IMG/VR virus record: IMGVR_UViG_3300029704_000004
Strand: one strand, 5' to 3'
Origin: a virus
DNA length: 64,000 nucleotides
In this document: positions 1 through 64,000 of the stretch, piece after piece
Position numbering within the stretch: the stretch's first letter is position 1
How the letters are laid out: each line of letters starts with the position of its first letter
The notes under the pieces: model-generated
Database searches by the model: none
What the model was told of the DNA's origin: nothing
Seen by the model: the letters and a program-made list of their open reading frames with translations, nothing else
Made by a program: the position numbers and the translations under genes

Positions 1-3000
1 GCTTATGAAGAAAAAGCTAGAATTTATCGTAAACCTGATGAAGGTAAAGCTTATGAAGTTTCTACAAATTGGGAATATCATGGCGGAAAGATTACTGGTA
101 GTTATACTTACAACTATAAAGGTGAATTAATAATTGTAGTAGCCGAAAGTGATGCTGTTGATTTGAATAATAATAAAATTTATGTTCCTCTTAAAACTTG
201 GAATTTAAATACAGGTTCTACTGGTCTCGAACATGGTATTGAAGAAAGTATTCCAAAAGCTAAAGTTAATTATGATATTACTAATGGTTCTCTTAATTGT
301 GGAGTTTATACTTTCTTTATTCGTTATCAGATTGACGATTACAATTATACAAAATGGTTCCAAATTACTGATGATATTATTATTATAAACGATGAAGGAA
401 AAGATGTTCCTATTCATAATTTTCTTGATAGTAAATCTGCTCTTACTCGTTACAATACTGACGGTAATGGTAATCCTACTACAGAATTTGAACCTTTCTT
501 AGTAAACGGTAATGATAAATCTAATAAAGGAGTTTACTTTACTCTTGATATAGATAAGAGTTATAAATTTACTAAATATCAAATAGGTTATATTGTTAAG
601 CATAATGATGCTGTTGATGGTAGAATATTTAATACTTATTCTATTGATATAACTTCTTTAATGTTTAATACTAATACTTATATTGAAGAAGAAAGTGTTG
701 ATGAAATGCTTCGTGAACCAGTTCAACTTTATGATGTTAAGAATGTAATTAATTACAATAATAGAATTTATGTATCTAATTATAATGAAAACCTTAATGA
801 AGATTTAACTGGTAATAATAAAAATGTTCATGTTGATATTGAAACTAAAAACATTTCTGATTATAGCAAATCAGTTGTTACTACTAAACAGTTGATTATT
901 ACAACTAATTTTGCTATTGGAAATTCTACTTCTGTAAATGATGTTTGGGCTGCTGATAAATATACTATTAGTAAAAACGAAGACTTAATAGAATATGTTA
1001 TTAAACCAGAATATATAACAGAGTTTATTAGAAAGTTCTTTACTTCTGCAATTAAAGTATTTGGTTATGGAAGTACTATTAGTATTGACCATGACAATAT
1101 TGAGAACCTTCCTAATAATCCTAAGAATGAACCTTATATGACTAGAAGTAGATTCTCTTTATATATAGGTATTATTAGTGAAGGCACAAGTCAACAAGTT
1201 GCTATTTATGATTCTCATAGTCAGAAAGCTATTAATATAGATAGTATAGTTATTCGTAATGGTTATATTGTAATAACTATTAAAGGAAACAAATATCTAA
1301 TGAATAAGAGTACTGATTTTCAAGTTTTAATTGAACAGGATTTATTCTTTAGAAATGGTTCTACTATAACTCAACGTGCTTTTTATAATCAACCGTTACT
1401 TCATAATCCTCCATATACTTATACTATGGGATATGGAATGAATAGTTCTGCTTATGAAGCTACTACTATTAGTTCTAATAATCATACTTCTCCATTTAAT
1501 AATTTTAGAAGTTTAATTCCTGGTCAGATTTATAGTTTCTATATTCATTATATTAGAAAAGATGGTTCTGCTACTAATGGATTTATAGTTCAAAATGAAG
1601 TTGACGAAAAAAGTAATCAATCTATTTCAGACAAAGAAGCTGATACTGGAGCTAAGTTTGACGTAGTAGTAAATAATGTTGGTAATAAGCTTTTTAGAGT
1701 TCCTACTGTAGCTAACGATAATATACTTATATTTCCAAGATTTAAAGTTGATGTAATTCCTTCTAATTATATTGGATGGTTTGGTTCTTATGAGAAAGTT
1801 GAGGATATGGCTTATCCTTGTACAATTATTAATGGAGAATTAAATGGACATAGATTTACTGTTACTAATACAAACTTTGAGTATAAAGAAGATTCTATTC
1901 AAGGAAATAAATATTTCTTTATTAAATCTGATGAAATAGGAGATAATAATACTGAAAGTTTAACTAGTCATGTTAAACCTACTATTCATCCTAATATTTC
2001 TTTTGGAATTGTTCCTAAAGGTAATGTTGGCGATAAAATTGTAGTTTATAATGATAATAAAGATGTTTATAATAAATCTGTTAAAACTCTTTATAGAGTA
2101 ACAGATAATAATTATGAAACTGGATATAGCAAAGATAATCATAAATATACTCCTAGTTTTTATAATCAAGATAAGATAGTTACTTATAATAAAGAAATCA
2201 TTGCTAATCCTACTGCTTCATTTGTTTTAAATACTAATTCTCAAAAGTTGAACGGATATACTATTAGTATGGATGATAGTTATAGCTATAATAAATATCC
2301 TACTAATGCCTATTCTATTAAACAAGATTATAATGAAGGAGCAGTTTCTTTGACTAATGAAGAAGGTAAGTCTTTAGGAGTTTATTATAATAAAGTTCTT
2401 AGTCCTGACAGACTTAGAGATTTTCTCGAATTAAAGGAATGTTATAAGTCTGCTCCATTAAAGAGTTATACTAATTACAGTAAAGACTATATTGATTCTT
2501 TTGATAAGACTATTCGTAGAAGTGATGTAATTTCTGATGAAAGTCTTGTTAATGGTTTTAAGAATTTCAATGTTGAACAATATAAAATCATAACTGAAAA
2601 TAAAGGTAGTATTACTAATATTGTAGGTATTGGTCTTTATATGTTAGTTCATACTCAATATAGTTTATTTGTATTTGATAGAACTCCAAAACTTACACAA
2701 AAGAGTCAACTTGAAGTTCCAGATGTATTCGATATTGATTATCAAGAAGTTCTTCCAAGTAATGAAGGATTTGGTGGTCTTGCTAGAAAAGAAGAATCCA
2801 TTCTTAGTAAACATGGATATATTTGGTTTGATTCTGTAAATAAAGTTATATTCAAGTTTGAAAATGGTAAAGCTGAAATTCTTTCAACTAATATAAATAA
2901 CTTGATTAAATCTCTCGATATAGATTATGTTGTATTCGGAGAAGATTTGAAAACTAATAGATTGCTTATTTGTATTTGGTTAAATCAAACGATTGATGGA

Positions 3001-3234
3001 AATCTTCGTAATAACCAATACTATATAACTTTAAGTTATAACTTTAATCTTAATGATTATATAAGTCTTCATGATTATTCTTTTACTGCTAATTATAGAA
3101 CTTATAATAATAGTTATTTCTTTAACGAAAAAGTTGATAGAGCTAGACTATATGAGTTTGACGAATCTGAAACTGATTACAAAAATCTTGCTAGTGTTAA
3201 TAACGTTTTATATCCAACAATATATACTAAATAG
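1..3234 (+). CDS. large virion (tail-region) structural protein, 5' end outside window
   Basis: Frame 1 is open from nt 1 (AYEEKARIYRKPDEG...) into track ORF 163..3234, whose first codon is TTG, so the gene probably starts upstream of the window. No catalytic motif recognised. It sits upstream of the giant ejected-protein genes. Confidence 0.6.
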   Translation, partial: AYEEKARIYRKPDEGKAYEVSTNWEYHGGKITGSYTYNYKGELIIVVAESDAVDLNNNKIYVPLKTWNLNTGSTGLEHGIEESIPKAKVNYDITNGSLNCGVYTFFIRYQIDDYNYTKWFQITDDIIIINDEGKDVPIHNFLDSKSALTRYNTDGNGNPTTEFEPFLVNGNDKSNKGVYFTLDIDKSYKFTKYQIGYIVKHNDAVDGRIFNTYSIDITSLMFNTNTYIEEESVDEMLREPVQLYDVKNVINYNNRIYVSNYNENLNEDLTGNNKNVHVDIETKNISDYSKSVVTTKQLIITTNFAIGNSTSVNDVWAADKYTISKNEDLIEYVIKPEYITEFIRKFFTSAIKVFGYGSTISIDHDNIENLPNNPKNEPYMTRSRFSLYIGIISEGTSQQVAIYDSHSQKAINIDSIVIRNGYIVITIKGNKYLMNKSTDFQVLIEQDLFFRNGSTITQRAFYNQPLLHNPPYTYTMGYGMNSSAYEATTISSNNHTSPFNNFRSLIPGQIYSFYIHYIRKDGSATNGFIVQNEVDEKSNQSISDKEADTGAKFDVVVNNVGNKLFRVPTVANDNILIFPRFKVDVIPSNYIGWFGSYEKVEDMAYPCTIINGELNGHRFTVTNTNFEYKEDSIQGNKYFFIKSDEIGDNNTESLTSHVKPTIHPNISFGIVPKGNVGDKIVVYNDNKDVYNKSVKTLYRVTDNNYETGYSKDNHKYTPSFYNQDKIVTYNKEIIANPTASFVLNTNSQKLNGYTISMDDSYSYNKYPTNAYSIKQDYNEGAVSLTNEEGKSLGVYYNKVLSPDRLRDFLELKECYKSAPLKSYTNYSKDYIDSFDKTIRRSDVISDESLVNGFKNFNVEQYKIITENKGSITNIVGIGLYMLVHTQYSLFVFDRTPKLTQKSQLEVPDVFDIDYQEVLPSNEGFGGLARKEESILSKHGYIWFDSVNKVIFKFENGKAEILSTNINNLIKSLDIDYVVFGEDLKTNRLLICIWLNQTIDGNLRNNQYYITLSYNFNLNDYISLHDYSFTANYRTYNNSYFFNEKVDRARLYEFDESETDYKNLASVNNVLYPTIYTK

Positions 3235-3236
3235 AT

Positions 3237-5129
3237 ATGGGCTTACAAAGATTAATTAATGTAGGGGTTTCTAATATATATTATGAAGAAAATGGAAATA
3301 TCCGTTTAACTTATTATATAGATGGAGATGCTATGTCCGGAGCTGGACAAGTTAATATTAAAATAGAACTTGATAATGCTCAAGTTGCAAATAGTAATGT
3401 TGATGCATCATTTCCAGGTAGAACTTCCCTAAATACAACTGTTGGTTTGAGTTCTAGAGTTCCTGGTTCTACACATAATATTAAAATTACTGGTACAAAA
3501 AATGGAGTTGTTAGAACTGCTAGTAAAAGTAATACTTTTCCAGTTCAATCAGATTTAGATAAAATAGATATTAATTTTACTCATAGAGAAACTATCCCAG
3601 AAAAGATATTAACTGATACTTTTTCTTTCATTAATATTGGTAATTTCGGTGGAGTAAGATTTGCTATTGATGAAGATGTAACTGATAGTAGTACTAAATA
3701 CGAAACAAACTCTATACAGACTATACCAAATAATGATAATAAAAGCCACGTTATTAATTATAGGTATAAATGTGGAGATTTAGATGCTACTAAAAGTTAT
3801 ACTGTTGACCATAGTACAAGTGAACCTGAACATAGAGTTCCTTATGTTTATCCAAATCCTGTATTAACTCAAGTAGATAACAACCATTACGAAATAAGTA
3901 TTCATGATTTTACTAACGATGGTTCTAGATACGGAGTTACTGATACTAGTAAAATTAAAGTTCGAGTAACTTATAACAATAAATATATAGATTTTGATTA
4001 TGCCGATTTTACAGGTAATAAATTAAATGTAGAATTAAATTATAGTACTAAAATTACTTGTTTTGTTTATAATACTGAATACAGTACTGATAAATCAGAA
4101 GATGTAATTCTTAAATTTGTATATAAGATTCCTGAAGTTAAGATGTTAAAACCGATTATTAGTTGGAAATATATGAGAACTGGTAGACCAGGAGATAAAA
4201 GAAGAAAAGCAGGAATAATAATTACTGGTAATTTTGATGCTATTAAAAATTTGAATATTAAAGAATTTCCTAATATCGAATCTGATGGTACATTATATAC
4301 AATTTATACTAAAGACGGAAGTATACCAAATATAGATAATACAATAGAAAAATTAACAGAAGAGAAAACAATATTAGATACTAATAATGCTATTTATTAT
4401 TTTAGAAATGTATTTGTTTATAATGATAAAAAACGAAATCCTACATATTCAGATTCTTTAAGATTTGTATATAATGTTAGCGGAGAAGGAAATCCATTTT
4501 ATTTTGATTACGAAAAACCAAGTTTGGAATCTCCCAGTAATATTTGTAGTTATCTTGATGTTATTTATAATAATGATTATAATAATTCTAAGTCTCTAGA
4601 ATCAATTAATTATATTCTTAATTATTTTGATAATAGATATTCTTTAAATGCTAAAAATATTTATAACGTAGCTGAAGATGGTTTAAGACGTAGATATGCT
4701 GGTTACTATCTTGATGTTTACACAGATGAAACTCAAGCTATAAATCTTAAACTTAGTGATGGTTCTAATGATACTGATGAAAACAATAGAGATACTTTCA
4801 ATCATTATAATGATTATAAGTTTGCTAAGTTTGACAAAGGTAGTTGGAACTTTAATTACTTTAGAAATGGTTTTAATAGAGGTAATACTGAATTATCTGA
4901 AACTGAACTTGTAAGAGCTTGTAATTATATTTATTATAATCCAAGTACTAAGCAAAATGAAGTTCATGTTATTACTGAAGAAGATTTAAAGAAATCTCCA
5001 TTATATAAATCCGATAATAGAAGTTTAATTTATGGAAAGTATATTGTTACTAGATTTATATTTAATAATGATGATGCTGCTCATAGATTTAAACTTGAAA
5101 ATATAACATTTAATATTCAACCATATTAA
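3237..5129 (+). CDS. virion structural protein (function unassigned)
   Basis: 630-aa ORF starting 3 nt after the previous stop, same strand and same codon style. No motif recognised. Confidence 0.6.
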   Translation: MGLQRLINVGVSNIYYEENGNIRLTYYIDGDAMSGAGQVNIKIELDNAQVANSNVDASFPGRTSLNTTVGLSSRVPGSTHNIKITGTKNGVVRTASKSNTFPVQSDLDKIDINFTHRETIPEKILTDTFSFINIGNFGGVRFAIDEDVTDSSTKYETNSIQTIPNNDNKSHVINYRYKCGDLDATKSYTVDHSTSEPEHRVPYVYPNPVLTQVDNNHYEISIHDFTNDGSRYGVTDTSKIKVRVTYNNKYIDFDYADFTGNKLNVELNYSTKITCFVYNTEYSTDKSEDVILKFVYKIPEVKMLKPIISWKYMRTGRPGDKRRKAGIIITGNFDAIKNLNIKEFPNIESDGTLYTIYTKDGSIPNIDNTIEKLTEEKTILDTNNAIYYFRNVFVYNDKKRNPTYSDSLRFVYNVSGEGNPFYFDYEKPSLESPSNICSYLDVIYNNDYNNSKSLESINYILNYFDNRYSLNAKNIYNVAEDGLRRRYAGYYLDVYTDETQAINLKLSDGSNDTDENNRDTFNHYNDYKFAKFDKGSWNFNYFRNGFNRGNTELSETELVRACNYIYYNPSTKQNEVHVITEEDLKKSPLYKSDNRSLIYGKYIVTRFIFNNDDAAHRFKLENITFNIQPY

Positions 5130-5131
5130 TT

Positions 5132-8100
5132 ATGACAAAGAAGTGTAATAGATTAAGAGGTGAACGACCTAAAGCATTTTGGGGTGCTTTAGTTGGTGGT
5201 GCTATGAATTTAATTGGTAGTGCTATTAGTTCTAAATCTCAAGCTAGAGCTATCAGAAGACAAATTGAAGCTCAGAAAGAAGCTGCTCGAACTCAATTAG
5301 AGTTAGCTAATAATAGTAATCTTGCTAGTACGTTGAATAGTTATGTAACTGCTACAAGAAGTTATAATGATGAAGATGATTATAATTTAAAGTATCGTCT
5401 TGGTGGTAATAAACGTTTAGAAAGTAATAGAATTTATATTACTGATGGAGGCAATGCTACTAAGATTGGAAATGATACATACCTTTTACGGGGGGGTTCT
5501 CACGAGCAAACCAATGAGACTGGTCAAACAGGTATTGGTATCAATGTTGGTGGTAACGAAGTTGAAGCTGAGGGAGGTGAAGTTGCTCAGAAGAAGAATG
5601 GTGCTCTAAGAATCTTTAGTGCTCAACCTATTCTTGGTAATGGTATGAGTCCTGCTCAAGCTATTCTTAGAGGTTATAATAAAGATAAAGTATTTAATGC
5701 TCAACAAGCATTTAAGAGAAGAAATGGTCTTAAAGATGATGGAGGTAAAGCAAAATGGGGTATTGGATGGCTTGACAGTTTATTTGGAAACGATAATCCT
5801 AAAAAGAAAACTGTTCATTTTTATAAATCTCAAGCTACAGGTAAAGTATTTAAAACTAGACAAGAAGCTATAGCCGAAAATAATAAATATAAAACTAATT
5901 TAGGTTATAGAAGAACTATCAATAGAGAACGAGAATTTGAAGCTGCTAAAAACAAAAGCGGTAATGAACGAATACCTTATATTAAAGAAAAAGAAATTAA
6001 ATTAAGTAAGGCAGGTAAATTAACAGGAATAAAACTTACTACTAATCAATTAGATAGTATTGCTAAATATGCAAATAAAGTAGGACTTCCTATTAAAACT
6101 GCTTTAGGATTGGTTGGACAAGAAAGTGCTTTTGGAAACTATTTTGGTTATGCAAATAATGCTAAATTTCTAAATGAATATCATAAACAAGGAGAAATGA
6201 ATAGAGATATTTTTGGTATTCCTGCATATAATATAGTAAATTACGAAAGATTACTTCCTAATAAAATACCAACATTGGTAGATGATAATGCCATAAATGA
6301 TAAATACGCAAAAAGAGGTATAAATAAATTTGGATATTCTGCTGTAATCAATGGTGATGAATTAGATAAACTTAAAGTTCAACATGAAGCTTATCCAGGT
6401 CTTGCTAAAAAACGTGCAAAATTTTGGAAAGATATTAAAGTTCCAACTTTGGAATTGGCATTTAAAGCTTATAAAGACCATCCGAATTTATATAATGCTG
6501 GTAATCCTAATCAACAAAATTTAGTTAATAACAAAGCTAATGATGTTTGGGGAAGTCCAGAAATTCAAAAATGGTATAGAACATCTCCTTATGTAAAACA
6601 TCGTCTTGGTGGTCGTTGTAAACTTAGAAATGACGGTTTAACTTCTAAAGATAGAGGTTCTTCTAAACGTCTTTATCCTTCGGTATCATCTAAAGATTTT
6701 GCAGGTGGTGGTAGAAGTTATCCTATTCCAACTAAAGCTGATGCTGTTGATGCTTTAAGACTTGCTGGTCTTCATGGAAGAAGTGATGTTAGAAGTAAAG
6801 TATATAGTAAATATCCTAGTCTTCGTCCTAAAGCTAGAATTGGTGGCAGTTGGAAAGCTCCAGTTTATAATACTAATAAATATAGAGTTTCCAATCGTAT
6901 GAGAAGACAAATAGCAACTTGGGAAGGTTCTGATTTTGCAGGTCAAAATAGAAGATTCAAAGGTGATGCTATTGGTGCTAAAGAAAGAGAACTTAGACGA
7001 ATAATGGGAAGAACTTATAATTATCTTAATGATAATCAAAGAGATTCTCTTAATAGTATTTACTATAATAGTCGAGTTGATACTTTCAAAAATGCTTTTG
7101 GTAAATGGTTTAGAAATTTAAATAGTGCAGTAGATAGAGGTGATGAACGTGCGTTCAATAATAGTCTTGCTGGTATTAGACAAAGTATGACTGTTGGAGA
7201 AAATAGAAAAAGTATGAGTGGTTTAGCTAAACGTAGAGCTTGGGAAAGAAATTGGTTTGGCAATCCTATTCCAATGGATAGTAATGAAACTAAAGCTATT
7301 CTTAATCAACAAGCTGAAGCTAAAATGGTTCAACCTACAGATAATACTAGAGTTGTTATTCAGCCTGAGTATATTGAAATTCCTACTCCTGTCGGTCATG
7401 GTGTTGTTCCAGTAGATAATCCAGACCCTAATTTATTGCAAGGTAATATTAAAGATAATTTAATTAATATGGGAAATAAATTTAGATTAGGACAAAGATG
7501 TGGTGGAAGTACTAGAATGCGTAAAGCCTTAGGTGGTGAAAGCCGCCCCGTAAAAGGCATGAGACGTAAACTTGCTTGGGGTGATGTAACTTATCCTTAT
7601 CGTAGAAATAATAATTTTGATTATTGGGATATTATAGACCAAGAACAAAAAATTAATGATAAAGGTGGTATAAGTCCTTGGACAACATCTAATAAATACG
7701 ATGTTAAAGTTCCTTATGTAATTACTAAGAGTACTCCTACTATTCCTTATACAAGTCAAGTTAGTACTCCAACTTCTGGAGTTTCTGAAAATAAGACTAT
7801 TCCTACTTATACTGGTAATAAGTCGGGTATGATAATTCGTGATGCTGATTGGTATGGTCTTGGAGCTGATTTAGTTTCTAGTATTGGAGGAAGTATTCTT
7901 GGTTTGGGTGCTTATAAAAACTTAGATTTTGATTATAATCTTCCAAACTTTGTAGAGGAAAGTCCAGTTGCTCTTAATACTACTTATCATAATGAAGCTC
8001 AAAAGTCTAATGTTGAACGTAATCGTTTAAATAGTAGAAATAGTATTCTTAGAAATACTATGAGTGGTAGTACTGCTGTTGGTCGTATGCAAGGTGTTGA

Positions 8101-8680
8101 TACTAACGCTTTATATCAACTTAATCAACTTGCTGATGAAAAAACTAATAAAGAAACTGAACTTATGAATCAGAATCTTTTGAACGAACAACAAGTTAGA
8201 GCTAGAAACGCTGCTGCTAGAAATCAGTATTATAATACTGTTGCTAGTATTAAGAATGCTGCTATTCAAGCTAAGAATGAAGCTGAACTTGCTAAGGGAC
8301 AAATTCTTAGTGGAAGTCTTCAAGGTATTGGAAATAGTTTCCAAAACTTTATTAGTCAAGGTCGTCAAAATTATGATGATACTCAAGCTATGCTTATGGG
8401 AGTTGCAGCTTCTGATTATGCTACTCCATCTAGATTACTTGAACTTGGTGTTGATGTTGGTGATGATGCTGCTCTTGCAGGTATTTATCGTTCAGCTATG
8501 AATATTCCAAATCCAGGTGCTAGACCTAAGAGAGAAGACTATTCAGATAATACTGAATATAGTTATGCTCTTACTAGATGGGAGAATCAGAACAAAGCAT
8601 ACCAAAGAAGAAATAGTTATGCTGATTTAATTAAAGGTAGAATGAGTAAAAAGAATCTTATTAAATACGGTATTATTTAA
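5132..8680 (+). CDS. large virion or ejected protein with N-terminal hydrophobic segment; weak lysozyme/transglycosylase-like GQESAFG motif
   Basis: 1182-aa ORF. N-terminal AFWGALVGGAMNLIGSAISS. LGLVGQESAFGNY (E codon 6122-6124) only loosely resembles SLT catalytic motif I. Repeated basic R[LI]GG motifs. Carries two copies of the GC-rich motif. Confidence 0.6.
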   Translation: MTKKCNRLRGERPKAFWGALVGGAMNLIGSAISSKSQARAIRRQIEAQKEAARTQLELANNSNLASTLNSYVTATRSYNDEDDYNLKYRLGGNKRLESNRIYITDGGNATKIGNDTYLLRGGSHEQTNETGQTGIGINVGGNEVEAEGGEVAQKKNGALRIFSAQPILGNGMSPAQAILRGYNKDKVFNAQQAFKRRNGLKDDGGKAKWGIGWLDSLFGNDNPKKKTVHFYKSQATGKVFKTRQEAIAENNKYKTNLGYRRTINREREFEAAKNKSGNERIPYIKEKEIKLSKAGKLTGIKLTTNQLDSIAKYANKVGLPIKTALGLVGQESAFGNYFGYANNAKFLNEYHKQGEMNRDIFGIPAYNIVNYERLLPNKIPTLVDDNAINDKYAKRGINKFGYSAVINGDELDKLKVQHEAYPGLAKKRAKFWKDIKVPTLELAFKAYKDHPNLYNAGNPNQQNLVNNKANDVWGSPEIQKWYRTSPYVKHRLGGRCKLRNDGLTSKDRGSSKRLYPSVSSKDFAGGGRSYPIPTKADAVDALRLAGLHGRSDVRSKVYSKYPSLRPKARIGGSWKAPVYNTNKYRVSNRMRRQIATWEGSDFAGQNRRFKGDAIGAKERELRRIMGRTYNYLNDNQRDSLNSIYYNSRVDTFKNAFGKWFRNLNSAVDRGDERAFNNSLAGIRQSMTVGENRKSMSGLAKRRAWERNWFGNPIPMDSNETKAILNQQAEAKMVQPTDNTRVVIQPEYIEIPTPVGHGVVPVDNPDPNLLQGNIKDNLINMGNKFRLGQRCGGSTRMRKALGGESRPVKGMRRKLAWGDVTYPYRRNNNFDYWDIIDQEQKINDKGGISPWTTSNKYDVKVPYVITKSTPTIPYTSQVSTPTSGVSENKTIPTYTGNKSGMIIRDADWYGLGADLVSSIGGSILGLGAYKNLDFDYNLPNFVEESPVALNTTYHNEAQKSNVERNRLNSRNSILRNTMSGSTAVGRMQGVDTNALYQLNQLADEKTNKETELMNQNLLNEQQVRARNAAARNQYYNTVASIKNAAIQAKNEAELAKGQILSGSLQGIGNSFQNFISQGRQNYDDTQAMLMGVAASDYATPSRLLELGVDVGDDAALAGIYRSAMNIPNPGARPKREDYSDNTEYSYALTRWENQNKAYQRRNSYADLIKGRMSKKNLIKYGII
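5478..5500 (+). repeat. GC-rich 26-nt motif family, copy 1 (G-rich strand on +)
   Basis: CATACCTTTTACGGGGGGGTTCT, inside the CDS, translated YLLRGGS. Confidence 0.9.
7538..7561 (-). repeat. GC-rich motif family, copy 2 (G-rich strand on -)
   Basis: Plus strand reads GAAAGCCGCCCCGTAAAAGGCATG, inside the CDS, translated ESRPVKGM. Confidence 0.9.
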
Positions 8681-8692
8681 AATAAATAAATA

Positions 8693-8725
8693 GTTCTAGT
8701 GAAATTTTGTTCACTAGAACTTTTA
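8693..8725 (+). terminator. intrinsic terminator
   Basis: Perfect 11-bp stem GTTCTAGTGAA / TTCACTAGAAC with loop ATTTTG, followed by TTTTAT. Lies 13 nt after the stop at 8680. Confidence 0.8.
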
Positions 8726-8736
8726 TCGTATATTTG
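8706..8736 (+). promoter_or_regulatory. Bacteroidetes-type promoter (-33 TTTG, -7 TATATTTG)
   Basis: TTTG at 8706-8709 and TAnnTTTG match TATATTTG at 8729-8736 with a 19-nt spacer. About 28 nt upstream of the ATG at 8764. Confidence 0.6.
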
Positions 8737-8763
8737 CATTAGTAATAATAAAAATAAATAGAT

Positions 8764-11331
8764 ATGCCAAACGTAATAAATTATGGAAATCCTGTTCCAT
8801 TAAGAGCCCCTCATCGTAGAAATGTAGAAGCATTTACAAATGCTCTTAATAAAATTGATGAGAAAGCTAAAGAGAGTTTACAAACTCAGAACCAAATTAA
8901 AATGGCTTTAGCTAATTTAGATATTAATGCTGCTGAAGATAGTTGGAAAGCTGGTTATGTAAGAAATATTCAGAATCAACTTGATGATGCTGCTATGTAT
9001 GGAGATTATTCTCGTAGTCTTAATACTGCAAGAGAACTTGCTGGTCAAGTAGCTTCTGACCCTGCTGTTCTTGGAAGAGTTAGAGCACAAGCTGCATATA
9101 AAACTTTTATGGACAATCTTGATAAGAGACAAGATATTACTCAAGATGTTAAGAATTGGGCTAAAGATAACAATCCTTACCACTATCAAGACCAAGTAGA
9201 TAAAGAAGGACATATTATTGGTGGTACAAATTGGGAACCAAATAGAACTCCAGTTAGTACTGTTGATTTAAGTAATCTTATGACTAAAGCAAAACAATGG
9301 GTTGCTGTTCATAAAGGTAGTGGAGTTAGTGATATTAAATATGTTGATGCTGATGGTAATCTTACTTCTGACCCAGGTAAAAATTTTTATGGTTTAGCTT
9401 ATAAGAAATCTGGTAGTTGGGAATATGTTAGTGAGAAAGATTTAAATGATGCTCTTAAATCTGCTATTGATACAACTCCTGGTGCTAGAGCAAGTCTTCA
9501 ACAAGATTACGAAGTTGCGCTTTGGAAATATAATAAAATGACTCCTGAAGAAAAGAAGAAGAATATTGATTCTGATATTACTGAAAATGGTCTTCTTCTT
9601 AATCCTGAAGAATATCTTGCAAAGAGAGTTAAACCTGGTATTCATGCTATGAGTTATTATAATAGCGGTTCGGATATAGAAGTTGGTAACGGACAAGCTG
9701 CATATAGACAAGATGTTGCTGCACGTCAAGCTGCGGCTCAACAAGCTGCTGCATTAAATATGAATCTTGATGCTACAAACGAAGGTGCTGCTATTGATGT
9801 AGATGTTCCAGATATTATTGGTACAACTAAAGTAGGTCTTGATGAAACTCTTAATACTCTTAGAACTTTGTTTCCAAAACTTTCTAAAAGTAATGCTTTT
9901 CAAAGAGGAGTTAATCAAGGAAGATATAATGAACTTGCTAATCTTTGTCGTCATAGTATGACTAGTAACGACCCAGTTGTAAGACATCAAGCTAGACAAG
10001 CAATTACAGCTTTAAGAACTTATGGTAATCAATATAATCATTATGTTTCAGGTCTTAGTAAACCTGAACAAGATGCTGTGGCTTTTGATGCTGCTAGACG
10101 TGCTGGTTCTAGATTACCTGCAAATAATGAGTTTACTAGAGAATATAATCAACAGATTAATCATTTATTTGATAATGGAAAAATTAGAGAACTTGGTTAT
10201 AAATGTTATGATGATGAACAATACAATGCTATTTCTCAAGCAATGGGTTGTCATTCTGAATCAGATTGGAGAAGAAAAGGTTTTAGAATTACTTCTGTAA
10301 ATGGACAAAAGACTATTACTTTTGACAAGAACAATACTTGGCTTTCTAAACTTAGTGATAGTGTTGATTCTTCTATGGGATTTTGGAAAGGTATTGGCAG
10401 TAGTTTTAGTAATGCTTTTACTGGAGGTGGAGCTGGAATTATAGATATGTCTGATGGTTCACAAGTTCGTAATGCTAATTATACATTTAAAAATCTTGGA
10501 ACAATAAATGTTGCAGGTATTGATATTTTAAATCCAGCATCTAATAGTCCAGCACAAGCTGCTTCTTGGAGAGCTAATACGATAAACCAACGTAGAGGTT
10601 TTGGCAAAGTTCCAATTAACTCTAAGATGTATAGTTCTACTCTTGATAGAAATGCTTTATTTAATAAATATACAAGTGGACAAATCAATAAAGAAACTTA
10701 CGATGTTGGTCTTGCTAAAATTACTCATGATGAAGATAATCTTACTAATCCAAGTTTATTGATGAATGCAGCTCTGTATGTTGACGGTAAACGTATTCCA
10801 GAAGATGAAAAAGCTCAATATATTGAAGCTATAACTCAAGCTAAACAAGAGAACGTTCTTAATGTAACTGTTGGTAGAAATCATGGTTTAGCTCAAACTG
10901 TTACTGAATTTAATATTGGTAAAGCTGAGAATAGTACTCCACAAACTATTACAATGGTTGGAGCTAATGGTTCTACAGTTCTTCAAAGTTATGAAAGAAA
11001 TACTTCTACTTTAGCTAGAGATGAAGCTACTCAATTAAACATTAGCGGAACTTCTAAATCATTAGGTAATGGAGTTACTATTAGTAATGTTACAAATAAT
11101 AATGCTCTTTATACTAATGCTTATGGTAGACGAACTGTTATTAGTAGAAGTCAAGCTGAGAATATTTTAAGGCGAGAACTTAATCGCCAACAAATAGCTG
11201 ATGCTTTATATATGGGAGAAGGTGATAGTGTTATAAAAAAGGCTATCGTTAAATCATTAACTGAGTCTGGAAAACCAATTAATGATATTACTGTAGCACA
11301 AGAATTTAAATATATTAAAGATAATTATTAA
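8764..11331 (+). CDS. large virion or ejected protein (function unassigned)
   Basis: 855-aa ORF with its own promoter-like element. No motif recognised. Confidence 0.6.
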   Translation: MPNVINYGNPVPLRAPHRRNVEAFTNALNKIDEKAKESLQTQNQIKMALANLDINAAEDSWKAGYVRNIQNQLDDAAMYGDYSRSLNTARELAGQVASDPAVLGRVRAQAAYKTFMDNLDKRQDITQDVKNWAKDNNPYHYQDQVDKEGHIIGGTNWEPNRTPVSTVDLSNLMTKAKQWVAVHKGSGVSDIKYVDADGNLTSDPGKNFYGLAYKKSGSWEYVSEKDLNDALKSAIDTTPGARASLQQDYEVALWKYNKMTPEEKKKNIDSDITENGLLLNPEEYLAKRVKPGIHAMSYYNSGSDIEVGNGQAAYRQDVAARQAAAQQAAALNMNLDATNEGAAIDVDVPDIIGTTKVGLDETLNTLRTLFPKLSKSNAFQRGVNQGRYNELANLCRHSMTSNDPVVRHQARQAITALRTYGNQYNHYVSGLSKPEQDAVAFDAARRAGSRLPANNEFTREYNQQINHLFDNGKIRELGYKCYDDEQYNAISQAMGCHSESDWRRKGFRITSVNGQKTITFDKNNTWLSKLSDSVDSSMGFWKGIGSSFSNAFTGGGAGIIDMSDGSQVRNANYTFKNLGTINVAGIDILNPASNSPAQAASWRANTINQRRGFGKVPINSKMYSSTLDRNALFNKYTSGQINKETYDVGLAKITHDEDNLTNPSLLMNAALYVDGKRIPEDEKAQYIEAITQAKQENVLNVTVGRNHGLAQTVTEFNIGKAENSTPQTITMVGANGSTVLQSYERNTSTLARDEATQLNISGTSKSLGNGVTISNVTNNNALYTNAYGRRTVISRSQAENILRRELNRQQIADALYMGEGDSVIKKAIVKSLTESGKPINDITVAQEFKYIKDNY

Positions 11332-11332
11332 T

Positions 11333-14300
11333 ATGGATTTTGAAGAAATAAAAAATATGGCTACTAATGGTGTTAGTTATATAAATCCTAGCCCTAGTAG
11401 AAGTAAGAAGCATCCAAGTCCTAAAATACTTAATAGTTTAGACCCTATAAAGATTGCTGAATTAACAACTGGTTTTGCTGATAGAGAAATCAATGAAGGT
11501 CTTACTAGTGGTAAAGTTCTTACTAATCAAGCTGATAAAGCAGACCAACTTCGTCATTATGGAGTTACTCCAAATGCTAGTATCGTTGACGTAGATAAGG
11601 TTCTTGCTGAATCTCAAAGTAATCTTCGTAAGTTAGGTTCTGCTGTTAGTCAAGCAGTAGTTAGTGAAATTGGTCTCGGCACTGTAAGAGGTGCCGCAGA
11701 CCTTTTTGACCTTATAGGTAATGTAGTTACAGGAAATGCTGCTAATAATGATTATACTAACCCAGTTAGCGAAAAGATTCAAGAATGGCAAGATTATTTT
11801 AATACTGAAGTTGCTCCTATTTATGCTGACCCAAATTTAGATATAACTAATGGTGGTTTAACTAATTTTGGTTGGTGGGCAAGTAATATGCCAAGTATTA
11901 TGAGTTCTGTTACTTTATTACTTCCTAGTACAGCTGCAACTAAAGGTTTACAATGGTTAGCTAAAGCTTCTGCTGCAAGTAAACTTGGAACTGCTACTCG
12001 TAATGGAATTAAAGCTCTTGTTGGAATAGATAGAGCTCTTGGTAAAGAAGGTAGAACTCTGAATAAATTTCAACAAGGAGTTAAAACTCTTGTAGATGCT
12101 CCTATTAATGGTCTTGGTGCTAGAACTGGACAATTTGTAGAAACAGGTTTAAATGCTGCTTTAAGTAGAACTATGGAGAACTATCAAGAAGCACAAGGTG
12201 TATATAGTGATGTATTTAATACAGCTACTGATACACTTAATAAAATGACTCCACAAGAGTTTACAGAATTTGTCAATAAGAACCAAGACATTTATAATGA
12301 AGCTGGTGGTGATAATGCTAGTAAAGAAGATATTGCTAGAGTTATTGCTCAAAAGTCTGCTAATCAAGACTTCCTTACTAACTATGTAAATATTGGTTCT
12401 GATATTCTTCAATTATATGGTTTACGAAATATGTGGAAAGGTTTAAAGAATGGAGTTAGTTCTTCTACTTTAACTTCTGCTGCTCGTAATGCTAGACGAA
12501 CACTTGGTAAAACTCCTGAAGAAATAGCTGAAATGGAAGCTAAACAATCTTTTTTAAAGAAAGCTGGTCAAAAGATTATTGATAAAGCTTTAGATGAAAA
12601 GACTGTTATTGCTGGAGAACTTAGTGAAGGTCTTGAAGAAGCAGTTAACTATATTTCCCAAATGGAAGGTACTCATCTTGGTAATGTTTATCTTGGACTT
12701 GAAAGTGATTCAGCTTTTGATGATAGACTTCAAAAGTATATGCGAAGTGGAGGTCTTTGGGATAGTGTATTCTGGGGAGTAATGGGTGGTGTTGTATTTC
12801 ATCATTTAGGCAGTGGTTTTGGAAGAATTAGCCAAACTTTAAAAGATAGAGCTGATTCTAAAACTGACGAAAGAACTGGTGAAGGTAAATCAAAATCTAT
12901 GTTTAGTCTTAGTGAAACTTCTGAAATCAAAGCTCGTAAAGCTAATATTGAATCTTGGAACAATAGTATAGAAAACTATTGGAACCAAATGTCCCAAATT
13001 AAAGACGGAAATAATCCTTTTAGTGTTAGCAATGAAGATAAAACTTTCAATAACGATTTAGATAAAGAAGCTGCTGCTCAACGAGCTTATGATGAACTTC
13101 TTACTGGTATGACTTTAAATGCTGCTCATAATGGAAATCTTGGTATGCTTAGAAGTTATATGTCTAGTGATGATGTTCGTAAAGCTATGGTTGATAAAGG
13201 TGTAACTGATGAAGCTAATTCTAAAGTTGACCAACAGAAAGCTTTGGATAAAATGGATGAAGTTACTGCTAGTTATGAAGCTGAATTAAAGAAACTTGTC
13301 AATTTAAGTGAAGCAGTTAGAGTAACTAAACATACTGATGATATTCTTCCTATAGAGTTCTTGCAAAGTATTGCTACTAATAACGTTGTTAATAAACAAT
13401 ACAATGATAAGATTAATACTCAAATTGATGAACTTGATAAGCAAATAAATACTGCTTTTGATAATGAAGATATTAAAAATATTTTAGGTCAAGATTATAC
13501 TCCTGAACAATATCAAATTGCTGCAAGTACCGCTTTGCTTACTAATGAACTTCGTACACTTCAAGCTGAAAGAAGTCGTCTTCTTAGTGATAAAAAGAAG
13601 ATGAATAATATTAGTACTAAAGTTGCTGTTGATAATATCAATAAACTTATGAATAAGTATCAAGACATGATTGATACTAATAGTTTAAGATATGCTCTTC
13701 ATGAATCTTTACAAGGTGCTTATAATGATGAAGGTAAAGTACAAAGTTTTACTAATCAAGCTAGTACTACTCTTGCCAATATACTTAGTGGTAAAACAAA
13801 TAGCGGATTGTGGCTTACTGATGATGATATTGTTGAAGAATTAAAGAACTTTGCTAAGAAGTTCTCTGTTAGTCCTAGAATTGCAGAATTTGAAAATCCT
13901 ACTGATATAGTTAATCAAGTTAGAGAACATGGAACTTATCTCAGAAGGATTAATCAAAAACTTCAAGCTACTGATAAAATTGGAGTAAATGGAACTGATG
14001 GTACTCTTTCAGCTTTACTTGTTAATAAGACTGCTCTTGAATTAAGACGTGCTTATAATGAAAGTAAAATGGTTAATAACGCTGATGAACTTGCTACAGA
14101 GATTTCATTTATGAATAATACTATGAATGAAGGTCGTAAGAAAGCTATTGATTCAGCTTATGAAACTATTACTAAATTATCAGATAAGTACGGTAATGAT
14201 AAATTTGCTGCAAGAATAGGTGATGCTATTGGAGCTTATTATCAAAGAAGTAAAGATGATATTGATTCTATTCTTGATTTTATGAATGAAGATGATAAAT

Positions 14301-17300
14301 CTGCACTTAATGATGCTCTTGATGTTCTTAATCTTACTAAAGGAAAGAATTATCGTTTAGGAGAACAAATTCAAGGTTTCCTTAGTCTTCGTCAAGATAT
14401 ATTTGATAGTCAAGAAAGAGAAGAAAGTCATAATGTTAATAATCCAGATGATAGTAATAATGGTGCTGAACCAGAGAGTACAACTACTCCTCCCCCTAGC
14501 ACGCAAACGACCTCAAATCCTGCGTCACAAGCCACTCAACCTCAGCAGCCTATTAATCAATCGGCAAGCACCCCACAGTCGCCTATAGCGCAAGGAAACA
14601 CGCCTACAGGCAATTCGCAATCACAAAGTGCGCAGCCAACACTACGCAACGAAGTGGGTGAGCGGGTCACAGAATTTTTAAATAGTCATAGTTCTATAAA
14701 ACCAACTAATATAAAAGTAGATAAAAATGGTAATGTTTCTAGTGGTGAACTTACTATTGATAATAATGCTAGAACGGAAGATATATTTGCTTTTATGGGT
14801 AATGCAGATTTATTTGAAAATCCTGAACTCGCTAATATTCCTAGTGCTACTGTAGAAAGAAATCCAAGTTTTGAATATGATGATAATAGTAATCCTATTA
14901 TTATTCAAAAAGGAAAAATTGACGTACAATTAGCAACTGGTCAATCAAATAGTTCAATACCTTTTACGGGGGGGTCTTCTGGTTCTAATGCTAGTACATC
15001 TACACAAGATAATACTAGTACTAATCAACAAACTACTCAGCAACAAGCTCAACCAGCTACTCAACCTCAAGTTGTAGATAGAGCTGAACTTACTGCTAAT
15101 TTTATGGGAAAACTTAGAACTAGTGGTAAAGAAATTAAAGCAGGTAATTTAACTGCTGAAGAGTTTATTAAATCTCTTAAAGATGAAGGTATTGCTCTTG
15201 GAGCAAGTCAAGAAGATATTGACGGAGCTATAACCAGTGTAAAAGCTGTTATGAACAACCTTCTTGGAACTACTTTTGCTTCTAGTGTTGGTGAAGTTAT
15301 GCTTGCTAGTGCAGTAGAGGAATATAAACCAAGTTTATCTTTCGGAAATGAATATAAAGATGCTGCTAATAATATGCTTAAAAATTATGCTTTTGAAGTT
15401 AAACTCAGACAACATAACGGAAAGTATTATGGTAATCTTGAAGATTTACTCCGATATATAAACGAACATAGTCCTAGTAAGAATACTGCTGATTTCATTT
15501 ATAATAGTCTTAAAGAATATCTTAAAACTGAAGAAGCTAAAAAGCAATTTGTAATGCTTGATGCTGATTCAGTTGATGATGCTGAATTTATGACTAATGT
15601 TCGTAAGACTGCTGGTGAACGTAGAGCCGAAGCTATTAAAGCTGGTACTCTTAAACGAGTTAATATTCGTGAGCTTAGTGAAGTAGTTCCTCCTGATAGA
15701 ATTGATGCAAGTTTAGCAGAACTTGATAAAATTAAAGAAGGCGATAAACTTACTGTAAAGAAAGCAAACAAGCTTGCTACTAATACTGATGTTTTATTAG
15801 TTCAACATAATGGTACTACTGTTGGTTGGATGGGTATTCCTACTTTTGATGTATCAACAGGAAGATATATTCAAGTTAACGATTGTATCAAATATACTGT
15901 AGGTAGGTCTGCTGAATATGATGGTGCTGTTAAAGATTGGATTCTTTCTATAGCTGACCCAAAAGATGAAGATAGTAGAAAACTTAACGACCTTCTTTAT
16001 AAAATAGCATTTGATAAGAAATATGATGGTTCATTTGTTGAGAAGTTTAAGAATAATCCTAGAGTTCAGGAAGCTGTAAAGAATGATTTTATAGTTATCA
16101 ATAAAGATAAAGGTTTTACTTATGCTAAAGCTCTTGATGGTATGGTTAAATTATGGAGATATAATCCTAATGTATCTTCTTTTAATCCTATTCCTGAAAG
16201 TATTAAATTGTTCTTTGATAATCTTAGAACTAGTTATCAAACTAGTTTAGCTTTGATTAATAACAATCAAGAACTTACTGTTAGTAAAATAAGTAAAGGT
16301 GAACTTCTTAGACTTGCTCCGCATGGAACTCCTGGAGAAGCATTTAGATTTGCTCAACCTGCAAGTATTGCTATTAGTAGTAAAACTGATGCTAGAATAG
16401 CTTTAGCTAGAAATCTATCTCAAATTGAAGTTAGCGGTAAGCAAACTAATGATAATCTTGGTTTTAGAATGAACCAAACATTAATTGCTATCGATAATGG
16501 AAATGGTACTATAGATTATACTAATGCTTATCCTGTAAATTGGGGAGTTACTAACTATGAGAAAGATGGTAAACTTGTAAATATGCCACATAGTAAAGTT
16601 CTTGCTGATTTAACTAACGCTATTGAAGGGCAAATTATTGATAGACTTACTAATCTTCAGAAAGGTGATAGTTTAGCTAATTGGAATGAGTTTAGAAGTT
16701 TTCTTGATACTCTTCTTGATTATAACAATAATAGTACTCTATTTAAAACTAGTGGTGTTTTTCATCGTAACAATGGACTTACTTATATTAATGCTGGAAG
16801 TAAAGCTGTAGCACTTTATGCTTGTGATACTAAACGTACTGGTGCTCCTACACAACTTGTATTTATGGAACATGGTAAAAAAGTTAGTAGTTATAGCTTG
16901 TTAGATAATGGAGCTGAAGCTGGTAAAGCTCTTGTTCAATTCCTTAGAGAAAACGCTACTGTAAACTTTGCTCACGAACTTCTTAGTAGTGATAATAATA
17001 CTTCTATTCCTTTAAAAGGTTTTGTAAGTAGAAATGCTGACGGAAAACTTGTGATTAATATACCTGAGTATAATGGTAAAAATGGTTTTAATCGTGTTGA
17101 AGAATCATATAATGATTTTATGATTAAGAATGATTTACTTAGAGTAGATTTAGCTCAAGTTGATGGAAGTAACTATTCAAGATTTTCATCTAATATGAAA
17201 GCTAATAGCGTACTTGAATTTACTGTAGGTGATGAGGTGAAACAAGAAGAAGAAAAGCCACTAGAACCCCCCCGTAAAGAGAATGTATCCACCAATACCA

Positions 17301-18349
17301 CTGACCGAGTTAAATCTATTATTGAAAGTGATAGTAAAACTAAAGGTCTTGATATTGCAAAAGCTATTCTTCCTGAAGAAGCTGTAAATCTTCTTAATAA
17401 TGCAGGCAAATTAACTAGTATTTTACCAGAAAATGTTATCTTTGCAAATGACAGAATCGAAAAGTTTAGAGCTTCTGAAAAGAATAACAATATCAACGCT
17501 ATGTATGAAAAAGGAGATATTGTCGTTGGTGATGATTTCTTTAAAGAAACTAGTGGTCGTCAAGTAAGAATACTTATTCACGAAGGTCTTCATAAAAGAC
17601 TTCATGATTATGGTCCTTCTCAACACAGAAAGTTCCTCAATAATATGACTGAAATTTATGATGATTTTAGTAAAGCTATTGATGAAGACCTTAAAGATAT
17701 TGCTGATGGTAATATTAAAGCTGTTAGAGAAAGACGTAACTTTGAAGATACTTTAACTGACGAAGCTATAACAGATTGGCTTAAATACATAGACAGTTTC
17801 AAATTTAAAGAATATGTAGATAGAGGTCAACTTGATAGAGCTAAAGAAGAGTTTATCGTAGAATCTCTTACTAATGTAGAGTTCATTGATTATCTTAATA
17901 AAGTCAAAGTAGATGATGTTGGAGATAAATCTAGACATAGAACTGCTTGGCAAATGATTATGGACTTTATCAATAAATTGTTTAGACTTGATATAGCTGA
18001 AGGAAGTCTCAGAGAAAAAGAGTATAATGCATTTGCTAAAGCTTTAAGTATAGATAAAAATGCTGATACAAATGTTCAAACTGAGACAGAACCTACTATA
18101 GAAGAAACTCAAGATGAACAAGTTGAAGATGAAGTTGTCGAAGATGAAACTCCTACTCCTGGAGGCGATAAAGACATAAATAATGGTGTTGATTTAGATG
18201 ATGTTTATGATGATGATGATGATGTTAATCTATCCTCACGCTCAGAATATCCGTCCCTCTACTCGACAATCGAAAGCCTTCCAATGGAGCAACATTCGCA
18301 ATTTGCCACTTTGCTTGCGTCAGGTGACATTTCGATTACATGCAAATAA
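11333..18349 (+). CDS. giant virion or ejected protein with C-terminal zincin-like HExxH metallopeptidase motif
   Basis: 2338-aa ORF. RILIHEGLHKRLH places HEGLH at 17579-17593. P/Q/S/T-rich low-complexity linkers. Two motif copies. Adjacent to the RNAP gene. Confidence 0.65.
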   Translation: MDFEEIKNMATNGVSYINPSPSRSKKHPSPKILNSLDPIKIAELTTGFADREINEGLTSGKVLTNQADKADQLRHYGVTPNASIVDVDKVLAESQSNLRKLGSAVSQAVVSEIGLGTVRGAADLFDLIGNVVTGNAANNDYTNPVSEKIQEWQDYFNTEVAPIYADPNLDITNGGLTNFGWWASNMPSIMSSVTLLLPSTAATKGLQWLAKASAASKLGTATRNGIKALVGIDRALGKEGRTLNKFQQGVKTLVDAPINGLGARTGQFVETGLNAALSRTMENYQEAQGVYSDVFNTATDTLNKMTPQEFTEFVNKNQDIYNEAGGDNASKEDIARVIAQKSANQDFLTNYVNIGSDILQLYGLRNMWKGLKNGVSSSTLTSAARNARRTLGKTPEEIAEMEAKQSFLKKAGQKIIDKALDEKTVIAGELSEGLEEAVNYISQMEGTHLGNVYLGLESDSAFDDRLQKYMRSGGLWDSVFWGVMGGVVFHHLGSGFGRISQTLKDRADSKTDERTGEGKSKSMFSLSETSEIKARKANIESWNNSIENYWNQMSQIKDGNNPFSVSNEDKTFNNDLDKEAAAQRAYDELLTGMTLNAAHNGNLGMLRSYMSSDDVRKAMVDKGVTDEANSKVDQQKALDKMDEVTASYEAELKKLVNLSEAVRVTKHTDDILPIEFLQSIATNNVVNKQYNDKINTQIDELDKQINTAFDNEDIKNILGQDYTPEQYQIAASTALLTNELRTLQAERSRLLSDKKKMNNISTKVAVDNINKLMNKYQDMIDTNSLRYALHESLQGAYNDEGKVQSFTNQASTTLANILSGKTNSGLWLTDDDIVEELKNFAKKFSVSPRIAEFENPTDIVNQVREHGTYLRRINQKLQATDKIGVNGTDGTLSALLVNKTALELRRAYNESKMVNNADELATEISFMNNTMNEGRKKAIDSAYETITKLSDKYGNDKFAARIGDAIGAYYQRSKDDIDSILDFMNEDDKSALNDALDVLNLTKGKNYRLGEQIQGFLSLRQDIFDSQEREESHNVNNPDDSNNGAEPESTTTPPPSTQTTSNPASQATQPQQPINQSASTPQSPIAQGNTPTGNSQSQSAQPTLRNEVGERVTEFLNSHSSIKPTNIKVDKNGNVSSGELTIDNNARTEDIFAFMGNADLFENPELANIPSATVERNPSFEYDDNSNPIIIQKGKIDVQLATGQSNSSIPFTGGSSGSNASTSTQDNTSTNQQTTQQQAQPATQPQVVDRAELTANFMGKLRTSGKEIKAGNLTAEEFIKSLKDEGIALGASQEDIDGAITSVKAVMNNLLGTTFASSVGEVMLASAVEEYKPSLSFGNEYKDAANNMLKNYAFEVKLRQHNGKYYGNLEDLLRYINEHSPSKNTADFIYNSLKEYLKTEEAKKQFVMLDADSVDDAEFMTNVRKTAGERRAEAIKAGTLKRVNIRELSEVVPPDRIDASLAELDKIKEGDKLTVKKANKLATNTDVLLVQHNGTTVGWMGIPTFDVSTGRYIQVNDCIKYTVGRSAEYDGAVKDWILSIADPKDEDSRKLNDLLYKIAFDKKYDGSFVEKFKNNPRVQEAVKNDFIVINKDKGFTYAKALDGMVKLWRYNPNVSSFNPIPESIKLFFDNLRTSYQTSLALINNNQELTVSKISKGELLRLAPHGTPGEAFRFAQPASIAISSKTDARIALARNLSQIEVSGKQTNDNLGFRMNQTLIAIDNGNGTIDYTNAYPVNWGVTNYEKDGKLVNMPHSKVLADLTNAIEGQIIDRLTNLQKGDSLANWNEFRSFLDTLLDYNNNSTLFKTSGVFHRNNGLTYINAGSKAVALYACDTKRTGAPTQLVFMEHGKKVSSYSLLDNGAEAGKALVQFLRENATVNFAHELLSSDNNTSIPLKGFVSRNADGKLVINIPEYNGKNGFNRVEESYNDFMIKNDLLRVDLAQVDGSNYSRFSSNMKANSVLEFTVGDEVKQEEEKPLEPPRKENVSTNTTDRVKSIIESDSKTKGLDIAKAILPEEAVNLLNNAGKLTSILPENVIFANDRIEKFRASEKNNNINAMYEKGDIVVGDDFFKETSGRQVRILIHEGLHKRLHDYGPSQHRKFLNNMTEIYDDFSKAIDEDLKDIADGNIKAVRERRNFEDTLTDEAITDWLKYIDSFKFKEYVDRGQLDRAKEEFIVESLTNVEFIDYLNKVKVDDVGDKSRHRTAWQMIMDFINKLFRLDIAEGSLREKEYNAFAKALSIDKNADTNVQTETEPTIEETQDEQVEDEVVEDETPTPGGDKDINNGVDLDDVYDDDDDVNLSSRSEYPSLYSTIESLPMEQHSQFATLLASGDISITCK
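14956..14978 (+). repeat. GC-rich motif family, copy 3 (+)
   Basis: AATACCTTTTACGGGGGGGTCTT, translated IPFTGGSS. Confidence 0.9.
17261..17288 (-). repeat. GC-rich motif family, copy 4 (-), slightly divergent
   Basis: Plus strand reads CTAGAACCCCCCCGTAAAGAGAATGTAT, translated LEPPRKENV. Confidence 0.8.
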
Positions 18350-18358
18350 GATTAATCG

Positions 18359-18391
18359 CTCGCTGAGAAATAAGCCTCTCAGCGAGTTTTT
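18359..18391 (+). terminator. intrinsic terminator
   Basis: 10-bp stem CTCGCTGAGA / TCTCAGCGAG with loop AATAAGCC, then TTTTT. Starts 10 nt after the stop at 18349. Confidence 0.8.
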
Positions 18392-18421
18392 AAAATATTA
18401 AATAACTTAATATAGATAGTT

Positions 18422-21400
18422 ATGGCTAATAATTGTAGTTTAAAATTTAATGAAACTAAGGTTTACACCAACCTTAAAGCTGAAGTTGGAAACGATGATG
18501 TTTTATTTAACAGCTTAATGAGTGCAGTAATTGATGGTTCTAGACCATCTGGTTTTAACAAGGAATTTGAAACCTATTATGCTAATAATTATGGTTCTAT
18601 TCCTAATACAAATGATGAAAGTAAAGAAGTTGCTACTGCTATTCAAAATTTTTATAAGAATAGAAATTTTAATGTAAATGAGCATACAACTGATTCTGCT
18701 TTCATTTCTGATGTTAAGTCTAAAGGTTATACTAGTACTGCTGCTAAAACTTGTGGTATTAGAACTACTGGTAATTTGATGTTAGCATTCTATCATAACG
18801 ATTTAATTAAAGGTCGTCTTGAAGAACATGCTGAAGATAGAAAAGATAATCTCGCAAATAGAGTTATAAATCGTATGTTGGGAGCTGTAGCAACAAATAT
18901 TCTTGAAGCTAGAAAAGTAGAAGCTACAAAAGAAGAAATTGCTAAAGTTCGTAAACAACTTATGAATACTAAGAGTAATGATTTTGTTAAGCTTGAGGAT
19001 GAAGTTTCTAAAACTACTCCTCAACTTAGAAATCAATTTGCTACTCTTAAAGATATGCTTTCTGATAAAGTTAAATATTTTACTCAAGTTATTCAAACTG
19101 ATGATAGACTTGGCGAAATTCGTTTTAAGAAAGATGATGATTTAAGTCAGCAAGAAGCAGATTGGAGTGAAAGTTTCGATATAGAAGATGATGATGATTT
19201 AAATCTTAACAATGCTGCTGATAATGCAAGTAACAACGAAAAAGATACTACTACTGCTCGTTGGGAAGATAATGGAACTAAATCTGACTTTATGAAAGAT
19301 TTTAGTTTTGCTGTTCGTAGTTATCTTTCAACTATTCCTAAACTTAGTAGTACAGAAGTAAGTGCTGACGGTAAATATCAATATGATAAAAGTAATCCTC
19401 TTGGAATGGTAGATTATATGGATTTTAAAGTCGTAAACTCTGCAATTAGAGGAGATATTGAAACTACTAATATTGATGCTTTTTTAAAGAAACTTGAAGA
19501 TATTGCAAAATCTAATAAAGAATATGCTGGTCTTGCTTATTTAGCTAATGACCTTAAAAAGAAACCAGATTTTGCTTATAAATTATTTCAAGTTTATAGA
19601 AGAAGAACTATAAGAAAACAGCAAGTTCGTATTGATGATAATTCTGTTTCTCCTACTAGAAGTAATAATCGTGCAGATAAACTTGAAACTTTAAGAATTA
19701 ATTATCTTAATGATATTAAGTCAACTGCTCTTAATATCATGATTGAAGATACTAATGATATTCTTGGAGCAATTAAAACTAAAATAGATGATTATAAGAC
19801 ACTTCAAAAAACTAAAGGATTTGATTTAAATAAACAAGCATTAAGTGCTGATATTATCAATGCTATTGCTAGTCGTTTAAAGCAATATTATCCTTCTCTT
19901 GATAAAGCTGCTATTGAAAGATTCGCTAGACTTAATGGAAAAGTTGACGGTAAAACTCCAAATATTGCTAATAATCTTACTCAACTTTATGGTTATCTTG
20001 AGAATACTGCAAAGTATGCTAACGAAACTCTTAATAATAAGCGAAATCTTGATAATAGATTTAAAGAAGCTAACAAGATTAAAGATAAGAAAGCTAAGAA
20101 AGAAGCTCTAGATAGTGTTCGTGAAGCTTATAAACAAGGCTATCTTTCTACTAATACAAAAGCTTATGCTCTTGAATTAGCTAAATCTTTAGCTCCATAT
20201 TCTGTAGTTAATATTGATTCTAATTCTACTAATGCTCTTGGTAATCAGTCTGCTGACCAAATTAATGACAGTATGATTACTAATTTCCTTAATGCAGTTA
20301 AAGCAACTTTAACTGAACAGCAAAAAGATGGAAGCAAAGTTTCTACTGAACTTATTAATTATGGAAAGTATAAGTTCCAAGGAGTACAATACAATCTTAG
20401 TGGTATTCTTATGGAACATCGTGATGAGAATGGTGCTGTAATTAATTATGGTCTTTTCTACAAAGATAAAGACGGTAATATTCAAATCACTAATTATGCT
20501 AGAGATATGGTTAATATCTCTTTGTTCGATGGTGCAGGAAATCCTAATACTAAAGATAATGTTCTTTATTCAGGTATGTCTAAAGGAGATTATGTATATA
20601 CAGGATTTGCTCAATACTTTAATACAGAGCAAAATCCTAAGATGCTTATGGGTGATTACTTTATGCGTATTCCTTCTGATGCTCCAAAGAACTTTGTAGT
20701 TCATGCTCCTAGATATAAAGTTGATGGCTTATTCTCTAAGATGCACGCTATTAAAAATGCTAAAGGTGAAGTTATAGCTAAAGAAGTTAGTGTTGATGAT
20801 ATTAACGAAAATCATCCAATAGTACAACAGTTTAGAAATATATTCAAACAGGAACTGTTGGATATGGTAAACTTTATCAACATTGTATTTGAAGTTAAAG
20901 AAAATACAGAAACTCTTGAAGATGGTACAGTTGTTGACCAAAGAGGAAGAATTGTATTTAATAATGACAATACTCCAATGTTTAAAAAAGGTTGGGGATT
21001 AGATGCTGAATCTGCTCGTAGAGTATTTGCTAATTATCATATTGGTAAAGGACATAAACATTTTATTGAAAAGAAAGGTGATGGTTGGGCATTTAATGGA
21101 CTTCTTTTTAAAGATGATAGATTTGTTCTTACAGATTATAAAACTGGTACAACTACAAAGTATGGTGACGATTTATTAAAATACTTGTTTCCTTCTCTTT
21201 ACGGGGGGGCTAGAGATGGCTTTATTCCTTTCACTACTAACGCTAATGGTGAAGTAGAACTTAACCTTACAGCAGACCAAGAAGCTATGATTACTAGAAT
21301 GGTTAAAGGTTTTGTAACTGACTATTCTAATAATGCTATTACTCGTATGAGCGAATATAAAGACCTTGACATTAATAATCTTATTAATGAAAAGAATAGT

Positions 21401-24400
21401 ATTGATTTTGCTCTTAATCATAGACTTATGTATATTGCTTTTAATGATATATTTGAAGGTGATACTAAGTTTTATAAAGATACTCAGACTTTCTTGAAAA
21501 GAAGTAAAGAGTCTCAAGCTAGTGGTGTTCCTTATGGTTTTGTTGATACAAGTCTTGACCTTAGAGAAAATAGCACAATAATTCAAGGAGCTTTTCTTAA
21601 TACTCCTGAAGTTCAATCTAGACTTAAAGCTATCGGTCTTGATGTTCAACAAAAGACTAAGTTTAATGGTATTACTATTAAGAATACTGTTAGAACTAGT
21701 GAGGAATGTAAAGTTGCTAAAACTTATCCAGATGGTAAAGTTGAAGGAGAAGATGGTATTCTTGTAAAAGACTTAGTAAAGAATTCTAAACTTACTCTTG
21801 AGCAAGCTAGAGATTTGATGGGCGGTCCTATTATGTATGATAATAATGGTAAGCCAAAACTTAATGCTGACGGAAGTTATAGACGTAGTGGTGGTTTTAG
21901 TAATACTACTATTAACGATGCTCAATCTTATATTACTTTTGAAGAATGGATTCGTCGTATTGCTGGTAGAGGTCAACTTAATGATTATCTTCCTTTGATT
22001 GAAGCTATTCAAGATGAAAGTAAAGAGATTCCTGCTGACTTATTGAAGAAGTTTGTGCAAGTACAGAAGAACTTCTACTATGACCAATATTATGATGATA
22101 AACTTAATACTATTGCTCCTCGTCAAATTAAGAATGCTGAATTTGTTCTTGTTCCAAGATTTATTAGAGGAACTCAACTTGAACAAGTTTATGAAGCAAT
22201 GAAAGCTAATAAGATTGACCAGCTTAATACTGAGGAAACTAGTAAAGCAGGTAAAGCTAGAGTACTTACTATCTTTGATGAGAAGACTGGTGAAGTTACT
22301 GAAGAGCATCTTAAAGATTTCAACAATAAAGCTGAAGATTATCGTGAGGAATACGATTATAATCATCTTTATACTCAGCAAGAAACTCCTCAACACATGA
22401 ATGCTAAGAATAAAGCTGGTATTCAGATTATGAAGAAGATACTTGATAATATTGATAGTAATAGTCCTCTTCATGCGTATAAAGAAGATTTCTTCAATAT
22501 GTATGTTGCTAATATTAAAGATAGTTTTAATAAGCTTGTTGATGAATTAAAGATTTCTCTTGATGAAGATGGTAATATTAAATTTGATGAGAGTGGAAAT
22601 ATTACAGGAGTAGATATGCAAGTATTCTTTGATAAACTCAAAGATGAGTGTATGAGACTTGGTCTTGATAGTAATATGATGGACTTTGTTACCCTTAATG
22701 CTAGTATGCCTATAGCTGCTAATGGTTGTCCAAATCCTGTAATGCCTACTTATCTTAGTAATGTAGTTAATAAGCTTGAGAGTATTTCCCAAGCTATGTT
22801 TAATAGTGCTATTACTCGACAAGAACTTCCTGGTTTTCATGCTGCTCAGATTACTAATGTTGGTTTTAAAGCAACTAAAGACCAAGTTAGTTATTCTAAA
22901 GAATTAAAGTATCATCCAAATGGTGAACGCTATATTGAAATAATGCTTCCTGCTAGTAATTTTGGCTTTGCTAAAAATGCTGATGGTACTTATAAAAAGA
23001 GCAAAGAAGAACTTCTTAAAGAACTTCAAGATGCTGGTCTTGATACTCTTATTGGTTATCGTATTCCAACTGAGGGTAAACAATCTGTTTGTGTAATGAA
23101 AGTAGTTGGTTTTCTTGATGATGCTCAAGGTTCTACTATTGTTGTTCCTGATGATTGGGTTTCTCAAACTGGTTCTGACTTTGATATTGACTCTGTATAT
23201 GGTATTCAATATAATACTTATATTGGAAGAGATGGTAATATTAAAAGAGCTACTTGGAAAGATACTGTAACTGAAAATGATTGGCTTAATTATGTAAGAA
23301 GAGAAACAGGTCTTAGACTTTCTGGTATCGACAATGAAAAATTTGAAAATATTAAGGCTGATGCTAAAGCTTCCACAAAAGCTGAGGCTAGAGATGCTAG
23401 AAAAGCAGAAATAGCAGAAATTAAAAATAGATTTGATGAAATTGAATCAGAAGCTTATTTTAATCTTGATGACGATACTAAAGAAGTTATTAAACTTATT
23501 CACGAAAAGATTAATGAAGCTTATGGACCAAAACCATCTAAAGCCAAGTATCAAGAACAGCTTGAAGTTGAAATATCTACTCTTACTGGTAGATTAGAAG
23601 AGTTCAAAGATATTTATATTGAAGAAGAATTAGATGCTATAAAAGATTATATTGAAGCTAAAAAACAAATTCTTAATAATGTTATAAATGGATTTGAACT
23701 ATCTGATGATTTTGATTATAATGCTATTAAATCTGAAAAGATTAAGAGTGCTATAAAAGCTTATAAAGATGAACAATTACGTTTAGCTAAACAAATTGCT
23801 AGAAGTTCTAGACTTTTACAATTTGAAGCTTATAAGAAGAAGTTTGATAGTGATGTTATTGGTAACAATACTCGTGAAGCTCGTAATAATAGACTTCTTG
23901 ATGATATGATTCATATTCTGCAAGCTAATGAATCTCTTGAAGAGAACCTTTCTCGTTCTAATTTTGAGAGTATTATTGCAGCTCGTGATAAAGTCATGAA
24001 TCCAGTAGTTAAAGAAGTTCGTGAAGCTAGAAGTCCTTATGACTTTCTTGACCAAGCTGCTTATCAAGAAGATGTAATGAGTGGTGCTAAACTTAAAGCG
24101 TTTAGTGTTACTAGAGATACTTTCTGTTCTGTATGTAATACAGTTCATCCTCATATTACAGATAAATATACTATTAAAGTTGCATATAGTAAAGATAAGT
24201 ATAATCTTGAAGAACTTCAAAAGAGATTTGAGAAAGTAGAAGAAACTGATGAAGGTTATGTTGTTACACATAATACTCTTGGTTGGACAAATGATAATAA
24301 AAATGTAGATGGTTATATTCTTACTGCATACAGTTCTCAGACTACTGCTCATATTCTTGATGCTGTTAAGGAAGGTGCTATTCCAAATGTAAATGATTTT

Positions 24401-27400
24401 ACTTTTGCAGTATATAAAACTCTTGCTGATATTGGTAGTAATTATGATACTGCTGTAGGTTTTATTATGCAACCTGCTATTACAAAAATTGTAAATGCTT
24501 ATAATGCTAATAAATCTATTTATTCAGATAAACATAATAAACCAATAGAAGAAGCTATTAGGTCATTAGGCAAAGAGATTCTTAATACTTATCATATTAA
24601 TACTGATAAAATGAATCTTGGTGAAATAGTTGCTAGAGTTAATGGATTACTTGGTACTAAGTATAGTTTAGATAAACATAATGATATTATTTTATCGCCT
24701 GATGAGTTAGCAAAGAGATTGCTTAATGATAAAAACCGCCCCGTAAAAGTAAGTATATATCAACATGATTGGGGTGTTCTTTTTGCTTATAATGATTTAG
24801 CTAAACTTTCTGATAAAATTGGTTCTACTGCAAGGGTTTGTAATCCTGATAGATTTGGTGCTAAACAAAGTATTTTCGCTACTCGTAAAGTATTTAATGA
24901 TATTGCAGATTTAATTGAAGATGAAAATCCAGCTTTAGTTGTTGGAACTTCTTCTATTGTTAATAGTATCTATGCAGGTTATGACCCTACTAAAGGTTTA
25001 AGAAGCTATATTACTAGTAATGCTAAAAGTGCATATCCTAGTCTTAATGCTTTCTTAAAATATGCTAGTGCTCCTTCTATTCTTGTAAATAGAATGTTGT
25101 TTGATACAGAACAAGATAATTTTAGAATAGCTAATAGAGCTATTGAAGTTATAAACGGTAGTAATAATGTTACTGAGAAAGATTATAAAGGTTTTACTCA
25201 GTATATTCTTAATGCTGCTTATAAACAAACAGATGCTGTTGTAAACAACTATACTTATGATGTAGAGAAGAAACAAACTATAGTAAATAAAGAATTTGAT
25301 GAAACGGATGAAGCTCTCAGAATTATGGGTTATGGTTGTACTCCTGATTTTACTTTTAATGTTAAAGATGTAACTAATCCTACACAAGAAGAAGTAAATG
25401 CTTGGAGTAAACTTAGTCCTGCTCAAAAAATTAGTTGGCTTAAATCTAATAGTGTTGATGCTGGTATATTCAATTATATAAATACTAATTTATTTAATGA
25501 ATATGAAATGAATAGAGATGGTCAAAGTCGTCAAACTATTCGTTTTAACGAAGATGCCGTTGATAATGAAACTGCTTATAATCTTTTTGATACTGCATTT
25601 AGTTCAGATAATCCATTAGTTAAACTTGCTGCTATGGATATGGTTAAGTATGCTTTTGTCGCAGAAGGTTTTAAAATAGGTAGAGGTGCTATTAATAAAT
25701 GTATTAAAAATACTGCTCTTCGTGATGAAAACACTTTTGTTCAATTTAATGGTGCTAGAACTAGTATTATTGCTCAAATTAAAGCTCAAGTAGATAATGC
25801 AGTTTCTAGAACTGATTTAGTTGAACAATATCTTAGAAGTGACCCAGGAGTTAGTAATGTTCCTCATAAATTTATGAATAAAAAATATAGTTCTATGTTC
25901 GAAACTGTAACTAGAGGAATGTACGAATTTAGTTTGGACGATAAAGATAATGCTATCGAATTTGGATTTGCTAGAGAAAGTAATGCAGAGTTCGTTCCAA
26001 TACAATTTAATAATTATATTTATATTACTAAAAAAGAAGGTAACGAAAGCGTTACTAGACTATATAAAATTGTTTCTCCTGACCTTGGTTCTGGTATAGG
26101 TTTTGCTTATCCATTAAATGGTTTGGAAGCTGGTGAAGATAGAGAAGTTAGTATTAATAATGCTAATAATAGTGTTCCTCTTCCAAGTTATTATGAAGCA
26201 GTTATTGATAACTTGATGAACAGTGAAGTTGCTGATTATACATTAGATGAATTAAATGAATTGTATAAGAAGCATGTTGCTACAACAAAAGTCAATAAAG
26301 TCAAAGCTGTTACACATTTTGATATAATGTCAGATGCTAATAATGATAATGGTGGAGCTAAAGATGCTATTAATAAGATTATTAAAACTTTCAACAATTA
26401 TGAAGGTAATAGAATCTTTATTCAAAATATGTATCTTTATGGTAAAACTAAATATGATTCATTTACTCCTCCTATTCATGTTGAAGGTGAAACTATTTCT
26501 AATGGTGGTGAACCTATTAGTATTAATGGAAACTTCTTATTTAGACGTGCTACTAAAGTAAGTATTGAAAGTCATAATATTCGTACAGGAGAACATATTG
26601 AGGAAAAACCTCAACTTGTTGAAATAGTTAGGGAAACTCCTATGGCTAGTTCTCGTGAAGAGGTAACTCTTGGTTCTGCAAGTTCTAAACTTGAACAAAG
26701 TCTTAGAACTACAACTGATTCTTTTGAAAAGAATATAGTAAAAGAACTTAATCGTAGAAGTGGTCTTGGAGATATAGAAGCTGGAAAACTTATGCGTCAA
26801 CTTCGTGGAGAAGGATTTGAACAAAGTACTAAAGGCTATAAAGAGTTTAAAGATAGCGTATTCTATAGTGGTTATGCTTATCTTAAACATAAAGTTAATA
26901 GTACTCTTGGAAAGTTTAGTCAATTCTACAGAGATGAAAATGGTAATTACTTTGCTATCAATAGTCCTGAAGTAATCAATGTTATTAAGAATAATCCTGC
27001 TTTACAAAGACAGTTCCTTGAAACACTTGCTGATGCTAATGCTATTGTTGATAAATTTGGAATTATTAATCAGATTAAAGCTGATGAAATTGAGAATCCT
27101 ACTTTGAAATTCTACATTGATGAAATGCAGAAGATGATTAAGGAACTCAGTAATAGTTCTATTATTGATGATGCAGAAGTTAAGTTTGGACTTGATTATC
27201 TTCAGAAACTTAGTAATGACCCTAATATTCAAAATGGTCTTATTAGTATATACGATGGTTTCCATTCTAGTGGTTGGCTTGATGCTTGGTTTGGTGATTT
27301 ACAAGAACAAGGTAACAGTCTTGTTCAAGTAGTTACTAGAAAAGTAATGGCTGATATTCGTGCTAAAGAAAGTCAAGCAAAAGATTTTGCTGTAGCTTTT

Positions 27401-30400
27401 GGAAAACATTTTGAAGACATTAAAGCTAGAGCTGCTAAAGTTGGTGTTTCAGTTGACATCAATAAGATATTTGATAAGAACGGAAATATAGTTCGTAATT
27501 ATACAGATAAATTTGTTGAAGATATTAAAGAACTTAAACGTAATGTAGCTAAAGCTAGAGTTAATGTTCAAGAGAATCCAATGGAATATATTCAAGCTAA
27601 ACATAAACTTGATAAGTTCCTTCTTGACCACGTTAATCGTGAATATGTTGATAGTTATTATCAGAAGCTTTATGATGAAGATGAATTTATTATTAATAAT
27701 CATCCTCAAATTTATTCTGAGTATGTAAAACTTCGAGAAGCTATTAGACAGATTAATAGTCGTAGAATTGATGGCGTTTTAAGTAAAGAGTTTGAAGATA
27801 AACTTGTCGAACTCAGAACTAAGATTAATGATTTAACTAGTCAATTTATTGGTAATGAGTATAAGCCAGCTTACGAATATGGTTTTCCTGGTACTGAACA
27901 AGCTCCTGATGGTAGCATTATTGTAACTAATCAAGAAGTTTATGATAATGCTCGTAAACAGTCTCTTAATGATGCCGTTCAATTAGACCAATATCTTAGA
28001 AGAATTAAAGATATTAAGGAAGAATATACTGCTAAAGAGGAGAAAGAGGGTTTCCATGATATGCTTGATAAAATGCTTAATATTATTGATAATGCTGAAG
28101 TTAGAGATTCTAACGGTAAAGTCACTACTCCAGCTAGTCAGCTTGACACTAATAAAGAGTATAAGAAAGCTAAAGAATGGATTGCTAATAATGCTCATTG
28201 GTCAGTAGATGATGTTCTTAAAGTTAGAATTGAAGATGCTTATAAAAAACTTGGTATTACTAATTTCAAAGCTTCTAAAGCTAGAGCATTTATTAAAGAT
28301 AAACTAGCTAAAGGTGAACAGATTTATGATGAGTTTGGTAATATTGATGCTAGTAAGTTTACTAATACAGAGATTGCTGCAATTAAAGAAGACGTAGAAC
28401 GTAATTATGGTACAACTAATACCTCTTTATTCTCTGATAGAAATCTTATAAATTCAGCTGAACCAACTAATGAAGCTGCTCCTAGTGAGTTCTTTAAAAT
28501 GCTTAATAGTGGCGGTATGACTAATCCTGAGTATCAAGAGATTATCACTAAGATTAATAATATTACTCGTAAATATTATAATAGTGCTGCTAAAATAGTT
28601 GAAACTTCTAAGATGAGTATCGAAGATTTGAAATCTCTTGGAGACCTTTACGATGAATTAGATAAAACTAAGAAACATAAAGGAAAAGGCAGTTACGATG
28701 CTTATCAAGCATATAGTAAATATGCTAAAGAAAATGTAAACGAACAAGCTTATTATTCTGAAGAAGATGAAGCTAAGAAGCGAACTGAACCAGAGTTCTA
28801 TACTTTATGGAAGCGAGTTAATGCTAGATATGAAGTTCTTAGAGATAAGAAAGGTAAAATAGTTATTGATGAAACAACTGGTAAAGCTGTTTATGATTTA
28901 ACTAAAGCACCAACACCTAATCATTGGCTTTATACTACTATTGCTCCTAATGATGCTTATTGGGAAGATTTAAACAAACGTGACCCTAAAGAAGCAGCCA
29001 GACAAAAGAAAGAAGTTGAGGATAAAACTAAAGCTCAAGAGTTCCTTAGTAATACTCTTGAAACTATTAATACTCCTCAATATTATAAAGCTAAAAATGC
29101 TGCTCTTGCAAAAGGTATCGCTTATTATAAAGAATGGTATAATAACAATCATGTTTACAATCCATTTACTCATGCTTACGAAGCTCTTCCTATTTGGAAT
29201 AGAACAAGAGTTATTCCTAGTATAGATAATGGTGAGTATTCTCCTAATTGGACTCAGACTACTCTTACTCCTAAAGCTCATTATAAGAATCCAAATTATA
29301 TTGAAGGCTATACAGATAATGAAAATTATAAAACTGTTGAAACTGATGATAAAAATGGAACTACTCATGTTCCTGGTTATGATAATAATTTAGGACTTAA
29401 TGAGTACGAGCAAGAAGCTAAACAATATATTCAAGATACTCTCATGAGTTTTGCTAAAACTGAAACTGCAAAGAGAGCTATTGCTAGTGGAATGGCTCCT
29501 CATAGAGCTAAGAAAGCAGAACATGACGCTAAATGGGCTGCAAAGCAAGCTAAAGAGTTTATTGGATTTAGTGATATGCTTCCTAGCGGTAAAGATAGTT
29601 GGTATGAGAAGATTGATTACTCTGAAGATAGAACTATCGATATGCCTATGCTAATGACTCAACTTAAAAATAAGGAGAGTGTTGACTTGGATAATATTCG
29701 TAGTACTAAACCGAAGAGAGAAACTTATGCTAGTGATGAAGCTTATGAAAAAGATTTAGAAGCTTATCAAAAACGTATTGATGAAGCAATTAAGAAAAAC
29801 GAAGAAATACATCAAAAACTTCTTGATAGAGATTATATTGGTGCTATTCAAGATTTCATTAGTGCTGCCGGACATTATAATGCTATTCAAGACAATAAAC
29901 AATTATTGTTCTATACACATAGAATGTTAGGTAAGATGAAAGCTTATGATACTAATCTTGGTTGGAATAACTTACGTAAAGATAGTCAAACTAGTACAAG
30001 TGATGAAACTTCTTATATTGAGAAAGTTGATACTCGTCTTCAAGAACAATTTGATAACTGGGTTCGTAGATTAGTTTATGACCAATATAAAATTCCTCAG
30101 AATAAGTTAACTAGAACTGCTAGTATGCTTCAAAGTTTTACTAGTGCTAAATTTATGATGTTAAACATTACGGGTGGTATTGGTAACATAACTGTTGGTG
30201 AATCTGCTATTGCTGGAGAATATATAGCTAAAGAGTACTTCACTCCTACAGGTTGGTTAAAAGGAAAGAACATGTGGAGACATGCTATTCCAAGCTTTAT
30301 TAGAGGTATGGCTAACGAAGATAGTACAACACTTGCTGATGCTCTTGTTAAGTTTATGAATATTGTTGACTTTGATGAAGTTAATAATAGACCTACAGTA

Positions 30401-31831
30401 CATCTTGATGCTGATACTGTTCTTAATAAGATTAGAGACTTTATGTATAGTCCTAATAGTATGGGTGAGCATTTCATGCAGAATGGTGCTATGTTTAGTA
30501 TGTTCTTTGATAATAGAATGGTTAAAGTTCCAGACGCTGAAAGTAATGGAAGACTTGGTTATGAAGCTATGACTTGGGAACAATATAAAAATAAGTTCCA
30601 CGAATATGCTATGAGAAATATTATTGGAGGTAATGAAGAACTTCTTAATAAATATGAAACATTTAAAAAGGATATTCTTGCTGACGATAATAAAAAGAAA
30701 GAGTATGTTTGGAATCGTAGAGATATTAATACTGAGTTTGCTAATCTGTATCTTACAAAGGAACAGAAGAAACAATTTATCACTGAAAAAAAGAAGCTTG
30801 AGAAAGAAGCTAAAGTTAAGTTTGAAGAACTTCCTACAGTAATGGACCAAGTTGACCTTAAAGATGGAAGACTTGCTTTTAAAGAAGGAAGTATTCTTGC
30901 TGAACTTCAAGCTAAATCTAAAGATAAAGAAGTAGGTGATGGTTATATGTTCCTTGGATATATGAAAGGCAAAGTTATTTCAGTTAATAAGAAGATTCAC
31001 GGAGTATATGATAAACTTGGTGCTGCTCAACTCGAAAAACAATGGTGGGGTTCATTAGCTATGCAGTATCATAAACATATTTATCCTGGAGTTATGAAAC
31101 ATTATCGTAGAAAAGGTTATTTCAATGAAGAAAGAGGAACTAAAGAAATAGGTTGTGCTCCTGCTTTATTTGATTTCCTTACTACTCCTATCAGAAAACT
31201 TAGATACGAAAAAGAAATGTCTGATGGTCAAGTAGAAGTATTGGAAAGTCTTCAGGTACTTCTTAAAGGTTATGCTGAGTTTGCAATGAATTTACAAACT
31301 AATTGGCAGTTAATGCCGAAATGGCAAAGAGCAAGTATTGAACGTGCTGCTGGTGATGTAGTTGGTGCTCTTGGTGGCATTTGTACTGCTCTTGCTGTTC
31401 GTTGTATTTGGGACGATGATGATTTAAAAAATAGTCTTTGGGGTAATCTTATGCTTTATGAAGCTGATGAGTTAACTACTCAGTCAATGATGTATAATAT
31501 GTTGTTCTTACCACAACAGTTTGACCAATTATGGTCTAGTCCTATTGCAGGTGTAACTGCTGGTAAAGATATAATGGCTGCTTGTAATAATATCGCTGCT
31601 TATGTAATGGATGACGATTATGACCCTAATTATACTAGCGGTCGTTATGCAGGTCAAAACAAGATTATTGTTAAACTTGGTCGTCAAATTCCAATTTACA
31701 GAAGTCTTAATAACCTTGCTACTCTTGATAAAGCTAATAGTTATTATAAGACTGGTGATAATCTTCTTACTTTGATTAATGTAAAAGATTGGGCTAATGA
31801 TATTAGAGGTACTAGTAGTCTAGAACGTTAA
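18422..31831 (+). CDS. giant virion-associated two-barrel DNA-dependent RNA polymerase-like protein
   Basis: Uninterrupted 4469-aa ORF. QTGSDFDIDSVYG places DFDID at 23177-23191 (residues 1586-1590), a DxDxD metal-binding signature of two-barrel RNAPs. Size and position match the giant RNAP genes of crAss-like phages. Confidence 0.75.
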   Translation: MANNCSLKFNETKVYTNLKAEVGNDDVLFNSLMSAVIDGSRPSGFNKEFETYYANNYGSIPNTNDESKEVATAIQNFYKNRNFNVNEHTTDSAFISDVKSKGYTSTAAKTCGIRTTGNLMLAFYHNDLIKGRLEEHAEDRKDNLANRVINRMLGAVATNILEARKVEATKEEIAKVRKQLMNTKSNDFVKLEDEVSKTTPQLRNQFATLKDMLSDKVKYFTQVIQTDDRLGEIRFKKDDDLSQQEADWSESFDIEDDDDLNLNNAADNASNNEKDTTTARWEDNGTKSDFMKDFSFAVRSYLSTIPKLSSTEVSADGKYQYDKSNPLGMVDYMDFKVVNSAIRGDIETTNIDAFLKKLEDIAKSNKEYAGLAYLANDLKKKPDFAYKLFQVYRRRTIRKQQVRIDDNSVSPTRSNNRADKLETLRINYLNDIKSTALNIMIEDTNDILGAIKTKIDDYKTLQKTKGFDLNKQALSADIINAIASRLKQYYPSLDKAAIERFARLNGKVDGKTPNIANNLTQLYGYLENTAKYANETLNNKRNLDNRFKEANKIKDKKAKKEALDSVREAYKQGYLSTNTKAYALELAKSLAPYSVVNIDSNSTNALGNQSADQINDSMITNFLNAVKATLTEQQKDGSKVSTELINYGKYKFQGVQYNLSGILMEHRDENGAVINYGLFYKDKDGNIQITNYARDMVNISLFDGAGNPNTKDNVLYSGMSKGDYVYTGFAQYFNTEQNPKMLMGDYFMRIPSDAPKNFVVHAPRYKVDGLFSKMHAIKNAKGEVIAKEVSVDDINENHPIVQQFRNIFKQELLDMVNFINIVFEVKENTETLEDGTVVDQRGRIVFNNDNTPMFKKGWGLDAESARRVFANYHIGKGHKHFIEKKGDGWAFNGLLFKDDRFVLTDYKTGTTTKYGDDLLKYLFPSLYGGARDGFIPFTTNANGEVELNLTADQEAMITRMVKGFVTDYSNNAITRMSEYKDLDINNLINEKNSIDFALNHRLMYIAFNDIFEGDTKFYKDTQTFLKRSKESQASGVPYGFVDTSLDLRENSTIIQGAFLNTPEVQSRLKAIGLDVQQKTKFNGITIKNTVRTSEECKVAKTYPDGKVEGEDGILVKDLVKNSKLTLEQARDLMGGPIMYDNNGKPKLNADGSYRRSGGFSNTTINDAQSYITFEEWIRRIAGRGQLNDYLPLIEAIQDESKEIPADLLKKFVQVQKNFYYDQYYDDKLNTIAPRQIKNAEFVLVPRFIRGTQLEQVYEAMKANKIDQLNTEETSKAGKARVLTIFDEKTGEVTEEHLKDFNNKAEDYREEYDYNHLYTQQETPQHMNAKNKAGIQIMKKILDNIDSNSPLHAYKEDFFNMYVANIKDSFNKLVDELKISLDEDGNIKFDESGNITGVDMQVFFDKLKDECMRLGLDSNMMDFVTLNASMPIAANGCPNPVMPTYLSNVVNKLESISQAMFNSAITRQELPGFHAAQITNVGFKATKDQVSYSKELKYHPNGERYIEIMLPASNFGFAKNADGTYKKSKEELLKELQDAGLDTLIGYRIPTEGKQSVCVMKVVGFLDDAQGSTIVVPDDWVSQTGSDFDIDSVYGIQYNTYIGRDGNIKRATWKDTVTENDWLNYVRRETGLRLSGIDNEKFENIKADAKASTKAEARDARKAEIAEIKNRFDEIESEAYFNLDDDTKEVIKLIHEKINEAYGPKPSKAKYQEQLEVEISTLTGRLEEFKDIYIEEELDAIKDYIEAKKQILNNVINGFELSDDFDYNAIKSEKIKSAIKAYKDEQLRLAKQIARSSRLLQFEAYKKKFDSDVIGNNTREARNNRLLDDMIHILQANESLEENLSRSNFESIIAARDKVMNPVVKEVREARSPYDFLDQAAYQEDVMSGAKLKAFSVTRDTFCSVCNTVHPHITDKYTIKVAYSKDKYNLEELQKRFEKVEETDEGYVVTHNTLGWTNDNKNVDGYILTAYSSQTTAHILDAVKEGAIPNVNDFTFAVYKTLADIGSNYDTAVGFIMQPAITKIVNAYNANKSIYSDKHNKPIEEAIRSLGKEILNTYHINTDKMNLGEIVARVNGLLGTKYSLDKHNDIILSPDELAKRLLNDKNRPVKVSIYQHDWGVLFAYNDLAKLSDKIGSTARVCNPDRFGAKQSIFATRKVFNDIADLIEDENPALVVGTSSIVNSIYAGYDPTKGLRSYITSNAKSAYPSLNAFLKYASAPSILVNRMLFDTEQDNFRIANRAIEVINGSNNVTEKDYKGFTQYILNAAYKQTDAVVNNYTYDVEKKQTIVNKEFDETDEALRIMGYGCTPDFTFNVKDVTNPTQEEVNAWSKLSPAQKISWLKSNSVDAGIFNYINTNLFNEYEMNRDGQSRQTIRFNEDAVDNETAYNLFDTAFSSDNPLVKLAAMDMVKYAFVAEGFKIGRGAINKCIKNTALRDENTFVQFNGARTSIIAQIKAQVDNAVSRTDLVEQYLRSDPGVSNVPHKFMNKKYSSMFETVTRGMYEFSLDDKDNAIEFGFARESNAEFVPIQFNNYIYITKKEGNESVTRLYKIVSPDLGSGIGFAYPLNGLEAGEDREVSINNANNSVPLPSYYEAVIDNLMNSEVADYTLDELNELYKKHVATTKVNKVKAVTHFDIMSDANNDNGGAKDAINKIIKTFNNYEGNRIFIQNMYLYGKTKYDSFTPPIHVEGETISNGGEPISINGNFLFRRATKVSIESHNIRTGEHIEEKPQLVEIVRETPMASSREEVTLGSASSKLEQSLRTTTDSFEKNIVKELNRRSGLGDIEAGKLMRQLRGEGFEQSTKGYKEFKDSVFYSGYAYLKHKVNSTLGKFSQFYRDENGNYFAINSPEVINVIKNNPALQRQFLETLADANAIVDKFGIINQIKADEIENPTLKFYIDEMQKMIKELSNSSIIDDAEVKFGLDYLQKLSNDPNIQNGLISIYDGFHSSGWLDAWFGDLQEQGNSLVQVVTRKVMADIRAKESQAKDFAVAFGKHFEDIKARAAKVGVSVDINKIFDKNGNIVRNYTDKFVEDIKELKRNVAKARVNVQENPMEYIQAKHKLDKFLLDHVNREYVDSYYQKLYDEDEFIINNHPQIYSEYVKLREAIRQINSRRIDGVLSKEFEDKLVELRTKINDLTSQFIGNEYKPAYEYGFPGTEQAPDGSIIVTNQEVYDNARKQSLNDAVQLDQYLRRIKDIKEEYTAKEEKEGFHDMLDKMLNIIDNAEVRDSNGKVTTPASQLDTNKEYKKAKEWIANNAHWSVDDVLKVRIEDAYKKLGITNFKASKARAFIKDKLAKGEQIYDEFGNIDASKFTNTEIAAIKEDVERNYGTTNTSLFSDRNLINSAEPTNEAAPSEFFKMLNSGGMTNPEYQEIITKINNITRKYYNSAAKIVETSKMSIEDLKSLGDLYDELDKTKKHKGKGSYDAYQAYSKYAKENVNEQAYYSEEDEAKKRTEPEFYTLWKRVNARYEVLRDKKGKIVIDETTGKAVYDLTKAPTPNHWLYTTIAPNDAYWEDLNKRDPKEAARQKKEVEDKTKAQEFLSNTLETINTPQYYKAKNAALAKGIAYYKEWYNNNHVYNPFTHAYEALPIWNRTRVIPSIDNGEYSPNWTQTTLTPKAHYKNPNYIEGYTDNENYKTVETDDKNGTTHVPGYDNNLGLNEYEQEAKQYIQDTLMSFAKTETAKRAIASGMAPHRAKKAEHDAKWAAKQAKEFIGFSDMLPSGKDSWYEKIDYSEDRTIDMPMLMTQLKNKESVDLDNIRSTKPKRETYASDEAYEKDLEAYQKRIDEAIKKNEEIHQKLLDRDYIGAIQDFISAAGHYNAIQDNKQLLFYTHRMLGKMKAYDTNLGWNNLRKDSQTSTSDETSYIEKVDTRLQEQFDNWVRRLVYDQYKIPQNKLTRTASMLQSFTSAKFMMLNITGGIGNITVGESAIAGEYIAKEYFTPTGWLKGKNMWRHAIPSFIRGMANEDSTTLADALVKFMNIVDFDEVNNRPTVHLDADTVLNKIRDFMYSPNSMGEHFMQNGAMFSMFFDNRMVKVPDAESNGRLGYEAMTWEQYKNKFHEYAMRNIIGGNEELLNKYETFKKDILADDNKKKEYVWNRRDINTEFANLYLTKEQKKQFITEKKKLEKEAKVKFEELPTVMDQVDLKDGRLAFKEGSILAELQAKSKDKEVGDGYMFLGYMKGKVISVNKKIHGVYDKLGAAQLEKQWWGSLAMQYHKHIYPGVMKHYRRKGYFNEERGTKEIGCAPALFDFLTTPIRKLRYEKEMSDGQVEVLESLQVLLKGYAEFAMNLQTNWQLMPKWQRASIERAAGDVVGALGGICTALAVRCIWDDDDLKNSLWGNLMLYEADELTTQSMMYNMLFLPQQFDQLWSSPIAGVTAGKDIMAACNNIAAYVMDDDYDPNYTSGRYAGQNKIIVKLGRQIPIYRSLNNLATLDKANSYYKTGDNLLTLINVKDWANDIRGTSSLER
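21193..21215 (+). repeat. GC-rich motif family, copy 5 (+), slightly divergent
   Basis: TTCTCTTTACGGGGGGGCTAGAG, translated SLYGGARD. Confidence 0.85.
24733..24756 (-). repeat. GC-rich motif family, copy 6 (-)
   Basis: Plus strand reads AAACCGCCCCGTAAAAGTAAGTAT, translated KNRPVKVSI. Confidence 0.85.
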
Positions 31832-31844
31832 ACATTAAATGGTT

Positions 31845-31870
31845 ATAGCCGCCCCGTAAAAGGAATGTAT
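31845..31870 (-). repeat. GC-rich motif family, copy 7 (-), intergenic
   Basis: Plus strand reads ATAGCCGCCCCGTAAAAGGAATGTAT, starting 14 nt after the RNAP stop codon. Confidence 0.9.
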
Positions 31871-31945
31871 GGTTCATAAGCATTAAATAAGTTTAATCGT
31901 AGTAAATTAATTGCCTTCAACTGTTGGAGATATAAATATTATTTG

Positions 31946-31953
31946 TATCTTTG
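31946..31953 (+). promoter_or_regulatory. Bacteroidetes-type -7 box TATCTTTG upstream of the tRNA
   Basis: Matches TAnnTTTG. The context GTATCTTTGCAT resembles GTATATTTGCAT at 8728. Lies in the loop of a 10-bp inverted repeat (31914-31923 / 31957-31966), about 74 nt upstream of the tRNA. Confidence 0.5.
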
Positions 31954-32026
31954 CATCAGTTGAAGGTTTTCTTGTTCTAAGCAAAATGGTTTTAAAGTTT
32001 TAATTAAAATGTATGCGAAACTTTAT

Positions 32027-32097
32027 TGCTCTATGGTGTAATGGTAGCACTACAGATTTTGGTTCTGTCAGTGGTGGTTCGAATCCGCCTAGAGTAA
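32027..32097 (+). tRNA. tRNA-Gln (anticodon UUG)
   Basis: Hand-folded cloverleaf. Acceptor TGCTCTA/TAGAGTA (one G-U pair). D arm GTGT-AATGGTA-GCAC. Anticodon arm ACAGA-TTTTGGT-TCTGT with TTG at 32059-32061. Variable loop CAGT. T arm GGTGG-TTCGAAT-CCGCC. U1-A72 is typical of bacterial tRNA-Gln. No encoded CCA. Confidence 0.8.
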
Positions 32098-32251
32098 CAT
32101 ATCTTTATTCTGTTGTTTAACAGATATTATTTTATTCATAATTAAAGTTTTAATGTATAAAGTTAAGTGATGGCTGATAATGTAATCCAATGCTGAACTA
32201 GCGAGTTCATTCTATTCTCATTTTTAAATAAATAAATTAACGGGAAATGAA

Positions 32252-32289
32252 GCAGTAAGTAATCGTGATGATTATTTACTGCTTTTTTT
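32252..32289 (+). terminator. intrinsic terminator
   Basis: 13-bp stem GCAGTAAGTAATC / GATTATTTACTGC (one G-U pair) with loop GTGAT, followed by TTTTTTT. Confidence 0.8.
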
Positions 32290-32556
32290 GTACTCAACAA
32301 AATGTGTTGAAACGTGTCGCCTAATGGATAAAAAAAAGAGTAACCTAACCTCACGGTCAAGCTACTCAAGTCAATGCTAAATTTTTAATCTGTGAACTAC
32401 AGCCGCTGCTGTAATAAATAACAAACAACATTATAAACGAATTTAAATCATTATAGTATATAATATGATATTATAGCAAGTATCAAATTTAATATTTCAA
32501 TTTCTTCTGTAAGCGGCTAATTAATTCAAGTAATATAATTAATCGAATCATATATG

Positions 32557-32707
32557 AAAGTCGCTCAGACGTTAAATAAACTGGGTTGTGGGCGTTTCCC
32601 ACGAGTGGCATAGTTTACTATCTCGTATGCCTGGAGACCGAAATAAGACGAGCAAGTATAATGATTAATTGAACTAGACTCAATTTATTTAGCGTCTAAG
32701 CTACTTT
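32557..32707 (+). ncRNA. candidate structured RNA domain closed by a 22-bp long-range helix
   Basis: 32557-32580 pairs with 32684-32707 (5 + 3 + 14 bp, two 1x1 mismatches, one U-G that is valid only on the plus strand). It encloses 103 nt of GC-richer sequence with local hairpins (GTGGG-CGTTT-CCCAC at 32588-32602, GGCAT/ATGCC). No credible ORF. Class unknown. Confidence 0.3.
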
Positions 32708-32794
32708 AGTGTTACGGCTGAACAATTATTCAGGAGATTAGAATCACCCTCGTATAGAGGATTTCAAAATGTAGGATGTGCCATATAGCTCAAC

Positions 32795-33052
32795 TTAATT
32801 AAAAGGAGCTTTAATTATATTACCATTTGCATCAAGATAAATAACACTGTCTGTAGAATAACCATCATTAGTGGTATCAACATCATTGATTTCATAATAA
32901 TCATCATTAATTCCACATGAATCTGTTGTATCTACAGGTTCTGTATTATTAGTATCTTTTCTATTGTTATATGAACATGCTACAAGAATAGATACTATAA
33001 TCGTTAATACAACGATAATATTTCTTCTATGTTTATTATAATTCTCATTCAT
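32795..33052 (-). CDS. small putative lipoprotein
   Basis: 85 aa. The N-terminal hydrophobic stretch ends in the lipobox-like LVAC (IIVVLTIIVSILVAC). Confidence 0.55.
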   Translation of the reverse strand: MNENYNKHRRNIIVVLTIIVSILVACSYNNRKDTNNTEPVDTTDSCGINDDYYEINDVDTTNDGYSTDSVIYLDANGNIIKAPFN

Positions 33053-33063
33053 TTTATTTAAAT

Positions 33064-33096
33064 AAAAACTCCTAGTACTTTCACAAGCACTAGGAG
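33064..33096 (-). terminator. intrinsic terminator (minus strand) with conserved TTTCACAAG-type loop
   Basis: 8-bp stem CTCCTAGT / ACTAGGAG. The plus-strand A5 run at 33064-33068 gives a U-run after the stem on the minus-strand RNA. Confidence 0.65.
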
Positions 33097-33142
33097 CAAC
33101 CGTTTAATTTTAAATTTTAGAAATATGAATATAATAATCAGT

Positions 33143-33412
33143 TTATAAATATAAATCTACATATCTTTGAATAACATTAACATGAGTACTACCAGTAAAC
33201 TTAAATGTTACTTCATCGTCTCTACTAAATACAACAAATGGATAATCAAAAGCACTATATTGATGAAGTATTCTTTTTGGAACATCATTAAAATCTTTGA
33301 TTTCAAGAGTTATATTTTTCTTCGATTTGGCTAGTACTGTCTGTACATTATTAATAAGAATTGTACAACCAAGACAATTCTTAGTCGTTATTATCAGGAT
33401 TTTTCTTTTCAT
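33143..33412 (-). CDS. thioredoxin/glutaredoxin-like small protein (CxxC)
   Basis: MKRKILIITTKNCLGCT... has the CxxC positioned as in a thioredoxin fold. The track start at 33445 is less likely than the internal ATG at 33412. Confidence 0.45.
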   Translation of the reverse strand: MKRKILIITTKNCLGCTILINNVQTVLAKSKKNITLEIKDFNDVPKRILHQYSAFDYPFVVFSRDDEVTFKFTGSTHVNVIQRYVDLYL

Positions 33413-33668
33413 CAATCTGATTGATTTTACTGTAATATTCACCATTCATAGTAAATGTTACATTTTCATTTTCAAGCATTATACGATAAGTTCTTTCAAG
33501 ATTCTTCAAATCTCTAAGAAGAAGAGAAAGATTACCATACGTTACTTTACTAATCTTTGGGTTGTTAGCTGCATTAGCAAGATGTTTCTTAACCTTGTCA
33601 ATTTCTACTACTGTTTCTGCATGACGATTAATCGTACGAGCTACCCAATTCTTTGTCATTTCTACCAT
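33381..33668 (-). CDS. hypothetical protein
   Basis: 95-aa ORF in the operon, with a non-repetitive charged composition. Confidence 0.5.
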   Translation of the reverse strand: MVEMTKNWVARTINRHAETVVEIDKVKKHLANAANNPKISKVTYGNLSLLLRDLKNLERTYRIMLENENVTFTMNGEYYSKINQIDEKKNPDNND

Positions 33669-33698
33669 AGTTATTTAAATTTTAAAATTAATAATTAA

Positions 33699-34298
33699 TT
33701 ATTTACTAGAACCTTTACCGAAACCTTTATCTCCTCTATCTGTTGTTCCAAGGTCTTCAAGAGTTCTAACTATATCCCAACAGATTTGTCTATGATGAGG
33801 AACTTTCATTTGTCCAATAACATCACCAACATTTGGTACACCAATAGCATCTGGTTTAAGTTTACGAAATACAATAAGTATTTCTCCTCTGTATGATTCA
33901 TCTATTGTACTAGGAGTGTTTTGATGAACAAGTTCAGTCTTTGTAAATCTACTGTTTGGGACAATGCTAATTTCATCACGATATTCAGTAGCTACATGAA
34001 TACCTGTATGACATACAATTCTTCCATCTAATTTAAACTCAATAGAAGTACAAATAACATCACAACCTGCATCTGTAGCATGACCATTACCATTATGGTC
34101 TTCGTCCATAAAATGAGCATATCCAGGAAGTTTAGCAGCTTCACTTTCAAGCCAAATTTTAACTGGAACAAAATCAATAGCTTGACGAAGAGCTTCTTTA
34201 AGTTCTTTTTCTGCCATTAATCTGTTGTCTGGAGTTTCTTTAAAAGCATTTGCATAATTAATAAATGCATCTGCAATACGATTACTTAATTGACTCAT
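33699..34298 (-). CDS. dut: dUTP diphosphatase (dUTPase)
   Basis: ATDAGCDVIC (AGxD-type motif) and STIDESYRGEILIVF (dUTPase motif GxIDxxYRGE). Confidence 0.75.
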   Translation of the reverse strand: MSQLSNRIADAFINYANAFKETPDNRLMAEKELKEALRQAIDFVPVKIWLESEAAKLPGYAHFMDEDHNGNGHATDAGCDVICTSIEFKLDGRIVCHTGIHVATEYRDEISIVPNSRFTKTELVHQNTPSTIDESYRGEILIVFRKLKPDAIGVPNVGDVIGQMKVPHHRQICWDIVRTLEDLGTTDRGDKGFGKGSSK

Positions 34299-34301
34299 AA
34301 T

Positions 34302-34778
34302 TTAATCATTTATATTATTACGTTGTTCTAAAATATCTTTTCTAAGCTTTTTAATACTACCACGATAAATATAATTATGATTTATAATATAAGTATTTTT
34401 AGGAAGCATATTATTAGGAATCTTATCATAAAGACGACCTATTACATCTAGTTCTACTAAACGTTTTATTCCTTTACTTATGTTACTTTTATCACAATTA
34501 TAATATGCAGCAATATCTTTATTACTTAAAGATATATGATTAACACCATAAGGTATATTCTTAGCTATATACCTAACTACTTTACGGACATAAGTATTTT
34601 CTTTATCCATTATTTCAAGTAGCGCATCATCTATAATTGCTTTATGTTCCATATAATATATGGTTTTACAATATTCAGTACCATCATCAGCCTTATCTTT
34701 AATTTTAAGACCTTTGAAGTCTAGAGAATAGTTATAATCAATACTATCTCTAGAAAGTTTATTAATTACATTATCCAT
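34302..34778 (-). CDS. winged-helix DNA-binding protein, putative transcriptional regulator
   Basis: IAAYYNCDKSNISKGIKRLVELDVIGRL resembles a MarR/wHTH recognition helix plus wing. An operator-like repeat field lies directly upstream. Confidence 0.5.
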   Translation of the reverse strand: MDNVINKLSRDSIDYNYSLDFKGLKIKDKADDGTEYCKTIYYMEHKAIIDDALLEIMDKENTYVRKVVRYIAKNIPYGVNHISLSNKDIAAYYNCDKSNISKGIKRLVELDVIGRLYDKIPNNMLPKNTYIINHNYIYRGSIKKLRKDILEQRNNIND

Positions 34779-34791
34779 ATCAATATCTTTT

Positions 34792-34885
34792 GTTTACTAG
34801 CTGTCGGCTAAGATACAAAAAAGTGGTGAAATATAACCACTTTTTCACAAAAATAGTTATATATAACCACTTTTAGCTAGTAAAC
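34792..34885. promoter_or_regulatory. operator-like repeat field in the leader of the wHTH gene
   Basis: 11-bp inverted repeat GTTTACTAGCT (34792-34802) / AGCTAGTAAAC (34875-34885). It brackets two direct copies of ATATAACCACTTTT (34831-34844 and 34861-34874, 30 bp apart) and one inverted copy AAAAAGTGGT (34818-34827). Confidence 0.5.
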
Positions 34886-34957
34886 TAATTGATTACCAGG
34901 TAGTTAGCTCCTATAATATATATATTATATATTAATGTTAGCTTTTATACCCTGCTA

Positions 34958-34965
34958 CAAAGATA
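34958..34965 (-). promoter_or_regulatory. Bacteroidetes-type -7 box (minus strand TATCTTTG)
   Basis: Minus strand reads ATGCTTATCTTTGTAGCAGG, an extended match to the boxes at 47798 and 59616. Confidence 0.6.
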
Positions 34966-35022
34966 AGCATTATTATCTATATCTCCAAGAGTTTTACTAG
35001 TTTTAATACTAGTTTAAGTATT

Positions 35023-35047
35023 CATGCCTTTTACGGGGGGGCTAGAG
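35023..35047 (+). repeat. GC-rich motif family, copy 8a (+), left arm of intergenic hairpin pair
   Basis: CATGCCTTTTACGGGGGGGCTAGAG. Confidence 0.9.
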
Positions 35048-35091
35048 TGGTTCTAACATAATAACATGTATCATTAAACCATCTAGTTGTT

Positions 35092-35118
35092 GTACCCCCC
35101 CCCGTAAAAGGTATGTAT
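35092..35118 (-). repeat. GC-rich motif family, copy 8b (-), right arm of hairpin pair, C9 run
   Basis: Plus strand reads GTACCCCCCCCCGTAAAAGGTATGTAT and abuts the stop codon (35118-35120) of the upstream minus-strand gene. Confidence 0.9.
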
Positions 35119-35399
35119 CAAATATTAATCAAATCTTTATCTAGTGCATTTATCCATTCTTTAGCATCTTCTTTATTATCAAATACTAAAGCTTCTGGAA
35201 CATTAGGAACACCTTTATTTTCATCAATCATAATAGTGTAATTTACAACACTTTGATTATTATCAGCATAACTAGTAACTGCACTAATTGTACCAATAAA
35301 GAATGTACCACTAATATAACTGAATGCTAGTACCTCATCACCAACTTTGTAATGAGGCACTTTAAATTGATTTTCTTTTCCACTAAAATTAACTTGCAT
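35118..35399 (-). CDS. hypothetical small protein (KVGD, SH3/KOW-like pattern)
   Basis: 93-aa ORF. VPHYKVGDEVLAF resembles other small proteins in this arm. Confidence 0.55.
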   Translation of the reverse strand: MQVNFSGKENQFKVPHYKVGDEVLAFSYISGTFFIGTISAVTSYADNNQSVVNYTIMIDENKGVPNVPEALVFDNKEDAKEWINALDKDLINI

Positions 35400-36441
35400 A
35401 GGCTATTGCTTCATTAAGAGCTTTATTCATATTATTATTTGCTGAACCCCAAACAAGACTATTCATACGTTTCTCACCTTCAAGGTTTGCAACATTACAA
35501 TAGAATCCTGTAATTGCATTATAAGCACCCCAGGCAGTACCACAAATATCTTTTTGACCAATACCGTCAATATAATAATCCATCATATTATAAAGTTGAT
35601 TAGACTTTCTTGTACTAATCTCTACAGCATCAATCAAATGATAATCACGACTAATGAGACGTTTATAACCATGATTAGGGTCAACTTCATTAAGTTTAGC
35701 TATTTCAGCAGGAGTAAGTTGAAGTTTACAAATGTATTCAGCAACTTGGTCATCAGTCATTTTAATAGTAGCAAGATGACGATAAAGCTCTTGAGCATCA
35801 ATAGCATGAGAACAAGCAATCTTTAAAACTTGAGCACCAAGTTCAAGTTTCTCTTTTACAGATTTAGTATGACGAAGACGAATATGACAAGCAGCTTTAT
35901 CAAGAGCGCCATTAAGCATATTAGTACAAATAACTCTGACAGGAGTAATCATAATATCTACAGATGAGTTACCTGCATGTCCATTGCTGAACACAAGATA
36001 ATTATCTATAACATCATCTTTACCTACAGAAGTTTGTACTGGAAGCTTAGCACTAACATATACTTTTTCACCCATATTAAGACAAGCAGCTTTATCCCAA
36101 ATAGCTTTACCTTCTCCAATAGCATTATTAAAGAAATTGAAAGCGTCCATATTCTGAACTATTTCATACTTATCTTTAACAATACCCAATGGCATATTAA
36201 TATCTGTTCGATAAGTTGCAAAAGCATTAGGACACTCACGATAAATACTACCATCGTGAACAAAACTATCTTCTTCTACTTCATTATTACTACCAATTCT
36301 AAAAGGCATTTTACTTACAAGTTCACACTTTTGAACAGTCCAATCAAGTTTAGCACTTTTCATTACATCTTGTGCAGTTGCACAATCACTTACATCAGTA
36401 CCAAGTACCCATGGAAGTCCACCACGATTAAATTTACTCAT
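35389..36441 (-). CDS. DUF932-like phage/plasmid-associated protein
   Basis: 350 aa. N-terminal GGLPWVLGTDVSDCATAQDVMKSAKLDWTVQKCEL resembles the DUF932 / TIGR03299 family from memory only. Confidence 0.45.
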   Translation of the reverse strand: MSKFNRGGLPWVLGTDVSDCATAQDVMKSAKLDWTVQKCELVSKMPFRIGSNNEVEEDSFVHDGSIYRECPNAFATYRTDINMPLGIVKDKYEIVQNMDAFNFFNNAIGEGKAIWDKAACLNMGEKVYVSAKLPVQTSVGKDDVIDNYLVFSNGHAGNSSVDIMITPVRVICTNMLNGALDKAACHIRLRHTKSVKEKLELGAQVLKIACSHAIDAQELYRHLATIKMTDDQVAEYICKLQLTPAEIAKLNEVDPNHGYKRLISRDYHLIDAVEISTRKSNQLYNMMDYYIDGIGQKDICGTAWGAYNAITGFYCNVANLEGEKRMNSLVWGSANNNMNKALNEAIAYAS

Positions 36442-36481
36442 AACTCAGCGTTATTAAATTGTTAAACATTAAATTAAATTA

Positions 36482-36760
36482 TCAACCAACAGTAGGAAGA
36501 GGATTACCATCTTCATCTGTATATGTTTTATCTTCACCTTTATAATTAGGATTCAAATCTTTAAGATTCCATGTATCACGTAGTACATTCTGAACAAGAA
36601 CTTCTACACTAACTATATGTTTCTTTAGTTCTTCTCCATTATATTTAATATATGAAGCACTACTTGTAGCATCAGATAAATCTTCTGCTAGAATATTAAT
36701 ATTAAGAAAAGTATTAGCTTTTACTTTAATATCTGTTTTAATTAAATATACATTATACAT
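36482..36760 (-). CDS. hypothetical protein
   Basis: ATG at 36760 lies 1 nt after the upstream stop. The track start at 36805 would overlap the upstream gene by 44 nt. Confidence 0.5.
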   Translation of the reverse strand: MYNVYLIKTDIKVKANTFLNINILAEDLSDATSSASYIKYNGEELKKHIVSVEVLVQNVLRDTWNLKDLNPNYKGEDKTYTDEDGNPLPTVG

Positions 36761-36761
36761 A

Positions 36762-37061
36762 TTATTTATTATTAAATTTATTAAGAAGTTGTCTATTTTC
36801 TTCAAGTTTTCTATAATAGTTATTATTTATATCTTGAGCAACATCAAGTATTTCTTTAACTACTTTTACTTTATTTGTTTCACTTTCAGCATCTCTATAT
36901 TTATCATAAAGAACAACAAACTTATCACAATATTTACTTATATGTTCAGTGCTTTCCAAAAGGGCATCAAAGCTTTTCATTTGGGAACGCACAAACATTA
37001 AAGTTTGTACTAGTATTAAAATTAATACTAGTACTACAATACTTAAAACTAATATAACCAT
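36762..37061 (-). CDS. small membrane-anchored protein
   Basis: N-terminal MVILVLSIVVLVLILILVQTLMFV followed by a charged helical tail. Confidence 0.5.
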   Translation of the reverse strand: MVILVLSIVVLVLILILVQTLMFVRSQMKSFDALLESTEHISKYCDKFVVLYDKYRDAESETNKVKVVKEILDVAQDINNNYYRKLEENRQLLNKFNNK

Positions 37062-37062
37062 T

Positions 37063-37827
37063 TTACTTAATAGTTAAATTATCATTCTCAACAACTTTAG
37101 CGATATTAGAAGTACAACCTTCATCTGTAAGTTTAACTTTCATAGCTTTCTTATCAACAGAAGGTTTAAAACTCCAACCATCTTTAGATACATCACCCAT
37201 CTTAGCGAGAAGATTATAACCATCACCTTGAAGAAGATTACTCATAGATACAGGAATAGTTACATTTATAATAACATCATCCATATCTTCAATATCAACT
37301 TCAGCATTAGTTATTTCTCCTTCTATTTGAGCGTTATGAAGTGCGGCATCAAGAATAGCGTTAGCATCAATACTATCAGCTTGATGGAGAGTATTAGTAT
37401 AAATGCCATTAACAACAGTAGTTTTAAGAACATCAACAAGATTCTCAATCTTCTTATCGTCAAGTTCTACAGTTGTACTCTTTCTTATACCAACTTTACC
37501 AGTACCCCAATCAATCCACTTCTTACCTTTCTTGTCTTCTGTACCATAATTTCTAATAGCAAATAAAACAAGATTAGTAAGACCTATAATTGTATTATCT
37601 TTAGACTTCTTGAGTTTAGCAAGTCTATCAGTCTCAGACTTAATAGCAAGAAGGTCAGCTTTGAGCTTATTGATATAATTAGTAATACTTTTAACTTTAT
37701 TAGTCATTTCTTGACCATTAAGCTCAAGTTTTTTTTCCATTTCTGGAGTTATTTCTCCACCTGCTTCTTCAATTTCATCATAAAGAGCATACAATTCTCT
37801 ATCAATATCAAAAATACTTTTTCCCAT
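37063..37827 (-). CDS. Gp157-like protein (Siphovirus Gp157 family pattern)
   Basis: N-terminus IFDIDRELYALYDEIEEAGGEITPEMEKKLELNGQEMTNKVKSITNYINKLKADLLAIKSETDRLAKLKKS has the layout typical of that family. Confidence 0.45.
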   Translation of the reverse strand: MGKSIFDIDRELYALYDEIEEAGGEITPEMEKKLELNGQEMTNKVKSITNYINKLKADLLAIKSETDRLAKLKKSKDNTIIGLTNLVLFAIRNYGTEDKKGKKWIDWGTGKVGIRKSTTVELDDKKIENLVDVLKTTVVNGIYTNTLHQADSIDANAILDAALHNAQIEGEITNAEVDIEDMDDVIINVTIPVSMSNLLQGDGYNLLAKMGDVSKDGWSFKPSVDKKAMKVKLTDEGCTSNIAKVVENDNLTIK

Positions 37828-37828
37828 G

Positions 37829-38026
37829 TTATTTCTTATTATTTACATAAACATATTCTCTATCGAGAAATCTACTATCACTACTTACAAATGTAGAATT
37901 AATCTTTCCACATTCTGTACAACGAGAAACAATGTTGATACCGACAACAGTATCAGTATCAACATCTTTAACTTCAACTTCTTTAAGAACTTCATATTTA
38001 TGAAGTCCAATAAAACACTTTGCCAT
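37829..38026 (-). CDS. small Cys-containing protein, possible zinc ribbon
   Basis: 65 aa with CFIGLH ... CTECG. Confidence 0.45.
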   Translation of the reverse strand: MAKCFIGLHKYEVLKEVEVKDVDTDTVVGINIVSRCTECGKINSTFVSSDSRFLDREYVYVNNKK

Positions 38027-38027
38027 A

Positions 38028-38213
38028 TTACTTAATAGTTATAGAACAATTAACATTATGAGTAGGTTCATCATCCTTAGCATAATAATTACGTTTTACT
38101 TCAACGTTAATATTAACATCAGGATTAGCAATCTCAAAATCTTTGATTGCAGAAAGAATAGAAGATTTCAAATTTTCACCAGCTTCTTTTGTAACTTTAA
38201 TTGTCTTTTCCAT
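38028..38213 (-). CDS. hypothetical small protein
   Basis: 61-aa ORF abutting its neighbours. Confidence 0.45.
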   Translation of the reverse strand: MEKTIKVTKEAGENLKSSILSAIKDFEIANPDVNINVEVKRNYYAKDDEPTHNVNCSITIK

Positions 38214-38441
38214 AATTTTATAAGTTTAAATGAGTTTCTACATTATTTACTACACACAAAGGACATTCATCAGTTAGCATATACTTAACTTCATCAGAAT
38301 TATAGCCATTACTAAGTAACCACATTTCTGCAATTTGATTAGTATCTATATTAGAATCTTTATCAACATCTGCGTCAAAGTCAGTAATATCAGCAACTTC
38401 AATTTGTCCTATATTATAATTTAATATATTTATTCACATAA

Positions 38442-39443
38442 TTATTCAGGATATACTTGTTTAAGTAATTGTTTGGCTAATTCACCCATCATAGGATGAA
38501 CTTTACCACTAACTTGATTACTACGTAAAGCAATCCAATGCTCCCAATCATCAACAAAAGCAGTATGAACTACTTGTGTCTTAGTATTAAGAGGAAGAAT
38601 TTCTCTAGCTTGTTGCGCAGTCCAACCAAGTTCAATACATTTACAATATACAAGATTTGCTATTTGAAGACCATAAAGAAACCAATCTATAGCTGTCCAA
38701 CCTTCACAATAATGCCCTTGAAGATAATTATCATTAAATATTTCTTCATCTCCATAAAATCCTGTATTATAACATTGTCCATCAGCATCAGAATCTGGAA
38801 TCCAAGGAAGCTTAGCAACACTTATGTTATTACCAAATTTATTAGCATTATAACGACAATAACGAGTAGATTCTTCTACAATACTATTAACTCTATGACG
38901 ATTAAGTTCACGACTAGCACCAATATCTGTTATAAAACAAACAGTAGTTCTTGGCATATAGTAAGGACAATTAGGAGTTGTATCTATAAACTCAAGAGTA
39001 TCAATAGCATAATTTTCTATTATTACTCTAAGATTTGTAGTAACATAAAGATAACCATCATGATTATTAGTTCTACTATATTTATTATGCTCATATACCC
39101 CTTCCCACATAGCAACAGCTCTAGGCATGAAAGTAGGAAATTTAAGATGAACTGTTGCATGTTCACAACAACTTAAATGAAGACTTGTCAAATCTACATC
39201 ACCATAAGCGTTTTGAGCAAGTATTCGTTCAAATCGGTTCTTAGGATTTATTTTACTATACCCAAAGAAATCATTTCCTTTGAAAATAGTTCTAAGAAGA
39301 AAATCATAAGCATCTTCATCTTTATTTTTTGGAGTAGATTGATAAGCAACACGAGTACATTTAGCTATATGTTTAAAAATAGCATCAAGTGTATAACCAT
39401 CTTGTTTCCAAACTTCAACACTAGGATTTACAACTTTAATCAT
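38442..39443 (-). CDS. thyX: FAD-dependent thymidylate synthase ThyX
   Basis: ELNRHRVNSIVEESTRY matches the ThyX signature RHRxxSxxxxSxRY. Confidence 0.8.
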   Translation of the reverse strand: MIKVVNPSVEVWKQDGYTLDAIFKHIAKCTRVAYQSTPKNKDEDAYDFLLRTIFKGNDFFGYSKINPKNRFERILAQNAYGDVDLTSLHLSCCEHATVHLKFPTFMPRAVAMWEGVYEHNKYSRTNNHDGYLYVTTNLRVIIENYAIDTLEFIDTTPNCPYYMPRTTVCFITDIGASRELNRHRVNSIVEESTRYCRYNANKFGNNISVAKLPWIPDSDADGQCYNTGFYGDEEIFNDNYLQGHYCEGWTAIDWFLYGLQIANLVYCKCIELGWTAQQAREILPLNTKTQVVHTAFVDDWEHWIALRSNQVSGKVHPMMGELAKQLLKQVYPE

Positions 39444-39448
39444 ATTAT

Positions 39449-40099
39449 TTACTTTTTACGTTTAACAAAATCTTTTCCAGCTTCATAATCTTCGTGAGAT
39501 ATAGCAACTATATTCTCTTTATGTTCACTAGTAACAGGAATTTCTTTATCATCAGCAGATAAATTATATACATATCCATCTTTATCTTTACAAAGATGTT
39601 CAAAACCATAAGCAGATATAATTTCATTAGTTACATCTTTCTTACTGGTTTCTTCGATAAGAATAAGTTTATCTGTTTTAACAAGAGTAGAAATATCAAT
39701 GAAAGTTGACTCTACCCGCCCCGTAGAAGGTATTGTAGGTTCATGTCCATTATCACTAGCTTGCCAAGCTAATAACATATTACAATAATTACCTAAATCT
39801 TGAATAGTATCAAACATACTTTCATCTTCAACATTAGGATTACTGTAACCTTGAAAATCATCTTCAATAAGATGAACCAAACGATTAGCTTTATCATACA
39901 TTCTAGCTAGACCATATCTATAGCCTAGTTTATCACAACCTTTATTGAAAGCATTACCATAATCAGCATTCTTCTTAGCCATAAGACTAAGCATTTTGTT
40001 TTGTTGGTCACGTAATGCAACAACTTCAGGAGTTACAAGATGCTCTGGAACTACTCCATTAAGCACCGCTTTCCAATACTTTAAATCACTTTCTGTCAT
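39449..40099 (-). CDS. DUF1599-like (nucleotide-modification-associated) protein with C-terminal extension
   Basis: KNADYGNAFNKGCDKLGYRYGLARMYDKANRLVHL resembles the DUF1599 core. Carries motif copy 9. Confidence 0.45.
   Translation of the reverse strand: MTESDLKYWKAVLNGVVPEHLVTPEVVALRDQQNKMLSLMAKKNADYGNAFNKGCDKLGYRYGLARMYDKANRLVHLIEDDFQGYSNPNVEDESMFDTIQDLGNYCNMLLAWQASDNGHEPTIPSTGRVESTFIDISTLVKTDKLILIEETSKKDVTNEIISAYGFEHLCKDKDGYVYNLSADDKEIPVTSEHKENIVAISHEDYEAGKDFVKRKK
39710..39735 (-). repeat. GC-rich motif family, copy 9 (-), divergent
   Basis: Plus strand reads CTCTACCCGCCCCGTAGAAGGTATTG. Translated on the minus strand as IPSTGRVES. Confidence 0.8.
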
Positions 40100-40104
40100 A
40101 ATTG

Positions 40105-40590
40105 TTATTTTATATAAGTAGGATTTGTTATGAGACCTTTATCTAAACACCATTTAAAAGCATTTCTAATAGCTTGTTCTGGAGTAATACCAGTAATAAC
40201 ATGAAGACTATCTGATTCTGATACATGTATCCAATCAATAGCATATTCACCTTCAAATTGATAAAGAGTAGGAATATAACCATGGTCTTTTTCACATACT
40301 ACAAAATTATCAGCTTTTTCTTCTATTGTAATACATGGAAGTTGAATAAACAATAGTAATTCGTCGGCAGCTTCAAAATCAGTTTTTAAATGTATATGAA
40401 GTCTTCCTATACGGTCTCCTACAATATCTGTTATAGGAAACATTTCTCTTTCTAGTAATTCATTAGGAATTTCATGAGCCATTCCTTCATAAATACTAAC
40501 TGAATAATGAGAATCTTTTGGGTCTGTTTCTTCAAGCACAACTAAAGCATTATGAGAAACAGCAGTATCAATAGCATTTTTTAATTTCAT
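40105..40590 (-). CDS. hypothetical protein
   Basis: 161-aa ORF in the operon. Confidence 0.55.
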   Translation of the reverse strand: MKLKNAIDTAVSHNALVVLEETDPKDSHYSVSIYEGMAHEIPNELLEREMFPITDIVGDRIGRLHIHLKTDFEAADELLLFIQLPCITIEEKADNFVVCEKDHGYIPTLYQFEGEYAIDWIHVSESDSLHVITGITPEQAIRNAFKWCLDKGLITNPTYIK

Positions 40591-40594
40591 AATT

Positions 40595-40873
40595 TTACTT
40601 TTTAAATGTTTTACAATAAGTACATTTATGTACTCGTTTATTAATTAACCAACCATATTCTTTAGCAATAGAATCAAGTTCATCAATATCTAATGAAAGA
40701 AATGGTTTGTCTTTTCCTTTTCTATGTAATAAAGTACCACATTTATCACATTTTAAAGTATATCCTACTCCATTTTGTACATAAGCCATATTCTGTAATA
40801 TTTTAAATTCTCGTATAACGTATTGAAATTTGGGTCGTGTATAATTGTTCCACAATTTACCAAAATGTCTCAT
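40595..40873 (-). CDS. small zinc-ribbon protein
   Basis: CDKCG ... CTYC pairs of cysteines. Confidence 0.5.
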   Translation of the reverse strand: MRHFGKLWNNYTRPKFQYVIREFKILQNMAYVQNGVGYTLKCDKCGTLLHRKGKDKPFLSLDIDELDSIAKEYGWLINKRVHKCTYCKTFKK

Positions 40874-41012
40874 ATAAAGCTAAAAAGTGACAAATTTTGA
40901 AACTTCGATACACGTACCGGATTGGATGCCCAGGGCACTTGAGATAAATATAATATTTCAAATTCTCGTGTAAGGCGTTCAAATTCAATTTGTTACAGAG
41001 ATATAAGCAGAC

Positions 41013-41039
41013 ATGAGAAAGCCGCTCACGTAGCAAGGA
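41013..41039 (-). repeat. degenerate motif copy (-), partner of copy 10
   Basis: ATGAGAAAGCCGCTCACGTAGCAAGG compared with consensus GAAAGCCGCCCCGTAAAAGG. Its GAAAGCCGC pairs with GCGGCTTTC of copy 10. Confidence 0.55.
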
Positions 41040-41055
41040 AAGTAGGTCTAAGCGT

Positions 41056-41083
41056 ACATACCTTTTACGGGGCGGCTTTCATG
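41056..41083 (+). repeat. GC-rich motif family, copy 10 (+), intergenic
   Basis: ACATACCTTTTACGGGGCGGCTTTCATG. Confidence 0.9.
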
Positions 41084-41091
41084 CTAGATGA

Positions 41092-41448
41092 TTATATGTT
41101 TAGTTGATATACTTCACCATCAACTTGATTATCTACAAGTTTAAGTTCAACATTAGTATCTTCAACTATAGAATTAAGAATAGAATCTTCGATAACTTCT
41201 TTAGGAATAGAAAATTTTGACCTACTATAATTATCTCTTTCAACTCTATAAAACTTGCCATCAGTATTACTCATACTAATAGCTAGAAAATAATCATTTC
41301 GTTTAATAGTTTCATTCCATCGTTTAAGAAACTTATAAAACATTCTAAACTTTATTTCTCTACTATATAATCTTCTAAACTTTGGTGAATACCAAGTTTT
41401 ATGTTTATCTAATTCTTCTTTTACATTATCATAAGCGTTTAAATTCAT
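41092..41448 (-). CDS. hypothetical protein
   Basis: 118-aa ORF. Confidence 0.55.
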   Translation of the reverse strand: MNLNAYDNVKEELDKHKTWYSPKFRRLYSREIKFRMFYKFLKRWNETIKRNDYFLAISMSNTDGKFYRVERDNYSRSKFSIPKEVIEDSILNSIVEDTNVELKLVDNQVDGEVYQLNI

Positions 41449-41456
41449 TATTGTAT

Positions 41457-42656
41457 CTACTTTTGAATATCAACTAACTTGCAATGAAAGGGTACATTCT
41501 TGATGCCCGACCTTTCGCGAAACTCACAAGTTGCAAGTTTACCAATAAAATCTTCTTTATGTTTAAGAATATATTCTTGTCTTGAATGGTCAAAATTACC
41601 AGTAGCTTCAAACAGTTCATCATTAATGTCATTTTGTAGAACAAACTTACAAAGATTAGTTCTAACTCCTTCAGGAACAACATCAACAATTTTAAACTTT
41701 GCATCATCAATTCGTTTATATTTAAGCATAGCTAAATTACGAGCACCAAATTGATAAGCAGAATTAACATCACGAACAATAAGACCTTCAAAACCAAGAC
41801 TTATAAACTTATCTCTGAATCTTGTAGCATCAGTAATATTACTAATATTAACATCAGGTAATAATATTAATTTACTCTTGTTATTAATATGCTGTTCGTA
41901 AGTATCAAAAGTATAACATAATCTACTTATATTATCAATCTTAAACTTACGTCTAGCTTCATAACTCATATTATCAATAGCAATATCATAACACCAATAC
42001 TGAAGAAGTAGATGTTGAGGAAGCTTTTCATTCTTAACAAAACTATTAATATCATTTACTTTATAACCAGGAATATAAAGTTCACCATCAAGGCAAGCTC
42101 CTTCTTCAATCATAGCATCAAGTAAATCATCTTTAATAGCTGGAAGAATTACTTCATCCATCCAAGTAAGTTTAGGAGTCCAATCAGTACCTTCTCTAGA
42201 ACGATAAGTAAGTCTAACAGGATTAAACATATCATTAGTTTGTTCAGCACCAACAATACATCTAACACCATTAATTTTATACTGACCTAAATAACTACGT
42301 TTATCAAAAGGTTTATTATCTTTAAGTACTTTTGCAAGCATTGGAAGAACAAAACCTTCATCAGTAGTATTATTCTTTGGGAGATAAGTATTAAGAAAGT
42401 TAAGAAGATTAACATCACCTTCTATTTTTAAAGGAGCATTATCTTTAAGTTCAGAAGCTTCTTTATATCCTTCTTTACGTTTAGCTTTAATACGAGATTC
42501 TATTTCGTTACCTCTACTAAGTTTAGCTTTAATTATTTCACTATGTTTATGTCCTCCTACAGCACCATAATGAATTATATATTCATTATTTTGACCATAT
42601 TCATGAATACCCCATGAAATAGGGTCACCTTTAGCATTTCTTTTAAATAGTATCAT
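41457..42656 (-). CDS. ATP-dependent DNA ligase
   Basis: Motif I YKINGVRCIV (KxDGxR-type adenylation lysine), GFEGLIVRD (motif IV-like) and AMLKYKR (motif V-like). Confidence 0.75.
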   Translation of the reverse strand: MILFKRNAKGDPISWGIHEYGQNNEYIIHYGAVGGHKHSEIIKAKLSRGNEIESRIKAKRKEGYKEASELKDNAPLKIEGDVNLLNFLNTYLPKNNTTDEGFVLPMLAKVLKDNKPFDKRSYLGQYKINGVRCIVGAEQTNDMFNPVRLTYRSREGTDWTPKLTWMDEVILPAIKDDLLDAMIEEGACLDGELYIPGYKVNDINSFVKNEKLPQHLLLQYWCYDIAIDNMSYEARRKFKIDNISRLCYTFDTYEQHINNKSKLILLPDVNISNITDATRFRDKFISLGFEGLIVRDVNSAYQFGARNLAMLKYKRIDDAKFKIVDVVPEGVRTNLCKFVLQNDINDELFEATGNFDHSRQEYILKHKEDFIGKLATCEFRERSGIKNVPFHCKLVDIQK

Positions 42657-43150
42657 AACTTAATCTTTAATTTACTAATAAGTTTAGCTCTAGCTTGAGC
42701 ATTTAATTGAGCAGCAGATGGAGCTTTTTCTTTCTTAGGTTTTTCAAAACCTTCGATAGTTCCTTCTTTAGCTTTCTTTCTAGTAGTACGAGTAGTCTTC
42801 TTTAAACCTTTCTTCTTATCATATACGATAGGAGGATTATCTTCTTCATATTTAAGATTACGTTTATGTAAAGCTACAAGTTTAGAAACATATTCGTCTT
42901 TCTTATTTTCATCAATCCAACCTTGTTGAAGAGCATAATCAATTCCAATAAGAGTTCGAGTAGCTTCATATTTATAAGGAGTACCTATAGTTTGCATCAT
43001 TCTCATATCATCTTTAATACGAGAACAATCAAGACGAACACAAGCTTTAGCAACAAATTCATCAGCACCGCAAGTACTAACATCTTTAATAGCCATAGCT
43101 TTAACTTGTTCATCTACTACCATTGTATATTTTTTTGGGAAGTTAATCAT
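42653..43150 (-). CDS. hypothetical protein with basic C-terminal tail
   Basis: 165-aa ORF with 4-nt overlaps to both neighbours. Confidence 0.55.
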   Translation of the reverse strand: MINFPKKYTMVVDEQVKAMAIKDVSTCGADEFVAKACVRLDCSRIKDDMRMMQTIGTPYKYEATRTLIGIDYALQQGWIDENKKDEYVSKLVALHKRNLKYEEDNPPIVYDKKKGLKKTTRTTRKKAKEGTIEGFEKPKKEKAPSAAQLNAQARAKLISKLKIKL

Positions 43151-43629
43151 GAGCGTCTAGCAATAAGTTTAAATATTACAACTCTTTTTGGTTTACCAAG
43201 TCTTCCGTGCGCATATTGAGCCATAGCTCCAATATTATCAGTTTCATAAGTTTGATAACATTTTGTTTTTGTCTTACAAGTATGAGTATCATAATCATAG
43301 TGTAAAGGAATATGAACCCTATCCCTATAAGGTATTAAAGAATCTATATTTTCATAGTCCTCAGTACCTTTATGAAAGTCAACTTCACCATAAGCAAAAA
43401 CATTATCAGAACTCAAATTAAAAGATAAATCACCTCTATGTATAATAAAAGCTTTGCCATCATCAAGCAAAGCTTCTTCTTTTTCTGTAATTGGAGACAT
43501 AAGAATACGAACTTGTTCAGTTGATCTTCCTTCTTTATTAGTCGTATTAGTATGGTAAATCACAGTCTGATAATCTTTTGAAATAGGCATCGGAATTACC
43601 TTTAGTTTTTCTGTATCGTAACTCGACAT
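43147..43629 (-). CDS. hypothetical protein (start uncertain)
   Basis: The track start overlaps the primase gene by 83 nt. The internal ATG at 43500 (MSPITEKEE) would avoid the overlap. Confidence 0.45.
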   Translation of the reverse strand: MSSYDTEKLKVIPMPISKDYQTVIYHTNTTNKEGRSTEQVRILMSPITEKEEALLDDGKAFIIHRGDLSFNLSSDNVFAYGEVDFHKGTEDYENIDSLIPYRDRVHIPLHYDYDTHTCKTKTKCYQTYETDNIGAMAQYAHGRLGKPKRVVIFKLIARRS

Positions 43630-44770
43630 ATCTAAGAGTATCTTTTATAAAATTATCTATTTCATCGTTACTATATTTATAATGCAAATCTGCAAAATCC
43701 TTACATTCATAATTGTCAAGACCAAACTCACCACGAGTAATGAACAAATAAGGAATATTATAAGTACTTAAAAGATAATCAGCACCATCACGACCAGTTC
43801 TATCAAAATCTAATAAACTAACAATTAGTCCATCATCAGCTAAACGATTCTTTAACCAATCATATTCGTTAGCTTTTAATCTATAATTTTCACTAGGAAG
43901 ATTAACTACACCTATTGTTAAAGCCTTTCTATCCCCCCCGTAAAAGGTATGATTAACTAAATGATTACCTAGACTTAATCTATCTTTACTTGATTTAGTA
44001 ATTATAATATAATCATAATTATCTAATTCAAGATTAGGAAGACCTTCAAGTACATTACAATTAGTTATAAATTTCCTTTCTTTTGTTCTATCTCTAAGTG
44101 GGAAATAAAGTTTTATAAGATATATTCCTTGTCTATTTCTACCCAACATATAAGCATAACATGGGTCTTTAGTAGTATATCCATATCTAGGAGTAGGATT
44201 ACTACTTCTATCTATATAATACTGTTCAACAGGAATAACAAAATGAGTATTAAGATAAGCAAGATTTACACCAAGTTTATTCCAATAAGCTTTATCTCTA
44301 CTATTCCAACTACGTGGAACAATTTCAATAATAGCTTTTCTGGATTTACTTTTAATAAGAGCATTTCTAATAGATTCATCTATCTCATAATGATTAACTC
44401 GATTATCTATATCATCACTAAACACACTATAAATATGTTTAAGAATAAAATAGAAATCTTGTTTATTATCAGTACTAATAGGTCTTTCATAAACAATACT
44501 AAGAACGTAAGCTACTACATCATACACATCACCAAAGAAGCAGCCATTAAAATCTCGAACTTTAAGTCTTCCTTTCATATTGTATGCAATACCCATACTA
44601 CTATCAGTATCATCATCTCTAAATACAGACTTAATAAGATGATTATGTTTAACACAATCATCTACAACATTGATAGGAATATCTAGATATTTTGCAACAA
44701 TATCTTCTTGACTTATTCGAGACTCTATAAAAGCCTTTGTAAGTTTAGTAGTATTAATTGTACGTTTCAT
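43547..44770 (-). CDS. DNA primase (Toprim-type)
   Basis: 407 aa. IIITKSSKDRLSL and LLDFDRTGRDGADYL resemble Toprim E / DxD elements. Position in the replication module. Carries motif copy 11. Confidence 0.5.
   Translation of the reverse strand: MKRTINTTKLTKAFIESRISQEDIVAKYLDIPINVVDDCVKHNHLIKSVFRDDDTDSSMGIAYNMKGRLKVRDFNGCFFGDVYDVVAYVLSIVYERPISTDNKQDFYFILKHIYSVFSDDIDNRVNHYEIDESIRNALIKSKSRKAIIEIVPRSWNSRDKAYWNKLGVNLAYLNTHFVIPVEQYYIDRSSNPTPRYGYTTKDPCYAYMLGRNRQGIYLIKLYFPLRDRTKERKFITNCNVLEGLPNLELDNYDYIIITKSSKDRLSLGNHLVNHTFYGGDRKALTIGVVNLPSENYRLKANEYDWLKNRLADDGLIVSLLDFDRTGRDGADYLLSTYNIPYLFITRGEFGLDNYECKDFADLHYKYSNDEIDNFIKDTLRYVELRYRKTKGNSDAYFKRLSDCDLPY
43928..43952 (-). repeat. GC-rich motif family, copy 11 (-)
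   Basis: Plus strand reads TCTATCCCCCCCGTAAAAGGTATGA. Translated on the minus strand as HTFYGGDRK. Confidence 0.9.
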
Positions 44771-44781
44771 ATTGTATAAAT

Positions 44782-44820
44782 AAAAAGGGATAGCGACACG
44801 AAGTATCGCATCACTATCCC
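44782..44820 (-). terminator. intrinsic terminator (minus strand)
   Basis: 13-bp stem 44787-44799 / 44808-44820 that is fully paired only on the minus-strand RNA (three G-U pairs). The A5 run at 44782-44786 gives the U-run. Confidence 0.75.
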
Positions 44821-44859
44821 TAGAACATTAAATCCATTAGAAGAATAATAACAATTTGC

Positions 44860-45828
44860 TTAGAATGGCATGTCAGTTTGACTAGTTGGGTCAAAACTAC
44901 CAACACCAGCCATCATGTCGTTACCAGCTGTAGGAGGAACAATAGCAGCACCACCAGGCATACCAGGAATACCAGGAGCACCGATAGTTGGAGCTTTAGG
45001 TTCAGTATCCTTTGGAGTAATTGATTCCTTAACCTTATCTACAGTCAAAATAACTGGAGGAAGAATCTGATTATCTTTCATCTTAACAATCTCGACAAAA
45101 CCATTGCCAACAAATGAAGGGAAAGACAAATCTTTACTCTTGTCAACATCTACCCAAGAACCTTTACGATTACGAATTGCACGAAGAAGTTTAATCCAAC
45201 AATTAATGAACTTACCATTAGCGTCCTTAAAGCAAGGCTTAGCAACTGCACCATCAGCAAGATTAAACTGACCATTAAGCATAGCAGCAGCGTTGTCAAA
45301 CATCTTACGATAACCATCGAGAACTGCCTGAGCATCTACTGCTTCATACTCAACATTACCATTCTCATCTTCTGTGAAATCAACAAAATCAAGAGTAAGT
45401 GCATCTTCCTCTTCAATAGTCATTTCACGACCCTTGAAATAGAACACATCAAGAATATGCTTAATAGTATTAAGTACATTATCTACTTGCCATGCTTTAT
45501 CTCCATTAGGAATAGTATCAACATTACTCTCAATAGGGAATAATGTCTTAACTGCATAACGACGTTCCTTTGCATCAGTATGATTACTTGCGAATGTAAA
45601 TACCAAACGAGGCATCTTCAAACCAGCAAAAGAATTACCATCTGCACTCTGAGACCATTCAACAGATACAGAATCAAGATGAGCCATAAATAAACCATTC
45701 TGAGCAGCATCTTTCTCATGGAACTTCAAACGGCTTACTGCCTGAGTGTTGTTATTAATACCTCTACGATTTACTTTCTTTGCAGCACCCTGCGCATTAG
45801 CTGCTGCACTATTAACCTTTTCTGTCAT
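44860..45828 (-). CDS. ssb: single-stranded DNA-binding protein
   Basis: The C-terminus ...DPTSQTDMPF matches the acidic D-x-PF SSB tail, preceded by a Gly/Pro-rich linker. Codon usage is GC-richer (highly-expressed style). Own terminator. Confidence 0.55.
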   Translation of the reverse strand: MTEKVNSAAANAQGAAKKVNRRGINNNTQAVSRLKFHEKDAAQNGLFMAHLDSVSVEWSQSADGNSFAGLKMPRLVFTFASNHTDAKERRYAVKTLFPIESNVDTIPNGDKAWQVDNVLNTIKHILDVFYFKGREMTIEEEDALTLDFVDFTEDENGNVEYEAVDAQAVLDGYRKMFDNAAAMLNGQFNLADGAVAKPCFKDANGKFINCWIKLLRAIRNRKGSWVDVDKSKDLSFPSFVGNGFVEIVKMKDNQILPPVILTVDKVKESITPKDTEPKAPTIGAPGIPGMPGGAAIVPPTAGNDMMAGVGSFDPTSQTDMPF

Positions 45829-45865
45829 AACTTAATTAAGTTTTAAAACGTTTATAAAATTGACT

Positions 45866-45896
45866 AAAAAAGGGAGAAGATTATTATTCTTCTCCC
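45866..45896 (-). terminator. intrinsic terminator (minus strand)
   Basis: 9-bp stem GGGAGAAGA / TCTTCTCCC with loop TTATTAT. The plus-strand A6 run gives the U-run on the minus RNA. Confidence 0.75.
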
Positions 45897-45928
45897 TCAT
45901 AAATAAGATTTTTATTTAATGAATGAAA

Positions 45929-46753
45929 TTACTCTGCATCTGGTTCTGCATCCTCAGCGTCACCTTTCTTACCGGTACGAGAAGGAACTTCATCCTTATA
46001 CTCGCCAAGAGCATAGAATGTAATATCTACATCGTCCTTACCATTATTGTACTTAGAAACAATAGGGTTCTTGATATCTACATCAAATATACGCTTCATA
46101 GAAGTCTTGTCCTCAAGGTCTGACTTCAACTGCTCCCAGTTGTTAGTATCAGAGAATGAAAGCTTCAAACCAGTACCAGTTGCAGTACCACTTGCAGCAA
46201 GCTTACAACCACTTACAGACTGCATCTGTGGAGAAGGCATATCATCTACCTTGAAAGCAGCCTTAATTTCCTCATCGGTAGCAGTCTCAGCAAGTTCATA
46301 AGCAGCAATCAACTTATCACGATTATTCTTGATAACCTCATCTACATGCTCATCGAAGTACTTCTTCTTCTCTTCCTTTGTAAGACGAACATTAACCATA
46401 ATAGGCTCACCTGTCTTCTTAAACATTGGAACACCCTTAGCAATATACCAAGTTGTAATAGCTGCTACACAAGCAGAAGTACCCTCTGGAGTATCAAGGT
46501 CAAAACCATTGTTCTGAGCAAACTCAACGATTGCATCAACACGATTAATTACAGCTTTCTCTACATCTGCTGCATCATTAGCAAACATAATGTTGTCACC
46601 AGGCAAAAGACCAAGAGCCTTAGAAACTGCTCCTGAAATATTGAAACCGCCCTTTGTACTAGAAGCAACCAAAACTGGCTCTGTGATAACTGAGCTAACC
46701 TTAACACCACTTGCAACTACATTAATACCGAATGATAAACCGTTAATCTTCAT
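45929..46753 (-). CDS. abundant-type hypothetical protein with acidic C-terminus
   Basis: 274 aa, GC-richer codon usage, tail GDAEDAEPDAE, flanked by its own terminator. Confidence 0.6.
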   Translation of the reverse strand: MKINGLSFGINVVASGVKVSSVITEPVLVASSTKGGFNISGAVSKALGLLPGDNIMFANDAADVEKAVINRVDAIVEFAQNNGFDLDTPEGTSACVAAITTWYIAKGVPMFKKTGEPIMVNVRLTKEEKKKYFDEHVDEVIKNNRDKLIAAYELAETATDEEIKAAFKVDDMPSPQMQSVSGCKLAASGTATGTGLKLSFSDTNNWEQLKSDLEDKTSMKRIFDVDIKNPIVSKYNNGKDDVDITFYALGEYKDEVPSRTGKKGDAEDAEPDAE

Positions 46754-46824
46754 AACTTTAAATATTTAAATTGTTAATAATAAATTATAGTATAATACTA
46801 TTTAATAAACTCTATTTTAAATCC

Positions 46825-47772
46825 TTATTCTGTAGGAGTAACATCTTCTGTTAAATCTTCTACGTTTACAAAGTTGTCAACATTAGGATTTGTATTGTTA
46901 ACTACTTCGGATAATTCATCATCAGACATACAACCCATTAAAATATCGCCAGCTATTTCTCTAGCTCCATAGAAAAAGGCTCTATGTCCAATCATTATTC
47001 TAGTGTACTTTTTAAAAGTATCTTTAGTAAACAAGTCAGCTTGTGCAGCTTCAACATAAGAGAAATGACCAGTTGCATGAGTTTCAATTACTTTGCCATA
47101 TATCTTCTTATATCTTGTAAACTTGTACTCAGTCACAAAATCAATAGGTTTAGCTGCTGTTCTAACTACAGGATAATTACCTTCTTGAGCTACTTTAGTA
47201 GCTTGAATTGTATTAATACACTTAACACATTTACTAGATATTTGAAATTCATCATAAATATTACCTTTCAAATCTATATAATATCTAAGTGGATAAACAC
47301 CAATAACATCATCAGTAGTTTTACTTTCAGCTTCTTTCTGATTTCGACATTTAACACAATAATCTGGGAGATGTGTTTCATCGTAAACACTATTACCATC
47401 AGTATATTTATACTGAGGTACATAATCTTTTGTTATTTCCCAGACTATACCTGCCCTTGATAACAGTGCTTTAGCGATGTGAACGTCAAGACCAGTTTTT
47501 CCATTAATAACATGAATATGTTCTATACAAGTACTAAATGGTAAGCGTAAGTCTTGTGCTCGCATTAAAATTGCAAGACCTTCATTCACACTTTTAACTC
47601 CACCTTTATCAGTAGCAATAATCTTCTTTAGAAATACTTCTGCATTTGCAAGTTGTTTCTCATCTAGAAGATTTAGAACTCTGATACCTGTATTAACATC
47701 ATCATGTCTAACAGATAAACCATGACTTTCTTCGGTTTTTGTTTCAACTTCATTCATTATTTCAAAGAGCAA
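46825..47772 (-). CDS. RecT-like single-strand annealing protein
   Basis: NEGLAILMRAQDLRLPFSTCIEHIHVINGKTGLDVHIAKALLSRAGI resembles the RecT core pattern. Next to the SSB gene. Confidence 0.45.
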   Translation of the reverse strand: MLFEIMNEVETKTEESHGLSVRHDDVNTGIRVLNLLDEKQLANAEVFLKKIIATDKGGVKSVNEGLAILMRAQDLRLPFSTCIEHIHVINGKTGLDVHIAKALLSRAGIVWEITKDYVPQYKYTDGNSVYDETHLPDYCVKCRNQKEAESKTTDDVIGVYPLRYYIDLKGNIYDEFQISSKCVKCINTIQATKVAQEGNYPVVRTAAKPIDFVTEYKFTRYKKIYGKVIETHATGHFSYVEAAQADLFTKDTFKKYTRIMIGHRAFFYGAREIAGDILMGCMSDDELSEVVNNTNPNVDNFVNVEDLTEDVTPTE

Positions 47773-47797
47773 TTATATTTGTTTCTTATTTACGCTG

Positions 47798-47805
47798 CAA
47801 AGATA
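47798..47805 (-). promoter_or_regulatory. Bacteroidetes-type -7 box (minus strand TATCTTTG)
   Basis: Minus strand reads ATGCTTATCTTTGCAGCG, 26 nt upstream of the ATG at 47772. Confidence 0.6.
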
Positions 47806-47816
47806 AGCATAATTTT

Positions 47817-49229
47817 TCAATCTACAATACAATAATCATAATTATTATCACTTTTAACTTCAATTTCAGTTTTATTAAGAATTAGATGATTTGCGCCATT
47901 AACACGCTCATCTAGTTTTTTCTCCTCTAAAGAGCCTTTATAATATAAGGTGTATAATTGTACCTCCTTTGCGAATTGAACCTTTGAGAGCCTATATAAG
48001 TAGGTCTCCATGGTATCACACAACGGCGACGTAATTACAACAACGTCTACATTTACGGCTAAATCCTTATCGGGAGAAGCATTTGTAGACAAAACGTGAA
48101 TAGCACCTTTGTTCATCAACTTTTGAGCTAAATTTTTCTGAGATTTTACACCAAGCATTTTTGGTTTTCCCTTATTAACTCCACTCTTAATTAGAACTTC
48201 ATTTCCATTATCATCAATAGCAGGAATATTTTCTACTTTATCGTGATAATTATAACAAGTATTATAATGAGTATTATCATTAATATATTTAGTTACTTCA
48301 TTTGCAAAGTCACCATGTTTATTAATAATAAGAATATTCTTATCTGCATTGTCTTCAACAATCTTTAAAATATAACTAAGTTTCTCATCAGAAGAAGCAA
48401 GAGCAAGACTTCTACTTCTAATAATTTCGTATATTCCACTAGCACGTTCTTTAAGGGCATTTGGAGAATAAAGTTCGTCTATTTCAATATTAAATTGAAT
48501 AGTCATATCAAGATTCTCATTCCAACCATTTTGACGAGCTATGTTATAACATACAGCCATACTAGAACTATTAGTATTACTATTACCTAGACGAGCCATC
48601 TTAATTGTTTCAAAGTCACCAAAGATAGCTATAGCAGTAGATATTTCTTTATTATAATAGTCAAGTTTCTTTTTAAGATTACTATCTTCATCTATAATCA
48701 AAGGAACTAATACTTCTTTTACGGGGCGGCTAGAACGGATTTCATCTACACTAGCTTGATTATAATAACCAACTCTAGGAATTAGATTATTAATTTGTTC
48801 TAACTTACCAGTAAGTAGAGTTGATGATAATACCAACTTAAACTTTGCTTTGTCTAGCAGACCTACATAACAATAAAGACATTCTTTAGGATTATAAATA
48901 ACCACTAAAGTAGGATTTAGATGACTAAATATATCTGTAGCTTCACTAACAGTTAAAATTTTAATCAATCCTCTAGTAATAAAATTACTATAAACATTAG
49001 AATGAACAGGTTCGCTCTTATGTAATAGATAATCTTTAACTTTGTCTTTATCTACAAAGTCTGCAACTACAATATCAGTCTCTATTGTAGGACTTTTATT
49101 ATACATTGCAGGAAGTATCATCAATAAAGGTCTAAGAACATCTAAAGGAGCAGGAATTATAAAAGTTCCAATTCCTTTATTCATTCTCCATTGATAAACA
49201 CTTTTTTCATGCAATTCTTCTTCTGTCAT
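47817..49229 (-). CDS. SF2 helicase-like protein (C-terminal helicase domain pattern, no Walker A seen)
   Basis: NILIINKHGDFANEVTKYIN ... LMNKGAIHVLSTNASPDKDLAVNVDVVVITSP ... YLYRLSKV resembles helicase motifs IV-VI. No GxxxxGK[ST] found. Carries motif copy 12. Confidence 0.4.
   Translation of the reverse strand: MTEEELHEKSVYQWRMNKGIGTFIIPAPLDVLRPLLMILPAMYNKSPTIETDIVVADFVDKDKVKDYLLHKSEPVHSNVYSNFITRGLIKILTVSEATDIFSHLNPTLVVIYNPKECLYCYVGLLDKAKFKLVLSSTLLTGKLEQINNLIPRVGYYNQASVDEIRSSRPVKEVLVPLIIDEDSNLKKKLDYYNKEISTAIAIFGDFETIKMARLGNSNTNSSSMAVCYNIARQNGWNENLDMTIQFNIEIDELYSPNALKERASGIYEIIRSRSLALASSDEKLSYILKIVEDNADKNILIINKHGDFANEVTKYINDNTHYNTCYNYHDKVENIPAIDDNGNEVLIKSGVNKGKPKMLGVKSQKNLAQKLMNKGAIHVLSTNASPDKDLAVNVDVVVITSPLCDTMETYLYRLSKVQFAKEVQLYTLYYKGSLEEKKLDERVNGANHLILNKTEIEVKSDNNYDYCIVD
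48711..48736 (+). repeat. GC-rich motif family, copy 12 (+)
   Basis: TACTTCTTTTACGGGGCGGCTAGAAC. Translated on the minus strand as SSRPVKEV. Confidence 0.9.
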
Positions 49230-50290
49230 TGTTCTTCTTCATTATCAAATAAATCATTATATAATCCAAAATTCTTCTTTAACAAAGATTTTCCACTGAG
49301 AGTTTTATTCTTTGAATTACCTTTCTGATTAGGACTTATTCCGAGCTTAATAGGATTAATAATCTTATAAGCTTCTTCATAATAATAAGCATAATCTATA
49401 TTACGCTCACTAATATCTTTATCATCAAGTAAATTAAGAATTTGTACTGGTTTTCCACTAGCTAAAACACTACGAGCACCAGTAGTTACGTGTTCTTTCA
49501 TAATCACAACTCCTTTAGTAGAAACATAAAATCTAACATGACGTTGACTATGTATATCTACTACTTTTCCGTCAACTACTTTTTGATAAACAACTTCAAA
49601 TTGTCTACCTACATTTTGAGTTTTACAGAAATCAAGAATATCTTTATGATTACGAAGCGTTTCCATTACAGATTTACCATGAGCAAAATACTCAAATACA
49701 GCAGTAGCTACAACTGGCATATCATATCCTTTTTTAAGGTCTTTGATATACTGTTTTGGGTCTAGTGCTCCTTTATACTCAATTTTATCGTTACTTTGAA
49801 TATCAAAATAGTTATTCACATTTAAGCTAACAAGCATCTTGTAATGTTCATCATCAGCAGACATCTTATTAGTTTCATTCCATTCTTTACAAATTTGATT
49901 ATAAACATCAACTTTGTCATAAGGAAGTTTTATAACGATACCATCAGTATTTGCACTAACTACATGTATTCCTGCTAATTCAAGAGATTCACAAAGAGTC
50001 ATTGTCATTAACTGACCATTAATTGTAACTCTCATTTGTGCAAGTCTATCATAAAGCCAGAAATTTTCATAGCCATACTTTCCGTAAATAGCATTGATTA
50101 CAATCTTCAATGCTTCTGCTGCAAGTTTATTATGAACTCCTGGTACTACAAAACCATCTTTATCGTCTGTATGTTTACATTTAACACGAGTTTGTTTAAA
50201 GTAATCTACCATTTTTGCAAACACCTTACGATTAAGATGTGCAGGTACTACTTCATAACTTATCATTATACTCGGATAATATGATGTATA
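49226..50290 (-). CDS. family B DNA polymerase, exon 2
   Basis: Begins YTSYYPSIM (second half of motif A DxxSLYPS). LKIVINAIYGKYG is motif B (KxxxNSxYG). VSANTDGIVI is motif C (DTD-like). Confidence 0.8.
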   Translation of the reverse strand, partial: YTSYYPSIMISYEVVPAHLNRKVFAKMVDYFKQTRVKCKHTDDKDGFVVPGVHNKLAAEALKIVINAIYGKYGYENFWLYDRLAQMRVTINGQLMTMTLCESLELAGIHVVSANTDGIVIKLPYDKVDVYNQICKEWNETNKMSADDEHYKMLVSLNVNNYFDIQSNDKIEYKGALDPKQYIKDLKKGYDMPVVATAVFEYFAHGKSVMETLRNHKDILDFCKTQNVGRQFEVVYQKVVDGKVVDIHSQRHVRFYVSTKGVVIMKEHVTTGARSVLASGKPVQILNLLDDKDISERNIDYAYYYEEAYKIINPIKLGISPNQKGNSKNKTLSGKSLLKKNFGLYNDLFDNEEEQ

Positions 50291-51381
50291 CAAATTTGTT
50301 AATCTACATATTTCTATGTAGTTCAGACTATATCTTCATTGCGCACCATAATAGTTCTTTCTCTACCCTTACCACTAGTAATAACATTTCCAGCATCATC
50401 AAGATAATGCCAAATATATCCTTTACCAGTCTTTTTAGAACCATTACAACAACCTAATAATGTGGATTTTGCAAGTCCACTAGCTTTACAAGCTTCATCG
50501 CTATTTTCATATTCAGCAATCTTATGACCATCATATCTATCAAATTGACCAATACGATTAAATTTAAGTTTCCTCATCTTTTCACGGAACTCTTTAGTTT
50601 TATGAGTTTCGTGAGATTGAGTAGCCCAAGCTAAACGTTGACTATCAGAATGATAAGTATCTTTAATCATAAGATTATATAGTTTAGACAAACCATAAGA
50701 CTTTTGATAATCTCTTTCTTTTTCAAATAGATTTTCATTAGTCTCTTCAAGTATGCTAACTTTGAATTTATCTATACCATATTTATTATAATCAGCTTGT
50801 AATCTTTTATTAGGATGATTACCTAGTCTAAGATTACTATAATGTTTTACTACACGTTTATAAATATCTTTAGAAGAACCAATATAATTTTGATTATTTA
50901 TTTCACAAGTGATACAATAAATACCACTTTTATCTTTTAAATGAGTAAAATAACCATAATATACATTTTGATTACTTCTAACTTTACCATAACCGTTAAA
51001 CCCATCAGGAGTAGCATTTTTATGTTTTCTACTTACCTTAATCTTAGACACATCAAATACTAACTTTAATTTCGACAAATCTTTCATAATCTTTATAATT
51101 TAAATTATTAATAAAACACTGTGAAACAAAGGTAATATCTTTTGGGTAATAACACAATGCAAGGTGCTTCGATTTAAATAAATTTAAACCTACGTCTTAC
51201 GACTAGTCGTTGAACCTTCTTCCTTATTAGGAAGCTCGGCTGCGGATTGTCCAATATTATCTTCTTTTACTATACTCTCAGTCTTTCTCTGAGACCAACA
51301 TCTGCATTACTGCGATGATTAGTGAGATAATCTCTAAGGAGTTCCCCGTCAATTCACCTTGTTTAATCACGACTTACATCA
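50291..51381 (-). mobile_element. group I intron carrying a GIY-YIG homing endonuclease gene
   Basis: 1091 nt split polB motif A. Exon 1 ends ...CACGAU and pairs with the intron's GUCGUG (51368-51373), a P1 helix with a U-G pair at the splice site. The intron's last nucleotide is G (50291). Splicing restores the frame HHD|YTSYYPS. The 51088-51381 segment is GC-richer and structured. Confidence 0.7.
50323..51087 (-). CDS. GIY-YIG homing endonuclease (intron-encoded)
   Basis: SGIYCITCEINNQNYIGSSKDIYKRVVKHYSNL gives GIY-N10-YIG plus conserved R and H. The C-terminal ACKASGLAKSTLLGCCNGSKKTGKGYIWHY resembles NUMOD/IENR1-type DNA-binding modules. Confidence 0.8.
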   Translation of the reverse strand: MKDLSKLKLVFDVSKIKVSRKHKNATPDGFNGYGKVRSNQNVYYGYFTHLKDKSGIYCITCEINNQNYIGSSKDIYKRVVKHYSNLRLGNHPNKRLQADYNKYGIDKFKVSILEETNENLFEKERDYQKSYGLSKLYNLMIKDTYHSDSQRLAWATQSHETHKTKEFREKMRKLKFNRIGQFDRYDGHKIAEYENSDEACKASGLAKSTLLGCCNGSKKTGKGYIWHYLDDAGNVITSGKGRERTIMVRNEDIV

Positions 51382-52590
51382 ATCGTGATGAACATAAACA
51401 TATTTATCAGTACTTTTAAGTATTACAGGCTTGTCTTGAGTATGAATACCACCAGTTGCTAGAGTATACGTTGTACCATAAAATTCTATTTCACGTACAA
51501 AACTATCTTTATTAGTTCTATATATAACAACTTTCTTCATTTCTTCAAGTAAATCTTGAAGTTGTTTAGTCTTAAACTTAATATGAGGAAATATTATTTT
51601 ATTAAAACTAAGAGCAGTTCTTTGTGTACGAAGATTTTTAAAAGCATCTTCATGCAAACCACTACGTTCAGCATAAAACTTATTTAATAGTTTATCTGCA
51701 ATATTACTTCTAGCACTACATAAGAAGTTTATTCTATAAGCGTGACCAAGACTATATCTAAGTATAACTTCATCAGGCTTTTGTCTTACCATTTCACAAC
51801 AAAGAAATACATCATTCTTATTATAATGTAACATAGGTTCAACATACTTAGGAAGAAGATACCTATTAAAATCAGCAGTAATCAAATGATTTAATTGTTC
51901 ATTAGTCATACCTCTATAAGCATCTCTTTTTCTATATATATCACCTTCTTCATCATCAATAGGAGGAAGTTTAAAATCAAGAAGATTATACCATTTAAGA
52001 TTAATACTAACTTGTTTTAAACTTTTACCATACTTCTTACGTTCACCAGTGTCTTTATCTATATTCACTCCAGCAGAATTAAGAGCAAATATCTTAAACA
52101 AATCTACAGTTACATAATGAACTCTATACTTACGAATAAGATTTAACAGTTTATCTTGCCATAAAGCATCTTTATCATCTTGTAATGATATAATTTTATC
52201 ATTCACTTCTTTAAGAAATGAACAAAGTTGTTTTGTATTATCAAAACGATTCCAATACATTAGAAATGCTTTAATCAATATATCATCATATCCTTGATTG
52301 TTATAACCATATAAATCATATCTGTCAACAGAACCATCTTCATGTTCTACAGGTCTCATTTTTTCAAAGAAATCTATAATACTCAACATTTGAGAATCAT
52401 CTGTATCACTAACATAAAATATCCAGCTTTTTACACTATCAAGTCTAGATGTTATTTCTTCAACTGTTAAACTATCAGTAAGAGCACCTTTACAATCTGC
52501 AAATTTATCAAGATAATCTTTTAAATCTACAAAAGTAAACGAAATCATATTCTCAAAGACTTCCAAGTCCACACATAAACTATGTATCAT
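51382..52590 (-). CDS. family B DNA polymerase, exon 1 (3'-5' exonuclease domain)
   Basis: ExoI VDLEVF, ExoII YNNQGYDDILI, ExoIII YNKNDVFL. Ends ...YVYVHHD (the D of motif A). The track end at 51379 includes an in-intron TGA. Confidence 0.8.
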
Positions 52591-53149
52591 TTAATATATT
52601 AACTATTTCCATTCCATTATAATTATTATCTTTATTAGCACTAATCCATTTAATTAGACGATTACAAAATTCTTTGTATTTACTATCATCTATGAATTTA
52701 ATAAAAGGAGAGTAATTTGTACTATAAACAAAAGGAGCAACATGATATAGTTTATCTTTACCTTTAGTAATATCAAAACCAAAATCAGTAGCAGCTCTAC
52801 CGAGAACCATTATCTTTTTAATATTATTTATTCTTATATCAGCAAATGTATGTAGCATACATCTACGAACTATACTTTCGTTTATAGGACATTTATCATC
52901 AAGCTTACAACGAATAAGTGGAACAATAAAGGGGACTAGTTGCTCTAGCCCCCCCGTAAAAGGTGTAATAACCTCATTTATTATCTCAACATACTTACTA
53001 AATGTCATTCCTCTATTCTTATAAGCATTGTAATCAACATTTGGTACAACAATAATCATACCAGACATTGGATTACCAACACCACTAAGACATTTACACT
53101 TAGTATTAAACATACCTAAAGGACAACCTTCACATACTTTAGGAATCAT
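52580..53149 (-). CDS. uracil-DNA glycosylase-like protein (family 4-like, divergent)
   Basis: N-terminal CEGCPL as in family 4 UDGs, and position next to polB. The canonical GExPG motif is not seen. Carries motif copy 13. Confidence 0.35.
   Translation of the reverse strand: MIPKVCEGCPLGMFNTKCKCLSGVGNPMSGMIIVVPNVDYNAYKNRGMTFSKYVEIINEVITPFTGGLEQLVPFIVPLIRCKLDDKCPINESIVRRCMLHTFADIRINNIKKIMVLGRAATDFGFDITKGKDKLYHVAPFVYSTNYSPFIKFIDDSKYKEFCNRLIKWISANKDNNYNGMEIVNILNDT
52943..52967 (-). repeat. GC-rich motif family, copy 13 (-)
   Basis: Plus strand reads CTCTAGCCCCCCCGTAAAAGGTGTA. Translated on the minus strand as TPFTGGLEQ. The adjacent GGGGACTAG (52931-52939) can pair with CTAGCCCC. Confidence 0.9.
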
Positions 53150-53194
53150 AATTACTTAGTATCTAAAATTAATCACTTTTTCATAATTAATTAA

Positions 53195-53587
53195 TTAATC
53201 TTTACTAGGTTCAACATAATCTTCTACTTTCTCATAATGCCCAACAGCATAATTATCATGTATAGAAGCAATAAACATGAATATATTATCACGTTTGCCC
53301 CAAGTTTTATCTAGTTTACGTTTGTAACCATAAACAATAACTGTACCATCAACGCTAGCTTCAAGTTTAGCAACTTTATAATACTGACGTTTAACACCCC
53401 AAGCATTATTAGATTCAGTTACATAAACATCACCAACTTTAATAGGACAATTAACAAGAATATCAGCAGTTGCTGCTTCGTTAAGAGCATTCATACGATT
53501 CTGATAATCTTTCTTTATTTCATCTTCTTTATTAATGTAACATTGTACACGTTCTTTAAAAGAAGGAATATTACTTGTATTACACAT
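53195..53587 (-). CDS. hypothetical protein, paralog family with 56318..56626
   Basis: KKDYQNRMNALNEAATADILVNCPIKVGDVYV compared with RKDYNNRIKNLTNKFFKDNNIPLKVGDRVMV. Confidence 0.55.
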   Translation of the reverse strand: MCNTSNIPSFKERVQCYINKEDEIKKDYQNRMNALNEAATADILVNCPIKVGDVYVTESNNAWGVKRQYYKVAKLEASVDGTVIVYGYKRKLDKTWGKRDNIFMFIASIHDNYAVGHYEKVEDYVEPSKD

Positions 53588-53616
53588 AGTTTATTTAATA
53601 TTTTAAATTCTAATTT

Positions 53617-53643
53617 ACATACCTTTTACGGGGCGGCTTTATG
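53617..53643 (+). repeat. GC-rich motif family, copy 14 (+), intergenic
   Basis: ACATACCTTTTACGGGGCGGCTTTATG. Confidence 0.9.
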
Positions 53644-53654
53644 ATTAATCATGC

Positions 53655-53670
53655 CACACCCATAAAGGGC
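53655..53670 (-). repeat. degenerate motif copy (-), partner of copy 14
   Basis: CACACCCATAAAGGGC compared with CCGCCCCGTAAAAGG. CATAAAG pairs with CTTTATG of copy 14. Confidence 0.4.
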
Positions 53671-53706
53671 TTAAATCACAAATAAATACGCATTATGCGA
53701 ATTTCG

Positions 53707-54024
53707 CTAGCGTACACGTAGAGTAATTGACCATTCTGCCAGGTCGAAATCGAAAGGTGTGTTAACATTCTCAGGTATTATAGTTATAAGTTTATGAACT
53801 TCATTATCAGCTTTAATAACTGCTTTAGCACCAACTACAACACCATAAAGTTTATTAATTCTACCTTTATTCTCAAGCTTTACAGAATCATTAACTTCAA
53901 GGTTAGAATTTCTAAGAACTACATCAGCTATTACATTTTCGTAATATTTAATTTGTTCTTTACAATCTTCTATTCCTTTAAGAAATTTTCTATAATCTAA
54001 AGGATTTAAATTAACTTCATCCAT
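53707..54024 (-). CDS. hypothetical small protein
   Basis: 105-aa ORF with an 8-nt overlap to the helicase gene. Confidence 0.55.
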   Translation of the reverse strand: MDEVNLNPLDYRKFLKGIEDCKEQIKYYENVIADVVLRNSNLEVNDSVKLENKGRINKLYGVVVGAKAVIKADNEVHKLITIIPENVNTPFDFDLAEWSITLRVR

Positions 54025-55495
54025 ATCTTAAAATTACTTTTTCTTTAGCTCTACTGACTGCAACATAAAGTCGTCGATTAATATCTTTTGCATTATTGTA
54101 AGGATGACCGTTTTTATCGTATACAATATCATTAATATCAATCATACTAACATTATATGTTGACCCTTGTGATTTGTGGCTCGTTAACGAGAAACCATAA
54201 TCTAAATTACGATAATGAAGTACTGTTCCATCAGCTTTTGCTATATTGATTAGTATCAAACAACTTTCACGAAATTCAAAGTACTTCTTCCATTTAGCAG
54301 CACGTTGTTGTTTAGGTGCATTTTTAGCTTGTTCTATTAAGTCATTACATAGCTGACAATATTTCTTAATAGAATATCTATCTCTATGGTCTAGAACAAA
54401 CAAAGGAGAAGTAACTTGTCCACCATGAACAGCTTGAAACTTAACCATAAAACCCTTAATATCGTACTTAGGATGAGTATAATTAGCAATATCTCTTACA
54501 ATATAATCTTCACTATTTCTTATAATAGTCTCTTTAAATTCATTTACAAGAGTTATATAAGAAGTAATTAAATCATTTTTTGTAATAACAGATTTTTCAC
54601 TATCTTTAATTATAGCTTCTCTAATAAACTTATTCCAAGCAGAAACAGCTATATTAGTATAAGCTATAACTTTGACATAATCTGTATTTTTAGTTATTGC
54701 TTCATCACTGAACTGAAGTTCAACTTGATGTTGAAATTCAGCACTATTACAAACCATAAAACCTTTAGTCGTTGTAGAATCAAATTCACTTTTATGTGTA
54801 CTTATATAATTAAGAAACGTAAAAGTATTATGTTCTACATCGTTTCTAAGCATGCTACAAATTTTTCTTATAGGATTATCTTCATCTTGTCTTACAATTT
54901 GAGTTAATCTATAAGTTGTAACATTCTTAAAAGCAGAAGGTTCAAGTTCATTTACAGGAGGCACTTGGTCTACGTCACCAAGTAGTAGAAGTTTACAACA
55001 ATTATTAACCAATGCTTTACACATATAATTAAATAAATCTTTATTTATCATAGAAGCTTCATCAACTACATAAAGATTATAATCTTCAACTTTTATTCTA
55101 CCTTGACGACTGAATTGAATATCTCGTTCGTTGAATTTGTCAATATTATAATCAGGTCTCATTCCATAGTCTGATTGAATAGTATTAACATTAACTGGTA
55201 ATCCTGCAAGAGAATCACGTATTACTCTACAAGCTTTATGACTTGGAGCACTTACACCAATTTGTGAAAAACTAATATTACAATTCTTTAAAATAGTTTT
55301 TAAAAGGAATGTTTTTCCAACACCACCTGCACCAACTAGAGCACGCTTAAAATCATTACGATTAAAGGGCTTATTAATAAATTCAATAAGCCCTTGATAA
55401 GCTTTTTGCTGGTCTTTTGTAAGACCAGCAATTTCAGCTCTATTTTTATCAGTCCTATTCAAAGGACCTCCAACTAATGTATCTTCATTGTGCAT
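54017..55495 (-). CDS. SF1 DNA helicase (Dda/RecD-like)
   Basis: Walker A LVGAGGVGKTFLL, Walker B LYVVDEASMI, LTSHKSQGSTY (motif V) and LYVAVSRAKEKV (motif VI). Confidence 0.8.
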   Translation of the reverse strand: MHNEDTLVGGPLNRTDKNRAEIAGLTKDQQKAYQGLIEFINKPFNRNDFKRALVGAGGVGKTFLLKTILKNCNISFSQIGVSAPSHKACRVIRDSLAGLPVNVNTIQSDYGMRPDYNIDKFNERDIQFSRQGRIKVEDYNLYVVDEASMINKDLFNYMCKALVNNCCKLLLLGDVDQVPPVNELEPSAFKNVTTYRLTQIVRQDEDNPIRKICSMLRNDVEHNTFTFLNYISTHKSEFDSTTTKGFMVCNSAEFQHQVELQFSDEAITKNTDYVKVIAYTNIAVSAWNKFIREAIIKDSEKSVITKNDLITSYITLVNEFKETIIRNSEDYIVRDIANYTHPKYDIKGFMVKFQAVHGGQVTSPLFVLDHRDRYSIKKYCQLCNDLIEQAKNAPKQQRAAKWKKYFEFRESCLILINIAKADGTVLHYRNLDYGFSLTSHKSQGSTYNVSMIDINDIVYDKNGHPYNNAKDINRRLYVAVSRAKEKVILRYG

Positions 55496-55996
55496 TTATT
55501 CATCCTCATTATCTTGTTTTAAATTATAATATAAATTATGTGATTTCAAAGAACGAAAATCAGCATATAATACTCCTACACGTCGAACAATTCTAACAAT
55601 TATAGTCCAGTTCCTACAAAATGGAACATATTGTTCTTTATTTAGTTTCTTAAATAATCTATCAGTTTCGTTTCTTATCAAACATGTATATTTACCATTA
55701 TCTTGACCACATATAGTAAACACTCTATCAGCTTCATGTAAATCAAATGATTCAGGAGTAAACTCTAAAGTTATATCATTAGTTCCTATATCAGTTATAT
55801 CTACACCACTTTTAAGTTTATGTTTATATACAAAATTAGGAATAACAACATAAAACTTTCCGTTATCATACCGACATTTAGTTTCTATACGTTTAGTCAA
55901 GACTTTATCTTGTTTAAGAGCAGGTGCTCTAGTCTTATGTTTAACCTTAATCTTAAAATTAAGGTTAACTTTTAATTTACTAAAATCTGTAACCAT
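55496..55996 (-). CDS. hypothetical protein
   Basis: 166-aa ORF abutting the helicase start. Confidence 0.55.
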   Translation of the reverse strand: MVTDFSKLKVNLNFKIKVKHKTRAPALKQDKVLTKRIETKCRYDNGKFYVVIPNFVYKHKLKSGVDITDIGTNDITLEFTPESFDLHEADRVFTICGQDNGKYTCLIRNETDRLFKKLNKEQYVPFCRNWTIIVRIVRRVGVLYADFRSLKSHNLYYNLKQDNEDE

Positions 55997-56265
55997 TACT
56001 TTTTCTTATTAGAAAGTTTATGTTCCTTCTTGATTTTCTTAGCCTCTCTAGCACTTACACCAGCATCTTCAAATTTAAGATTAGAAGCTTTAACAGTTCT
56101 ACTGTGATTAAGAATATAACCACAATAATGAACTAGAAAATCAATTCTACCCCACATGTGAATACCAATTACAGCATTTGTTGGAACAATGATATGATTA
56201 CCATTGATTTCAGCAATACGTGATACACACTTTAAATCCTTTCTTTCATCATGTTTCTTTGCCAT
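55996..56265 (-). CDS. hypothetical small basic protein
   Basis: 89 aa with a Lys-rich C-terminal tail. Confidence 0.5.
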   Translation of the reverse strand: MAKKHDERKDLKCVSRIAEINGNHIIVPTNAVIGIHMWGRIDFLVHYCGYILNHSRTVKASNLKFEDAGVSAREAKKIKKEHKLSNKKK

Positions 56266-56317
56266 TTTACAAAAAGTTTAATTAATTAATACTATTATTA
56301 TTTCATCAATAAGATGA

Positions 56318-56626
56318 TTATATTTTCTTTATATTAGTAAGAGATGCGAAATATTTTAAGTCTTTATTTTCATCAAGTTCAATTTTTATCATAGGAATAT
56401 ACTTATAATAACGAAAATATTTGCAAGGTTCATCATGAAGACTTACAATAGTTCCTACTTTACCATTAACAACCATAACTCTATCTCCTACTTTAAGAGG
56501 AATATTGTTATCTTTAAAGAACTTATTAGTTAAATTCTTAATTCTATTATTATAATCTTTTCGAGCAGTATCTGCTTCTTTAATAAAATAAGAAACAGTT
56601 TCTTCTTTAATATCTTTTATTTCCAT
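56318..56626 (-). CDS. hypothetical protein, paralog of 53195..53587
   Basis: Shares the KDYxNRxxxL ... KVGD pattern. Confidence 0.55.
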   Translation of the reverse strand: MEIKDIKEETVSYFIKEADTARKDYNNRIKNLTNKFFKDNNIPLKVGDRVMVVNGKVGTIVSLHDEPCKYFRYYKYIPMIKIELDENKDLKYFASLTNIKKI

Positions 56627-56713
56627 AATTATTATACTTTAATTATTAATATTAGAAGTTCTGCTTGGTTTCGCACCATAAGCCGTATTACTACACTTAG
56701 CAGAACTTAATTA

Positions 56714-56742
56714 TTCTAGCCTCCCCGTAGAGAAGTTAGCAT
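56714..56742 (-). repeat. GC-rich motif family, copy 15 (-), divergent; supplies the stop codon of 56716..57057
   Basis: Plus strand reads TTCTAGCCTCCCCGTAGAGAAGTTAGCAT. On the minus strand this is CTA CGG GGA GGC TAG, giving ...LRGG-stop. Confidence 0.8.
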
Positions 56743-57057
56743 ACAATCATTTTCCTTTTCTAACTTATCACATACATTAAGTATGAAATTAATACCAGCA
56801 TGTCTAACAGCAATTATATCTTTAATTACAGTAGTCATATCATGCTGAGTTAATTTCATAAGAAAATATATAGTTCTAAAACCTCTACGAGTATTAAGAG
56901 GAAAGTTATAAGGAATAATATAACCTTTACATTTTGAAGAATGTTTGTAAAAGTCTTTCTTATCAACATAACCATTACATTGTACAACTTCTCCAAAATC
57001 AGGCACACAACAATGTCTTGTATCAAACTGATAAAGACAACTATTACATAGTATCAT
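56716..57057 (-). CDS. Cys-rich hypothetical protein
   Basis: 113 aa with N-terminal CNSC ... HCC ... C pattern. Ends in LRGG, encoded by the motif. Confidence 0.55.
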   Translation of the reverse strand: MILCNSCLYQFDTRHCCVPDFGEVVQCNGYVDKKDFYKHSSKCKGYIIPYNFPLNTRRGFRTIYFLMKLTQHDMTTVIKDIIAVRHAGINFILNVCDKLEKENDCMLTSLRGG

Positions 57058-57230
57058 AGTCTACCCTTTCTTCTTCTAATAGCTTTAGCTCTACGTTCTC
57101 TACGTTGAGTTTTACCATCAGGAACACTACTACTACAAATTAAACCTGGATGTTCATCAGCTTTAACTATTATACGTTGTGTATTATAATAGTTTCTAAC
57201 ATTACCTACATATAAATCTTCGTCGCCCAT
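57054..57230 (-). CDS. small basic protein (below the ORF-track length cut-off)
   Basis: 58 aa, MGDEDLYVGNVRNYYNTQRIIVKADEHPGL...RRRKGRL. Its TGA overlaps the next ATG (ATGA coupling). Confidence 0.45.
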   Translation of the reverse strand: MGDEDLYVGNVRNYYNTQRIIVKADEHPGLICSSSVPDGKTQRRERRAKAIRRRKGRL

Positions 57231-57234
57231 AATT

Positions 57235-57402
57235 TTATACTTTAAAATCTCTTTCTATTTTAACATTACTATTATGATGAAGACTAGCAAAACGTAAATG
57301 ACGTTGAATAGCAGTTTTAATACCAAGTCTTATAGTCATTTCATTATACTTATCATCTTCATCATCAACTTTAACAGTTATATTATATTTATACAAACTC
57401 AT
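57235..57402 (-). CDS. small protein (below the ORF-track length cut-off)
   Basis: 55 aa, MSLYKYNITVKVDDEDDKYNEM... Its ATG overlaps the upstream TGA (ATGA coupling). Confidence 0.45.
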   Translation of the reverse strand: MSLYKYNITVKVDDEDDKYNEMTIRLGIKTAIQRHLRFASLHHNSNVKIERDFKV

Positions 57403-58190
57403 ACTTTAAATATATTATCGAGAATGTCTCTAAAATTAGGATTATCTATTACATACTGTACATCAGCTTCATTTTTAAACATAATATTACCAAAATACAT
57501 ATCTGTATCAGAATTAATATGAACAATTTGATAACTATCATCTGTTGTTTTAGTTTTATCATAAGCTATCATATAACCACATTCATTACTATTAGCGTTA
57601 TAATTCCAATCACCATTAAAGTATCTAGCAATATTCATAAGATTAGCTAAAGAAACTATTTTCTTATGACTTGATGTATTTATAGCAATAGATGGAATAA
57701 CATATTCACAAGCAACAATAGGTTTTAATTTATACATTTCTTCTATTGTTAACCATTTACGTTTAAAACGAATAATACCTTTATCTAAATCGCTATTATC
57801 TTTATCAATTACATAACCATTAGGTAAATCAAATTCTACAGATTTTAATTTACTAGGATTATCATCTCTAAATAAAGGTTCAATCTTGTAATACTTATCT
57901 TTAGAATTATCTTTAGAATCATCTTTAGGAATTTCTACAAATACTACAGACTTTTTGTCAAGTCTTCTAAGACTTGAACATTCACCAAAGATATTAATTC
58001 TTTTATATCTAGATAAAGCATCATCATTTCTATCACCAGCAGATATATTACTACTAGAACAAATAGTAGCAAGAGAACAATCACAACAAGAGTTACTTTC
58101 TCTTACTTCATATAATTTGTTCATATACTCAATCTTAGTATCAATATCAAATGCTTTACCTCTTTCACTGTTACTTCTATTCGATGGCAT
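57399..58190 (-). CDS. hypothetical protein
   Basis: 263-aa ORF, no motif recognised. Confidence 0.6.
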   Translation of the reverse strand: MPSNRSNSERGKAFDIDTKIEYMNKLYEVRESNSCCDCSLATICSSSNISAGDRNDDALSRYKRINIFGECSSLRRLDKKSVVFVEIPKDDSKDNSKDKYYKIEPLFRDDNPSKLKSVEFDLPNGYVIDKDNSDLDKGIIRFKRKWLTIEEMYKLKPIVACEYVIPSIAINTSSHKKIVSLANLMNIARYFNGDWNYNANSNECGYMIAYDKTKTTDDSYQIVHINSDTDMYFGNIMFKNEADVQYVIDNPNFRDILDNIFKV

Positions 58191-58443
58191 AATTAATTCT
58201 TATTTTAAATGGTTTATTAATACCGTCATAAGAAACAATTGTATGATATATTATATCATGTTTCTTATGTTTAAATTTATTATATAGAATTTCAGCTATA
58301 GCACTTATAGTAAAATAATCAATAGCGTTAGTATTAAAACTAGCTTTAATTTCATTACGTAAAAGTATTATAGCTTCAGTGTCTTTATTCCTAAGTTGAG
58401 ATTGAGTTACAATTATCATTTTATTTAATATTTTATTTTGCAA
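58177..58443 (-). CDS. hypothetical small protein
   Basis: 88-aa ORF with a 14-nt overlap to the next gene. Confidence 0.5.
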   Translation of the reverse strand: MQNKILNKMIIVTQSQLRNKDTEAIILLRNEIKASFNTNAIDYFTISAIAEILYNKFKHKKHDIIYHTIVSYDGINKPFKIRINYAIE

Positions 58444-58532
58444 TATGAAGCCCTCAAATTAATTTGCCAATAAATTTATCAGCTAAATTAATTGAGAGCT
58501 GTAAAACCTAGGAAAATACGCAAAAATCGAAT

Positions 58533-58667
58533 TTACTCATAAATACCGGACTGCTCAAGCATAATTGCCTGGTCAGCCTGCATATCAGAGTAAATATCAT
58601 CAAGTACATCATCACTAAGAATAATAGTACTTGGAGTATCAGGAACTTTAGTTCTATCTTTATTCAT
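58533..58667 (-). CDS. small acidic protein (below the ORF-track length cut-off)
   Basis: 44 aa, MNKDRTKVPDTPSTIILSDDVLDDIYSDMQADQ... The ATG lies 2 nt after the upstream stop. Confidence 0.35.
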   Translation of the reverse strand: MNKDRTKVPDTPSTIILSDDVLDDIYSDMQADQAIMLEQSGIYE

Positions 58668-58669
58668 AG

Positions 58670-58840
58670 TTAACTTGCTTTTTCAAGATGAACACTAGCA
58701 CAATCAAATTGTACTTTAGTACCCAATTTACCTTTAAGACAAAGGTCTTTTACAGCACATTGAGTACACTTAACACCATTATCTATAATATTATATATGT
58801 CACCGGCAATTACAATACCAGTTATAGTATTTTCATTCAT
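58670..58840 (-). CDS. small Cys-containing protein (below the ORF-track length cut-off)
   Basis: 56 aa, MNENTITGIVIAGDIYNIIDNGVKCTQCAVKDLCLKGKLG... Confidence 0.35.
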   Translation of the reverse strand: MNENTITGIVIAGDIYNIIDNGVKCTQCAVKDLCLKGKLGTKVQFDCASVHLEKAS

Positions 58841-58860
58841 AATTATAAGTATTAAATATT

Positions 58861-58896
58861 AAAAAACCACTACTACTTTCACAAGTAATAGTGGTT
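58861..58896 (-). terminator. intrinsic terminator (minus strand) with conserved TTTCACAAG-type loop
   Basis: 13-bp stem 58865-58877 / 58884-58896 (one G-U pair on the minus RNA) with loop TTCACA. A6 run at 58861-58866. Confidence 0.65.
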
Positions 58897-58989
58897 GGGA
58901 ATCCATTAAAATCAAAAATATGGAAAAATAACTTATACACTTATAAGTTCTTCTTTTAGTGAAATATCTACTACATAACCATAGCAATA

Positions 58990-59412
58990 TTATATAAAGA
59001 ACAGAATAATATTACTTAAAATAAGAGCAACAATAATAGCAAATAATATACGTGCTTCTTTATTGCGTGCTCTAATAGTTTTCTCAAGAGAATCAATTCT
59101 ACCATAAAGAGCTTTATTGTGCTCTTCAAAAGTAGAAATACTCTTATTTTTATTATCTATTGTTGCATTAAGAGCAGCAATAGTTTTTTCTTGATTACTT
59201 TGAATTTCTTCACTCTTATCAAGAGAATCTTTAAGAATTTCAATTCTCTTTTCATTAGTAAGTTGAAGTTTCTTGTATGTATCAATAGTCTTACTTGACT
59301 TACGTTCAGTGTCATCTTTACGAAGAATAATACTTACAAGTTCTTCAACATTCTTTTTACTAAGTTTAGTTCTACGACGCTTATCAGCAGAACTTAATTC
59401 TTTTTCTTTCAT
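58990..59412 (-). CDS. coiled-coil protein with C-terminal transmembrane anchor
   Basis: 140 aa. Heptad-rich charged body, ending in ILFAIIVALILSNIILFFI. Confidence 0.55.
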   Translation of the reverse strand: MKEKELSSADKRRRTKLSKKNVEELVSIILRKDDTERKSSKTIDTYKKLQLTNEKRIEILKDSLDKSEEIQSNQEKTIAALNATIDNKNKSISTFEEHNKALYGRIDSLEKTIRARNKEARILFAIIVALILSNIILFFI

Positions 59413-59432
59413 AATTCTCTTATATTTAAAAA

Positions 59433-59582
59433 TTAATAATCAAAGTCAATATCATCGCCAAAGCCAGAACCATCACCATCCTCAGCTTTTATTTCTCCAT
59501 ATAAATCATAATCATCAATATCATTATTTATACAGAAGGCATCAACTTCTTGGGCATTTAAATCAAATTCATTATCTGTCAT
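59433..59582 (-). CDS. small highly acidic protein
   Basis: The track ORF starts at a TTG inside the promoter. The ATG at 59582 (MTDNEFDLNAQEVDAF...) is the likely start. Confidence 0.45.
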   Translation of the reverse strand: MTDNEFDLNAQEVDAFCINNDIDDYDLYGEIKAEDGDGSGFGDDIDFDY

Positions 59583-59615
59583 AACACTTAATAGTTTATT
59601 TATTAATATTTGCTG

Positions 59616-59623
59616 CAAAGATA
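59616..59623 (-). promoter_or_regulatory. Bacteroidetes-type -7 box (minus strand TATCTTTG)
   Basis: Minus strand reads CATTATCTTTGCAGCAAAT, 33 nt upstream of the ATG at 59582. Confidence 0.55.
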
Positions 59624-59656
59624 ATGAATTTGATTAATATTCCAATATTCTTTAAC

Positions 59657-59854
59657 TTATATTGCGATAGGTTTACTGTTACTAACACTAAAAGGATAAA
59701 TATTAATAAGTTTACCCTTATAACCATACATTTGAAAACGCTTCTTAGCTAGCTTTCTAGCATGATTAAGACCCATACTTGTACTAATCATTAAAGAACC
59801 ATCTCTACGTTCTTTAACTCTATTACTAATAAAATAATATTTTGTTACACACAT
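59657..59854 (-). CDS. hypothetical small basic protein
   Basis: 65-aa ORF preceded by AGGAGAAC-type RBS context. Confidence 0.5.
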   Translation of the reverse strand: MCVTKYYFISNRVKERRDGSLMISTSMGLNHARKLAKKRFQMYGYKGKLINIYPFSVSNSKPIAI

Positions 59855-59892
59855 AATAAGTTCTCCTTATTTAATTAATTAATTAATAAATA

Positions 59893-59920
59893 GTAGTAGC
59901 ACTATTTCTAGTACTACTAC
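59893..59920 (-). terminator. intrinsic terminator (minus strand)
   Basis: 10-bp stem GTAGTAGCAC / GTACTACTAC (one G-U pair on the minus RNA), with T-rich sequence after it on the minus strand. Lies 10 nt after the stop at 59930. Confidence 0.55.
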
Positions 59921-59929
59921 TTATAAAGA

Positions 59930-60472
59930 TTAGTCAAACATGATATGTTTAGCCAACTCGAATACCATTTGCTTACCAAACTCTCCAAGACGAATATCAA
60001 ATACATGATTGTAATAAGAATCATGCTTAACAACAGTTGGAGTAGCATTATCACTAAATGGATTACGATATTCTTGTCCTTCAGCAACAGCTTCCTGAAC
60101 AATGTTAATAGTTGCACCACTAAGAATCACACCAATTCTCTTAGGTGATTCAAGAAGCGCATTACCAGCAAATGCTACATCTGGAATTTCACGAAGAGTA
60201 GCAATCAAACTAAAGTTACTTACAAAGATAACATTTACAAGACCAATTACATACTCACTTGTAATATCGGCATCAGCTGGAACACCATCTTTACCAGGAG
60301 TCTTACCAAGGTTAGGATTAGCTACATAACCCTTAACAGGTTTGTCAAGAGTAATTGCAACTCTTGCATAGTTAGTCATTTCAGTAGTATTAATATTACG
60401 AATAGTAACATCCTTTACTACGTTATTTGCACCATTGTTTACTAACTCACTAATAACTTTCTTTGAATCCAT
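59930..60472 (-). CDS. abundant-type hypothetical protein, possible paralog of 62865..63410
   Basis: 180 aa with GC-richer codon usage. ILSGATINIVQEAVAEGQEYRNPFSD compared with LLGSVITFTSELQASGTEYQLSDGS. Confidence 0.6.
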   Translation of the reverse strand: MDSKKVISELVNNGANNVVKDVTIRNINTTEMTNYARVAITLDKPVKGYVANPNLGKTPGKDGVPADADITSEYVIGLVNVIFVSNFSLIATLREIPDVAFAGNALLESPKRIGVILSGATINIVQEAVAEGQEYRNPFSDNATPTVVKHDSYYNHVFDIRLGEFGKQMVFELAKHIMFD

Positions 60473-60518
60473 AATTCTTTAATTTAAAATGTTTATAATG
60501 TTAATTAATACGAATAAT

Positions 60519-60836
60519 TTATTTATATACTTTACCACTAGTTAAACTTTCATTTATTTCTCTACTATAGAAATTATCTCCATCTATATTAGATAAATCA
60601 ATATGTTTACTAAATGCTAAAGAATCTATTGAATCTTTATATTTCATACCTTTTACGGGGCGGCTAGAACTATTATCTGGTTCTACCATATTAATATTAT
60701 GATTATTATAATTAATATTATTTTCATCATATATTAATATTCCATTAAGATAAATAATATAACTAAATATACTTAATAATAAAATAATAATAAGTATCAG
60801 CAATAGTTTATTTTCTGTTTTCTTTTCCATAATCAA
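60519..60836 (-). CDS. small membrane protein (N-terminal TM)
   Basis: LLLILIIILLLSIFSYIIYL. Carries motif copy 16 (SSRPVKGMK). Confidence 0.55.
   Translation of the reverse strand: MIMEKKTENKLLLILIIILLLSIFSYIIYLNGILIYDENNINYNNHNINMVEPDNSSSRPVKGMKYKDSIDSLAFSKHIDLSNIDGDNFYSREINESLTSGKVYK
60644..60670 (+). repeat. GC-rich motif family, copy 16 (+), full consensus
   Basis: TCATACCTTTTACGGGGCGGCTAGAAC. Confidence 0.9.
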
Positions 60837-60853
60837 ATAAATTAATTAAATAA

Positions 60854-60883
60854 ACTAGTACTATCTTCACAGACCGTACTAGT
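60854..60883 (-). terminator. hairpin or terminator (minus strand) with CTTCACAG loop
   Basis: 8-bp stem ACTAGTAC / GTACTAGT, followed by T-rich sequence on the minus strand. Confidence 0.5.
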
Positions 60884-60918
60884 AGCAACAGAACTTTATT
60901 TTGGAAATGGGAAGTCTT

Positions 60919-61071
60919 TTATTCATCTTTATCAACGTTATTAATTATAACAATACCACTTATAAAAAGTAGTACAATCCCAATTACATTTATAAAACTT
61001 ATATGGTCATCAGCACCATGACTTATAAGTATTAAAGATAAGAACAGAATTGGTACTGCAATTATCTTCAT
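60919..61071 (-). CDS. small two-TM membrane protein (below the ORF-track length cut-off)
   Basis: 50 aa, MKIIAVPILFLSLILISHGADDHISFINVIGIVLLFISGIVIINNVDKDE. Confidence 0.4.
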   Translation of the reverse strand: MKIIAVPILFLSLILISHGADDHISFINVIGIVLLFISGIVIINNVDKDE

Positions 61072-61094
61072 TATGTATTTTATTAAATCTATCT

Positions 61095-61340
61095 TCATAG
61101 TTCTTCTACAATTTTAATATTAATATTATCAACGTTGTAAATATCAATTAAATCACGTTTAATAATATCACAATCATCAACAACAATAGAATAATCTTCA
61201 AGAGTACCAAATATTCTTTTATCTTTAGTATCATTATCGATAGTATTATCTTTATTAATAGCACTTATATCTTTGACTATATTAATAAGAAATAAAATAT
61301 CTCTTTTAGTGATACCTATAGTATTATCTTTCCAAATCAT
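61095..61340 (-). CDS. hypothetical small acidic protein
   Basis: 81-aa ORF. Confidence 0.5.
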   Translation of the reverse strand: MIWKDNTIGITKRDILFLINIVKDISAINKDNTIDNDTKDKRIFGTLEDYSIVVDDCDIIKRDLIDIYNVDNINIKIVEEL

Positions 61341-61646
61341 AACATTAATATATATTGAGATTAAACATTCAGTAACTAAAGACTTATTAAATCAAGTATA
61401 GTAATATCCAGTAAATCAGGTCAAGAGAGTAAGAATTGGACTTAAAGTCTTGTAAACAAGAGATAAAGGAGATAAAATAGATGATTAGATAAGTCGGATG
61501 AGCAACAGTAATAATAGTTGGAAGAGTAATATGATTAATAATAAGGTTAAAGTGAAAGGAAGATGAGAATAAGGAATTGTTGTAGGAATAGTTATAGCAA
61601 ATATTCTACATATACTTCCATTCACTTCAACTTTATAACAAACTCT

Positions 61647-61865
61647 TTAAATAACTCTTACTTTAACTCCAACTATATTTTCATATAATAAAGTTAATCC
61701 TTTACCATCTTCATCCATAAATGCTATACCTATGTCTCCATAAGCTACTTTATCATAACAATTATAAATCATATTATTGGTTTCAATTAATATATGAACC
61801 AATTCATCTTCTTTAAGATAATCATTATAATCTTTAACTATCTTTTGTACTAAATGTTTATTCAT
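61647..61865 (-). CDS. small protein, member of a 72-74-aa paralog trio
   Basis: Same length and pattern as 62152..62376 and 62434..62652. C-terminal YENIVGVKV compared with FDDIIGIQF and YDKIVEINV. Confidence 0.5.
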   Translation of the reverse strand: MNKHLVQKIVKDYNDYLKEDELVHILIETNNMIYNCYDKVAYGDIGIAFMDEDGKGLTLLYENIVGVKVRVI

Positions 61866-61941
61866 ATCTTTATTTGTTTAATTATTAACTCTTATTGGTG
61901 TAACAATGGCTCAAGTCTCGTTTCACTCAACTTTCGGCTTA

Positions 61942-62005
61942 ATTTATATATAAATAAATATATAATAACTGCGTTATTATATTATATATTTATTTATATA
62001 TAAAT
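61942..62005. repeat. AT-only imperfect palindrome (about 28-bp arms)
   Basis: Left arm 61942-61969, loop TGC, right arm 61973-62005 with a 5-nt TATAT bulge. Confidence 0.8.
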
Positions 62006-62044
62006 ATACGTGCGTGCGTATGCGTGTACGTGCGTGCGCGTGTA
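62004..62044. repeat. 41-nt perfectly alternating purine-pyrimidine tract (potential Z-DNA)
   Basis: ATATACGTGCGTGCGTATGCGTGTACGTGCGTGCGCGTGTA. ACGTGCGTGCG occurs twice, at 62008 and 62028. Confidence 0.85.
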
Positions 62045-62054
62045 ATTCTTAATG

Positions 62055-62150
62055 TTACACCAAATCACTATGATTTATATAATTATAAGGATATTCATAA
62101 TCATTAATATTATCATAAATATCCTCATAATCAATAGTATCTACACTCAT
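62055..62150 (-). CDS. tiny acidic Tyr-rich peptide (tentative)
   Basis: ATG at 62150 lies 1 nt after the stop of 62152..62376 (MSVDTIDYEDIYDNINDYEYPYNYINHSDLV). The longer track ORF to 62261 lies inside the upstream gene. Confidence 0.3.
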   Translation of the reverse strand: MSVDTIDYEDIYDNINDYEYPYNYINHSDLV

Positions 62151-62151
62151 G

Positions 62152-62376
62152 TTATTTTTGAAACTGAATACCAATAATATCATCAAAATTAATAGTTTCA
62201 CCATAAACGCCGCTATAAGTCCAAGACAAAACACTAATATTATCACCATCAATATTATCAATGATAGCTTTATTAACTACATATTCACCTTCACCTTTAT
62301 TAACTCTAATAGTAAGACTTTTATCATTAAAAGCCTTATAAGCTACAAGAATAGCTAAAATCATTGTTTTATCCAT
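62152..62376 (-). CDS. small protein, paralog trio member
   Basis: 74 aa. Its upstream leader AGGAGAACTATATTATG is shared with 62434..62652. Confidence 0.5.
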   Translation of the reverse strand: MDKTMILAILVAYKAFNDKSLTIRVNKGEGEYVVNKAIIDNIDGDNISVLSWTYSGVYGETINFDDIIGIQFQK

Positions 62377-62433
62377 AATATAGTTCTCCTATACTTTAAA
62401 AATTAATACTAAAATAATGAGCAGTTTTAATAC

Positions 62434-62652
62434 TTACTCAGGTACATTTCTAACATTGATTTCAACAATCTTATCATAAGCAACATAAGGTGCATATTTA
62501 TCATTACTAAAATATACACCTTTTGTATCAAAATCATTTACTTCAACATTATTATAAACATTACCATTATTTGTAACAATAGTAACATTAACACTATCAT
62601 CCTTTATAGGCATAATAGCTTCGCAAATATTCATCGCTAAATAATTATTCAT
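62434..62652 (-). CDS. small protein, paralog trio member
   Basis: 72 aa with the same leader AGGAGAACTATATTATG. Confidence 0.5.
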   Translation of the reverse strand: MNNYLAMNICEAIMPIKDDSVNVTIVTNNGNVYNNVEVNDFDTKGVYFSNDKYAPYVAYDKIVEINVRNVPE

Positions 62653-62734
62653 AATATAGTTCTCCTATTTTAAATTAATAATAAGAAAAGTCTTAAAAGT
62701 CTTATAAGGAATTTTACTAACTTTTCACTGTCGG

Positions 62735-62804
62735 GTCTTGTTTTTTTCTTGATGACCAAGTCTTGTTCTTTTCTTGATGAGCACTCTCATTTTTTTCTTG
62801 ATGA
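62735..62804. repeat. iteron-like direct repeats, cluster 1 (2.7 copies of GTCTTGTTTTTTTCTTGATGA)
   Basis: 62735-62755, 62760-62780, and a partial copy at 62790-62804. Confidence 0.8.
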
Positions 62805-62833
62805 GTTGCAAGAGTAAGAACAAAACTAACAAG

Positions 62834-62856
62834 GAGTAGAGCACTAAGCTCTACTC
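62834..62856 (-). terminator. hairpin or terminator after 62865..63410
   Basis: 9-bp stem GAGTAGAGC / GCTCTACTC with loop ACTAA. Only an interrupted T-rich tail follows on the minus strand. Confidence 0.45.
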
Positions 62857-62864
62857 TAGGTTAA

Positions 62865-63410
62865 CTACTTGTTCTCAACAGGCTTTTCAGCAACAACTTC
62901 AGTAACTTCAGCAGCAACAGTCTTGCTTGCATTAACTGCTGCAAGAACCATCGTAGGAGTCTTTGGTGCATCAAAGATGATAGCTTGATTCAAATCACAA
63001 GGCTCGATAGCTTTGATTTGATTATCATATCGTTCTCCTTTAGTCACTGCTTTAGAACCATCACTGAGTTGATATTCAGTGCCAGAAGCTTGTAATTCAC
63101 TAGTGAATGTAATCACACTGCCAAGTAGCAAATCTCTTGCTACTTCTTGGCTCATTTCATAAGGATTAATACCTGAAATGAAGTAAGAATGCAGAGGAGC
63201 AACTTCATTCACAAAATGAACGAATTGCTTCAAGGTAAACTTGATAAAGTTCACTTTAGCTTTCTCAAATGTGATTGCACCAGTTGTGGTATCAACATTA
63301 CGTTTGAAACCATCAAACATAGCATTTGTAAATATCTTGATATTCACAACACCATCAACATTAGACAACTCAACACGATTGATAACTGCTTTAATCTGTA
63401 ACATAATCAT
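62865..63410 (-). CDS. abundant-type hypothetical protein, possible paralog of 59930..60472
   Basis: 181 aa with GC-richer codon usage and an Ala/Val/Glu-rich tail. Confidence 0.6.
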   Translation of the reverse strand: MIMLQIKAVINRVELSNVDGVVNIKIFTNAMFDGFKRNVDTTTGAITFEKAKVNFIKFTLKQFVHFVNEVAPLHSYFISGINPYEMSQEVARDLLLGSVITFTSELQASGTEYQLSDGSKAVTKGERYDNQIKAIEPCDLNQAIIFDAPKTPTMVLAAVNASKTVAAEVTEVVAEKPVENK

Positions 63411-63473
63411 AAAAATTTAAATAATTATAATCAGTTGGTACACGACCAACAGCAGAAGTCCTTCTCCTGCCAA

Positions 63474-63519
63474 GTCTTGTTTTTTTCTTGATGAATTGTT
63501 CTTGTTTTTTCTTGATTGA
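63474..63519. repeat. iteron-like direct repeats, cluster 2
   Basis: 63474-63494 is identical to 62735-62755. 63498-63519 is a variant, GTTCTTGTTTTTTCTTGATTGA. Confidence 0.8.
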
Positions 63520-63542
63520 GAGAAGCATGCTTTCCTTTAGCT

Positions 63543-63560
63543 CCTTGACGGGGGAGTTCA
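63543..63560 (+). repeat. degenerate GC-rich motif relative
   Basis: CCTTGACGGGGGAGTTCA compared with CCTTTTACGGGGGGGTTCT (copy 1). Confidence 0.4.
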
Positions 63561-63600
63561 ATTCGTTATCTTAACGGCGGGGGTTGCTAGTAATACTCCC

Positions 63601-64000
63601 TCCCTCACAATTATTTATATCATATACTATATAGGTCTTTTTTATTACCTTTATCTTTTATTTTATTTCTATTTTATTCTTAGTTTTTATTTCTATTTTA
63701 TTTTTATGTTTATTTCATACGTCTCTATTACTTTTTATTTTCTTTTAAGTTTATAGTCAACTATATTTATATAATTGTGTCTATTTTATGTTTATTTTTA
63801 TTCTATTTTATTTATTATTTACTATACTTACTATATACTCCACTTTTTCTTTCATATCTTTACGTTCAATTTTATTTCTTATTTTATTTTCATTATTAGC
63901 TTTTCTCTTATTCTTATTTCATGTTTATCTCTATCTTTTCTACTATTTCATCTTTATTTCTATTTCTTTTTATTACTCTTTATTAATTTTTAGTTTTATC
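63601..64000. repeat. G-depleted, T-rich degenerate repeat field
   Basis: By my hand count about 14 G in 400 nt. TTTATTTCTATTTTATT occurs at 63662 and 63686 (24 bp apart), with degenerate copies near 63786, 63868 and 63950. The single track ORF is an all-F/L/I/Y artefact. Confidence 0.7.

Follow-up and report, generated by a model that had tools for sequence, protein, structure and literature searches.

The window, a 64,000-nucleotide stretch of viral DNA, carries numerous copies of a GC-rich word of 22–25 bases that is found at ~27 places round the phage genome, with even spacing, alternating strands and a density of ~1 per 3.4 kb. A whole genome is represented by cr8_1, a relative with 97.6% identity to the window.

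Most copies lie inside genes. ORF 5132–8680 contains a sense copy, CATACCTTTTACGGGGGGGTTCTCA, at 5478–5502 (+ strand), which reads LLRGG and is kept in orthologues down to 74% identity, and an antisense copy at 7537–7561 (−) reading RPVK. The same arrangement is found in ORF 11333–18349, with a sense copy at 14956–14980 (+), reading PFTGG, and an antisense copy at 17261–17285 (−), reading PPRK, and in the 4469-aa RNAP-type ORF 18422–31831, where the sense copy at 21191–21215 (+) has orthologous copies in cr271_1, ctcc615 and Carjivirus, and the antisense copy at 24730–24754 (−) in ctcc615 and cr271_1. Further sense copies are located in a DUF1599-like ORF (39449–40099; copy at 39710–39734, −, a TCTAC variant), the primase ORF (43547–44770; copy at 43927–43951, −, reading FYGG) and a UDG-like ORF (52580–53149; copy at 52943–52967, −, reading PFTGG), and further antisense copies in an SNF2-type helicase ORF (47817–49229; copy at 48711–48735, +, reading SRPVK) and ORF 60519–60836 (copy at 60645–60669, +, reading SRPVKGM). 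A copy at 56714–56738 (−), TCTACGGGGAGG, overlaps the stop codon of ORF 56716–57057 and has two core mismatches; relatives have the full motif at this place.

Four spacers hold the other five copies, and in three of these four spacers an inverted partner, full or degenerate, forms a hairpin with the copy. The exception is the copy at 31843–31867 (−), which lies just past the stop of ORF 18422–31831, before tRNA-Gln, without a hairpin partner. A tight inverted pair, with its left arm at 35023–35047 (+) and its right arm at 35091–35115 (−), occupies the spacer between the RepL/O-like ORF 34302–34778 and ORF 35118–35399; 67 nt separate the two cores, the length of the C-run differs among relatives, and the predicted hairpin reaches −43.3 kcal/mol (z −6.0). 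In spacer 40873–41092, the full copy at 41057–41081 (+), also cited as the copy at 41064, pairs with its decayed, degenerate partner at 41017–41042 (−; + strand GAAAGCCGCTCACGTAGCAAGGAAAG; hairpin z −3.8), and in spacer 53587–53707 the full copy at 53618–53642 (+), also cited as the copy at 53625, pairs with its decayed, degenerate partner at 53650–53674 (−; reverse complement TTAAGCCCTTTATGGGTGTGGCATG; z −4.5). Two degenerate direct copies, TTGACGGGGGAG and TTAACGGCGGGG, are present at 63538–63588 (+), in the spacer right of ORF 62865–63410, where cr8_1 has the same degenerate copy. All 17 copies listed by the first-pass annotation, whose coordinates are the starts of a 25–26-nt block, were recovered in place, as were its degenerate relatives. 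Its distribution of the copies over 12 genes and four spacers needs correction: the 12 coding copies fall in only 9 ORFs, because three large virion genes carry two copies each, and the four spacers together hold five.

The over-representation that it had reported is confirmed. With at most one mismatch, TTTACGGGGSGG has 16 matches in the 64-kb window, against 0.01 expected from 100 dinucleotide shuffles, and the 17th copy, at 56720, has two mismatches to it. The motif family supplies the most repeated 11-mers of both the window and the complete cr8_1 genome, and 17 of the 43 runs of at least four G or C in the window are inside motif copies. A logo built from 222 distinct copies gives CATACCTTTTACGGGGSGGCTAKAA as the conserved block, and at least 20 nt are conserved in the family. 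Enrichment in spacers is modest in the window (5 of 17 copies versus 12% non-ORF sequence, P = 0.049). The family differs from REP/BIME elements, defined as extragenic imperfect palindromes, in that one copy by itself forms no palindrome and the majority of copies lie within genes. At the Rfam gathering threshold, only tRNA-Gln was matched in the window and the motif matched no family; no description of the motif was found in the literature searched, within which the earlier statement that it is no described element of crAss-like phages also stands.

Constraint on the motif and conservation of its places

Selection acts on the motif at the DNA level. In the coding copies, the same nucleotides are read in each of the three frames and in either orientation, and they impose the rarest codons, with GGG representing 1.8% of Gly codons and CGG 0.6% of Arg codons, as well as other rare ones (CCG and CCC, 1.9% and 2.4% of Pro codons; ACG, 2.0% of Thr codons). 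Two tolerant positions excepted, the constrained core positions differ by 0–2% among relatives, compared with ~9% in the flanks. In a comparison of two crAssphage strains, the divergence of the motif is only slightly below that of its flanks (2.3% versus 3.8%), and one site has decayed.

Orthologous sites are kept in relatives down to ~70% nucleotide identity while the flanks diverge, and most alignable sites are common to Obtuvirinae members. When copy positions were mapped onto orthologue alignments, the site fell at the same column of the SNF2 helicase in five of five Intestiviridae genomes, from three subfamilies, of the primase in four of five Intestiviridae genomes (cr271_1, crAss002 and Carjivirus sharing the column with the window) and of the UDG in all three Obtuvirinae. 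Of the six lineage-specific copies for which orthologues could be aligned, five are free of indels, the exception being a Carjivirus copy within an 18-aa insertion in an indel-prone PolB loop; most copies lacking a counterpart therefore originated by substitution and not by insertion.

Orientation, spacing and lineage dialects

Copies on both arms had been noticed before, but not that their orientation alternates, which it does at 14 of the 16 neighbour steps in the window (permutation P = 0.004). Alternation is also seen in cr8_1 (22/27, P = 0.003), crAss002 (22/28, P = 0.003) and Carjivirus (22/31, P = 0.02) and is not significant in cr271_1 (12/17) or ctcc615 (12/19), these statistics sharing ancestry and not being independent. 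Neighbours separated by less than 2 kb are inverted in 28 of 28 cases and direct in none (five genomes), and at gaps of at least 2 kb, 73 of 110 alternate in six genomes, namely five Intestiviridae together with the CTTCTGGAG sites of crAss001. The coefficient of variation of the spacing is 0.55–0.74, compared with ~1 for random placement, and the maximum distance between sites is ~7–10 kb in four of five Intestiviridae genomes. Orientation is unrelated to gene direction, with 45 sense and 31 antisense copies inside genes in five genomes, and likewise in the spacers of the window. No strand-composition step was seen at the sites, where such a step is not necessarily expected. The strand polarity of the motif appears to matter; alternation could, however, be the passive outcome of selection against direct repeats in a RecT phage, and polarity would then be unnecessary.

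Related dialects of the motif are present in every Intestiviridae genome examined, including that of the prototypical crAssphage, a family-wide nature that the first-pass annotation missed. The dialects, CCTTTTACGGGGSGG in cr8_1 and the window, TCTTCTACGGGGGAG in cr271_1, CTCCTTTAYGGGGGAA in crAss002 and CCATCCTCYACGGGGRGT in crAssphage, are built round an invariant A-Y-GGGG junction. One dialect per lineage implies that the reader co-evolves with the phage, and the motif is therefore most likely read by a phage-encoded protein. The pattern is similar to that of the T7, T3 and SP6 promoters and the ColE2 and ColE3 origins, which track their enzymes. The signal does not come from the host: scanning 185,579 bacterial species at the 18-mer level returned 17 single matches, not exceeding the ~35 estimated by chance, and the motif was not repeated in any bacterial genome. 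Furthermore, crAss002 has the core while crAss001, which also infects Bacteroides, lacks it and contains only four CGGGG in 100 kb. According to annotation tables, the Intestiviridae rich in the motif encode a DnaG-type primase together with SF1 and SNF2 helicases and no DnaB, and no such motif was found in phi14:2, which has DnaB; this gene context may be a pointer to the role of the motif.

Candidate functions

Two of the four roles initially proposed, a site recognised by a DNA-binding, nicking or modifying activity that the phage encodes and a self-marking sequence of the DUS/USS or Chi kind, fit the DNA-level selection, fixed positions, dialects, use of both strands, even spacing and hairpin pairs. 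Our preference, tentative and held at well below even confidence, is for a polar site recognised by a DNA-processing machine that the phage encodes and that would most likely perform site-specific priming or nicking. The copies would constitute one asymmetric DNA recognition sequence of ~22–25 nt, made of a pyrimidine-rich half of 11–12 nt ending in TAC and a GGGG half, read as DNA and not as RNA or protein and fixed by selection at its places round the genome. It may act as a loading or initiation site for the DNA-metabolism machinery of the phage, the presumed reaction being a site-specific priming or nicking event that would start DNA synthesis or recombination on either strand, and the tight inverted spacer pairs, which would also form hairpins, could provide two-way starts. 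The analysis identified no candidate nickase or primase specificity, and a site of at least 20 nt would be longer than those recognised by the known primases of double-stranded genomes, ColE2-type plasmid origins excepted.

A close rival, possible though on the unlikely side, is a non-polar self tag, placed every few kb and bound by a phage protein, which might package the DNA in the manner of a small terminase or might compact or protect it, and for which orientation would have no functional role and alternation would exist because close direct repeats would cause deletions. The overall profile of the motif matches that described for USS/DUS: an over-represented asymmetric word in genes, in all frames, and in spacers, present in either orientation and at more regular intervals than random placement would give, with inverted spacer pairs forming hairpins and lineage-specific dialects. 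DUS/USS proper, which involve a competent bacterium and an uptake receptor, do not apply to a Crassvirales phage genome whose motif is at or below chance in bacteria, although this rarity in bacterial DNA agrees with a self tag. The absence of direct repeats less than 2 kb apart (0/28) in a phage encoding a RecT-type recombinase also agrees with a tag. So does a copy conserved in the small ORF that immediately precedes the large terminase gene in cr8_1, cr271_1, ctcc615 and Carjivirus and, judged by synteny, in crAss002; the counterpart of this ORF is where P22, SPP1 and Sf6 have their pac sites. However, this small ORF matches no PHROG family, no reader protein was found, a single start site suffices for headful or pac packaging in the known cases, and alternation persists at gaps of at least 2 kb (73/110), where pressure against deletions should be weak. 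A Chi-like polar signal is highly improbable; the orientation of the copies alternates, and at least 20 nt are conserved where known Chi sites have 5–8 nt. Such a signal would stop or modulate a host (AddAB/RecBCD) or phage helicase-nuclease arriving from DNA ends, protecting from either end if the genome is assumed to be circularly permuted. A G-rich, polar sequence evenly spaced on both strands at about one per 3.4 kb, in a phage with Gam-like, RecT and SF1-helicase genes, would suit it, but Chi is determined by the host, shared by host replicons and skewed in orientation with replication, while the motif shows no 18-mer enrichment in bacterial genomes and differs between crAss002 and crAss001, phages of the same host genus.

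A transcription signal of T7-like architecture, in which a specific block upstream is followed by TAC and then by a G-run at the RNA start, would be read by the crAss RNA polymerase. This is improbable, even though architecture and dialects are reminiscent of the promoters of single-subunit phage RNAPs, the spacer pairs give strong hairpins, and 8 of 11 spacer copies in Carjivirus are directed towards a gene that starts no more than ~300 nt away, among them a divergent pair located between the arms. Phage RNAP promoters or terminators are intergenic and oriented with transcription, whereas 12 of the 17 window copies, and about two thirds of copies overall, are inside genes, in an orientation indifferent to gene direction, which disfavours the promoter, pause or termination signal for the virion RNAP suggested earlier; in the window, two spacer copies that are well conserved, at 41064 and 53625, point against the genes. 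In phi14:2, early transcripts, made by the virion RNAP, have no common upstream motif, and middle and late promoters are sigma70-like (10.1101/2020.03.07.982082). Dispersed operators or stoperators would be expected in short spacers and co-oriented with transcription, whereas most of the copies are intragenic and indifferent to gene direction, and the RepL/O-like wHTH protein, the sole repressor candidate, suits the role poorly. Finally, a functionless selfish or neutral repeat, either a mobile unit of the kind of yeast mitochondrial GC clusters and Rickettsia palindromic elements or a repeat spread and homogenised through gene conversion, has a very slight probability. A GC-rich island in an AT-rich genome, inverted pairs of which some resemble tiny elements with terminal inverted repeats, the copy in the Carjivirus PolB insertion and site turnover between strains would agree with it, but positions are orthologous across subfamilies in proteins only ~45% identical, most lineage-specific copies show no indel, target-site duplications and a transposase are lacking, the core is more conserved than its flanks, and codon preference is overridden. 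A miniature mobile element (MITE, GC cluster or RPE) is thus rejected, most of the comparable copies not being insertions and the sites holding orthologous positions, and with it the GC-cluster-type footprint put forward initially.

Comparison with known systems

Yeast mitochondrial GC clusters and Rickettsia palindromic elements are likewise GC-rich islands in AT-rich DNA, at times in-frame inside genes, but they are mobile insertions with presence/absence polymorphism, whereas the phage copies are orthologous and mostly arose by substitution. The stoperators of cluster A mycobacteriophages and the C1 operators of P1 comprise dozens of asymmetric 13–17-bp sites for one phage protein, some in overlapping inverted pairs, and differ in lying in spacers and promoters, oriented with transcription. 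Chi is similarly polar, G-rich, evenly dispersed and of comparable density, yet host-specific and co-oriented with replication. T7-type promoters share a length of ~23 nt, asymmetry, a specificity block, TA(C), a G-run and one dialect per lineage, but without exception they are intergenic and oriented with the genes.

Neisseria DUS and Pasteurellaceae USS are short, asymmetric, over-represented words in both orientations, more evenly spaced than random, also inside genes in several frames, with spacer hairpin pairs and dialects tracking the receptor; the phage motif differs in its length (~22 versus 9–12 nt), its density (1 per 3.4 kb versus ~1 per kb), its alternating neighbours and the lack of uptake machinery. 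The site-specific single-strand nicks of phages T5, tf and LUZ24 also occur phage-wide at short-consensus sites independent of gene boundaries, in phages with a ligase gene, as here, although their consensus is shorter than the present motif. The nicks of T5 and tf are on one strand. ColE2 Rep/ori and RSF1010 RepB′ with ssiA and ssiB are single origins, compared with ~27 dispersed sites here, and the crAss primase is DnaG-like, unlike ColE2 Rep or RepB′. Like the motif, they are asymmetric and differ in specificity between close relatives; their sites, of ~30–40 nt, serve an element-encoded primase with a fixed start nucleotide, a use that the motif may share, and RSF1010 has two of them on opposite strands.

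The motif and its lineage dialects

The window has a G+C content of 29–31%. Allowing up to one mismatch, it contains TTTACGGGGSGG 16 times, where dinucleotide shuffles predict 0.01 occurrences; a 17th copy at window 56720 carries two mismatches. The dispersed GC-rich family of at least 17 copies described in the first-pass annotation is thus upheld, and its frequency lies far above that of the shuffled controls proposed there as a check. Stretches of at least four G or C number 43 in the window, and 17 of them belong to these copies. The 12 coding copies occupy nine intact ORFs, and not 12 different genes as first reported. A 17-mer scan of IMG/VR matched 106 stretches, mostly crAss-sized contigs of ~90–98 kb with several copies per contig, and the logo of 222 distinct copies displays a sharply delimited block, CATACCTTTTACGGGGSGGCTAKAA, outside which the composition is that of the background. 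The window is 97.6% identical to the uncultured phage cr8_1 (Crassvirales, Intestiviridae, Obtuvirinae, genus Fohxhuevirus), whose complete genome holds 27 sites per 92.6 kb and whose commonest repeated 11-mers are words of the motif family. Close relatives differ in the C-run of one spacer copy (window 35097–35108), which is 6 to 9 bases long, reflecting either true length variation or homopolymer sequencing error.

In each Intestiviridae genome examined, the dominant GC-rich repeated word is that genome's own version, or dialect, of the motif. Hacihdavirus cr271_1 carries 17 copies of cAt.TCTTcTAC-GGGGGAGcT, Wotdevirus ctcc615 has 19 of ccTTCTAC-GGGGGaG, the cultured crAss002 (Churivirinae; host Bacteroides xylanisolvens) has 28 of ctCCTtTAY-GGGGGAA (also given as CTCCTTTAYGGGGGAA), and Carjivirus communis, the prototypical crAssphage, has 31 of TccATCCTCYAC-GGGGRGT and no YAYGGGG outside the motif family. 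The junction A-Y-GGGG is invariant across dialects, with 11–12 conserved, mostly pyrimidine positions on its 5′ side and ~8–12 positions on its 3′ side. The orthologous site in the SNF2 gene is written in a different dialect in each lineage; the whole set of sites has therefore changed in concert, the outcome expected of a co-evolving reader, that is, a protein recognizing the motif. A pairing of two motif subtypes with two RepL paralogues was rejected, as the Carjivirus subtypes are not discrete and all four combinations are present. With its dialects, the motif offers an easy sequence-based means of assigning metagenomic crAss contigs to lineages, and it could also explain recombination constraints between lineages.

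Selection on DNA and turnover of sites

Sense coding copies occupy all three phases (LLRGG, PFTGG and LYGG), and antisense copies in the window mostly read RPVK. Coding copies are built of the rarest codons of the genome, including GGG (1.8% of Gly), CGG (0.6% of Arg), CCG and CCC (1.9% and 2.4% of Pro) and ACG (2.0% of Thr). A rare-codon pause, frameshift or slippage site was rejected, since it leaves unexplained the spacer copies and the identity of at least 20 nt across frames. IMG/VR relatives keep a copy at the orthologous place even with flanks down to ~70–75% identity. Across 125 distinct orthologous alignments, a comparison biased by the fetching of loci through a motif match, constrained core positions differ at 0–2% and flanks at ~9%, the two tolerant core positions being the second T (T or C) and the S position. 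Whole genomes, an unbiased sample for site orthology, agree that sites are kept in place. The site falls in one shared alignment column in the SNF2-type helicase of cr8_1, cr271_1, ctcc615, crAss002 and C. communis, in the primase (ORF 43547–44770 in the window) of four of these five Intestiviridae genomes and in the UDG-like protein of all three Obtuvirinae, and alignable sites are mostly common to the Obtuvirinae genomes.

No indel accompanies five of the six lineage-specific copies whose orthologues could be aligned, an example being crAss002 TVPTPVKG against cr8_1 TIPAPVTG; the sixth sits in an indel-prone PolB loop. New sites therefore arise by substitution in compatible coding sequence. 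Sites also turn over between strains: in two crAssphage strains 3.7% apart, the motif differs at 2.3% and the flanks at 3.8%, and one site has decayed. The motif is a DNA-level signal under selection and no insertion, and it plainly illustrates a nucleotide signal taking precedence over codon choice within essential genes. Site orthology and the missing indels rule out a mobile mini-element, and the GC-cluster-type element first suggested falls with it.

Orientation, spacing and genome context

Neighbouring copies tend to alternate in orientation, in 14 of 16 neighbour steps in the window (permutation P = 0.004), 22 of 27 in cr8_1 (P = 0.003), 22 of 28 in crAss002 (P = 0.003), 22 of 31 in Carjivirus (P = 0.02) and 20 of 27 for a word of the steigvirid crAss001 (P = 0.004), with 12 of 17 in cr271_1 and 12 of 19 in ctcc615, where the permutation test is not significant; these arrangement tests are not independent across genomes, because ancestral sites are shared. 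Neighbours less than 2 kb apart in the five Intestiviridae genomes are without exception inverted (28 of 28 gaps, none between direct copies), and when crAss001 is included as a sixth genome, 73 of the 110 gaps of at least 2 kb alternate. Spacing is more even than random (CV 0.55–0.74, P 0.004–0.09), the largest gaps being 7–10 kb in four of the five Intestiviridae genomes and 17 kb in cr271_1. A strand-composition step was looked for at motif sites and none was found.

About a third of sites lie in the spacers, which make up about a tenth of the sequence (P = 0.049 for the window by itself). In three of the four copy-bearing spacers of the window, the copy and a full or decayed inverted partner form a hairpin whose folding is much stronger than that of shuffled sequence (z = −6.0, −3.8 and −4.5), and the same folding test gave no inverted-partner hairpin for the copy at 31849. 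A single copy is no palindrome. Long-range pairing of neighbouring inverted copies, as RNA or single-stranded DNA, is not supported: of the 22 cases in cr8_1 where adjacent neighbours are inverted, the variable G/C position agrees in just 8, although it does so in all three tight pairs. In the linear cr8_1 record, MT774384, the first base lies 43 nt before one arm of the tight inverted motif pair, and the last falls within that arm. The hairpin probably interrupted the assembly, and the ends of the record are an assembly effect and no evidence of a physical genome end.

The family B DNA polymerase gene of the window is split (49226–52590) into a C-terminal part (49226–50293) and an N-terminal part (51379–52590), with a GIY-YIG endonuclease ORF (50323–51087) between them; the cr8_1 gene is intact (2274 nt), and the split is probably a mobile intron or a free-standing homing endonuclease insertion. 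An HNH endonuclease ORF and a small ORF lie between the ligase and the 118-aa ORF in cr8_1 (35628–36299 of sequence piece L108); both are missing at window 41448–41457, which points to another mobile endonuclease polymorphism. Iteron-like repeats of ~24 nt, GTCTTGTTTTTTTCTTGATGA, at window 62735–62805 and 63470–63520 flank an ORF (62865–63410). Two degenerate motif copies lie at 63538–63588 and, beyond the repeats, an AT-rich stretch with TTTATTTCTAT repeats and no long ORF occupies 63600–64000; together, these elements may form a control or origin region between gene arms. The only known RNA family found in the window is a tRNA, a lone tRNA-Gln (anticodon UUG, 32027–32098) between the two converging gene arms, which is no suppressor tRNA.

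Candidate readers and possible roles

An 18-mer scan of 185,579 bacterial species, one genome each, returned 17 single matches, with ~35 estimated for chance. Bacteroides is infected by both crAss002 and crAss001, and the latter contains just four CGGGG per 100 kb and no copy of the Intestiviridae core ACGGGG. A host factor is therefore an unlikely reader, since phages sharing a host genus differ and bacterial matches are at or below chance, and a host repeat or host-determined signal was rejected on the same grounds. In crAss001 (MH675552; pieces L117 and L118), CTTCTGGAG occurs in 27 copies per 100 kb, 75 times the expectation from composition, in either orientation relative to genes and with no two '+' copies adjacent; this shorter candidate analogue may be the steigvirid counterpart of the motif. 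The crevavirid cr127_1 (MT774393; pieces L139 and L140; 25% G+C) has an unrelated GC-rich element of ~45 nt, ..taatGGCCACAAGGGCGrGAGGtGTTCCGAAAT..., in ~10 copies within genes and spacers, often as inverted pairs 170–560 nt apart. No dominant word was found in phi14:2 or in the first 50 kb of the suolivirid cr10_1. Crassvirales families beyond Intestiviridae that have GC-rich words of their own perhaps carry such a dialect signal as well.

Being lineage-specific, the reader is probably phage-encoded. Pfam and PHROGs annotation of the replication arm identified dUTPase, ThyX, an ATP-dependent ligase, the split PolB, an SF1 helicase, a Gp157/Gam-like protein and DUF932, and recognized no nickase, topoisomerase or recombinase. 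The small ORF upstream of the large terminase had no PHROG match and was discarded as a recognizable small terminase. A winged-helix protein (window 34302–34778) is homologous to crAssphage 'RepL' gp43 and gp88 and weakly to O-like initiators, and tight motif pairs lie immediately upstream of such RepL/O-like wHTH genes at two places in Carjivirus as well as in the window and cr8_1. This protein is only a weak candidate for the reader, because no homologue was detected in cr271_1, ctcc615 or crAss002, because the window and cr8_1 alleles are unalignable, yet their motifs identical, and because a different inverted repeat, AAAAAGTGGT...ACCACTTTTT (window ~34818–34846), lies upstream of the ORF and nearer to it than the motif pair. 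The locus (window 34302–35100; 1–944 of cr8_1 piece L107), in which the window ORF and cr8_1 gp_19911 belong to the same family, has the look of a swapped allele or module, with the tight motif pair at one of its edges. As context, we infer from annotation tables that motif-rich Intestiviridae encode a DnaG-like primase and SF1 and SNF2 helicases and no DnaB; phi14:2 has DnaB and shows no such motif. Recombination breakpoints at the motif were considered as well, and homology-block ends are only weakly enriched near sites (P about 0.04–0.09, in a biased sample of loci).

That the motif is a cis-acting DNA recognition sequence is firmly supported, as are its maintenance by selection at ~17–31 fixed places per Intestiviridae genome and its recognition by a lineage-specific factor. 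Its asymmetric junction, promoter- or origin-like dialects, presence on both strands, alternation and bounded gaps point to an enzyme engaging DNA with polarity, which would need a site every few kb on either strand. We tentatively propose site-specific initiation by priming or nicking, serving replication or recombination. The closest rival, a non-polar self tag of the DUS/USS kind used, for example, in packaging, is in our view only slightly less likely; its general profile fits DUS/USS remarkably well, and the alternation would be explained by direct-repeat avoidance in a RecT-carrying phage. A transcription signal is less likely: intragenic copies (45 sense and 31 antisense) are oriented without relation to gene direction, which does not fit a conventional promoter or terminator set, and in phi14:2 virion-polymerase early transcripts lack a common upstream motif and middle and late promoters are sigma70-like (10.1101/2020.03.07.982082). 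A Chi-like site and a selfish repeat are also less likely. Among the roles listed in the first-pass annotation, a recognition site or DUS/USS-like self-marking thus fits selection, dialects and spacing, while a promoter, pause or termination signal of the virion RNA polymerase is disfavoured and a mobile element is rejected.

The broader reading, a genome-wide Intestiviridae dialect signal read by a co-evolving phage enzyme, either as a DUS-like tag or as ~27 strand-specific start sites, falls somewhat short of an even chance in our estimation. If the start-site version were true, the ~27 sites would stand in for helicase-coupled random priming in DnaB-less replisomes, and either version would add a new layer of genome organization in the most abundant human gut viruses, among which crAss-like phages rank. 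A conserved signal of ~17–31 copies with dialects offers a concrete handle on crAss-like DNA replication, recognition and packaging. It predicts a sequence-specific phage enzyme, retrievable with a 25-mer bait, and marks out where nicks, primers or bound protein could be sought in cultured phages such as crAss002.

The initial view of the motif as undescribed in crAss-like phages holds for the literature searched, in which no description was found, sequences themselves included; subscription papers lay outside this scope, and earlier notice is possible. Within the same literature, the combination of intragenic sites conserved between subfamilies, concerted dialect change and alternating polarity is undescribed for a phage. 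Dispersed recognition words are already known as a kind, including Chi, USS/DUS, KOPS and stoperators, and the motif fails the defining tests of each such family that could be tested. Like DUS/USS, it is evenly spaced, uses either orientation, has coding copies in every frame, forms hairpin pairs in spacers and varies by dialect, and the proposed initiation role has its nearest precedents in ColE2 origins, RSF1010 ssiA/ssiB and the T5/tf nick sites.

Follow-up and report, generated by a model that had tools for sequence, protein, structure and literature searches.

Stoperators are 13-bp sites which are mostly intergenic and co-oriented with transcription, and the C1 operators of phage P1 are reportedly dispersed and asymmetric. 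Chi sequences are 5-8 nt in length and over-represented in the genome of the host, whose enzyme sets them. Phages with little nucleotide similarity to one another have kept nick-associated motifs in both coding and non-coding DNA (PMC11780129). The window analysed here is a stretch of 64,000 nucleotides of viral DNA that is ~98% identical to the crAss-like phage cr8_1 (Intestiviridae), and a 24-mer, CATACCTTTTACGGGGSGGCTAGA, was found in it in 17 nearly unchanged copies located both within and between genes; the copies alternate in strand, with one about every 6-7 kb on each. An earlier description of this motif was not found in the literature, and the copies look like a set of undescribed signals which a phage factor recognises on the DNA.

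The recurring motif that an earlier note had pointed out was confirmed, as the 11-mer TTTACGGGGGG has 15 matches in the window with at most one mismatch where 0.05 are expected from shuffles. With at most three mismatches the 24-mer has 8 matches where none are expected. When a profile built from the copies was run on the window, 16 of them scored strongly (E <= 3.4e-5) and one, at 56715-56738 on the minus strand, weakly; 17 of the 19 ACGGGG hexamers of the window were observed to be part of the motif. The unit is ~24 nt long, is not palindromic and occurs in two forms which differ in a variable base, the G-type (GGGGGGG) and the C-type (GGGGCGG). The motif is established as a family of asymmetric DNA sites of ~24 bp which act in cis and share a 17-bp core, CCTTTTACGGGGSGGCT.

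Eleven of the 17 copies lie inside unrelated ORFs, where the sense copies use three frames and the antisense copies two. As the earlier note had stated, the host proteins are mutually unrelated: they are three giant virion proteins (1182, 2338 and 4469 aa), a primase, an SNF2-type helicase, a uracil-DNA glycosylase (UDG) and proteins of 216 aa and 105 aa. All the translations it quoted are correct at the coordinates it gave, and the three classes it gave for the G-rich form on the sense strand (CGG GGG GGT, ACG GGG GGG and TAC GGG GGG) are all present. The first frame, TAC CTT TTA CGG GGG GGT (YLLRGG), is used by the sense G-type copy at 5478..5501 (+), which reads YLLRGGS in the 1182-aa ORF 5132..8680. 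The second, CCT TTT ACG GGG GGG (PFTGG), is used by the sense G-type copies at 14956..14979 (+; IPFTGGS in the 2338-aa ORF 11333..18349) and 52944..52967 (-; TPFTGGL at ~aa 63 of the UDG ORF 52580..53149), and it also encodes PSTGR in a diverged sense copy, AATACCTTCTACGGGGCGGGTAGA, at 39711..39734 (-; IPSTGRVE in the 216-aa ORF 39449..40099). The third, TTT/CTT TAC GGG GGG, gives LYGG or FYGG in the sense G-type copies at 21191..21214 (+; SLYGGAR in the 4469-aa ORF 18422..31831) and 43928..43951 (-; TFYGGDR at ~aa 275 of the primase ORF 43547..44770).

The two frames claimed for the C-rich form on the sense strand, RPVK and PPRKE, were likewise recovered. CGC CCC GTA AAA encodes RPVK opposite the antisense C-type copies at 7538..7561 (-; sense strand SRPVKGM, ORF 5132..8680), 24731..24754 (-; NRPVKV, ORF 18422..31831), 48711..48734 (+; SRPVKE, ~aa 167 of the SNF2-type helicase ORF 47817..49229) and 60645..60668 (+; SRPVKGM, 105-aa ORF 60519..60836), the last of which matches the consensus perfectly. 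In the other frame, CCC CCC CGT AAA GAG encodes PPRKE opposite the G-type copy at 17262..17285 (-), which is antisense in ORF 11333..18349 with EPPRKEN on the sense strand.

Five copies are non-coding. The antisense C-type copy at 31844..31867 (-) begins 13 nt past the stop codon of the 4469-aa ORF, and its placement is identical in cr8_1 and cr271_1. The G-type copies at 35023..35046 (+) and 35092..35115 (-) form a close inverted pair, the second arm of which carries a 9-G run whose length differs between relatives. ORF 41092..41448 is followed, 11 nt downstream of its stop, by an antisense C-type copy at 41057..41080 (+), the orthologue of which in cr271_1 occupies the same stop-to-start gap. 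The antisense C-type copy at 53618..53641 (+) lies between ORFs 53707..54024 and 53195..53587. The weak diverged copy AACTTCTCTACGGGGAGGCTAGA at 56715..56738 (-) is in sense, overlaps the stop codon of ORF 56716..57057 and brings back the alternation of orientation between 53618(+) and 60645(+). The five non-coding copies, this copy over a stop codon and the coding copy at 39711-39734 were not in the list of the earlier note.

The codons which write the motif are nearly unused elsewhere in the host ORFs, where GGG makes up 1.9% of Gly, ACG 1.9% of Thr, CCC 2.4% of Pro and CGC 1.6% of Arg codons; ~10 of the ~18 GGG codons fall in motif copies. In alignments with relatives, third codon positions differ less inside the 17-nt core than in the 150-nt flanks (2.8% against 8.9%; odds ratio 0.29, p = 1e-5). 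The frame of the orthologous primase site was observed to change with genus, with TFYGG in the window, PLRGN in crAss002 and PLQGS in Rudgehvirus, and the peptide at the helicase site tracks the DNA variant of the lineage (RPVKE, TPVEE, SPIKE and LPVEE). The earlier claim of conservation at the nucleotide rather than the protein level is supported by four independent tests. Three are the codon usage, the synonymous sites and the frame changes; the fourth is the refutation test which the note itself set, where orthologous peptides conserved with freely varying codons would have refuted the claim and the opposite was seen. Nucleotide-level selection is shown to keep the sites, which are written over existing codons where needed, and we consider it highly probable that they are DNA-level sites selected for a phage factor.

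All 17 copies of the window have one-to-one partners in cr8_1. The core is retained in relatives with flanks that are 63-99% identical, and the positions are orthologous across genera at 30-50% protein identity without an indel at the site. The primase and helicase sites are each orthologous in 7/7 genomes examined (Intestiviridae), the primase site in two different frames. The UDG site is kept at the same place in Obtuvirinae; the motif is absent there from the UDGs of Crudevirinae, with no 6-9-codon length difference. The giant gene of crAss002 has a sense copy at a relative position similar to that of the 21191 copy (~aa 880-925 of ~4250-4470). In the alignments of relatives no 6-9-codon indel was found at the helicase, primase or UDG sites, and no presence/absence polymorphism of copies was seen among them. 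Between the selection and the insertion that the earlier note had left as options, these results favour selected sites with overwritten codons, and insertion is not supported. The orthologous positions show that the sites were inherited from before the split of the Intestiviridae genera.

Related versions of the motif are present throughout the crAssphage family. The version in cr271_1 is TCTTCTACGGGGGAGCT, with 17 copies that account for every ACGGGG of its genome, while cultured crAss002 has 28 copies of CTCCTYTAYGGGGGAA and prototypical crAssphage has 31 copies of ATCCTCYACGGGGRGTC; cr3_1, cr107_1 and Rudgehvirus also have variants of their own. Since the word has changed in all copies together within every lineage, the sites co-evolve with a lineage-specific reader, which is most simply phage-encoded. 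In cr8_1, 13/27 copies lie between genes, often 1-20 nt past stop codons or 12-67 nt ahead of starts, and 7/28 are intergenic in crAss002, the genome of which is 93% coding.

Both strands carry about equal numbers of copies, and orientation alternates along the genome (permutation test in four complete genomes, p = 0.0024, 0.0005, 0.02 and 0.06). On each strand there is about one copy per 5.4-8.4 kb with a spacing CV of 0.31-0.45, compared with ~0.9 for random placement (P <= 0.003 in 7/8 strand classes), whereas the CV of all sites pooled is only 0.64-0.69. Which variable base a copy has correlates with the direction of the gene, also where the copy is non-coding: in cr8_1 sense copies are G-type by 8:3 and antisense copies C-type by 12:2, and in crAss002 sense copies have ACG by 11:4 and antisense copies ATG by 11:3. 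Transcription could matter for this coupling, and gene direction may be confounded with replication direction in these two-arm genomes.

The best explanation, which we hold only tentatively and at slightly less than even confidence, is that the sites serve DNA metabolism rather than gene expression; this function is inferred without physical evidence. The sites would act as duplex DNA and be read strand-specifically by an enzyme that needs a regular signal on each strand. The likeliest single mechanism would be that a phage nickase, with a recognition site as long as that of a homing endonuclease, cuts one strand at these specific sites, by analogy with the localized nicks known from T5, phiKMV and tf-like phages. 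Nicking in particular is possible but rather unlikely. There is no physical evidence of nicks, primers or protein binding. As variants, the sites may direct sequence-specific priming or helicase loading, or may control the helicase-nuclease/RecT system of the phage itself in the manner of Chi. A constitutive transcription-stop role is disfavoured because both orientations sit inside essential ORFs of 7-13 kb. Known nick motifs occur on one strand only (PMC11780129) and the copies here are strand-balanced, which speaks against nicking. The position of about half of the cr8_1 copies between genes, near stops and starts, would also suit a role in gene expression and speaks against DNA metabolism, as does the coupling of the variable base to gene direction. 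No candidate for the reader enzyme was identified; an HNH gene adjoining the ligase gene in cr8_1 was rejected since it is missing at the syntenic place in the window.

The main rival to DNA processing is that the sites are dispersed operators or roadblocks, like stoperators or the P1 C1 operators, which we regard as unlikely. A monomeric or heterodimeric phage-encoded protein would bind all ~30 asymmetric sites, repress promoters and block RNA polymerase from either direction, and the genome would be silenced while the phage persists as a carrier-state or phage-plasmid form, as has been reported for crAss-like phages. Asymmetric, dispersed sites in numbers of ~17-31 per genome would suit operators, as would the coupling of gene direction to the variable base; however, the sites alternate, unlike stoperators, which are co-oriented with transcription, and even spacing on each strand is not expected. 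The intergenic enrichment (in cr8_1, and in crAss002 despite its coding density) and the sites directly past stop codons or shortly ahead of starts point to operators, although half of the copies are within ORFs. A close inverted pair lies immediately upstream of an IHF-like gene in cr8_1 and cr271_1 but is not conserved in crAss002 or crAssphage. A lineage-specific consensus is likewise known for stoperators and their repressors (PMC9283540, PMC6550527) and a plasmid-like persistent lifestyle has been proposed for crAssphage (PMC10983915), yet a repressor candidate was not identified.

It is improbable that these are architectural sites for packaging, ejection or looping which are bound by the conserved IHF/HU-like proteins, where a zig-zag or rosette fold could bring all sites into parallel if their orientation alternates. 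Long asymmetric sites are typical targets of IHF-type proteins, IHF-like genes are conserved in the crAss-like family, and one has the site pair upstream of it in two genera; however, the motif does not resemble the known IHF consensus in sequence. Alternating orientation with regular spacing would also agree with such a fold, but the regularity is much stronger per strand than pooled, so that two independent strand series fit better than one folding ladder, and the proposal remains purely speculative.

A somewhat weaker case can be made for promoters of a phage-specific transcription machinery, be it the two-barrel RNA polymerase that is packaged in the virion or a host polymerase modified by the phage. 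The basis of comparison is the T7-class promoter architecture, which the motif resembles in its build (~23 bp, asymmetric, an AT-rich segment then a G-run, and a consensus covarying with lineage); the 12-nt upstream part would be the recognition element and the G-run the start site, and from the antisense copies, antisense RNAs or primers for replication would be made. Sense non-coding copies do lie 12-67 nt upstream of start codons, but about half of all copies face against genes, even inside 13-kb ORFs, and copies are spread over all gene modules instead of one temporal class, with none ahead of the major capsid gene. The virion RNA polymerase of crAss-like phages has unknown early promoters (bioRxiv 10.1101/2020.03.07.982082), whereas in phi14:2 the early transcripts share no motif upstream and host-type -35/-10 promoters serve the middle and late genes.

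Small mobile elements inserting in frame (RPE or MITE-like), or a selfish repeat which gene conversion has multiplied, are largely refuted. Many near-identical copies in unrelated genes and spacers would fit them, and a few similarity breakpoints between relatives fall at or near copies (5432, 24751-24766, 53609-53616 and 60622), among which similarity of one relative to the window stops exactly at the 24731..24754 copy. However, breakpoints are only weakly enriched near sites (13/212 within 60 nt, ~2x the estimated uniform rate, many non-independent), the unit is short, non-palindromic and without a fold, and the missing length differences and polymorphism, together with orthologous positions across subfamilies where the word changes in concert, also disfavour the Rickettsia RPE-like parallel drawn earlier. 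Protein constraint is refuted, and a structured RNA element in mRNAs is scarcely tenable. The helicase site does read P-[VI]-[KE]-E in all genera, and C-G or G-U pairs are possible in RNA since each of the five positions 5' of the central YAY is always C/T opposite five Gs, but the motif is read in five frames of unrelated proteins with rare codons and also in non-coding DNA, its frame changes at the primase site, half of the copies are on the wrong strand for any single RNA, single copies have no consistent predicted hairpin in RNA context, as single-stranded DNA the window consensus has a folding energy of 0 kcal/mol and those of other genera come to just -0.1 to -3.2 kcal/mol (weak z-scores), and there is no Rfam match.

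Among known systems, the nick-associated motifs of T5, phiKMV and the Pseudomonas phages tf and Rembedalsseter (WACTRTGAC) are similar in that a conserved asymmetric word, ~13 per genome, is found inside and outside coding sequence, is kept across relatives with little similarity and still has an unknown function (PMC11780129). They differ in being shorter (9 nt in tf-like phages), on one strand and not evenly spaced, whereas the present motif is balanced, alternating and even; their phages have localized single-strand interruptions, and nicks are not demonstrated here. Cluster A mycobacteriophage stoperators are similarly many asymmetric dispersed sites for one phage protein with a co-evolving consensus (PMC9283540, PMC6550527), but the present sites span 17-24 bp, lie half in ORFs, alternate in orientation and have no known repressor. 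Chi sites are likewise strand-specific, orientation-dependent signals for a DNA-tracking helicase-nuclease, useful only if regular on the relevant strand; in contrast, the motif has a 17-nt core and is not the same in crAss002 as in Rudgehvirus, which share Bacteroides as their host genus, and these phages also carry a Gam-like nuclease inhibitor. The parallel with uptake sequences (Neisseria DUS, Haemophilus USS) holds as an analogy only. They too are short nucleotide-conserved words which are tolerated in several coding frames and often form intergenic inverted pairs, but they occur by the hundreds to thousands on bacterial chromosomes and are read by the competence machinery; the present word is specific to phages and does not recur as a repeat in any of the 185,579 bacterial species genomes scanned (57 single hits, the order estimated for chance). 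RPE repeats are also tolerated in ORFs and BIME units also alternate in orientation; however, RPE and REP/BIME are palindromic, hairpin-forming, longer and mobile or position-variable, whereas the present motif, which has no palindrome or fold and adds no codons, is kept at orthologous positions.

By megablast the window belongs to a crAss-like phage with about 98% identity to the uncultured phage cr8_1 (MT774384.1, 92,668 bp), which is classified in the Crassvirales, Intestiviridae, Obtuvirinae, Fohxhuevirus. The window has a G+C content of about 30%. Plus-strand genes at 163-31831 comprise the giant virion and transcription-block ORFs (1023, 630, 1182, 855, 2338 and 4469 aa), and the minus-strand genes at about 33100-64000 form the replication module. 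A tRNA gene is located in the gap between these gene arms at 32027-32097 (plus strand; Rfam 59.2 bits; tRNA-Gln according to the cr8_1 annotation), some 160 nt away from the copy of the motif behind the giant ORF. Residues 17-63 of the 1182-aa ORF (5132..8680) were observed to have a weak match to PF24072, the T7 gp14 internal virion protein (E = 7e-4), which falls below the curated cut-off and fits a putative ejection-protein role of this block. Gene maps of relatives are those of the depositors' annotations.

At up to one mismatch, the word TTTACGGGGGG was found 15 times in the window where 0.05 occurrences are expected. Alignment of the copies gives a longer unit of about CATACCTTTTACGGGGSGGCTAGA, with the information content concentrated in CCTTTTACGGGGSGGCT. 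The 24-mer at up to three mismatches has eight matches against an expectation of 0, and a profile search of the window recovered 16 strong copies and one weak copy. Seventeen of the 19 ACGGGG hexamers in the window belong to motif copies. Five copies are located outside ORFs and one further copy overlaps a stop codon. For the coding copies, the earlier note had read the G-rich form in three sense frames and the C-rich form in two, in proteins unrelated to each other; all of its quoted translations were found to be correct and the proteins are indeed unrelated. The copy at 35092-35115 contains a run of nine G whose length differs by 1-3 bases among relatives, and the cr8_1 record begins and ends at the close inverted pair of copies to which it belongs, which is probably a homopolymer assembly break and not a physical end.

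The claim that conservation acts on the nucleotide sequence and not on the protein is borne out by four tests that agree, involving codons, third positions, diverged flanks and the primase reading frame. The codons that make up the motif are rare in the ORFs (GGG forms 1.9% of Gly, ACG 1.9% of Thr, CCC 2.4% of Pro and CGC 1.6% of Arg codons) and of the GGG codons in the ORFs analysed, roughly 18 in all, about 10 fall within motif copies. In the comparison of synonymous sites that had been proposed, third positions differed in 2.8% of cases within the 17-nt core, compared with 8.9% for flanks of 150 nt (odds ratio 0.29, p = 1e-5). The p-value is only indicative, since the 67 comparisons, in each of which one coding site was set against one distinct relative, are not independent. 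The core was also observed to be unaltered even where the flanks of a relative are no more than 63-85% identical. The most telling of the four tests is the orthologous primase site (at about residue 275), where the frame shifts while the DNA word is kept: the window has ACC TTT TAC GGG GGG (TFYGG), crAss002 and cr107_1 have CCT TTA CGG GGG AAT (PLRGN) and Rudgehvirus has CCT CTA CAG GGG AGT (PLQGS). Similarly, the peptide in the SNF2-type helicase tracks the DNA variant of each lineage (RPVKE, TPVEE, SPIKE and LPVEE). Protein constraint as the cause was therefore rejected on the codon and frame data together with the primase and helicase comparisons. Seemingly conserved peptides such as RPVK and FTGG call for caution in annotation and selection scans because they are imposed by the DNA word.

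Two origins had been considered for the coding copies, namely mobile insertion in the manner of the Rickettsia palindromic element (RPE) and selection of sites that overwrite existing codons. The cr271_1 helicase, with 42% identity, has a diverged version of the word and no alignment gap there, and in seven genomes the sites of both primase and helicase occupy collinear positions. Since phmmer searches of the uracil-DNA glycosylase (UDG) against PDB and Pfam, run to see if PFTGG overlays a known UDG motif, gave no matches, a UDG family alignment was used. The UDG site is present in Obtuvirinae and absent from Crudevirinae, and the alignment has no length difference of 6-9 codons at the site, only small gaps of 1-3 residues. 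Every copy in the window has a 1:1 partner in cr8_1 and no copy loss was seen among the aligned relatives, all of which keep the core. With no extra codons, no polymorphism and orthologous positions, the RPE-like model was rejected, and the orthologue alignments support selected sites. RPEs are palindromic and form hairpins, whereas the motif has no consistent hairpin per copy and its consensus, taken as single-stranded DNA, has a folding energy of 0 kcal/mol; RPEs also show presence/absence polymorphism and non-orthologous positions whereas the motif occupies positions common to subfamilies.

In some relatives, similarity to the window begins or ends at a copy or no more than about 60 nt away (5432-5742, 24751-24766, 53609-53616 and 60622), and one related stretch, L017, diverges right after the RPVKV copy, where about 370 extra nucleotides are found. 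A hotspot of recombination breakpoints was rejected because the enrichment near copies is weak. Against about 120 related stretches, 5 of 212 similarity ends fall within 30 nt of copies where 3.2 are expected, and 13 of 212 fall within 60 nt, many of them non-independent; the cases at 24751-24766 and 5432 are striking, but most breakpoints are located at gene borders.

The word is present in over 120 IMG/VR stretches recovered by a scan, which come mostly from crAss-like contigs of 90-100 kb. Other Intestiviridae genomes carry their own version: TCTTCTACGGGGGAGCT in cr271_1 (Hacihdavirus), where the 17 copies are every ACGGGG in the genome; CTCCTYTAYGGGGGAA in crAss002 (Jahgtovirus, cultured on Bacteroides xylanisolvens), with 28 copies; ATCCTCYACGGGGRGTC in the prototypical crAssphage (Carjivirus communis), with 31 copies; TTCCTCTACGGGGGAAC in cr3_1, with 17 copies in 41 kb; and CTCCTTTACAGGGGAGT in Rudgehvirus jaberico, with about 13 copies in 41 kb. 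A sense site in the primase and an antisense site in the helicase are common to all genomes examined. Obtuvirinae also share the sense copy in UDG, a copy just past the stop codon of the giant gene and an inverted pair before the gene for an IHF-like protein. As each lineage has one word at inherited positions, the sites change in concert with their reader, whatever factor recognises them.

Among 185,579 bacterial and archaeal species genomes, 57 single hits to the 17-mer were found, which is of the order of the estimated chance, and none of the genomes scanned has several copies. A host repeat was rejected on these scattered hits, and the parallel drawn with uptake sequences is only an analogy, since those are highly over-represented in the chromosome of a competent bacterium and this word is not in any genome scanned. 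The consensus is also not the same in crAss002 as in Rudgehvirus, two phages with Bacteroides hosts. With no bacterial repeat and a word that differs within one host genus, the reader is most simply inferred to be phage-encoded. The HNH endonuclease next to the DNA ligase was rejected as the reader, because the window lacks it at the syntenic position but retains all the sites, while cr8_1 and cr271_1 have it. In cr8_1, a 78-aa ORF and this putative HNH gene occupy 85628-86299 between the ligase gene and a 118-aa ORF; the latter two abut in the window at about 41449-41456, where about 0.7 kb including the HNH gene is absent, which looks like gain or loss of a free-standing homing endonuclease.

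An insertion of about 1.09 kb at 50294-51378 (minus strand) splits the family-B DNA polymerase gene of the window into ORFs 51379..52590 and 49226..50293. Its product is a 254-aa GIY-YIG endonuclease (PF01541 in Pfam, E = 4e-9), and two group I intron matches (RF00028, 39.8 and 34 bits), both below the gathering score of 50, flank the insertion. It is missing from cr8_1, whose 757-aa polymerase equals the sum of the two halves in the window, and the polymerases of cr271_1 and cr3_1 are also annotated as two pieces.

The ACGGGG word was found to be absent from crAss001 (Steigviridae, MH675552.1), where the most over-represented 9-mer is CTTCTGGAG (27 copies, about 0.35 expected). Its orientation alternates in 20 of 27 cases (p = 0.004) and its spacing on each strand is even (CV 0.45-0.54). 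Removal of ACGGG from TCTTCTACGGGGGAGCT, the word of cr271_1, gives TCTTCTGGAGCT, and the crAss001 word may thus be related to that of cr271_1, with homology unproven. No description of the motif was found in full-text searches, which covered the word and its form in crAssphage as well as repeats, promoters and nicks of crAss phages, and a recent paper on crAssphage culturing does not mention it.

Three regularities of arrangement that the earlier note had not seen are alternation of orientation, evenness on each strand and intergenic enrichment. Neighbouring copies were observed to alternate in 22 of 27 transitions in cr8_1 (permutation p = 0.0024), 24 of 29 in crAss002 (0.0005), 22 of 31 in crAssphage (0.02) and 12 of 17 in cr271_1 (0.06), although these genomes share ancestry and the statistics are not independent. 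The strands are balanced, with plus and minus counts of 14 and 13 in cr8_1, 16 and 13 in crAss002 and 13 and 18 in crAssphage. On each strand the gaps average 5.4-8.4 kb with a CV of 0.31-0.45 against about 0.9 for random placement (P <= 0.003 in seven of eight strand classes), and pooled sites are only mildly regular (CV 0.64-0.69). The arrangement is best seen as two interleaved series of evenly spaced sites, one specific to each strand, and the alternation follows from this.

Intergenic copies are enriched, forming 13 of 27 in cr8_1 and 7 of 28 in crAss002, a genome that is 93% coding. In cr8_1, antisense copies often begin 1-20 nt past a stop codon, sense copies lie 12-67 nt ahead of a start and three spacers contain close inverted pairs. 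The variable base is coupled to gene direction: the ratio of GGGGGGG to GGGGCGG in cr8_1 is 8:3 in sense and 2:12 in antisense copies, while the ratio of ACG to ATG in crAss002 is 11:4 and 3:11 respectively. This base can be G in one relative and C in another at the same orthologous site. We cannot tell whether the coupling reflects transcription, replication direction or coding constraints.

In crAssphage (BK010471.1), two of the close divergent motif pairs, at 28082/28178 and 95750/95870, adjoin the two RepL genes, gp43 (28718..29272) and gp88 (96138..96794). According to a recent paper, predicted replication origins are located near these genes, and a link of the pairs to replication is possible. 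In addition, a single non-coding CTTGACGGGGG element was observed near the arm junction (63545-63554, plus strand, in the window; 64558 in cr8_1; 92493 in crAss002; 93 in crAssphage). It is related to the G-run half of the motif with TTGAC replacing TTTAC, and may be a promoter-like or origin-associated element.

Folding gives no support to structure as the cause of the conservation. No common hairpin was obtained when copies were folded with 50-nt flanks, the consensus sequences, folded as single-stranded DNA, reached only 0 to -3.2 kcal/mol and had weak z-scores, and no Rfam family was found at the motif; a structured RNA or hairpin was set aside on these grounds. The Y5-YAY-G5 arrangement permits C-G or T.G pairing in all genera. 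N4-type hairpin promoters form a stable single-strand hairpin with a stem of 5-7 bp and a 3-nt loop; in the motif, the pairing that would make an N4-type or ssi hairpin has a predicted stability that is nil in the window and weak elsewhere. Y5-YAY-G5 is a real sequence pattern that is not enough to claim a structure. Long-range RNA pairing of sense and antisense copies was also rejected, since the central G-G mismatch expected when G-type and C-type copies combine, as they usually would (C-A in crAss002), means that pairing is not what is selected.

The motif copies are selected duplex-DNA sites which are ancient, co-evolve with a lineage-specific reader, are strand-specific and recur regularly on each strand. 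As the signal is regular per strand irrespective of gene content, an enzyme acting on a DNA strand fits better than gene expression, and we infer that such an enzyme may read the motif as a signal needed at regular intervals along each strand. DNA processing as a class is a serious possibility that stops just short of being probable. Asymmetric sites of 17-24 bp that are tolerated in conserved genes are recognition sites of the homing-endonuclease type. In phages with localized nicks, the nick motif is retained between diverged relatives, both inside and outside coding DNA (PMC11780129). Because of this precedent and the length and asymmetry of the sites, site-specific nicking at the motif is put first within the class, as an inference without experimental or read-level data; taken alone it remains a tentative and rather unlikely choice. 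Specific priming, helicase loading and Chi-like control of a phage helicase-nuclease/RecT system would be variants of the same class.

As the main rival, the copies could instead be stoperator-like operator or roadblock sites that silence the genome in a persistent state (PMC9283540, PMC10983915). The intergenic enrichment favours this reading, as does the coupling of the variable base to gene direction, whose cause is not distinguishable; alternating orientation, regularity on each strand and the many intragenic copies speak against it. No repressor candidate emerged, though not from a systematic search, and we regard this reading as unlikely. A constitutive terminator or roadblock was rejected because both orientations occur within essential ORFs of 7-13 kb. 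Architectural sites for IHF-like proteins remain possible but are a highly doubtful reading. Promoters, also still possible, are more improbable, since half of the copies oppose genes, many are deep in long ORFs and every gene module has copies; a conventional promoter set was rejected on copy orientation, this spread over all modules and the data for phi14:2, in which early transcripts share no motif and host-type promoters serve the later genes.

Beyond nicking and the other DNA-processing variants, the sites may belong to an undescribed system of genome punctuation in Intestiviridae, probably in all Crassvirales given the like pattern of a different word in crAss001, with two interleaved strand series retained over the family's entire history even within essential genes, an unidentified co-evolving factor and a function outside nick, Chi, operator and promoter systems; we consider this somewhat doubtful. 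A mechanism of a new kind is viewed with the same reserve; the factor might, for example, load a DNA-tracking machine onto each strand, or release it, in a programmed way while the genome is replicated, recombined or ejected.

The prototypical crAssphage, a member of the Intestiviridae, has been described as among the most abundant and prevalent phages of the human gut, and the replication, genome ends and lifestyle of the family are still debated. A signal of 17-24 bp, present about 17-31 times per genome, predates the genera and dictates amino acids in the primase, helicase, UDG and giant virion proteins. Its regularity has not been reported for other phage motifs and points to an unknown step of DNA biology. 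The function is directly testable as crAss002, Rudgehvirus and crAss001 have been cultured, and the lineage-specific word is a compact marker with which to classify crAss-like contigs.

Dispersed conserved DNA words in phage genomes are of a general kind already known, but a balanced, alternating, per-strand-regular layout with family-wide conservation in essential genes was not found in the literature for any known system. T7-type promoters are located upstream and point along the genes they serve, whereas about half of the motif copies are antisense. Chi sites have 5-8 nt, are set by the host enzyme and are common to phages of one host genus; the motif has a 17-nt core and differs within Bacteroides phages. 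Stoperators resemble the motif in their many dispersed asymmetric sites and lineage-specific consensus, but they are co-oriented with transcription and mostly intergenic, whereas sense and antisense copies of the motif are about equal, alternate and are located half in ORFs. Nick-associated motifs, like the crAss motif, occur in coding and non-coding DNA and are common to diverged relatives; all or nearly all of their copies are on one strand, whereas those of the crAss motif are balanced between the two.

Follow-up and report, generated by a model that had tools for sequence, protein, structure and literature searches.

In the early intergenic sites of T7, in lambda sib and in the processing stems of rRNA, a duplex of at least 20 bp is formed from distant segments, and it is the pairing rather than the sequence that is conserved. 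Such RNase III stalks and retro-regulators lie between or after genes, next to a terminator, and enclose or follow a functional RNA; we know of none with an invariant hairpin, a conserved junction core or a shared 23-nt box. GOLLD and ROOL are large, ornate structured RNAs associated with phages and found near tRNA genes. The packaging RNA of phi29 and the stable RNAs C and D of T4 are stable non-coding RNAs of phages, conserved in structure and divergent in sequence, some of them encoded next to tRNA genes. Few viruses of the human gut are as abundant as the crAss-like phages. In the Cellulophaga crAss-like phage phi14:2, two abundant early long non-coding RNAs have been reported in the g004-g006 intergenic regions, transcribed in the direction of the small early genes (bioRxiv 10.1101/2020.03.07.982082). 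Non-coding RNAs of crAss phages are otherwise barely known, this pair being the only reported case that we found. Catalogues of structured RNAs from IMG/VR and the human microbiome, which used the same kind of data and a comparative method, hold 10,006 unnamed candidates (PMC10690425, PMC8040213), and crAss phages are not mentioned in the text of either.

Here, we describe a locus at 32330-32770 of a viral DNA stretch of 64,000 nt (IMG/VR record IMGVR_UViG_3300029704_000004; hereafter, the window). The prediction that it specifies a structured RNA of no known class is strongly supported, the covariation being strong and Rfam 15 giving no match but the tRNA; it is best read as a new, clade-restricted non-coding RNA of a phage. 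The element is composite: its folded 5′ domain is followed by a box that also occurs at gene starts, then by a variable spacer and lastly by a terminator.

The locus and its gene neighbourhood

The window comes from a crAss-like phage with about 98% identity to cr8_1 (Intestiviridae, Fohxhuevirus). Both the window and the complete cr8_1 genome carry the locus once. In viral and metagenome collections, the source of all the family sequences, none of which is from a cultured phage, it is represented by about 95 distinct sequences, all from one crAss clade, and a search of the crAss-phage literature found no description of it. Gene order is invariant across the family: a giant virion protein gene, tRNA-Gln, convergent terminators, the RNA and a gene for a lipoprotein of 79-85 aa. 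Nucleotide identity is 71-77% in the locus vs 73-83% in the neighbouring genes, and by this comparison its divergence is judged no faster than theirs. The genes flanking the RNA encode the lipoprotein, a thioredoxin-like protein and a dUTPase, and a terminator is present between the thioredoxin-like and lipoprotein genes. The lipoprotein gene, of 85 aa in the window, is conserved as far as the distant members (MNKNYNKH...CCSQ), and neither Pfam nor PHROG matched it; in the nearest outgroup lineage both this gene and the RNA are absent. Both gene arms end at the convergence point, where the cumulative GC skew peaks and turns. Mosaicism of the genomes is evident around it, with breaks nearby in several assemblies.

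The preliminary description had marked about 700 nt beside the tRNA gene as free of reading frames, locally GC-rich and highly pairable. This gap sits between the two arms, and the conserved element takes up its right two thirds only. The lack of a credible reading frame was borne out: ORFs of 68 and 40 aa match nothing in Pfam or PHROG, are not kept in relatives and overlie terminators or helices. GC-richness applies, modestly, to the core at 32475-32775 (0.33-0.39 vs about 0.23-0.30 nearby), and pairability to 32330-32770, which folds, but not to the tRNA-Gln trailer at 32099-32248 (folding z = +1.09). Since the trailer is unstructured and is kept in the closest relatives only, the proposed RNA of about 190 nt running from the tRNA to a plus-strand terminator is without support and was rejected. 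The terminator itself was recovered, at 32249-32285 with a T-run; it occurs at the same place in all lineages and is a convergent boundary lying outside the RNA element. In the gap of about 40 nt separating the convergent terminators lie two direct-repeat boxes, conserved family-wide and weaker in some distant members; because they are outside both predicted transcripts, they probably constitute a DNA-level site. The features of the region, in the order of the minus strand, are as follows, each with the evidence by which it was recognised.

32795-33052, minus: 85-aa gene upstream of the RNA, with signal peptide and lipobox (..ILVAC); constant companion of the RNA
32761-32769, minus: conserved box, minus-sense TTTTGAAAT, family consensus WTTTRAWWT; fixed distance to the hairpin
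32747-32760, minus: small variable hairpin CCUC-UAUAC-GAGG in the 27-nt leader; lineage comparison
32711-32739, minus: invariant 6-bp hairpin with flanks AUCUY... and ...YCGUAA; identical family-wide
32718-32733, minus: stem-loop of the invariant hairpin, CUGAAU-AAUU-GUUCAG; identical family-wide
32676-32706, minus: 5′ arm of the long-range helix (inverted repeat I1); covariation
32588-32675, minus: core enclosed by the helix; conserved in four nearer lineages
32607-32631, minus: second core hairpin; nested inside the helix
32588-32602, minus: core hairpin GUGGG-AAACG-CCCAC; nested inside the helix
32558-32587, minus: 3′ arm of the long-range helix; covariation
32513-32557, minus: AU-rich linker from helix to 23-nt box, constant at about 45 nt, containing GAUUAAUYAUA; 16-sequence alignment
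32490-32512, minus: near-invariant 23-nt box, minus-sense TTACAGAAGAAATTGAAATATTA; dispersed copies
32413-32489, minus: hypervariable AU-rich spacer; poor alignability, with indels between lineages
32399-32412, minus: small hairpin H1, ACAGC-AGCG-GCUGU; three of five pairs changed on both sides
32330-32367, minus: intrinsic terminator with 13-bp stem, GUGA (GNRA) loop and U8; terminator scan
32301-32321, no strand: pair of direct-repeat boxes, ATGTGTY .. GTGTCGC, spaced by about one turn of the helix; family conservation
32249-32292, plus: terminator of the tRNA-Gln unit, 17-pair stem and T-run; terminator scan

Structure of the element and its probable sense strand

At the 5′ side, the box at 32761-32769 lies only about 25 nt from the lipoprotein stop codon. 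In 51 of 57 representatives the distance from this box to the invariant hairpin downstream is exactly 27 nt, also where these 27 nt are non-homologous; the box may be part of a promoter or mark the 5′ boundary of the RNA. In place of the small leader hairpin, another lineage variant has one that is longer and different, the leader length being constant. A helix closing the leader on the 23-nt box, suggested by RNAalifold, was discarded, as it is no better than with shuffled leaders (mean z +0.33). The invariant hairpin is identical in stem and flanks in every family member, the most distant included. Besides the loop, only the sixth pair varies, being U-A or U.G in the aligned sequences and, as read by eye, C-G in L041. 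The hairpin is single-copy in the window, which rules out a multi-copy operator. Since it is also a DNA palindrome and its stem does not covary, it may be recognised at the DNA level.

The long-range helix of the preliminary description proved to be real and longer than claimed, 32558-32587 pairing with 32676-32706 around the nested hairpins. Covariation in relatives, which had been proposed as its check, was counted per helix instead of all-against-all by column because phylogenetic signal swamped the column analysis. In a 20-sequence alignment that includes distant lineages and was fitted to the model structure, so that pairing is somewhat inflated, 20 of the 23 pairs of the long helix show changes on both sides; the share of cells that pair is 94.4%, vs 31-44% in slid controls, a level reached by none of 500 shuffles; over all structured pairs of the same 20 sequences, 22 have changed on both sides vs 4-10 when slid, and 96.1% of cells pair vs 31-44% (0/500 shuffles). 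An 11-sequence alignment gave 96.4% of cells pairing vs about 40% slid, with 12 pairs changed on both sides. With compensatory changes beyond those of the controls, the element is, on this comparative evidence, a conserved structured RNA. The predicted duplexes between the arms have about 23-31 positions in every lineage, and the helix is a near-continuous duplex of about 20 bp or more, such as marks an RNase III site. In the model it closes a three-way junction, whose core also has a conserved single-stranded stretch (..ACUUG..GUCUUAUUUC..CUCC.GG); in the three most distant lineages the core is replaced by shorter, unrelated inserts. The insert within the helix measures 45-90 nt.

Downstream of the helix, the linker is almost gapless across 16 diverse sequences, and its GAUUAAUCAUA is also found upstream of the copy of the 23-nt box at 53596. 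The window has four copies of this box vs 0.01 expected, all on the minus strand, and the whole cr8_1 genome has five. Two copies lie 6-9 nt ahead of the ATG of replication-arm genes, a 6-nt spacing being kept in relatives, and the surroundings of the box in the RNA locus resemble genuine gene-upstream regions. The box could be a promoter-like element or, alternatively, an RNA operator. In the window there is no enrichment of the canonical Bacteroides promoter pattern TTTG..TAnnTTTG, nor does any match to it fall in the region, and a scan of the viral collection with the AT-rich core of the box was too unspecific. No reading frame or small ORF is conserved in the spacer. Among three short hairpins pointed out earlier, the one at 32399-32412 (H1) is real and has a covarying stem, though it is missing in the most distant lineage; those at 32110-32123 and 32295-32309 are not conserved. 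The hexamers AGCCGC and GCGGCT, put forward as mutually complementary, are so, but the alternative pairing of H1 with 32513-32519 is weak (79% of cells vs 20-56% slid, few compensatory and several uncompensated changes), and relatives do not share their likeness to the dispersed motif AGCCGCCCCGTAAAAG.

The element ends in a conserved G+C-rich stem-loop (32338-32367) followed by a U-tract (32330-32337) on the minus strand, a strong terminator that the first reading of the sequence had missed. Its lower stem covaries in distant lineages, and 13 contiguous pairs form on the minus strand only: the plus strand has A-C at four positions where the minus strand has G.U.

Which strand, then, is the sense strand? 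The minus strand, convergent with the tRNA, is favoured by the sequence comparisons. Cells with G.U in structured pairs number 26 in the minus sense vs 6 in the plus sense (tallied from per-pair tables), in 41 of 55 representatives the helix arms make the more stable duplex when read in the minus sense (mean difference 3.2 kcal/mol), and the whole unit folds at -106.2 kcal/mol (z -4.68) in the minus sense vs -90.8 (z -2.03) in the plus sense. Single-sequence energies of the whole domain do not separate the strands (23 vs 31 representatives). The helix of the window itself slightly favours plus (-31.8 vs -30.0 kcal/mol), so the preliminary argument from its U-G pair is marginal in the window alone, and it is reversed across the family.

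A search with the covariance models of Rfam 15, also proposed beforehand as a check, matched tRNA only, in the window and in eight related loci; the families covered included ROOL, GOLLD, HEARO/OMEGA guides, tmRNA, 6S, group I/II introns, retron msr, ribozymes and YrlA. The region alone, searched up to E 10, gave noise, the best score being 20 bits to the Bacteroides sRNA BTnc231 (gathering score 80), in which only the terminator hairpin is aligned with high posterior probability. With a covariance model of the family, every distant member was found again (59-78 bits), and non-family loci gave no match. What was first proposed as a structured RNA of no known class is upheld in these respects, by the covariation and the lack of an Rfam match, but its favoured sense is minus and the first 200 nt or so do not belong to it; nor, at only about 260-440 nt, is it a large ornate RNA of the GOLLD or ROOL kind.

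Several known classes were considered and set aside. For a small protein gene or a type I toxin-antitoxin system, the ORFs after the 23-nt box vary in frame, length and presence by lineage and have no Pfam match. For a riboswitch or cis-regulatory leader, the minus strand beyond the terminator is empty, the next genes being the plus-strand tRNA-Gln and the giant gene. For a retron msr-msd, there is no adjacent reverse transcriptase and none is annotated by the depositors of the cr8_1 record, the long-range helix around a structured core being a superficial resemblance only. For a miniature transposable element or IS end, the element is single-copy and its arms covary rather than conserve their sequence.

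Proposed model and competing readings

It is probable, if far from certain, that 32330-32770 is a clade-specific, single-copy non-coding RNA locus on the minus strand that acts as RNA and ends the replication arm. An outline of the model is as follows. The locus would be the last transcription unit of the arm, with transcription starting near the conserved box that precedes the invariant hairpin by 27 nt or reading through from the lipoprotein gene, and terminating at the GNRA-capped intrinsic terminator to give an RNA of about 430 nt. Its 5′ half would consist of the invariant 6-bp hairpin, 9-10 nt, and then the duplex of 23-31 bp with its three-way-junction core, a duplex free in sequence as long as pairing is retained; its 3′ half would consist of the 23-nt box, the hypervariable AU-rich spacer, the small hairpin and the terminator. 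The 23-nt box may serve as an internal promoter, giving also a short RNA of about 150 nt. The product would act as RNA: the invariant hairpin would be a sequence-specific binding site for a protein partner, and the long duplex a double-stranded platform recognised or cut by a dsRNA-binding protein or RNase III, a step that might stabilise or release the RNA. Two fixed spacings in the locus, of 27 nt and 45 nt, count against the model, which offers no explanation for them.

Could the folded domain instead belong to an mRNA? It may be the 3′ untranslated region, acting in cis, of the lipoprotein gene or the replication-arm operon, the duplex being a site of RNase III-type processing or retro-regulation (cf. 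lambda sib and the T7 intergenic sites) and the 23-nt box starting a separate short transcript. The constant association of the RNA with the 85-aa gene and their joint absence from the nearest outgroup would fit such an arrangement, as would the short distance from stop codon to conserved box and the likeness of the 23-nt box region to true gene-upstream regions; and a duplex that keeps 23-31 bp with freely changing sequence is what a structure-specific dsRNA site would show. However, a 3′ untranslated region has no need for an invariant hairpin with its flanks, a junction core or a fixed 27-nt distance, and a terminator already stands between the thioredoxin-like and lipoprotein genes. We consider this reading unlikely.

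A more far-reaching possibility, quite unlikely in our estimate, is that the locus encodes a new class of crAss-phage RNA. In it, a hairpin of invariant sequence would bind a protein and, together with a dsRNA stalk of free sequence, display a core and spacer that differ between lineages and are swapped through recombination. This variable portion might determine specificity, or serve as a decoy, in conflicts of the phage with its host or with other phages, for instance by titrating a factor that also binds the 23-nt box at replication-gene starts; with the surface-lipoprotein gene, the RNA would form a two-part accessory cassette.

The conserved features might also act as DNA, as the core of a site-specific recombination or multimer-resolution system, or as a replication terminus or packaging site where the arms converge; proteins would then bind the direct repeats and the shared box. 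An invariant stretch of 28 bp, ATCTYCTGAA-TAATTA-TTCAGYCGTA, can be read in the 11-6-11 layout of a tyrosine-recombinase core, with invariant palindrome arms and a variable centre, only the inner 5 bp being palindromic. The spacings fixed between elements of unrelated sequence, the direct repeats conserved in the untranscribed gap, the position at the GC skew turn and the end of both arms, and the mosaicism and assembly breaks around the site point the same way, as do the circular and linear forms and plasmid-like lifestyle reported for prototypic crAssphage (PMC10983915). Against this, the 20 of 23 compensated pairs, the insert of 45-90 nt and the strand-asymmetric wobbles are the signature of a single-stranded RNA, not of duplex DNA; the cr8_1 record annotates no recombinase besides RecT; and the assembly breaks are equally explained by sequence common to co-occurring strains. 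A host homologue or dif mimic was rejected, 185,579 species genomes giving scattered chance matches only; the palindrome motif is not enriched in Bacteroidales genomes, and no genome match fits the family profile. As for a replication origin, an AT-rich spacer and two direct repeats are present, but the site is at the arm ends and the GC skew peak, and the predicted origins of prototypic crAssphage are at the junction opposite the convergence point, where the replication arm starts (PMC10983915). A role as DNA has a slender chance of being the explanation.

Very improbable is the version of the preliminary description, a plus-strand structured RNA beginning beside or after the tRNA and running rightwards through the long helix: the slightly greater stability of the window's helix arms in the plus sense, U.G at some pairs predicted in that sense and the strand-ambiguous domain energies speak for it, but the strong plus-strand terminator halts tRNA transcription at 32292, the tRNA trailer is neither structured nor conserved, at the left end the conserved terminator can function in the minus sense alone, and the wobble tally, arm energies and whole-unit z-scores all favour minus.

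Comparison with known systems

To the scant record of crAss-phage RNAs, the locus adds a precisely bounded element that is supported by covariation, assigned to a strand and captured in a working covariance model, and that a whole clade shares. Its 23-nt box links the locus to the starts of replication-arm genes and so gives a handle on the organisation of transcription or translation. Structure probing, pull-downs and mapping of metatranscriptomes are practicable for the RNA if it is expressed; otherwise it is an orphan motif among thousands of similar candidates, and it could be one of the 10,006 unnamed entries of the catalogues.

The element has no similarity in sequence or structure to phi29 packaging RNA or T4 RNAs C and D; its host phage, moreover, has a conventional terminase, carried by cr8_1, and there is no sign of a role in the virion or packaging. 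Like GOLLD and ROOL, it is a phage-borne structured RNA beside a tRNA gene, supported by covariation; unlike them, it is much smaller (about 260-440 nt), has no Rfam match, is confined to one crAss clade and converges on the tRNA gene instead of being co-oriented with it. With the long non-coding RNAs of phi14:2 it shares a large ORF-free stretch beside small early or replication-arm genes. However, the phi14:2 region is of about 1.7 kb and lies at the start of an arm, whereas the present element lies at the convergent end, and transcription, shown there, is predicted here; positions 1-9000 of phi14:2 gave no profile or covariance-model match to the element, and with no homology and a different arm position it was not assigned to that type. 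From the RNase III stalks and retro-regulators it differs by the addition of an invariant hairpin, a junction core and a shared 23-nt box, and it resembles them in its long sequence-free duplex, its intergenic place and its adjoining terminator.

Setting, distribution and mosaicism of the locus

Over positions 31800-33100 the window is about 98% identical to the crAss-like phage cr8_1 (NC_055877), which is classified in Intestiviridae, Obtuvirinae, Fohxhuevirus. The giant gene and the tRNA gene lie on the plus strand and the genes to their right on the minus strand, so that the interval flagged in the preliminary description (32098-32794) is the convergence of both arms.

18422-31831, plus strand: giant ORF of 4469 aa, last gene of the structural arm
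31914-31966, plus strand: terminator-like hairpin with 26-nt arms and a T-run, between the giant gene and the tRNA gene
32027-32098, plus strand: tRNA-Gln, after the giant gene
32795-33052, minus strand: lipoprotein-like ORF of 85 aa, replication arm
33068-33097, minus strand: terminator-like hairpin between the thioredoxin-like and lipoprotein genes, leaving about 16 nt before the ATG
right of the 85-aa ORF, minus strand: thioredoxin-like gene, dUTPase and others, replication arm

In the 4469-aa ORF, labeled 'nuclear pore complex-like protein' in cr8_1, the sequence GSDFDIDSVYG includes DFDID, the catalytic motif of the crAss virion RNA polymerase (bioRxiv 10.1101/2020.03.07.982082). This polymerase therefore seems to form part of a giant fusion protein. 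The 85-aa ORF encodes a signal peptide, a lipobox (ILVAC) and, past the cysteine, an acidic stretch; its product is probably a surface lipoprotein, possibly with a role in superinfection exclusion.

Using the C-terminus of the giant protein, 69 related viral contigs were retrieved, in dozens of which 32301-32794 is conserved according to BLAST and profile search. Motif scans of viral and metagenome collections enlarged the family of this non-coding element to about 95 distinct sequences, none of them from a cultured phage; the 57 at under 97% identity served as representatives, and three distant lineages are included (L023; L042/L085; L122/L158/L142). The order of giant gene, tRNA-Gln, convergent terminators, element and lipoprotein gene (79-85 aa) is invariant, and the lipoprotein ORF and the element strictly co-occur. 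The nearest outgroup (L012, L037) has neither, and crAss phages further removed show short gaps or other tRNAs at this position. In L012 (5590-5855) and L038 (6110-6385) the place of the element is taken by a different non-coding unit, about 200-270 nt long and with a minus-strand terminator as its boundary; in L012 this unit has G+C-rich hairpins. The replication arm may generally end in a non-coding unit.

Between lineages the element is 71-77% identical in nucleotide sequence, close to the 73-83% found for the protein genes next to it. Around tRNA-Gln (about 31800-32300) the genomes are mosaics in which arms of very unequal divergence are joined: L015 and L016 are 94-96% identical to the window in the right arm and only 67% in the giant gene, and L009 has the opposite pattern. 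On a smaller scale, L002-L006 have flanks about 99% identical to those of window 32570-32700 but a different helix/core allele, giving 91% overall. Since this allele matches that of a distant lineage (L032 type), the patch seems to have been exchanged by recombination. Five assemblies have contig ends, four of them circular break points, within about 1.6 kb of the locus (L014, L016/L078, L021/L081, L035/L092 and L041/L069; window-equivalent about 30995-32637), which could reflect strain-shared sequence or a physical genome end.

Terminators, covarying structure and strand

The preliminary description proposed a structured RNA, with the plus strand favored, and an RNA of about 190 nt that could run from the tRNA to a plus-strand terminator. 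This terminator is real (32249-32285 and a T-run), but a strong minus-strand terminator, 32338-32367 followed by U8, had been overlooked; both were located by terminator scan. The trailer between the tRNA and the first of these (32099-32248), part of the stretch described as highly pairable, has no folding advantage over shuffled sequence (z = +1.09), and its conservation is confined to the closest relatives. The ORF at 32163..32369 was rightly suspected to be spurious: it encodes 68 aa, spans both terminators, lacks conservation and matched nothing in Pfam.

The long-range inverted repeat also proved genuine, being the longest in the region with 30 nt per arm (32557-32586/32678-32707 in the repeat scan, 32558-32587/32676-32706 as the alignment-based helix). 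In a minus-sense alignment of 11 sequences, 96.4% of the cells (individual base pairs per sequence) of four helices are paired, compared with 33-41% when the helix partners are slid along the alignment, and 12 pairs are changed on both sides, compared with 1-5 in the slid controls and matched in 0 of 500 shuffles. A covariance model built from this alignment recovered all distant members with 59-78 bits and gave no match in non-family loci or in positions 1-9000 of phi14:2, a Cellulophaga crAss-like phage. In a 20-sequence alignment, which was fitted to the model and hence favors its structure, the long helix has 94.4% of cells paired, and both sides have changed in 20 of its 23 pairs (31-44% and 4-10 pairs in slid controls), so that covariation in related phages bears the helix out. 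Plain inspection and single-sequence folds likewise revealed a helix of similar length and wholly different sequence in the distant lineages. The adjacent hairpin (32718-32733) behaves otherwise: all members share the stem and flanks AUCUY CUGAAU .... AUUCAG YCGUAA without change, variation being restricted to the loop and the sixth pair, which is U-A or U.G in these alignments and reads C-G for L041 in another alignment. A small hairpin (32399-32412) covaries in 3 of 5 pairs and is absent from the most distant lineage.

Several observations favor the minus strand as the RNA sense. Only on this strand does the terminator reach 13 contiguous pairs capped by a GUGA tetraloop, because four positions would be A-C on the plus strand. 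In structured pairs, G.U cells number 26 in the minus sense and 6 in the plus sense. The helix had been read as favoring the plus strand; this was misleading because the window's own helix is a near tie leaning to that sense, whereas in 41 of 55 representatives the isolated arms form the stabler duplex in the minus sense (mean 3.2 kcal/mol), a preference that covers most distant lineages shown, L042 being a tie. The whole 441-nt unit folds at -106.2 kcal/mol (z -4.68) in the minus and -90.8 kcal/mol (z -2.03) in the plus sense. Taken alone, single-sequence energies of the whole domain do not decide between the strands.

A C-GUGA-G loop is common to the terminator at 32338-32367, another at about 53886-53917 of cr8_1 and the Rfam model of the Bacteroides sRNA BTnc231, which suggests that a GNRA-capped terminator is a favored design in this host-phage system.

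Boxes and dispersed motifs

Two boxes lie within the element:

32490-32512, minus strand: 23-nt box TTACAGAAGAAATTGAAATATTA, nearly invariant across the family
32761-32769, minus strand: shorter box WTTTRAWWT; in 51 of 57 representatives it precedes the invariant hairpin by exactly 27 nt

The 27-nt leader itself is non-homologous between lineage variants despite its constant length; pairing of this leader with the 23-nt box, an idea from the consensus fold, is no better than chance.

The 23-nt box occurs four times in the window (0.01 expected) and five times in the complete cr8_1 genome, always on the same strand, which in the window is the minus strand (further copies at 40796-40818, 40951-40973 and 53596-53618). 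Two copies stand 6-9 nt before the ATG of replication-arm genes (homologs of cr8_1 gp17 and gp31), one is a tandem upstream copy, and the 6-nt spacing to the ATG is maintained in relatives with different coding sequence. The sequence 5' of the element's box resembles the upstream regions of the box-bearing genes. The box is read as a candidate promoter giving leaderless or near-leaderless mRNAs; within the element it would act as an internal promoter from which a short RNA (about 150 nt) would start. Alternatively, the box may be an operator at the RNA level. The copy outside the window (cr8_1 53837-53859), in the 454-nt gp68-portal intergenic region, points against the flanking genes and has a partial covariance-model match of 31.6 bits. 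The copies suggest leaderless transcription units and, possibly, another unit that is non-coding or antisense. Small ORFs that follow the element's own box were rejected, as their frame and length vary between lineages.

A separate 16-nt motif, AGCCGCCCCGTAAAAG, has 12 sites in the window with up to 2 mismatches (0 expected), including 7541, 24734, 31847, 35028, 41062, 48716, 53623 and 60650. Most are oriented with the local genes, and those with inspected context are directly past a stop codon or intergenic; one precedes tRNA-Gln and another immediately precedes a copy of the 23-nt box. A phage promoter, a terminator and a processing signal are all possible roles for the motif.

Interpretation and comparison with known systems

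Best supported is a non-coding RNA locus that is read on the minus strand and restricted to one clade. Its RNA would comprise a folded 5' domain (about 260 nt), the shared box, a variable spacer and the terminator. An invariant hairpin sequence beside a freely covarying duplex suggests that the two are recognized differently: the hairpin may be bound sequence-specifically, and the duplex recognized by shape, for example by dsRNA-binding proteins or RNase III.

Among the main rivals, the element may instead act in cis on the processing of the lipoprotein mRNA. A leader or riboswitch is ruled out since no gene follows the terminator on the minus strand. A DNA-level site for recombination, terminus or packaging is countered by a long helix that covaries and is wobble-asymmetric; an origin is further argued against by the prediction of origins at the other junction of the arms in prototypic crAssphage (PMC10983915). 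The invariant palindrome was rejected both as a multi-copy operator and as a mimic of host dif, and a mobile repeat is ruled out because the element is single-copy. Against the plus-strand RNA stand the terminators and the family-wide strand tests.

With Rfam 15, only tRNA passed the gathering thresholds in the window and eight related loci, which fits the RNA of unknown class proposed earlier, and a search of the region alone at E up to 10 gave only noise; in the best sub-threshold match, a Bacteroides sRNA, only the terminator with its identical CGUGAG loop was confidently aligned. Published catalogs contain thousands of unnamed candidates, of which the element may be one, and no description of it was found in the crAss literature. 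The only comparable report is that of two abundant RNAs without explanation in phi14:2 (bioRxiv 10.1101/2020.03.07.982082), which are unrelated to the element in sequence and position. As far as comparative sequence evidence can tell, the element represents a genuine and well-supported RNA family, new in itself but of a generally familiar kind.
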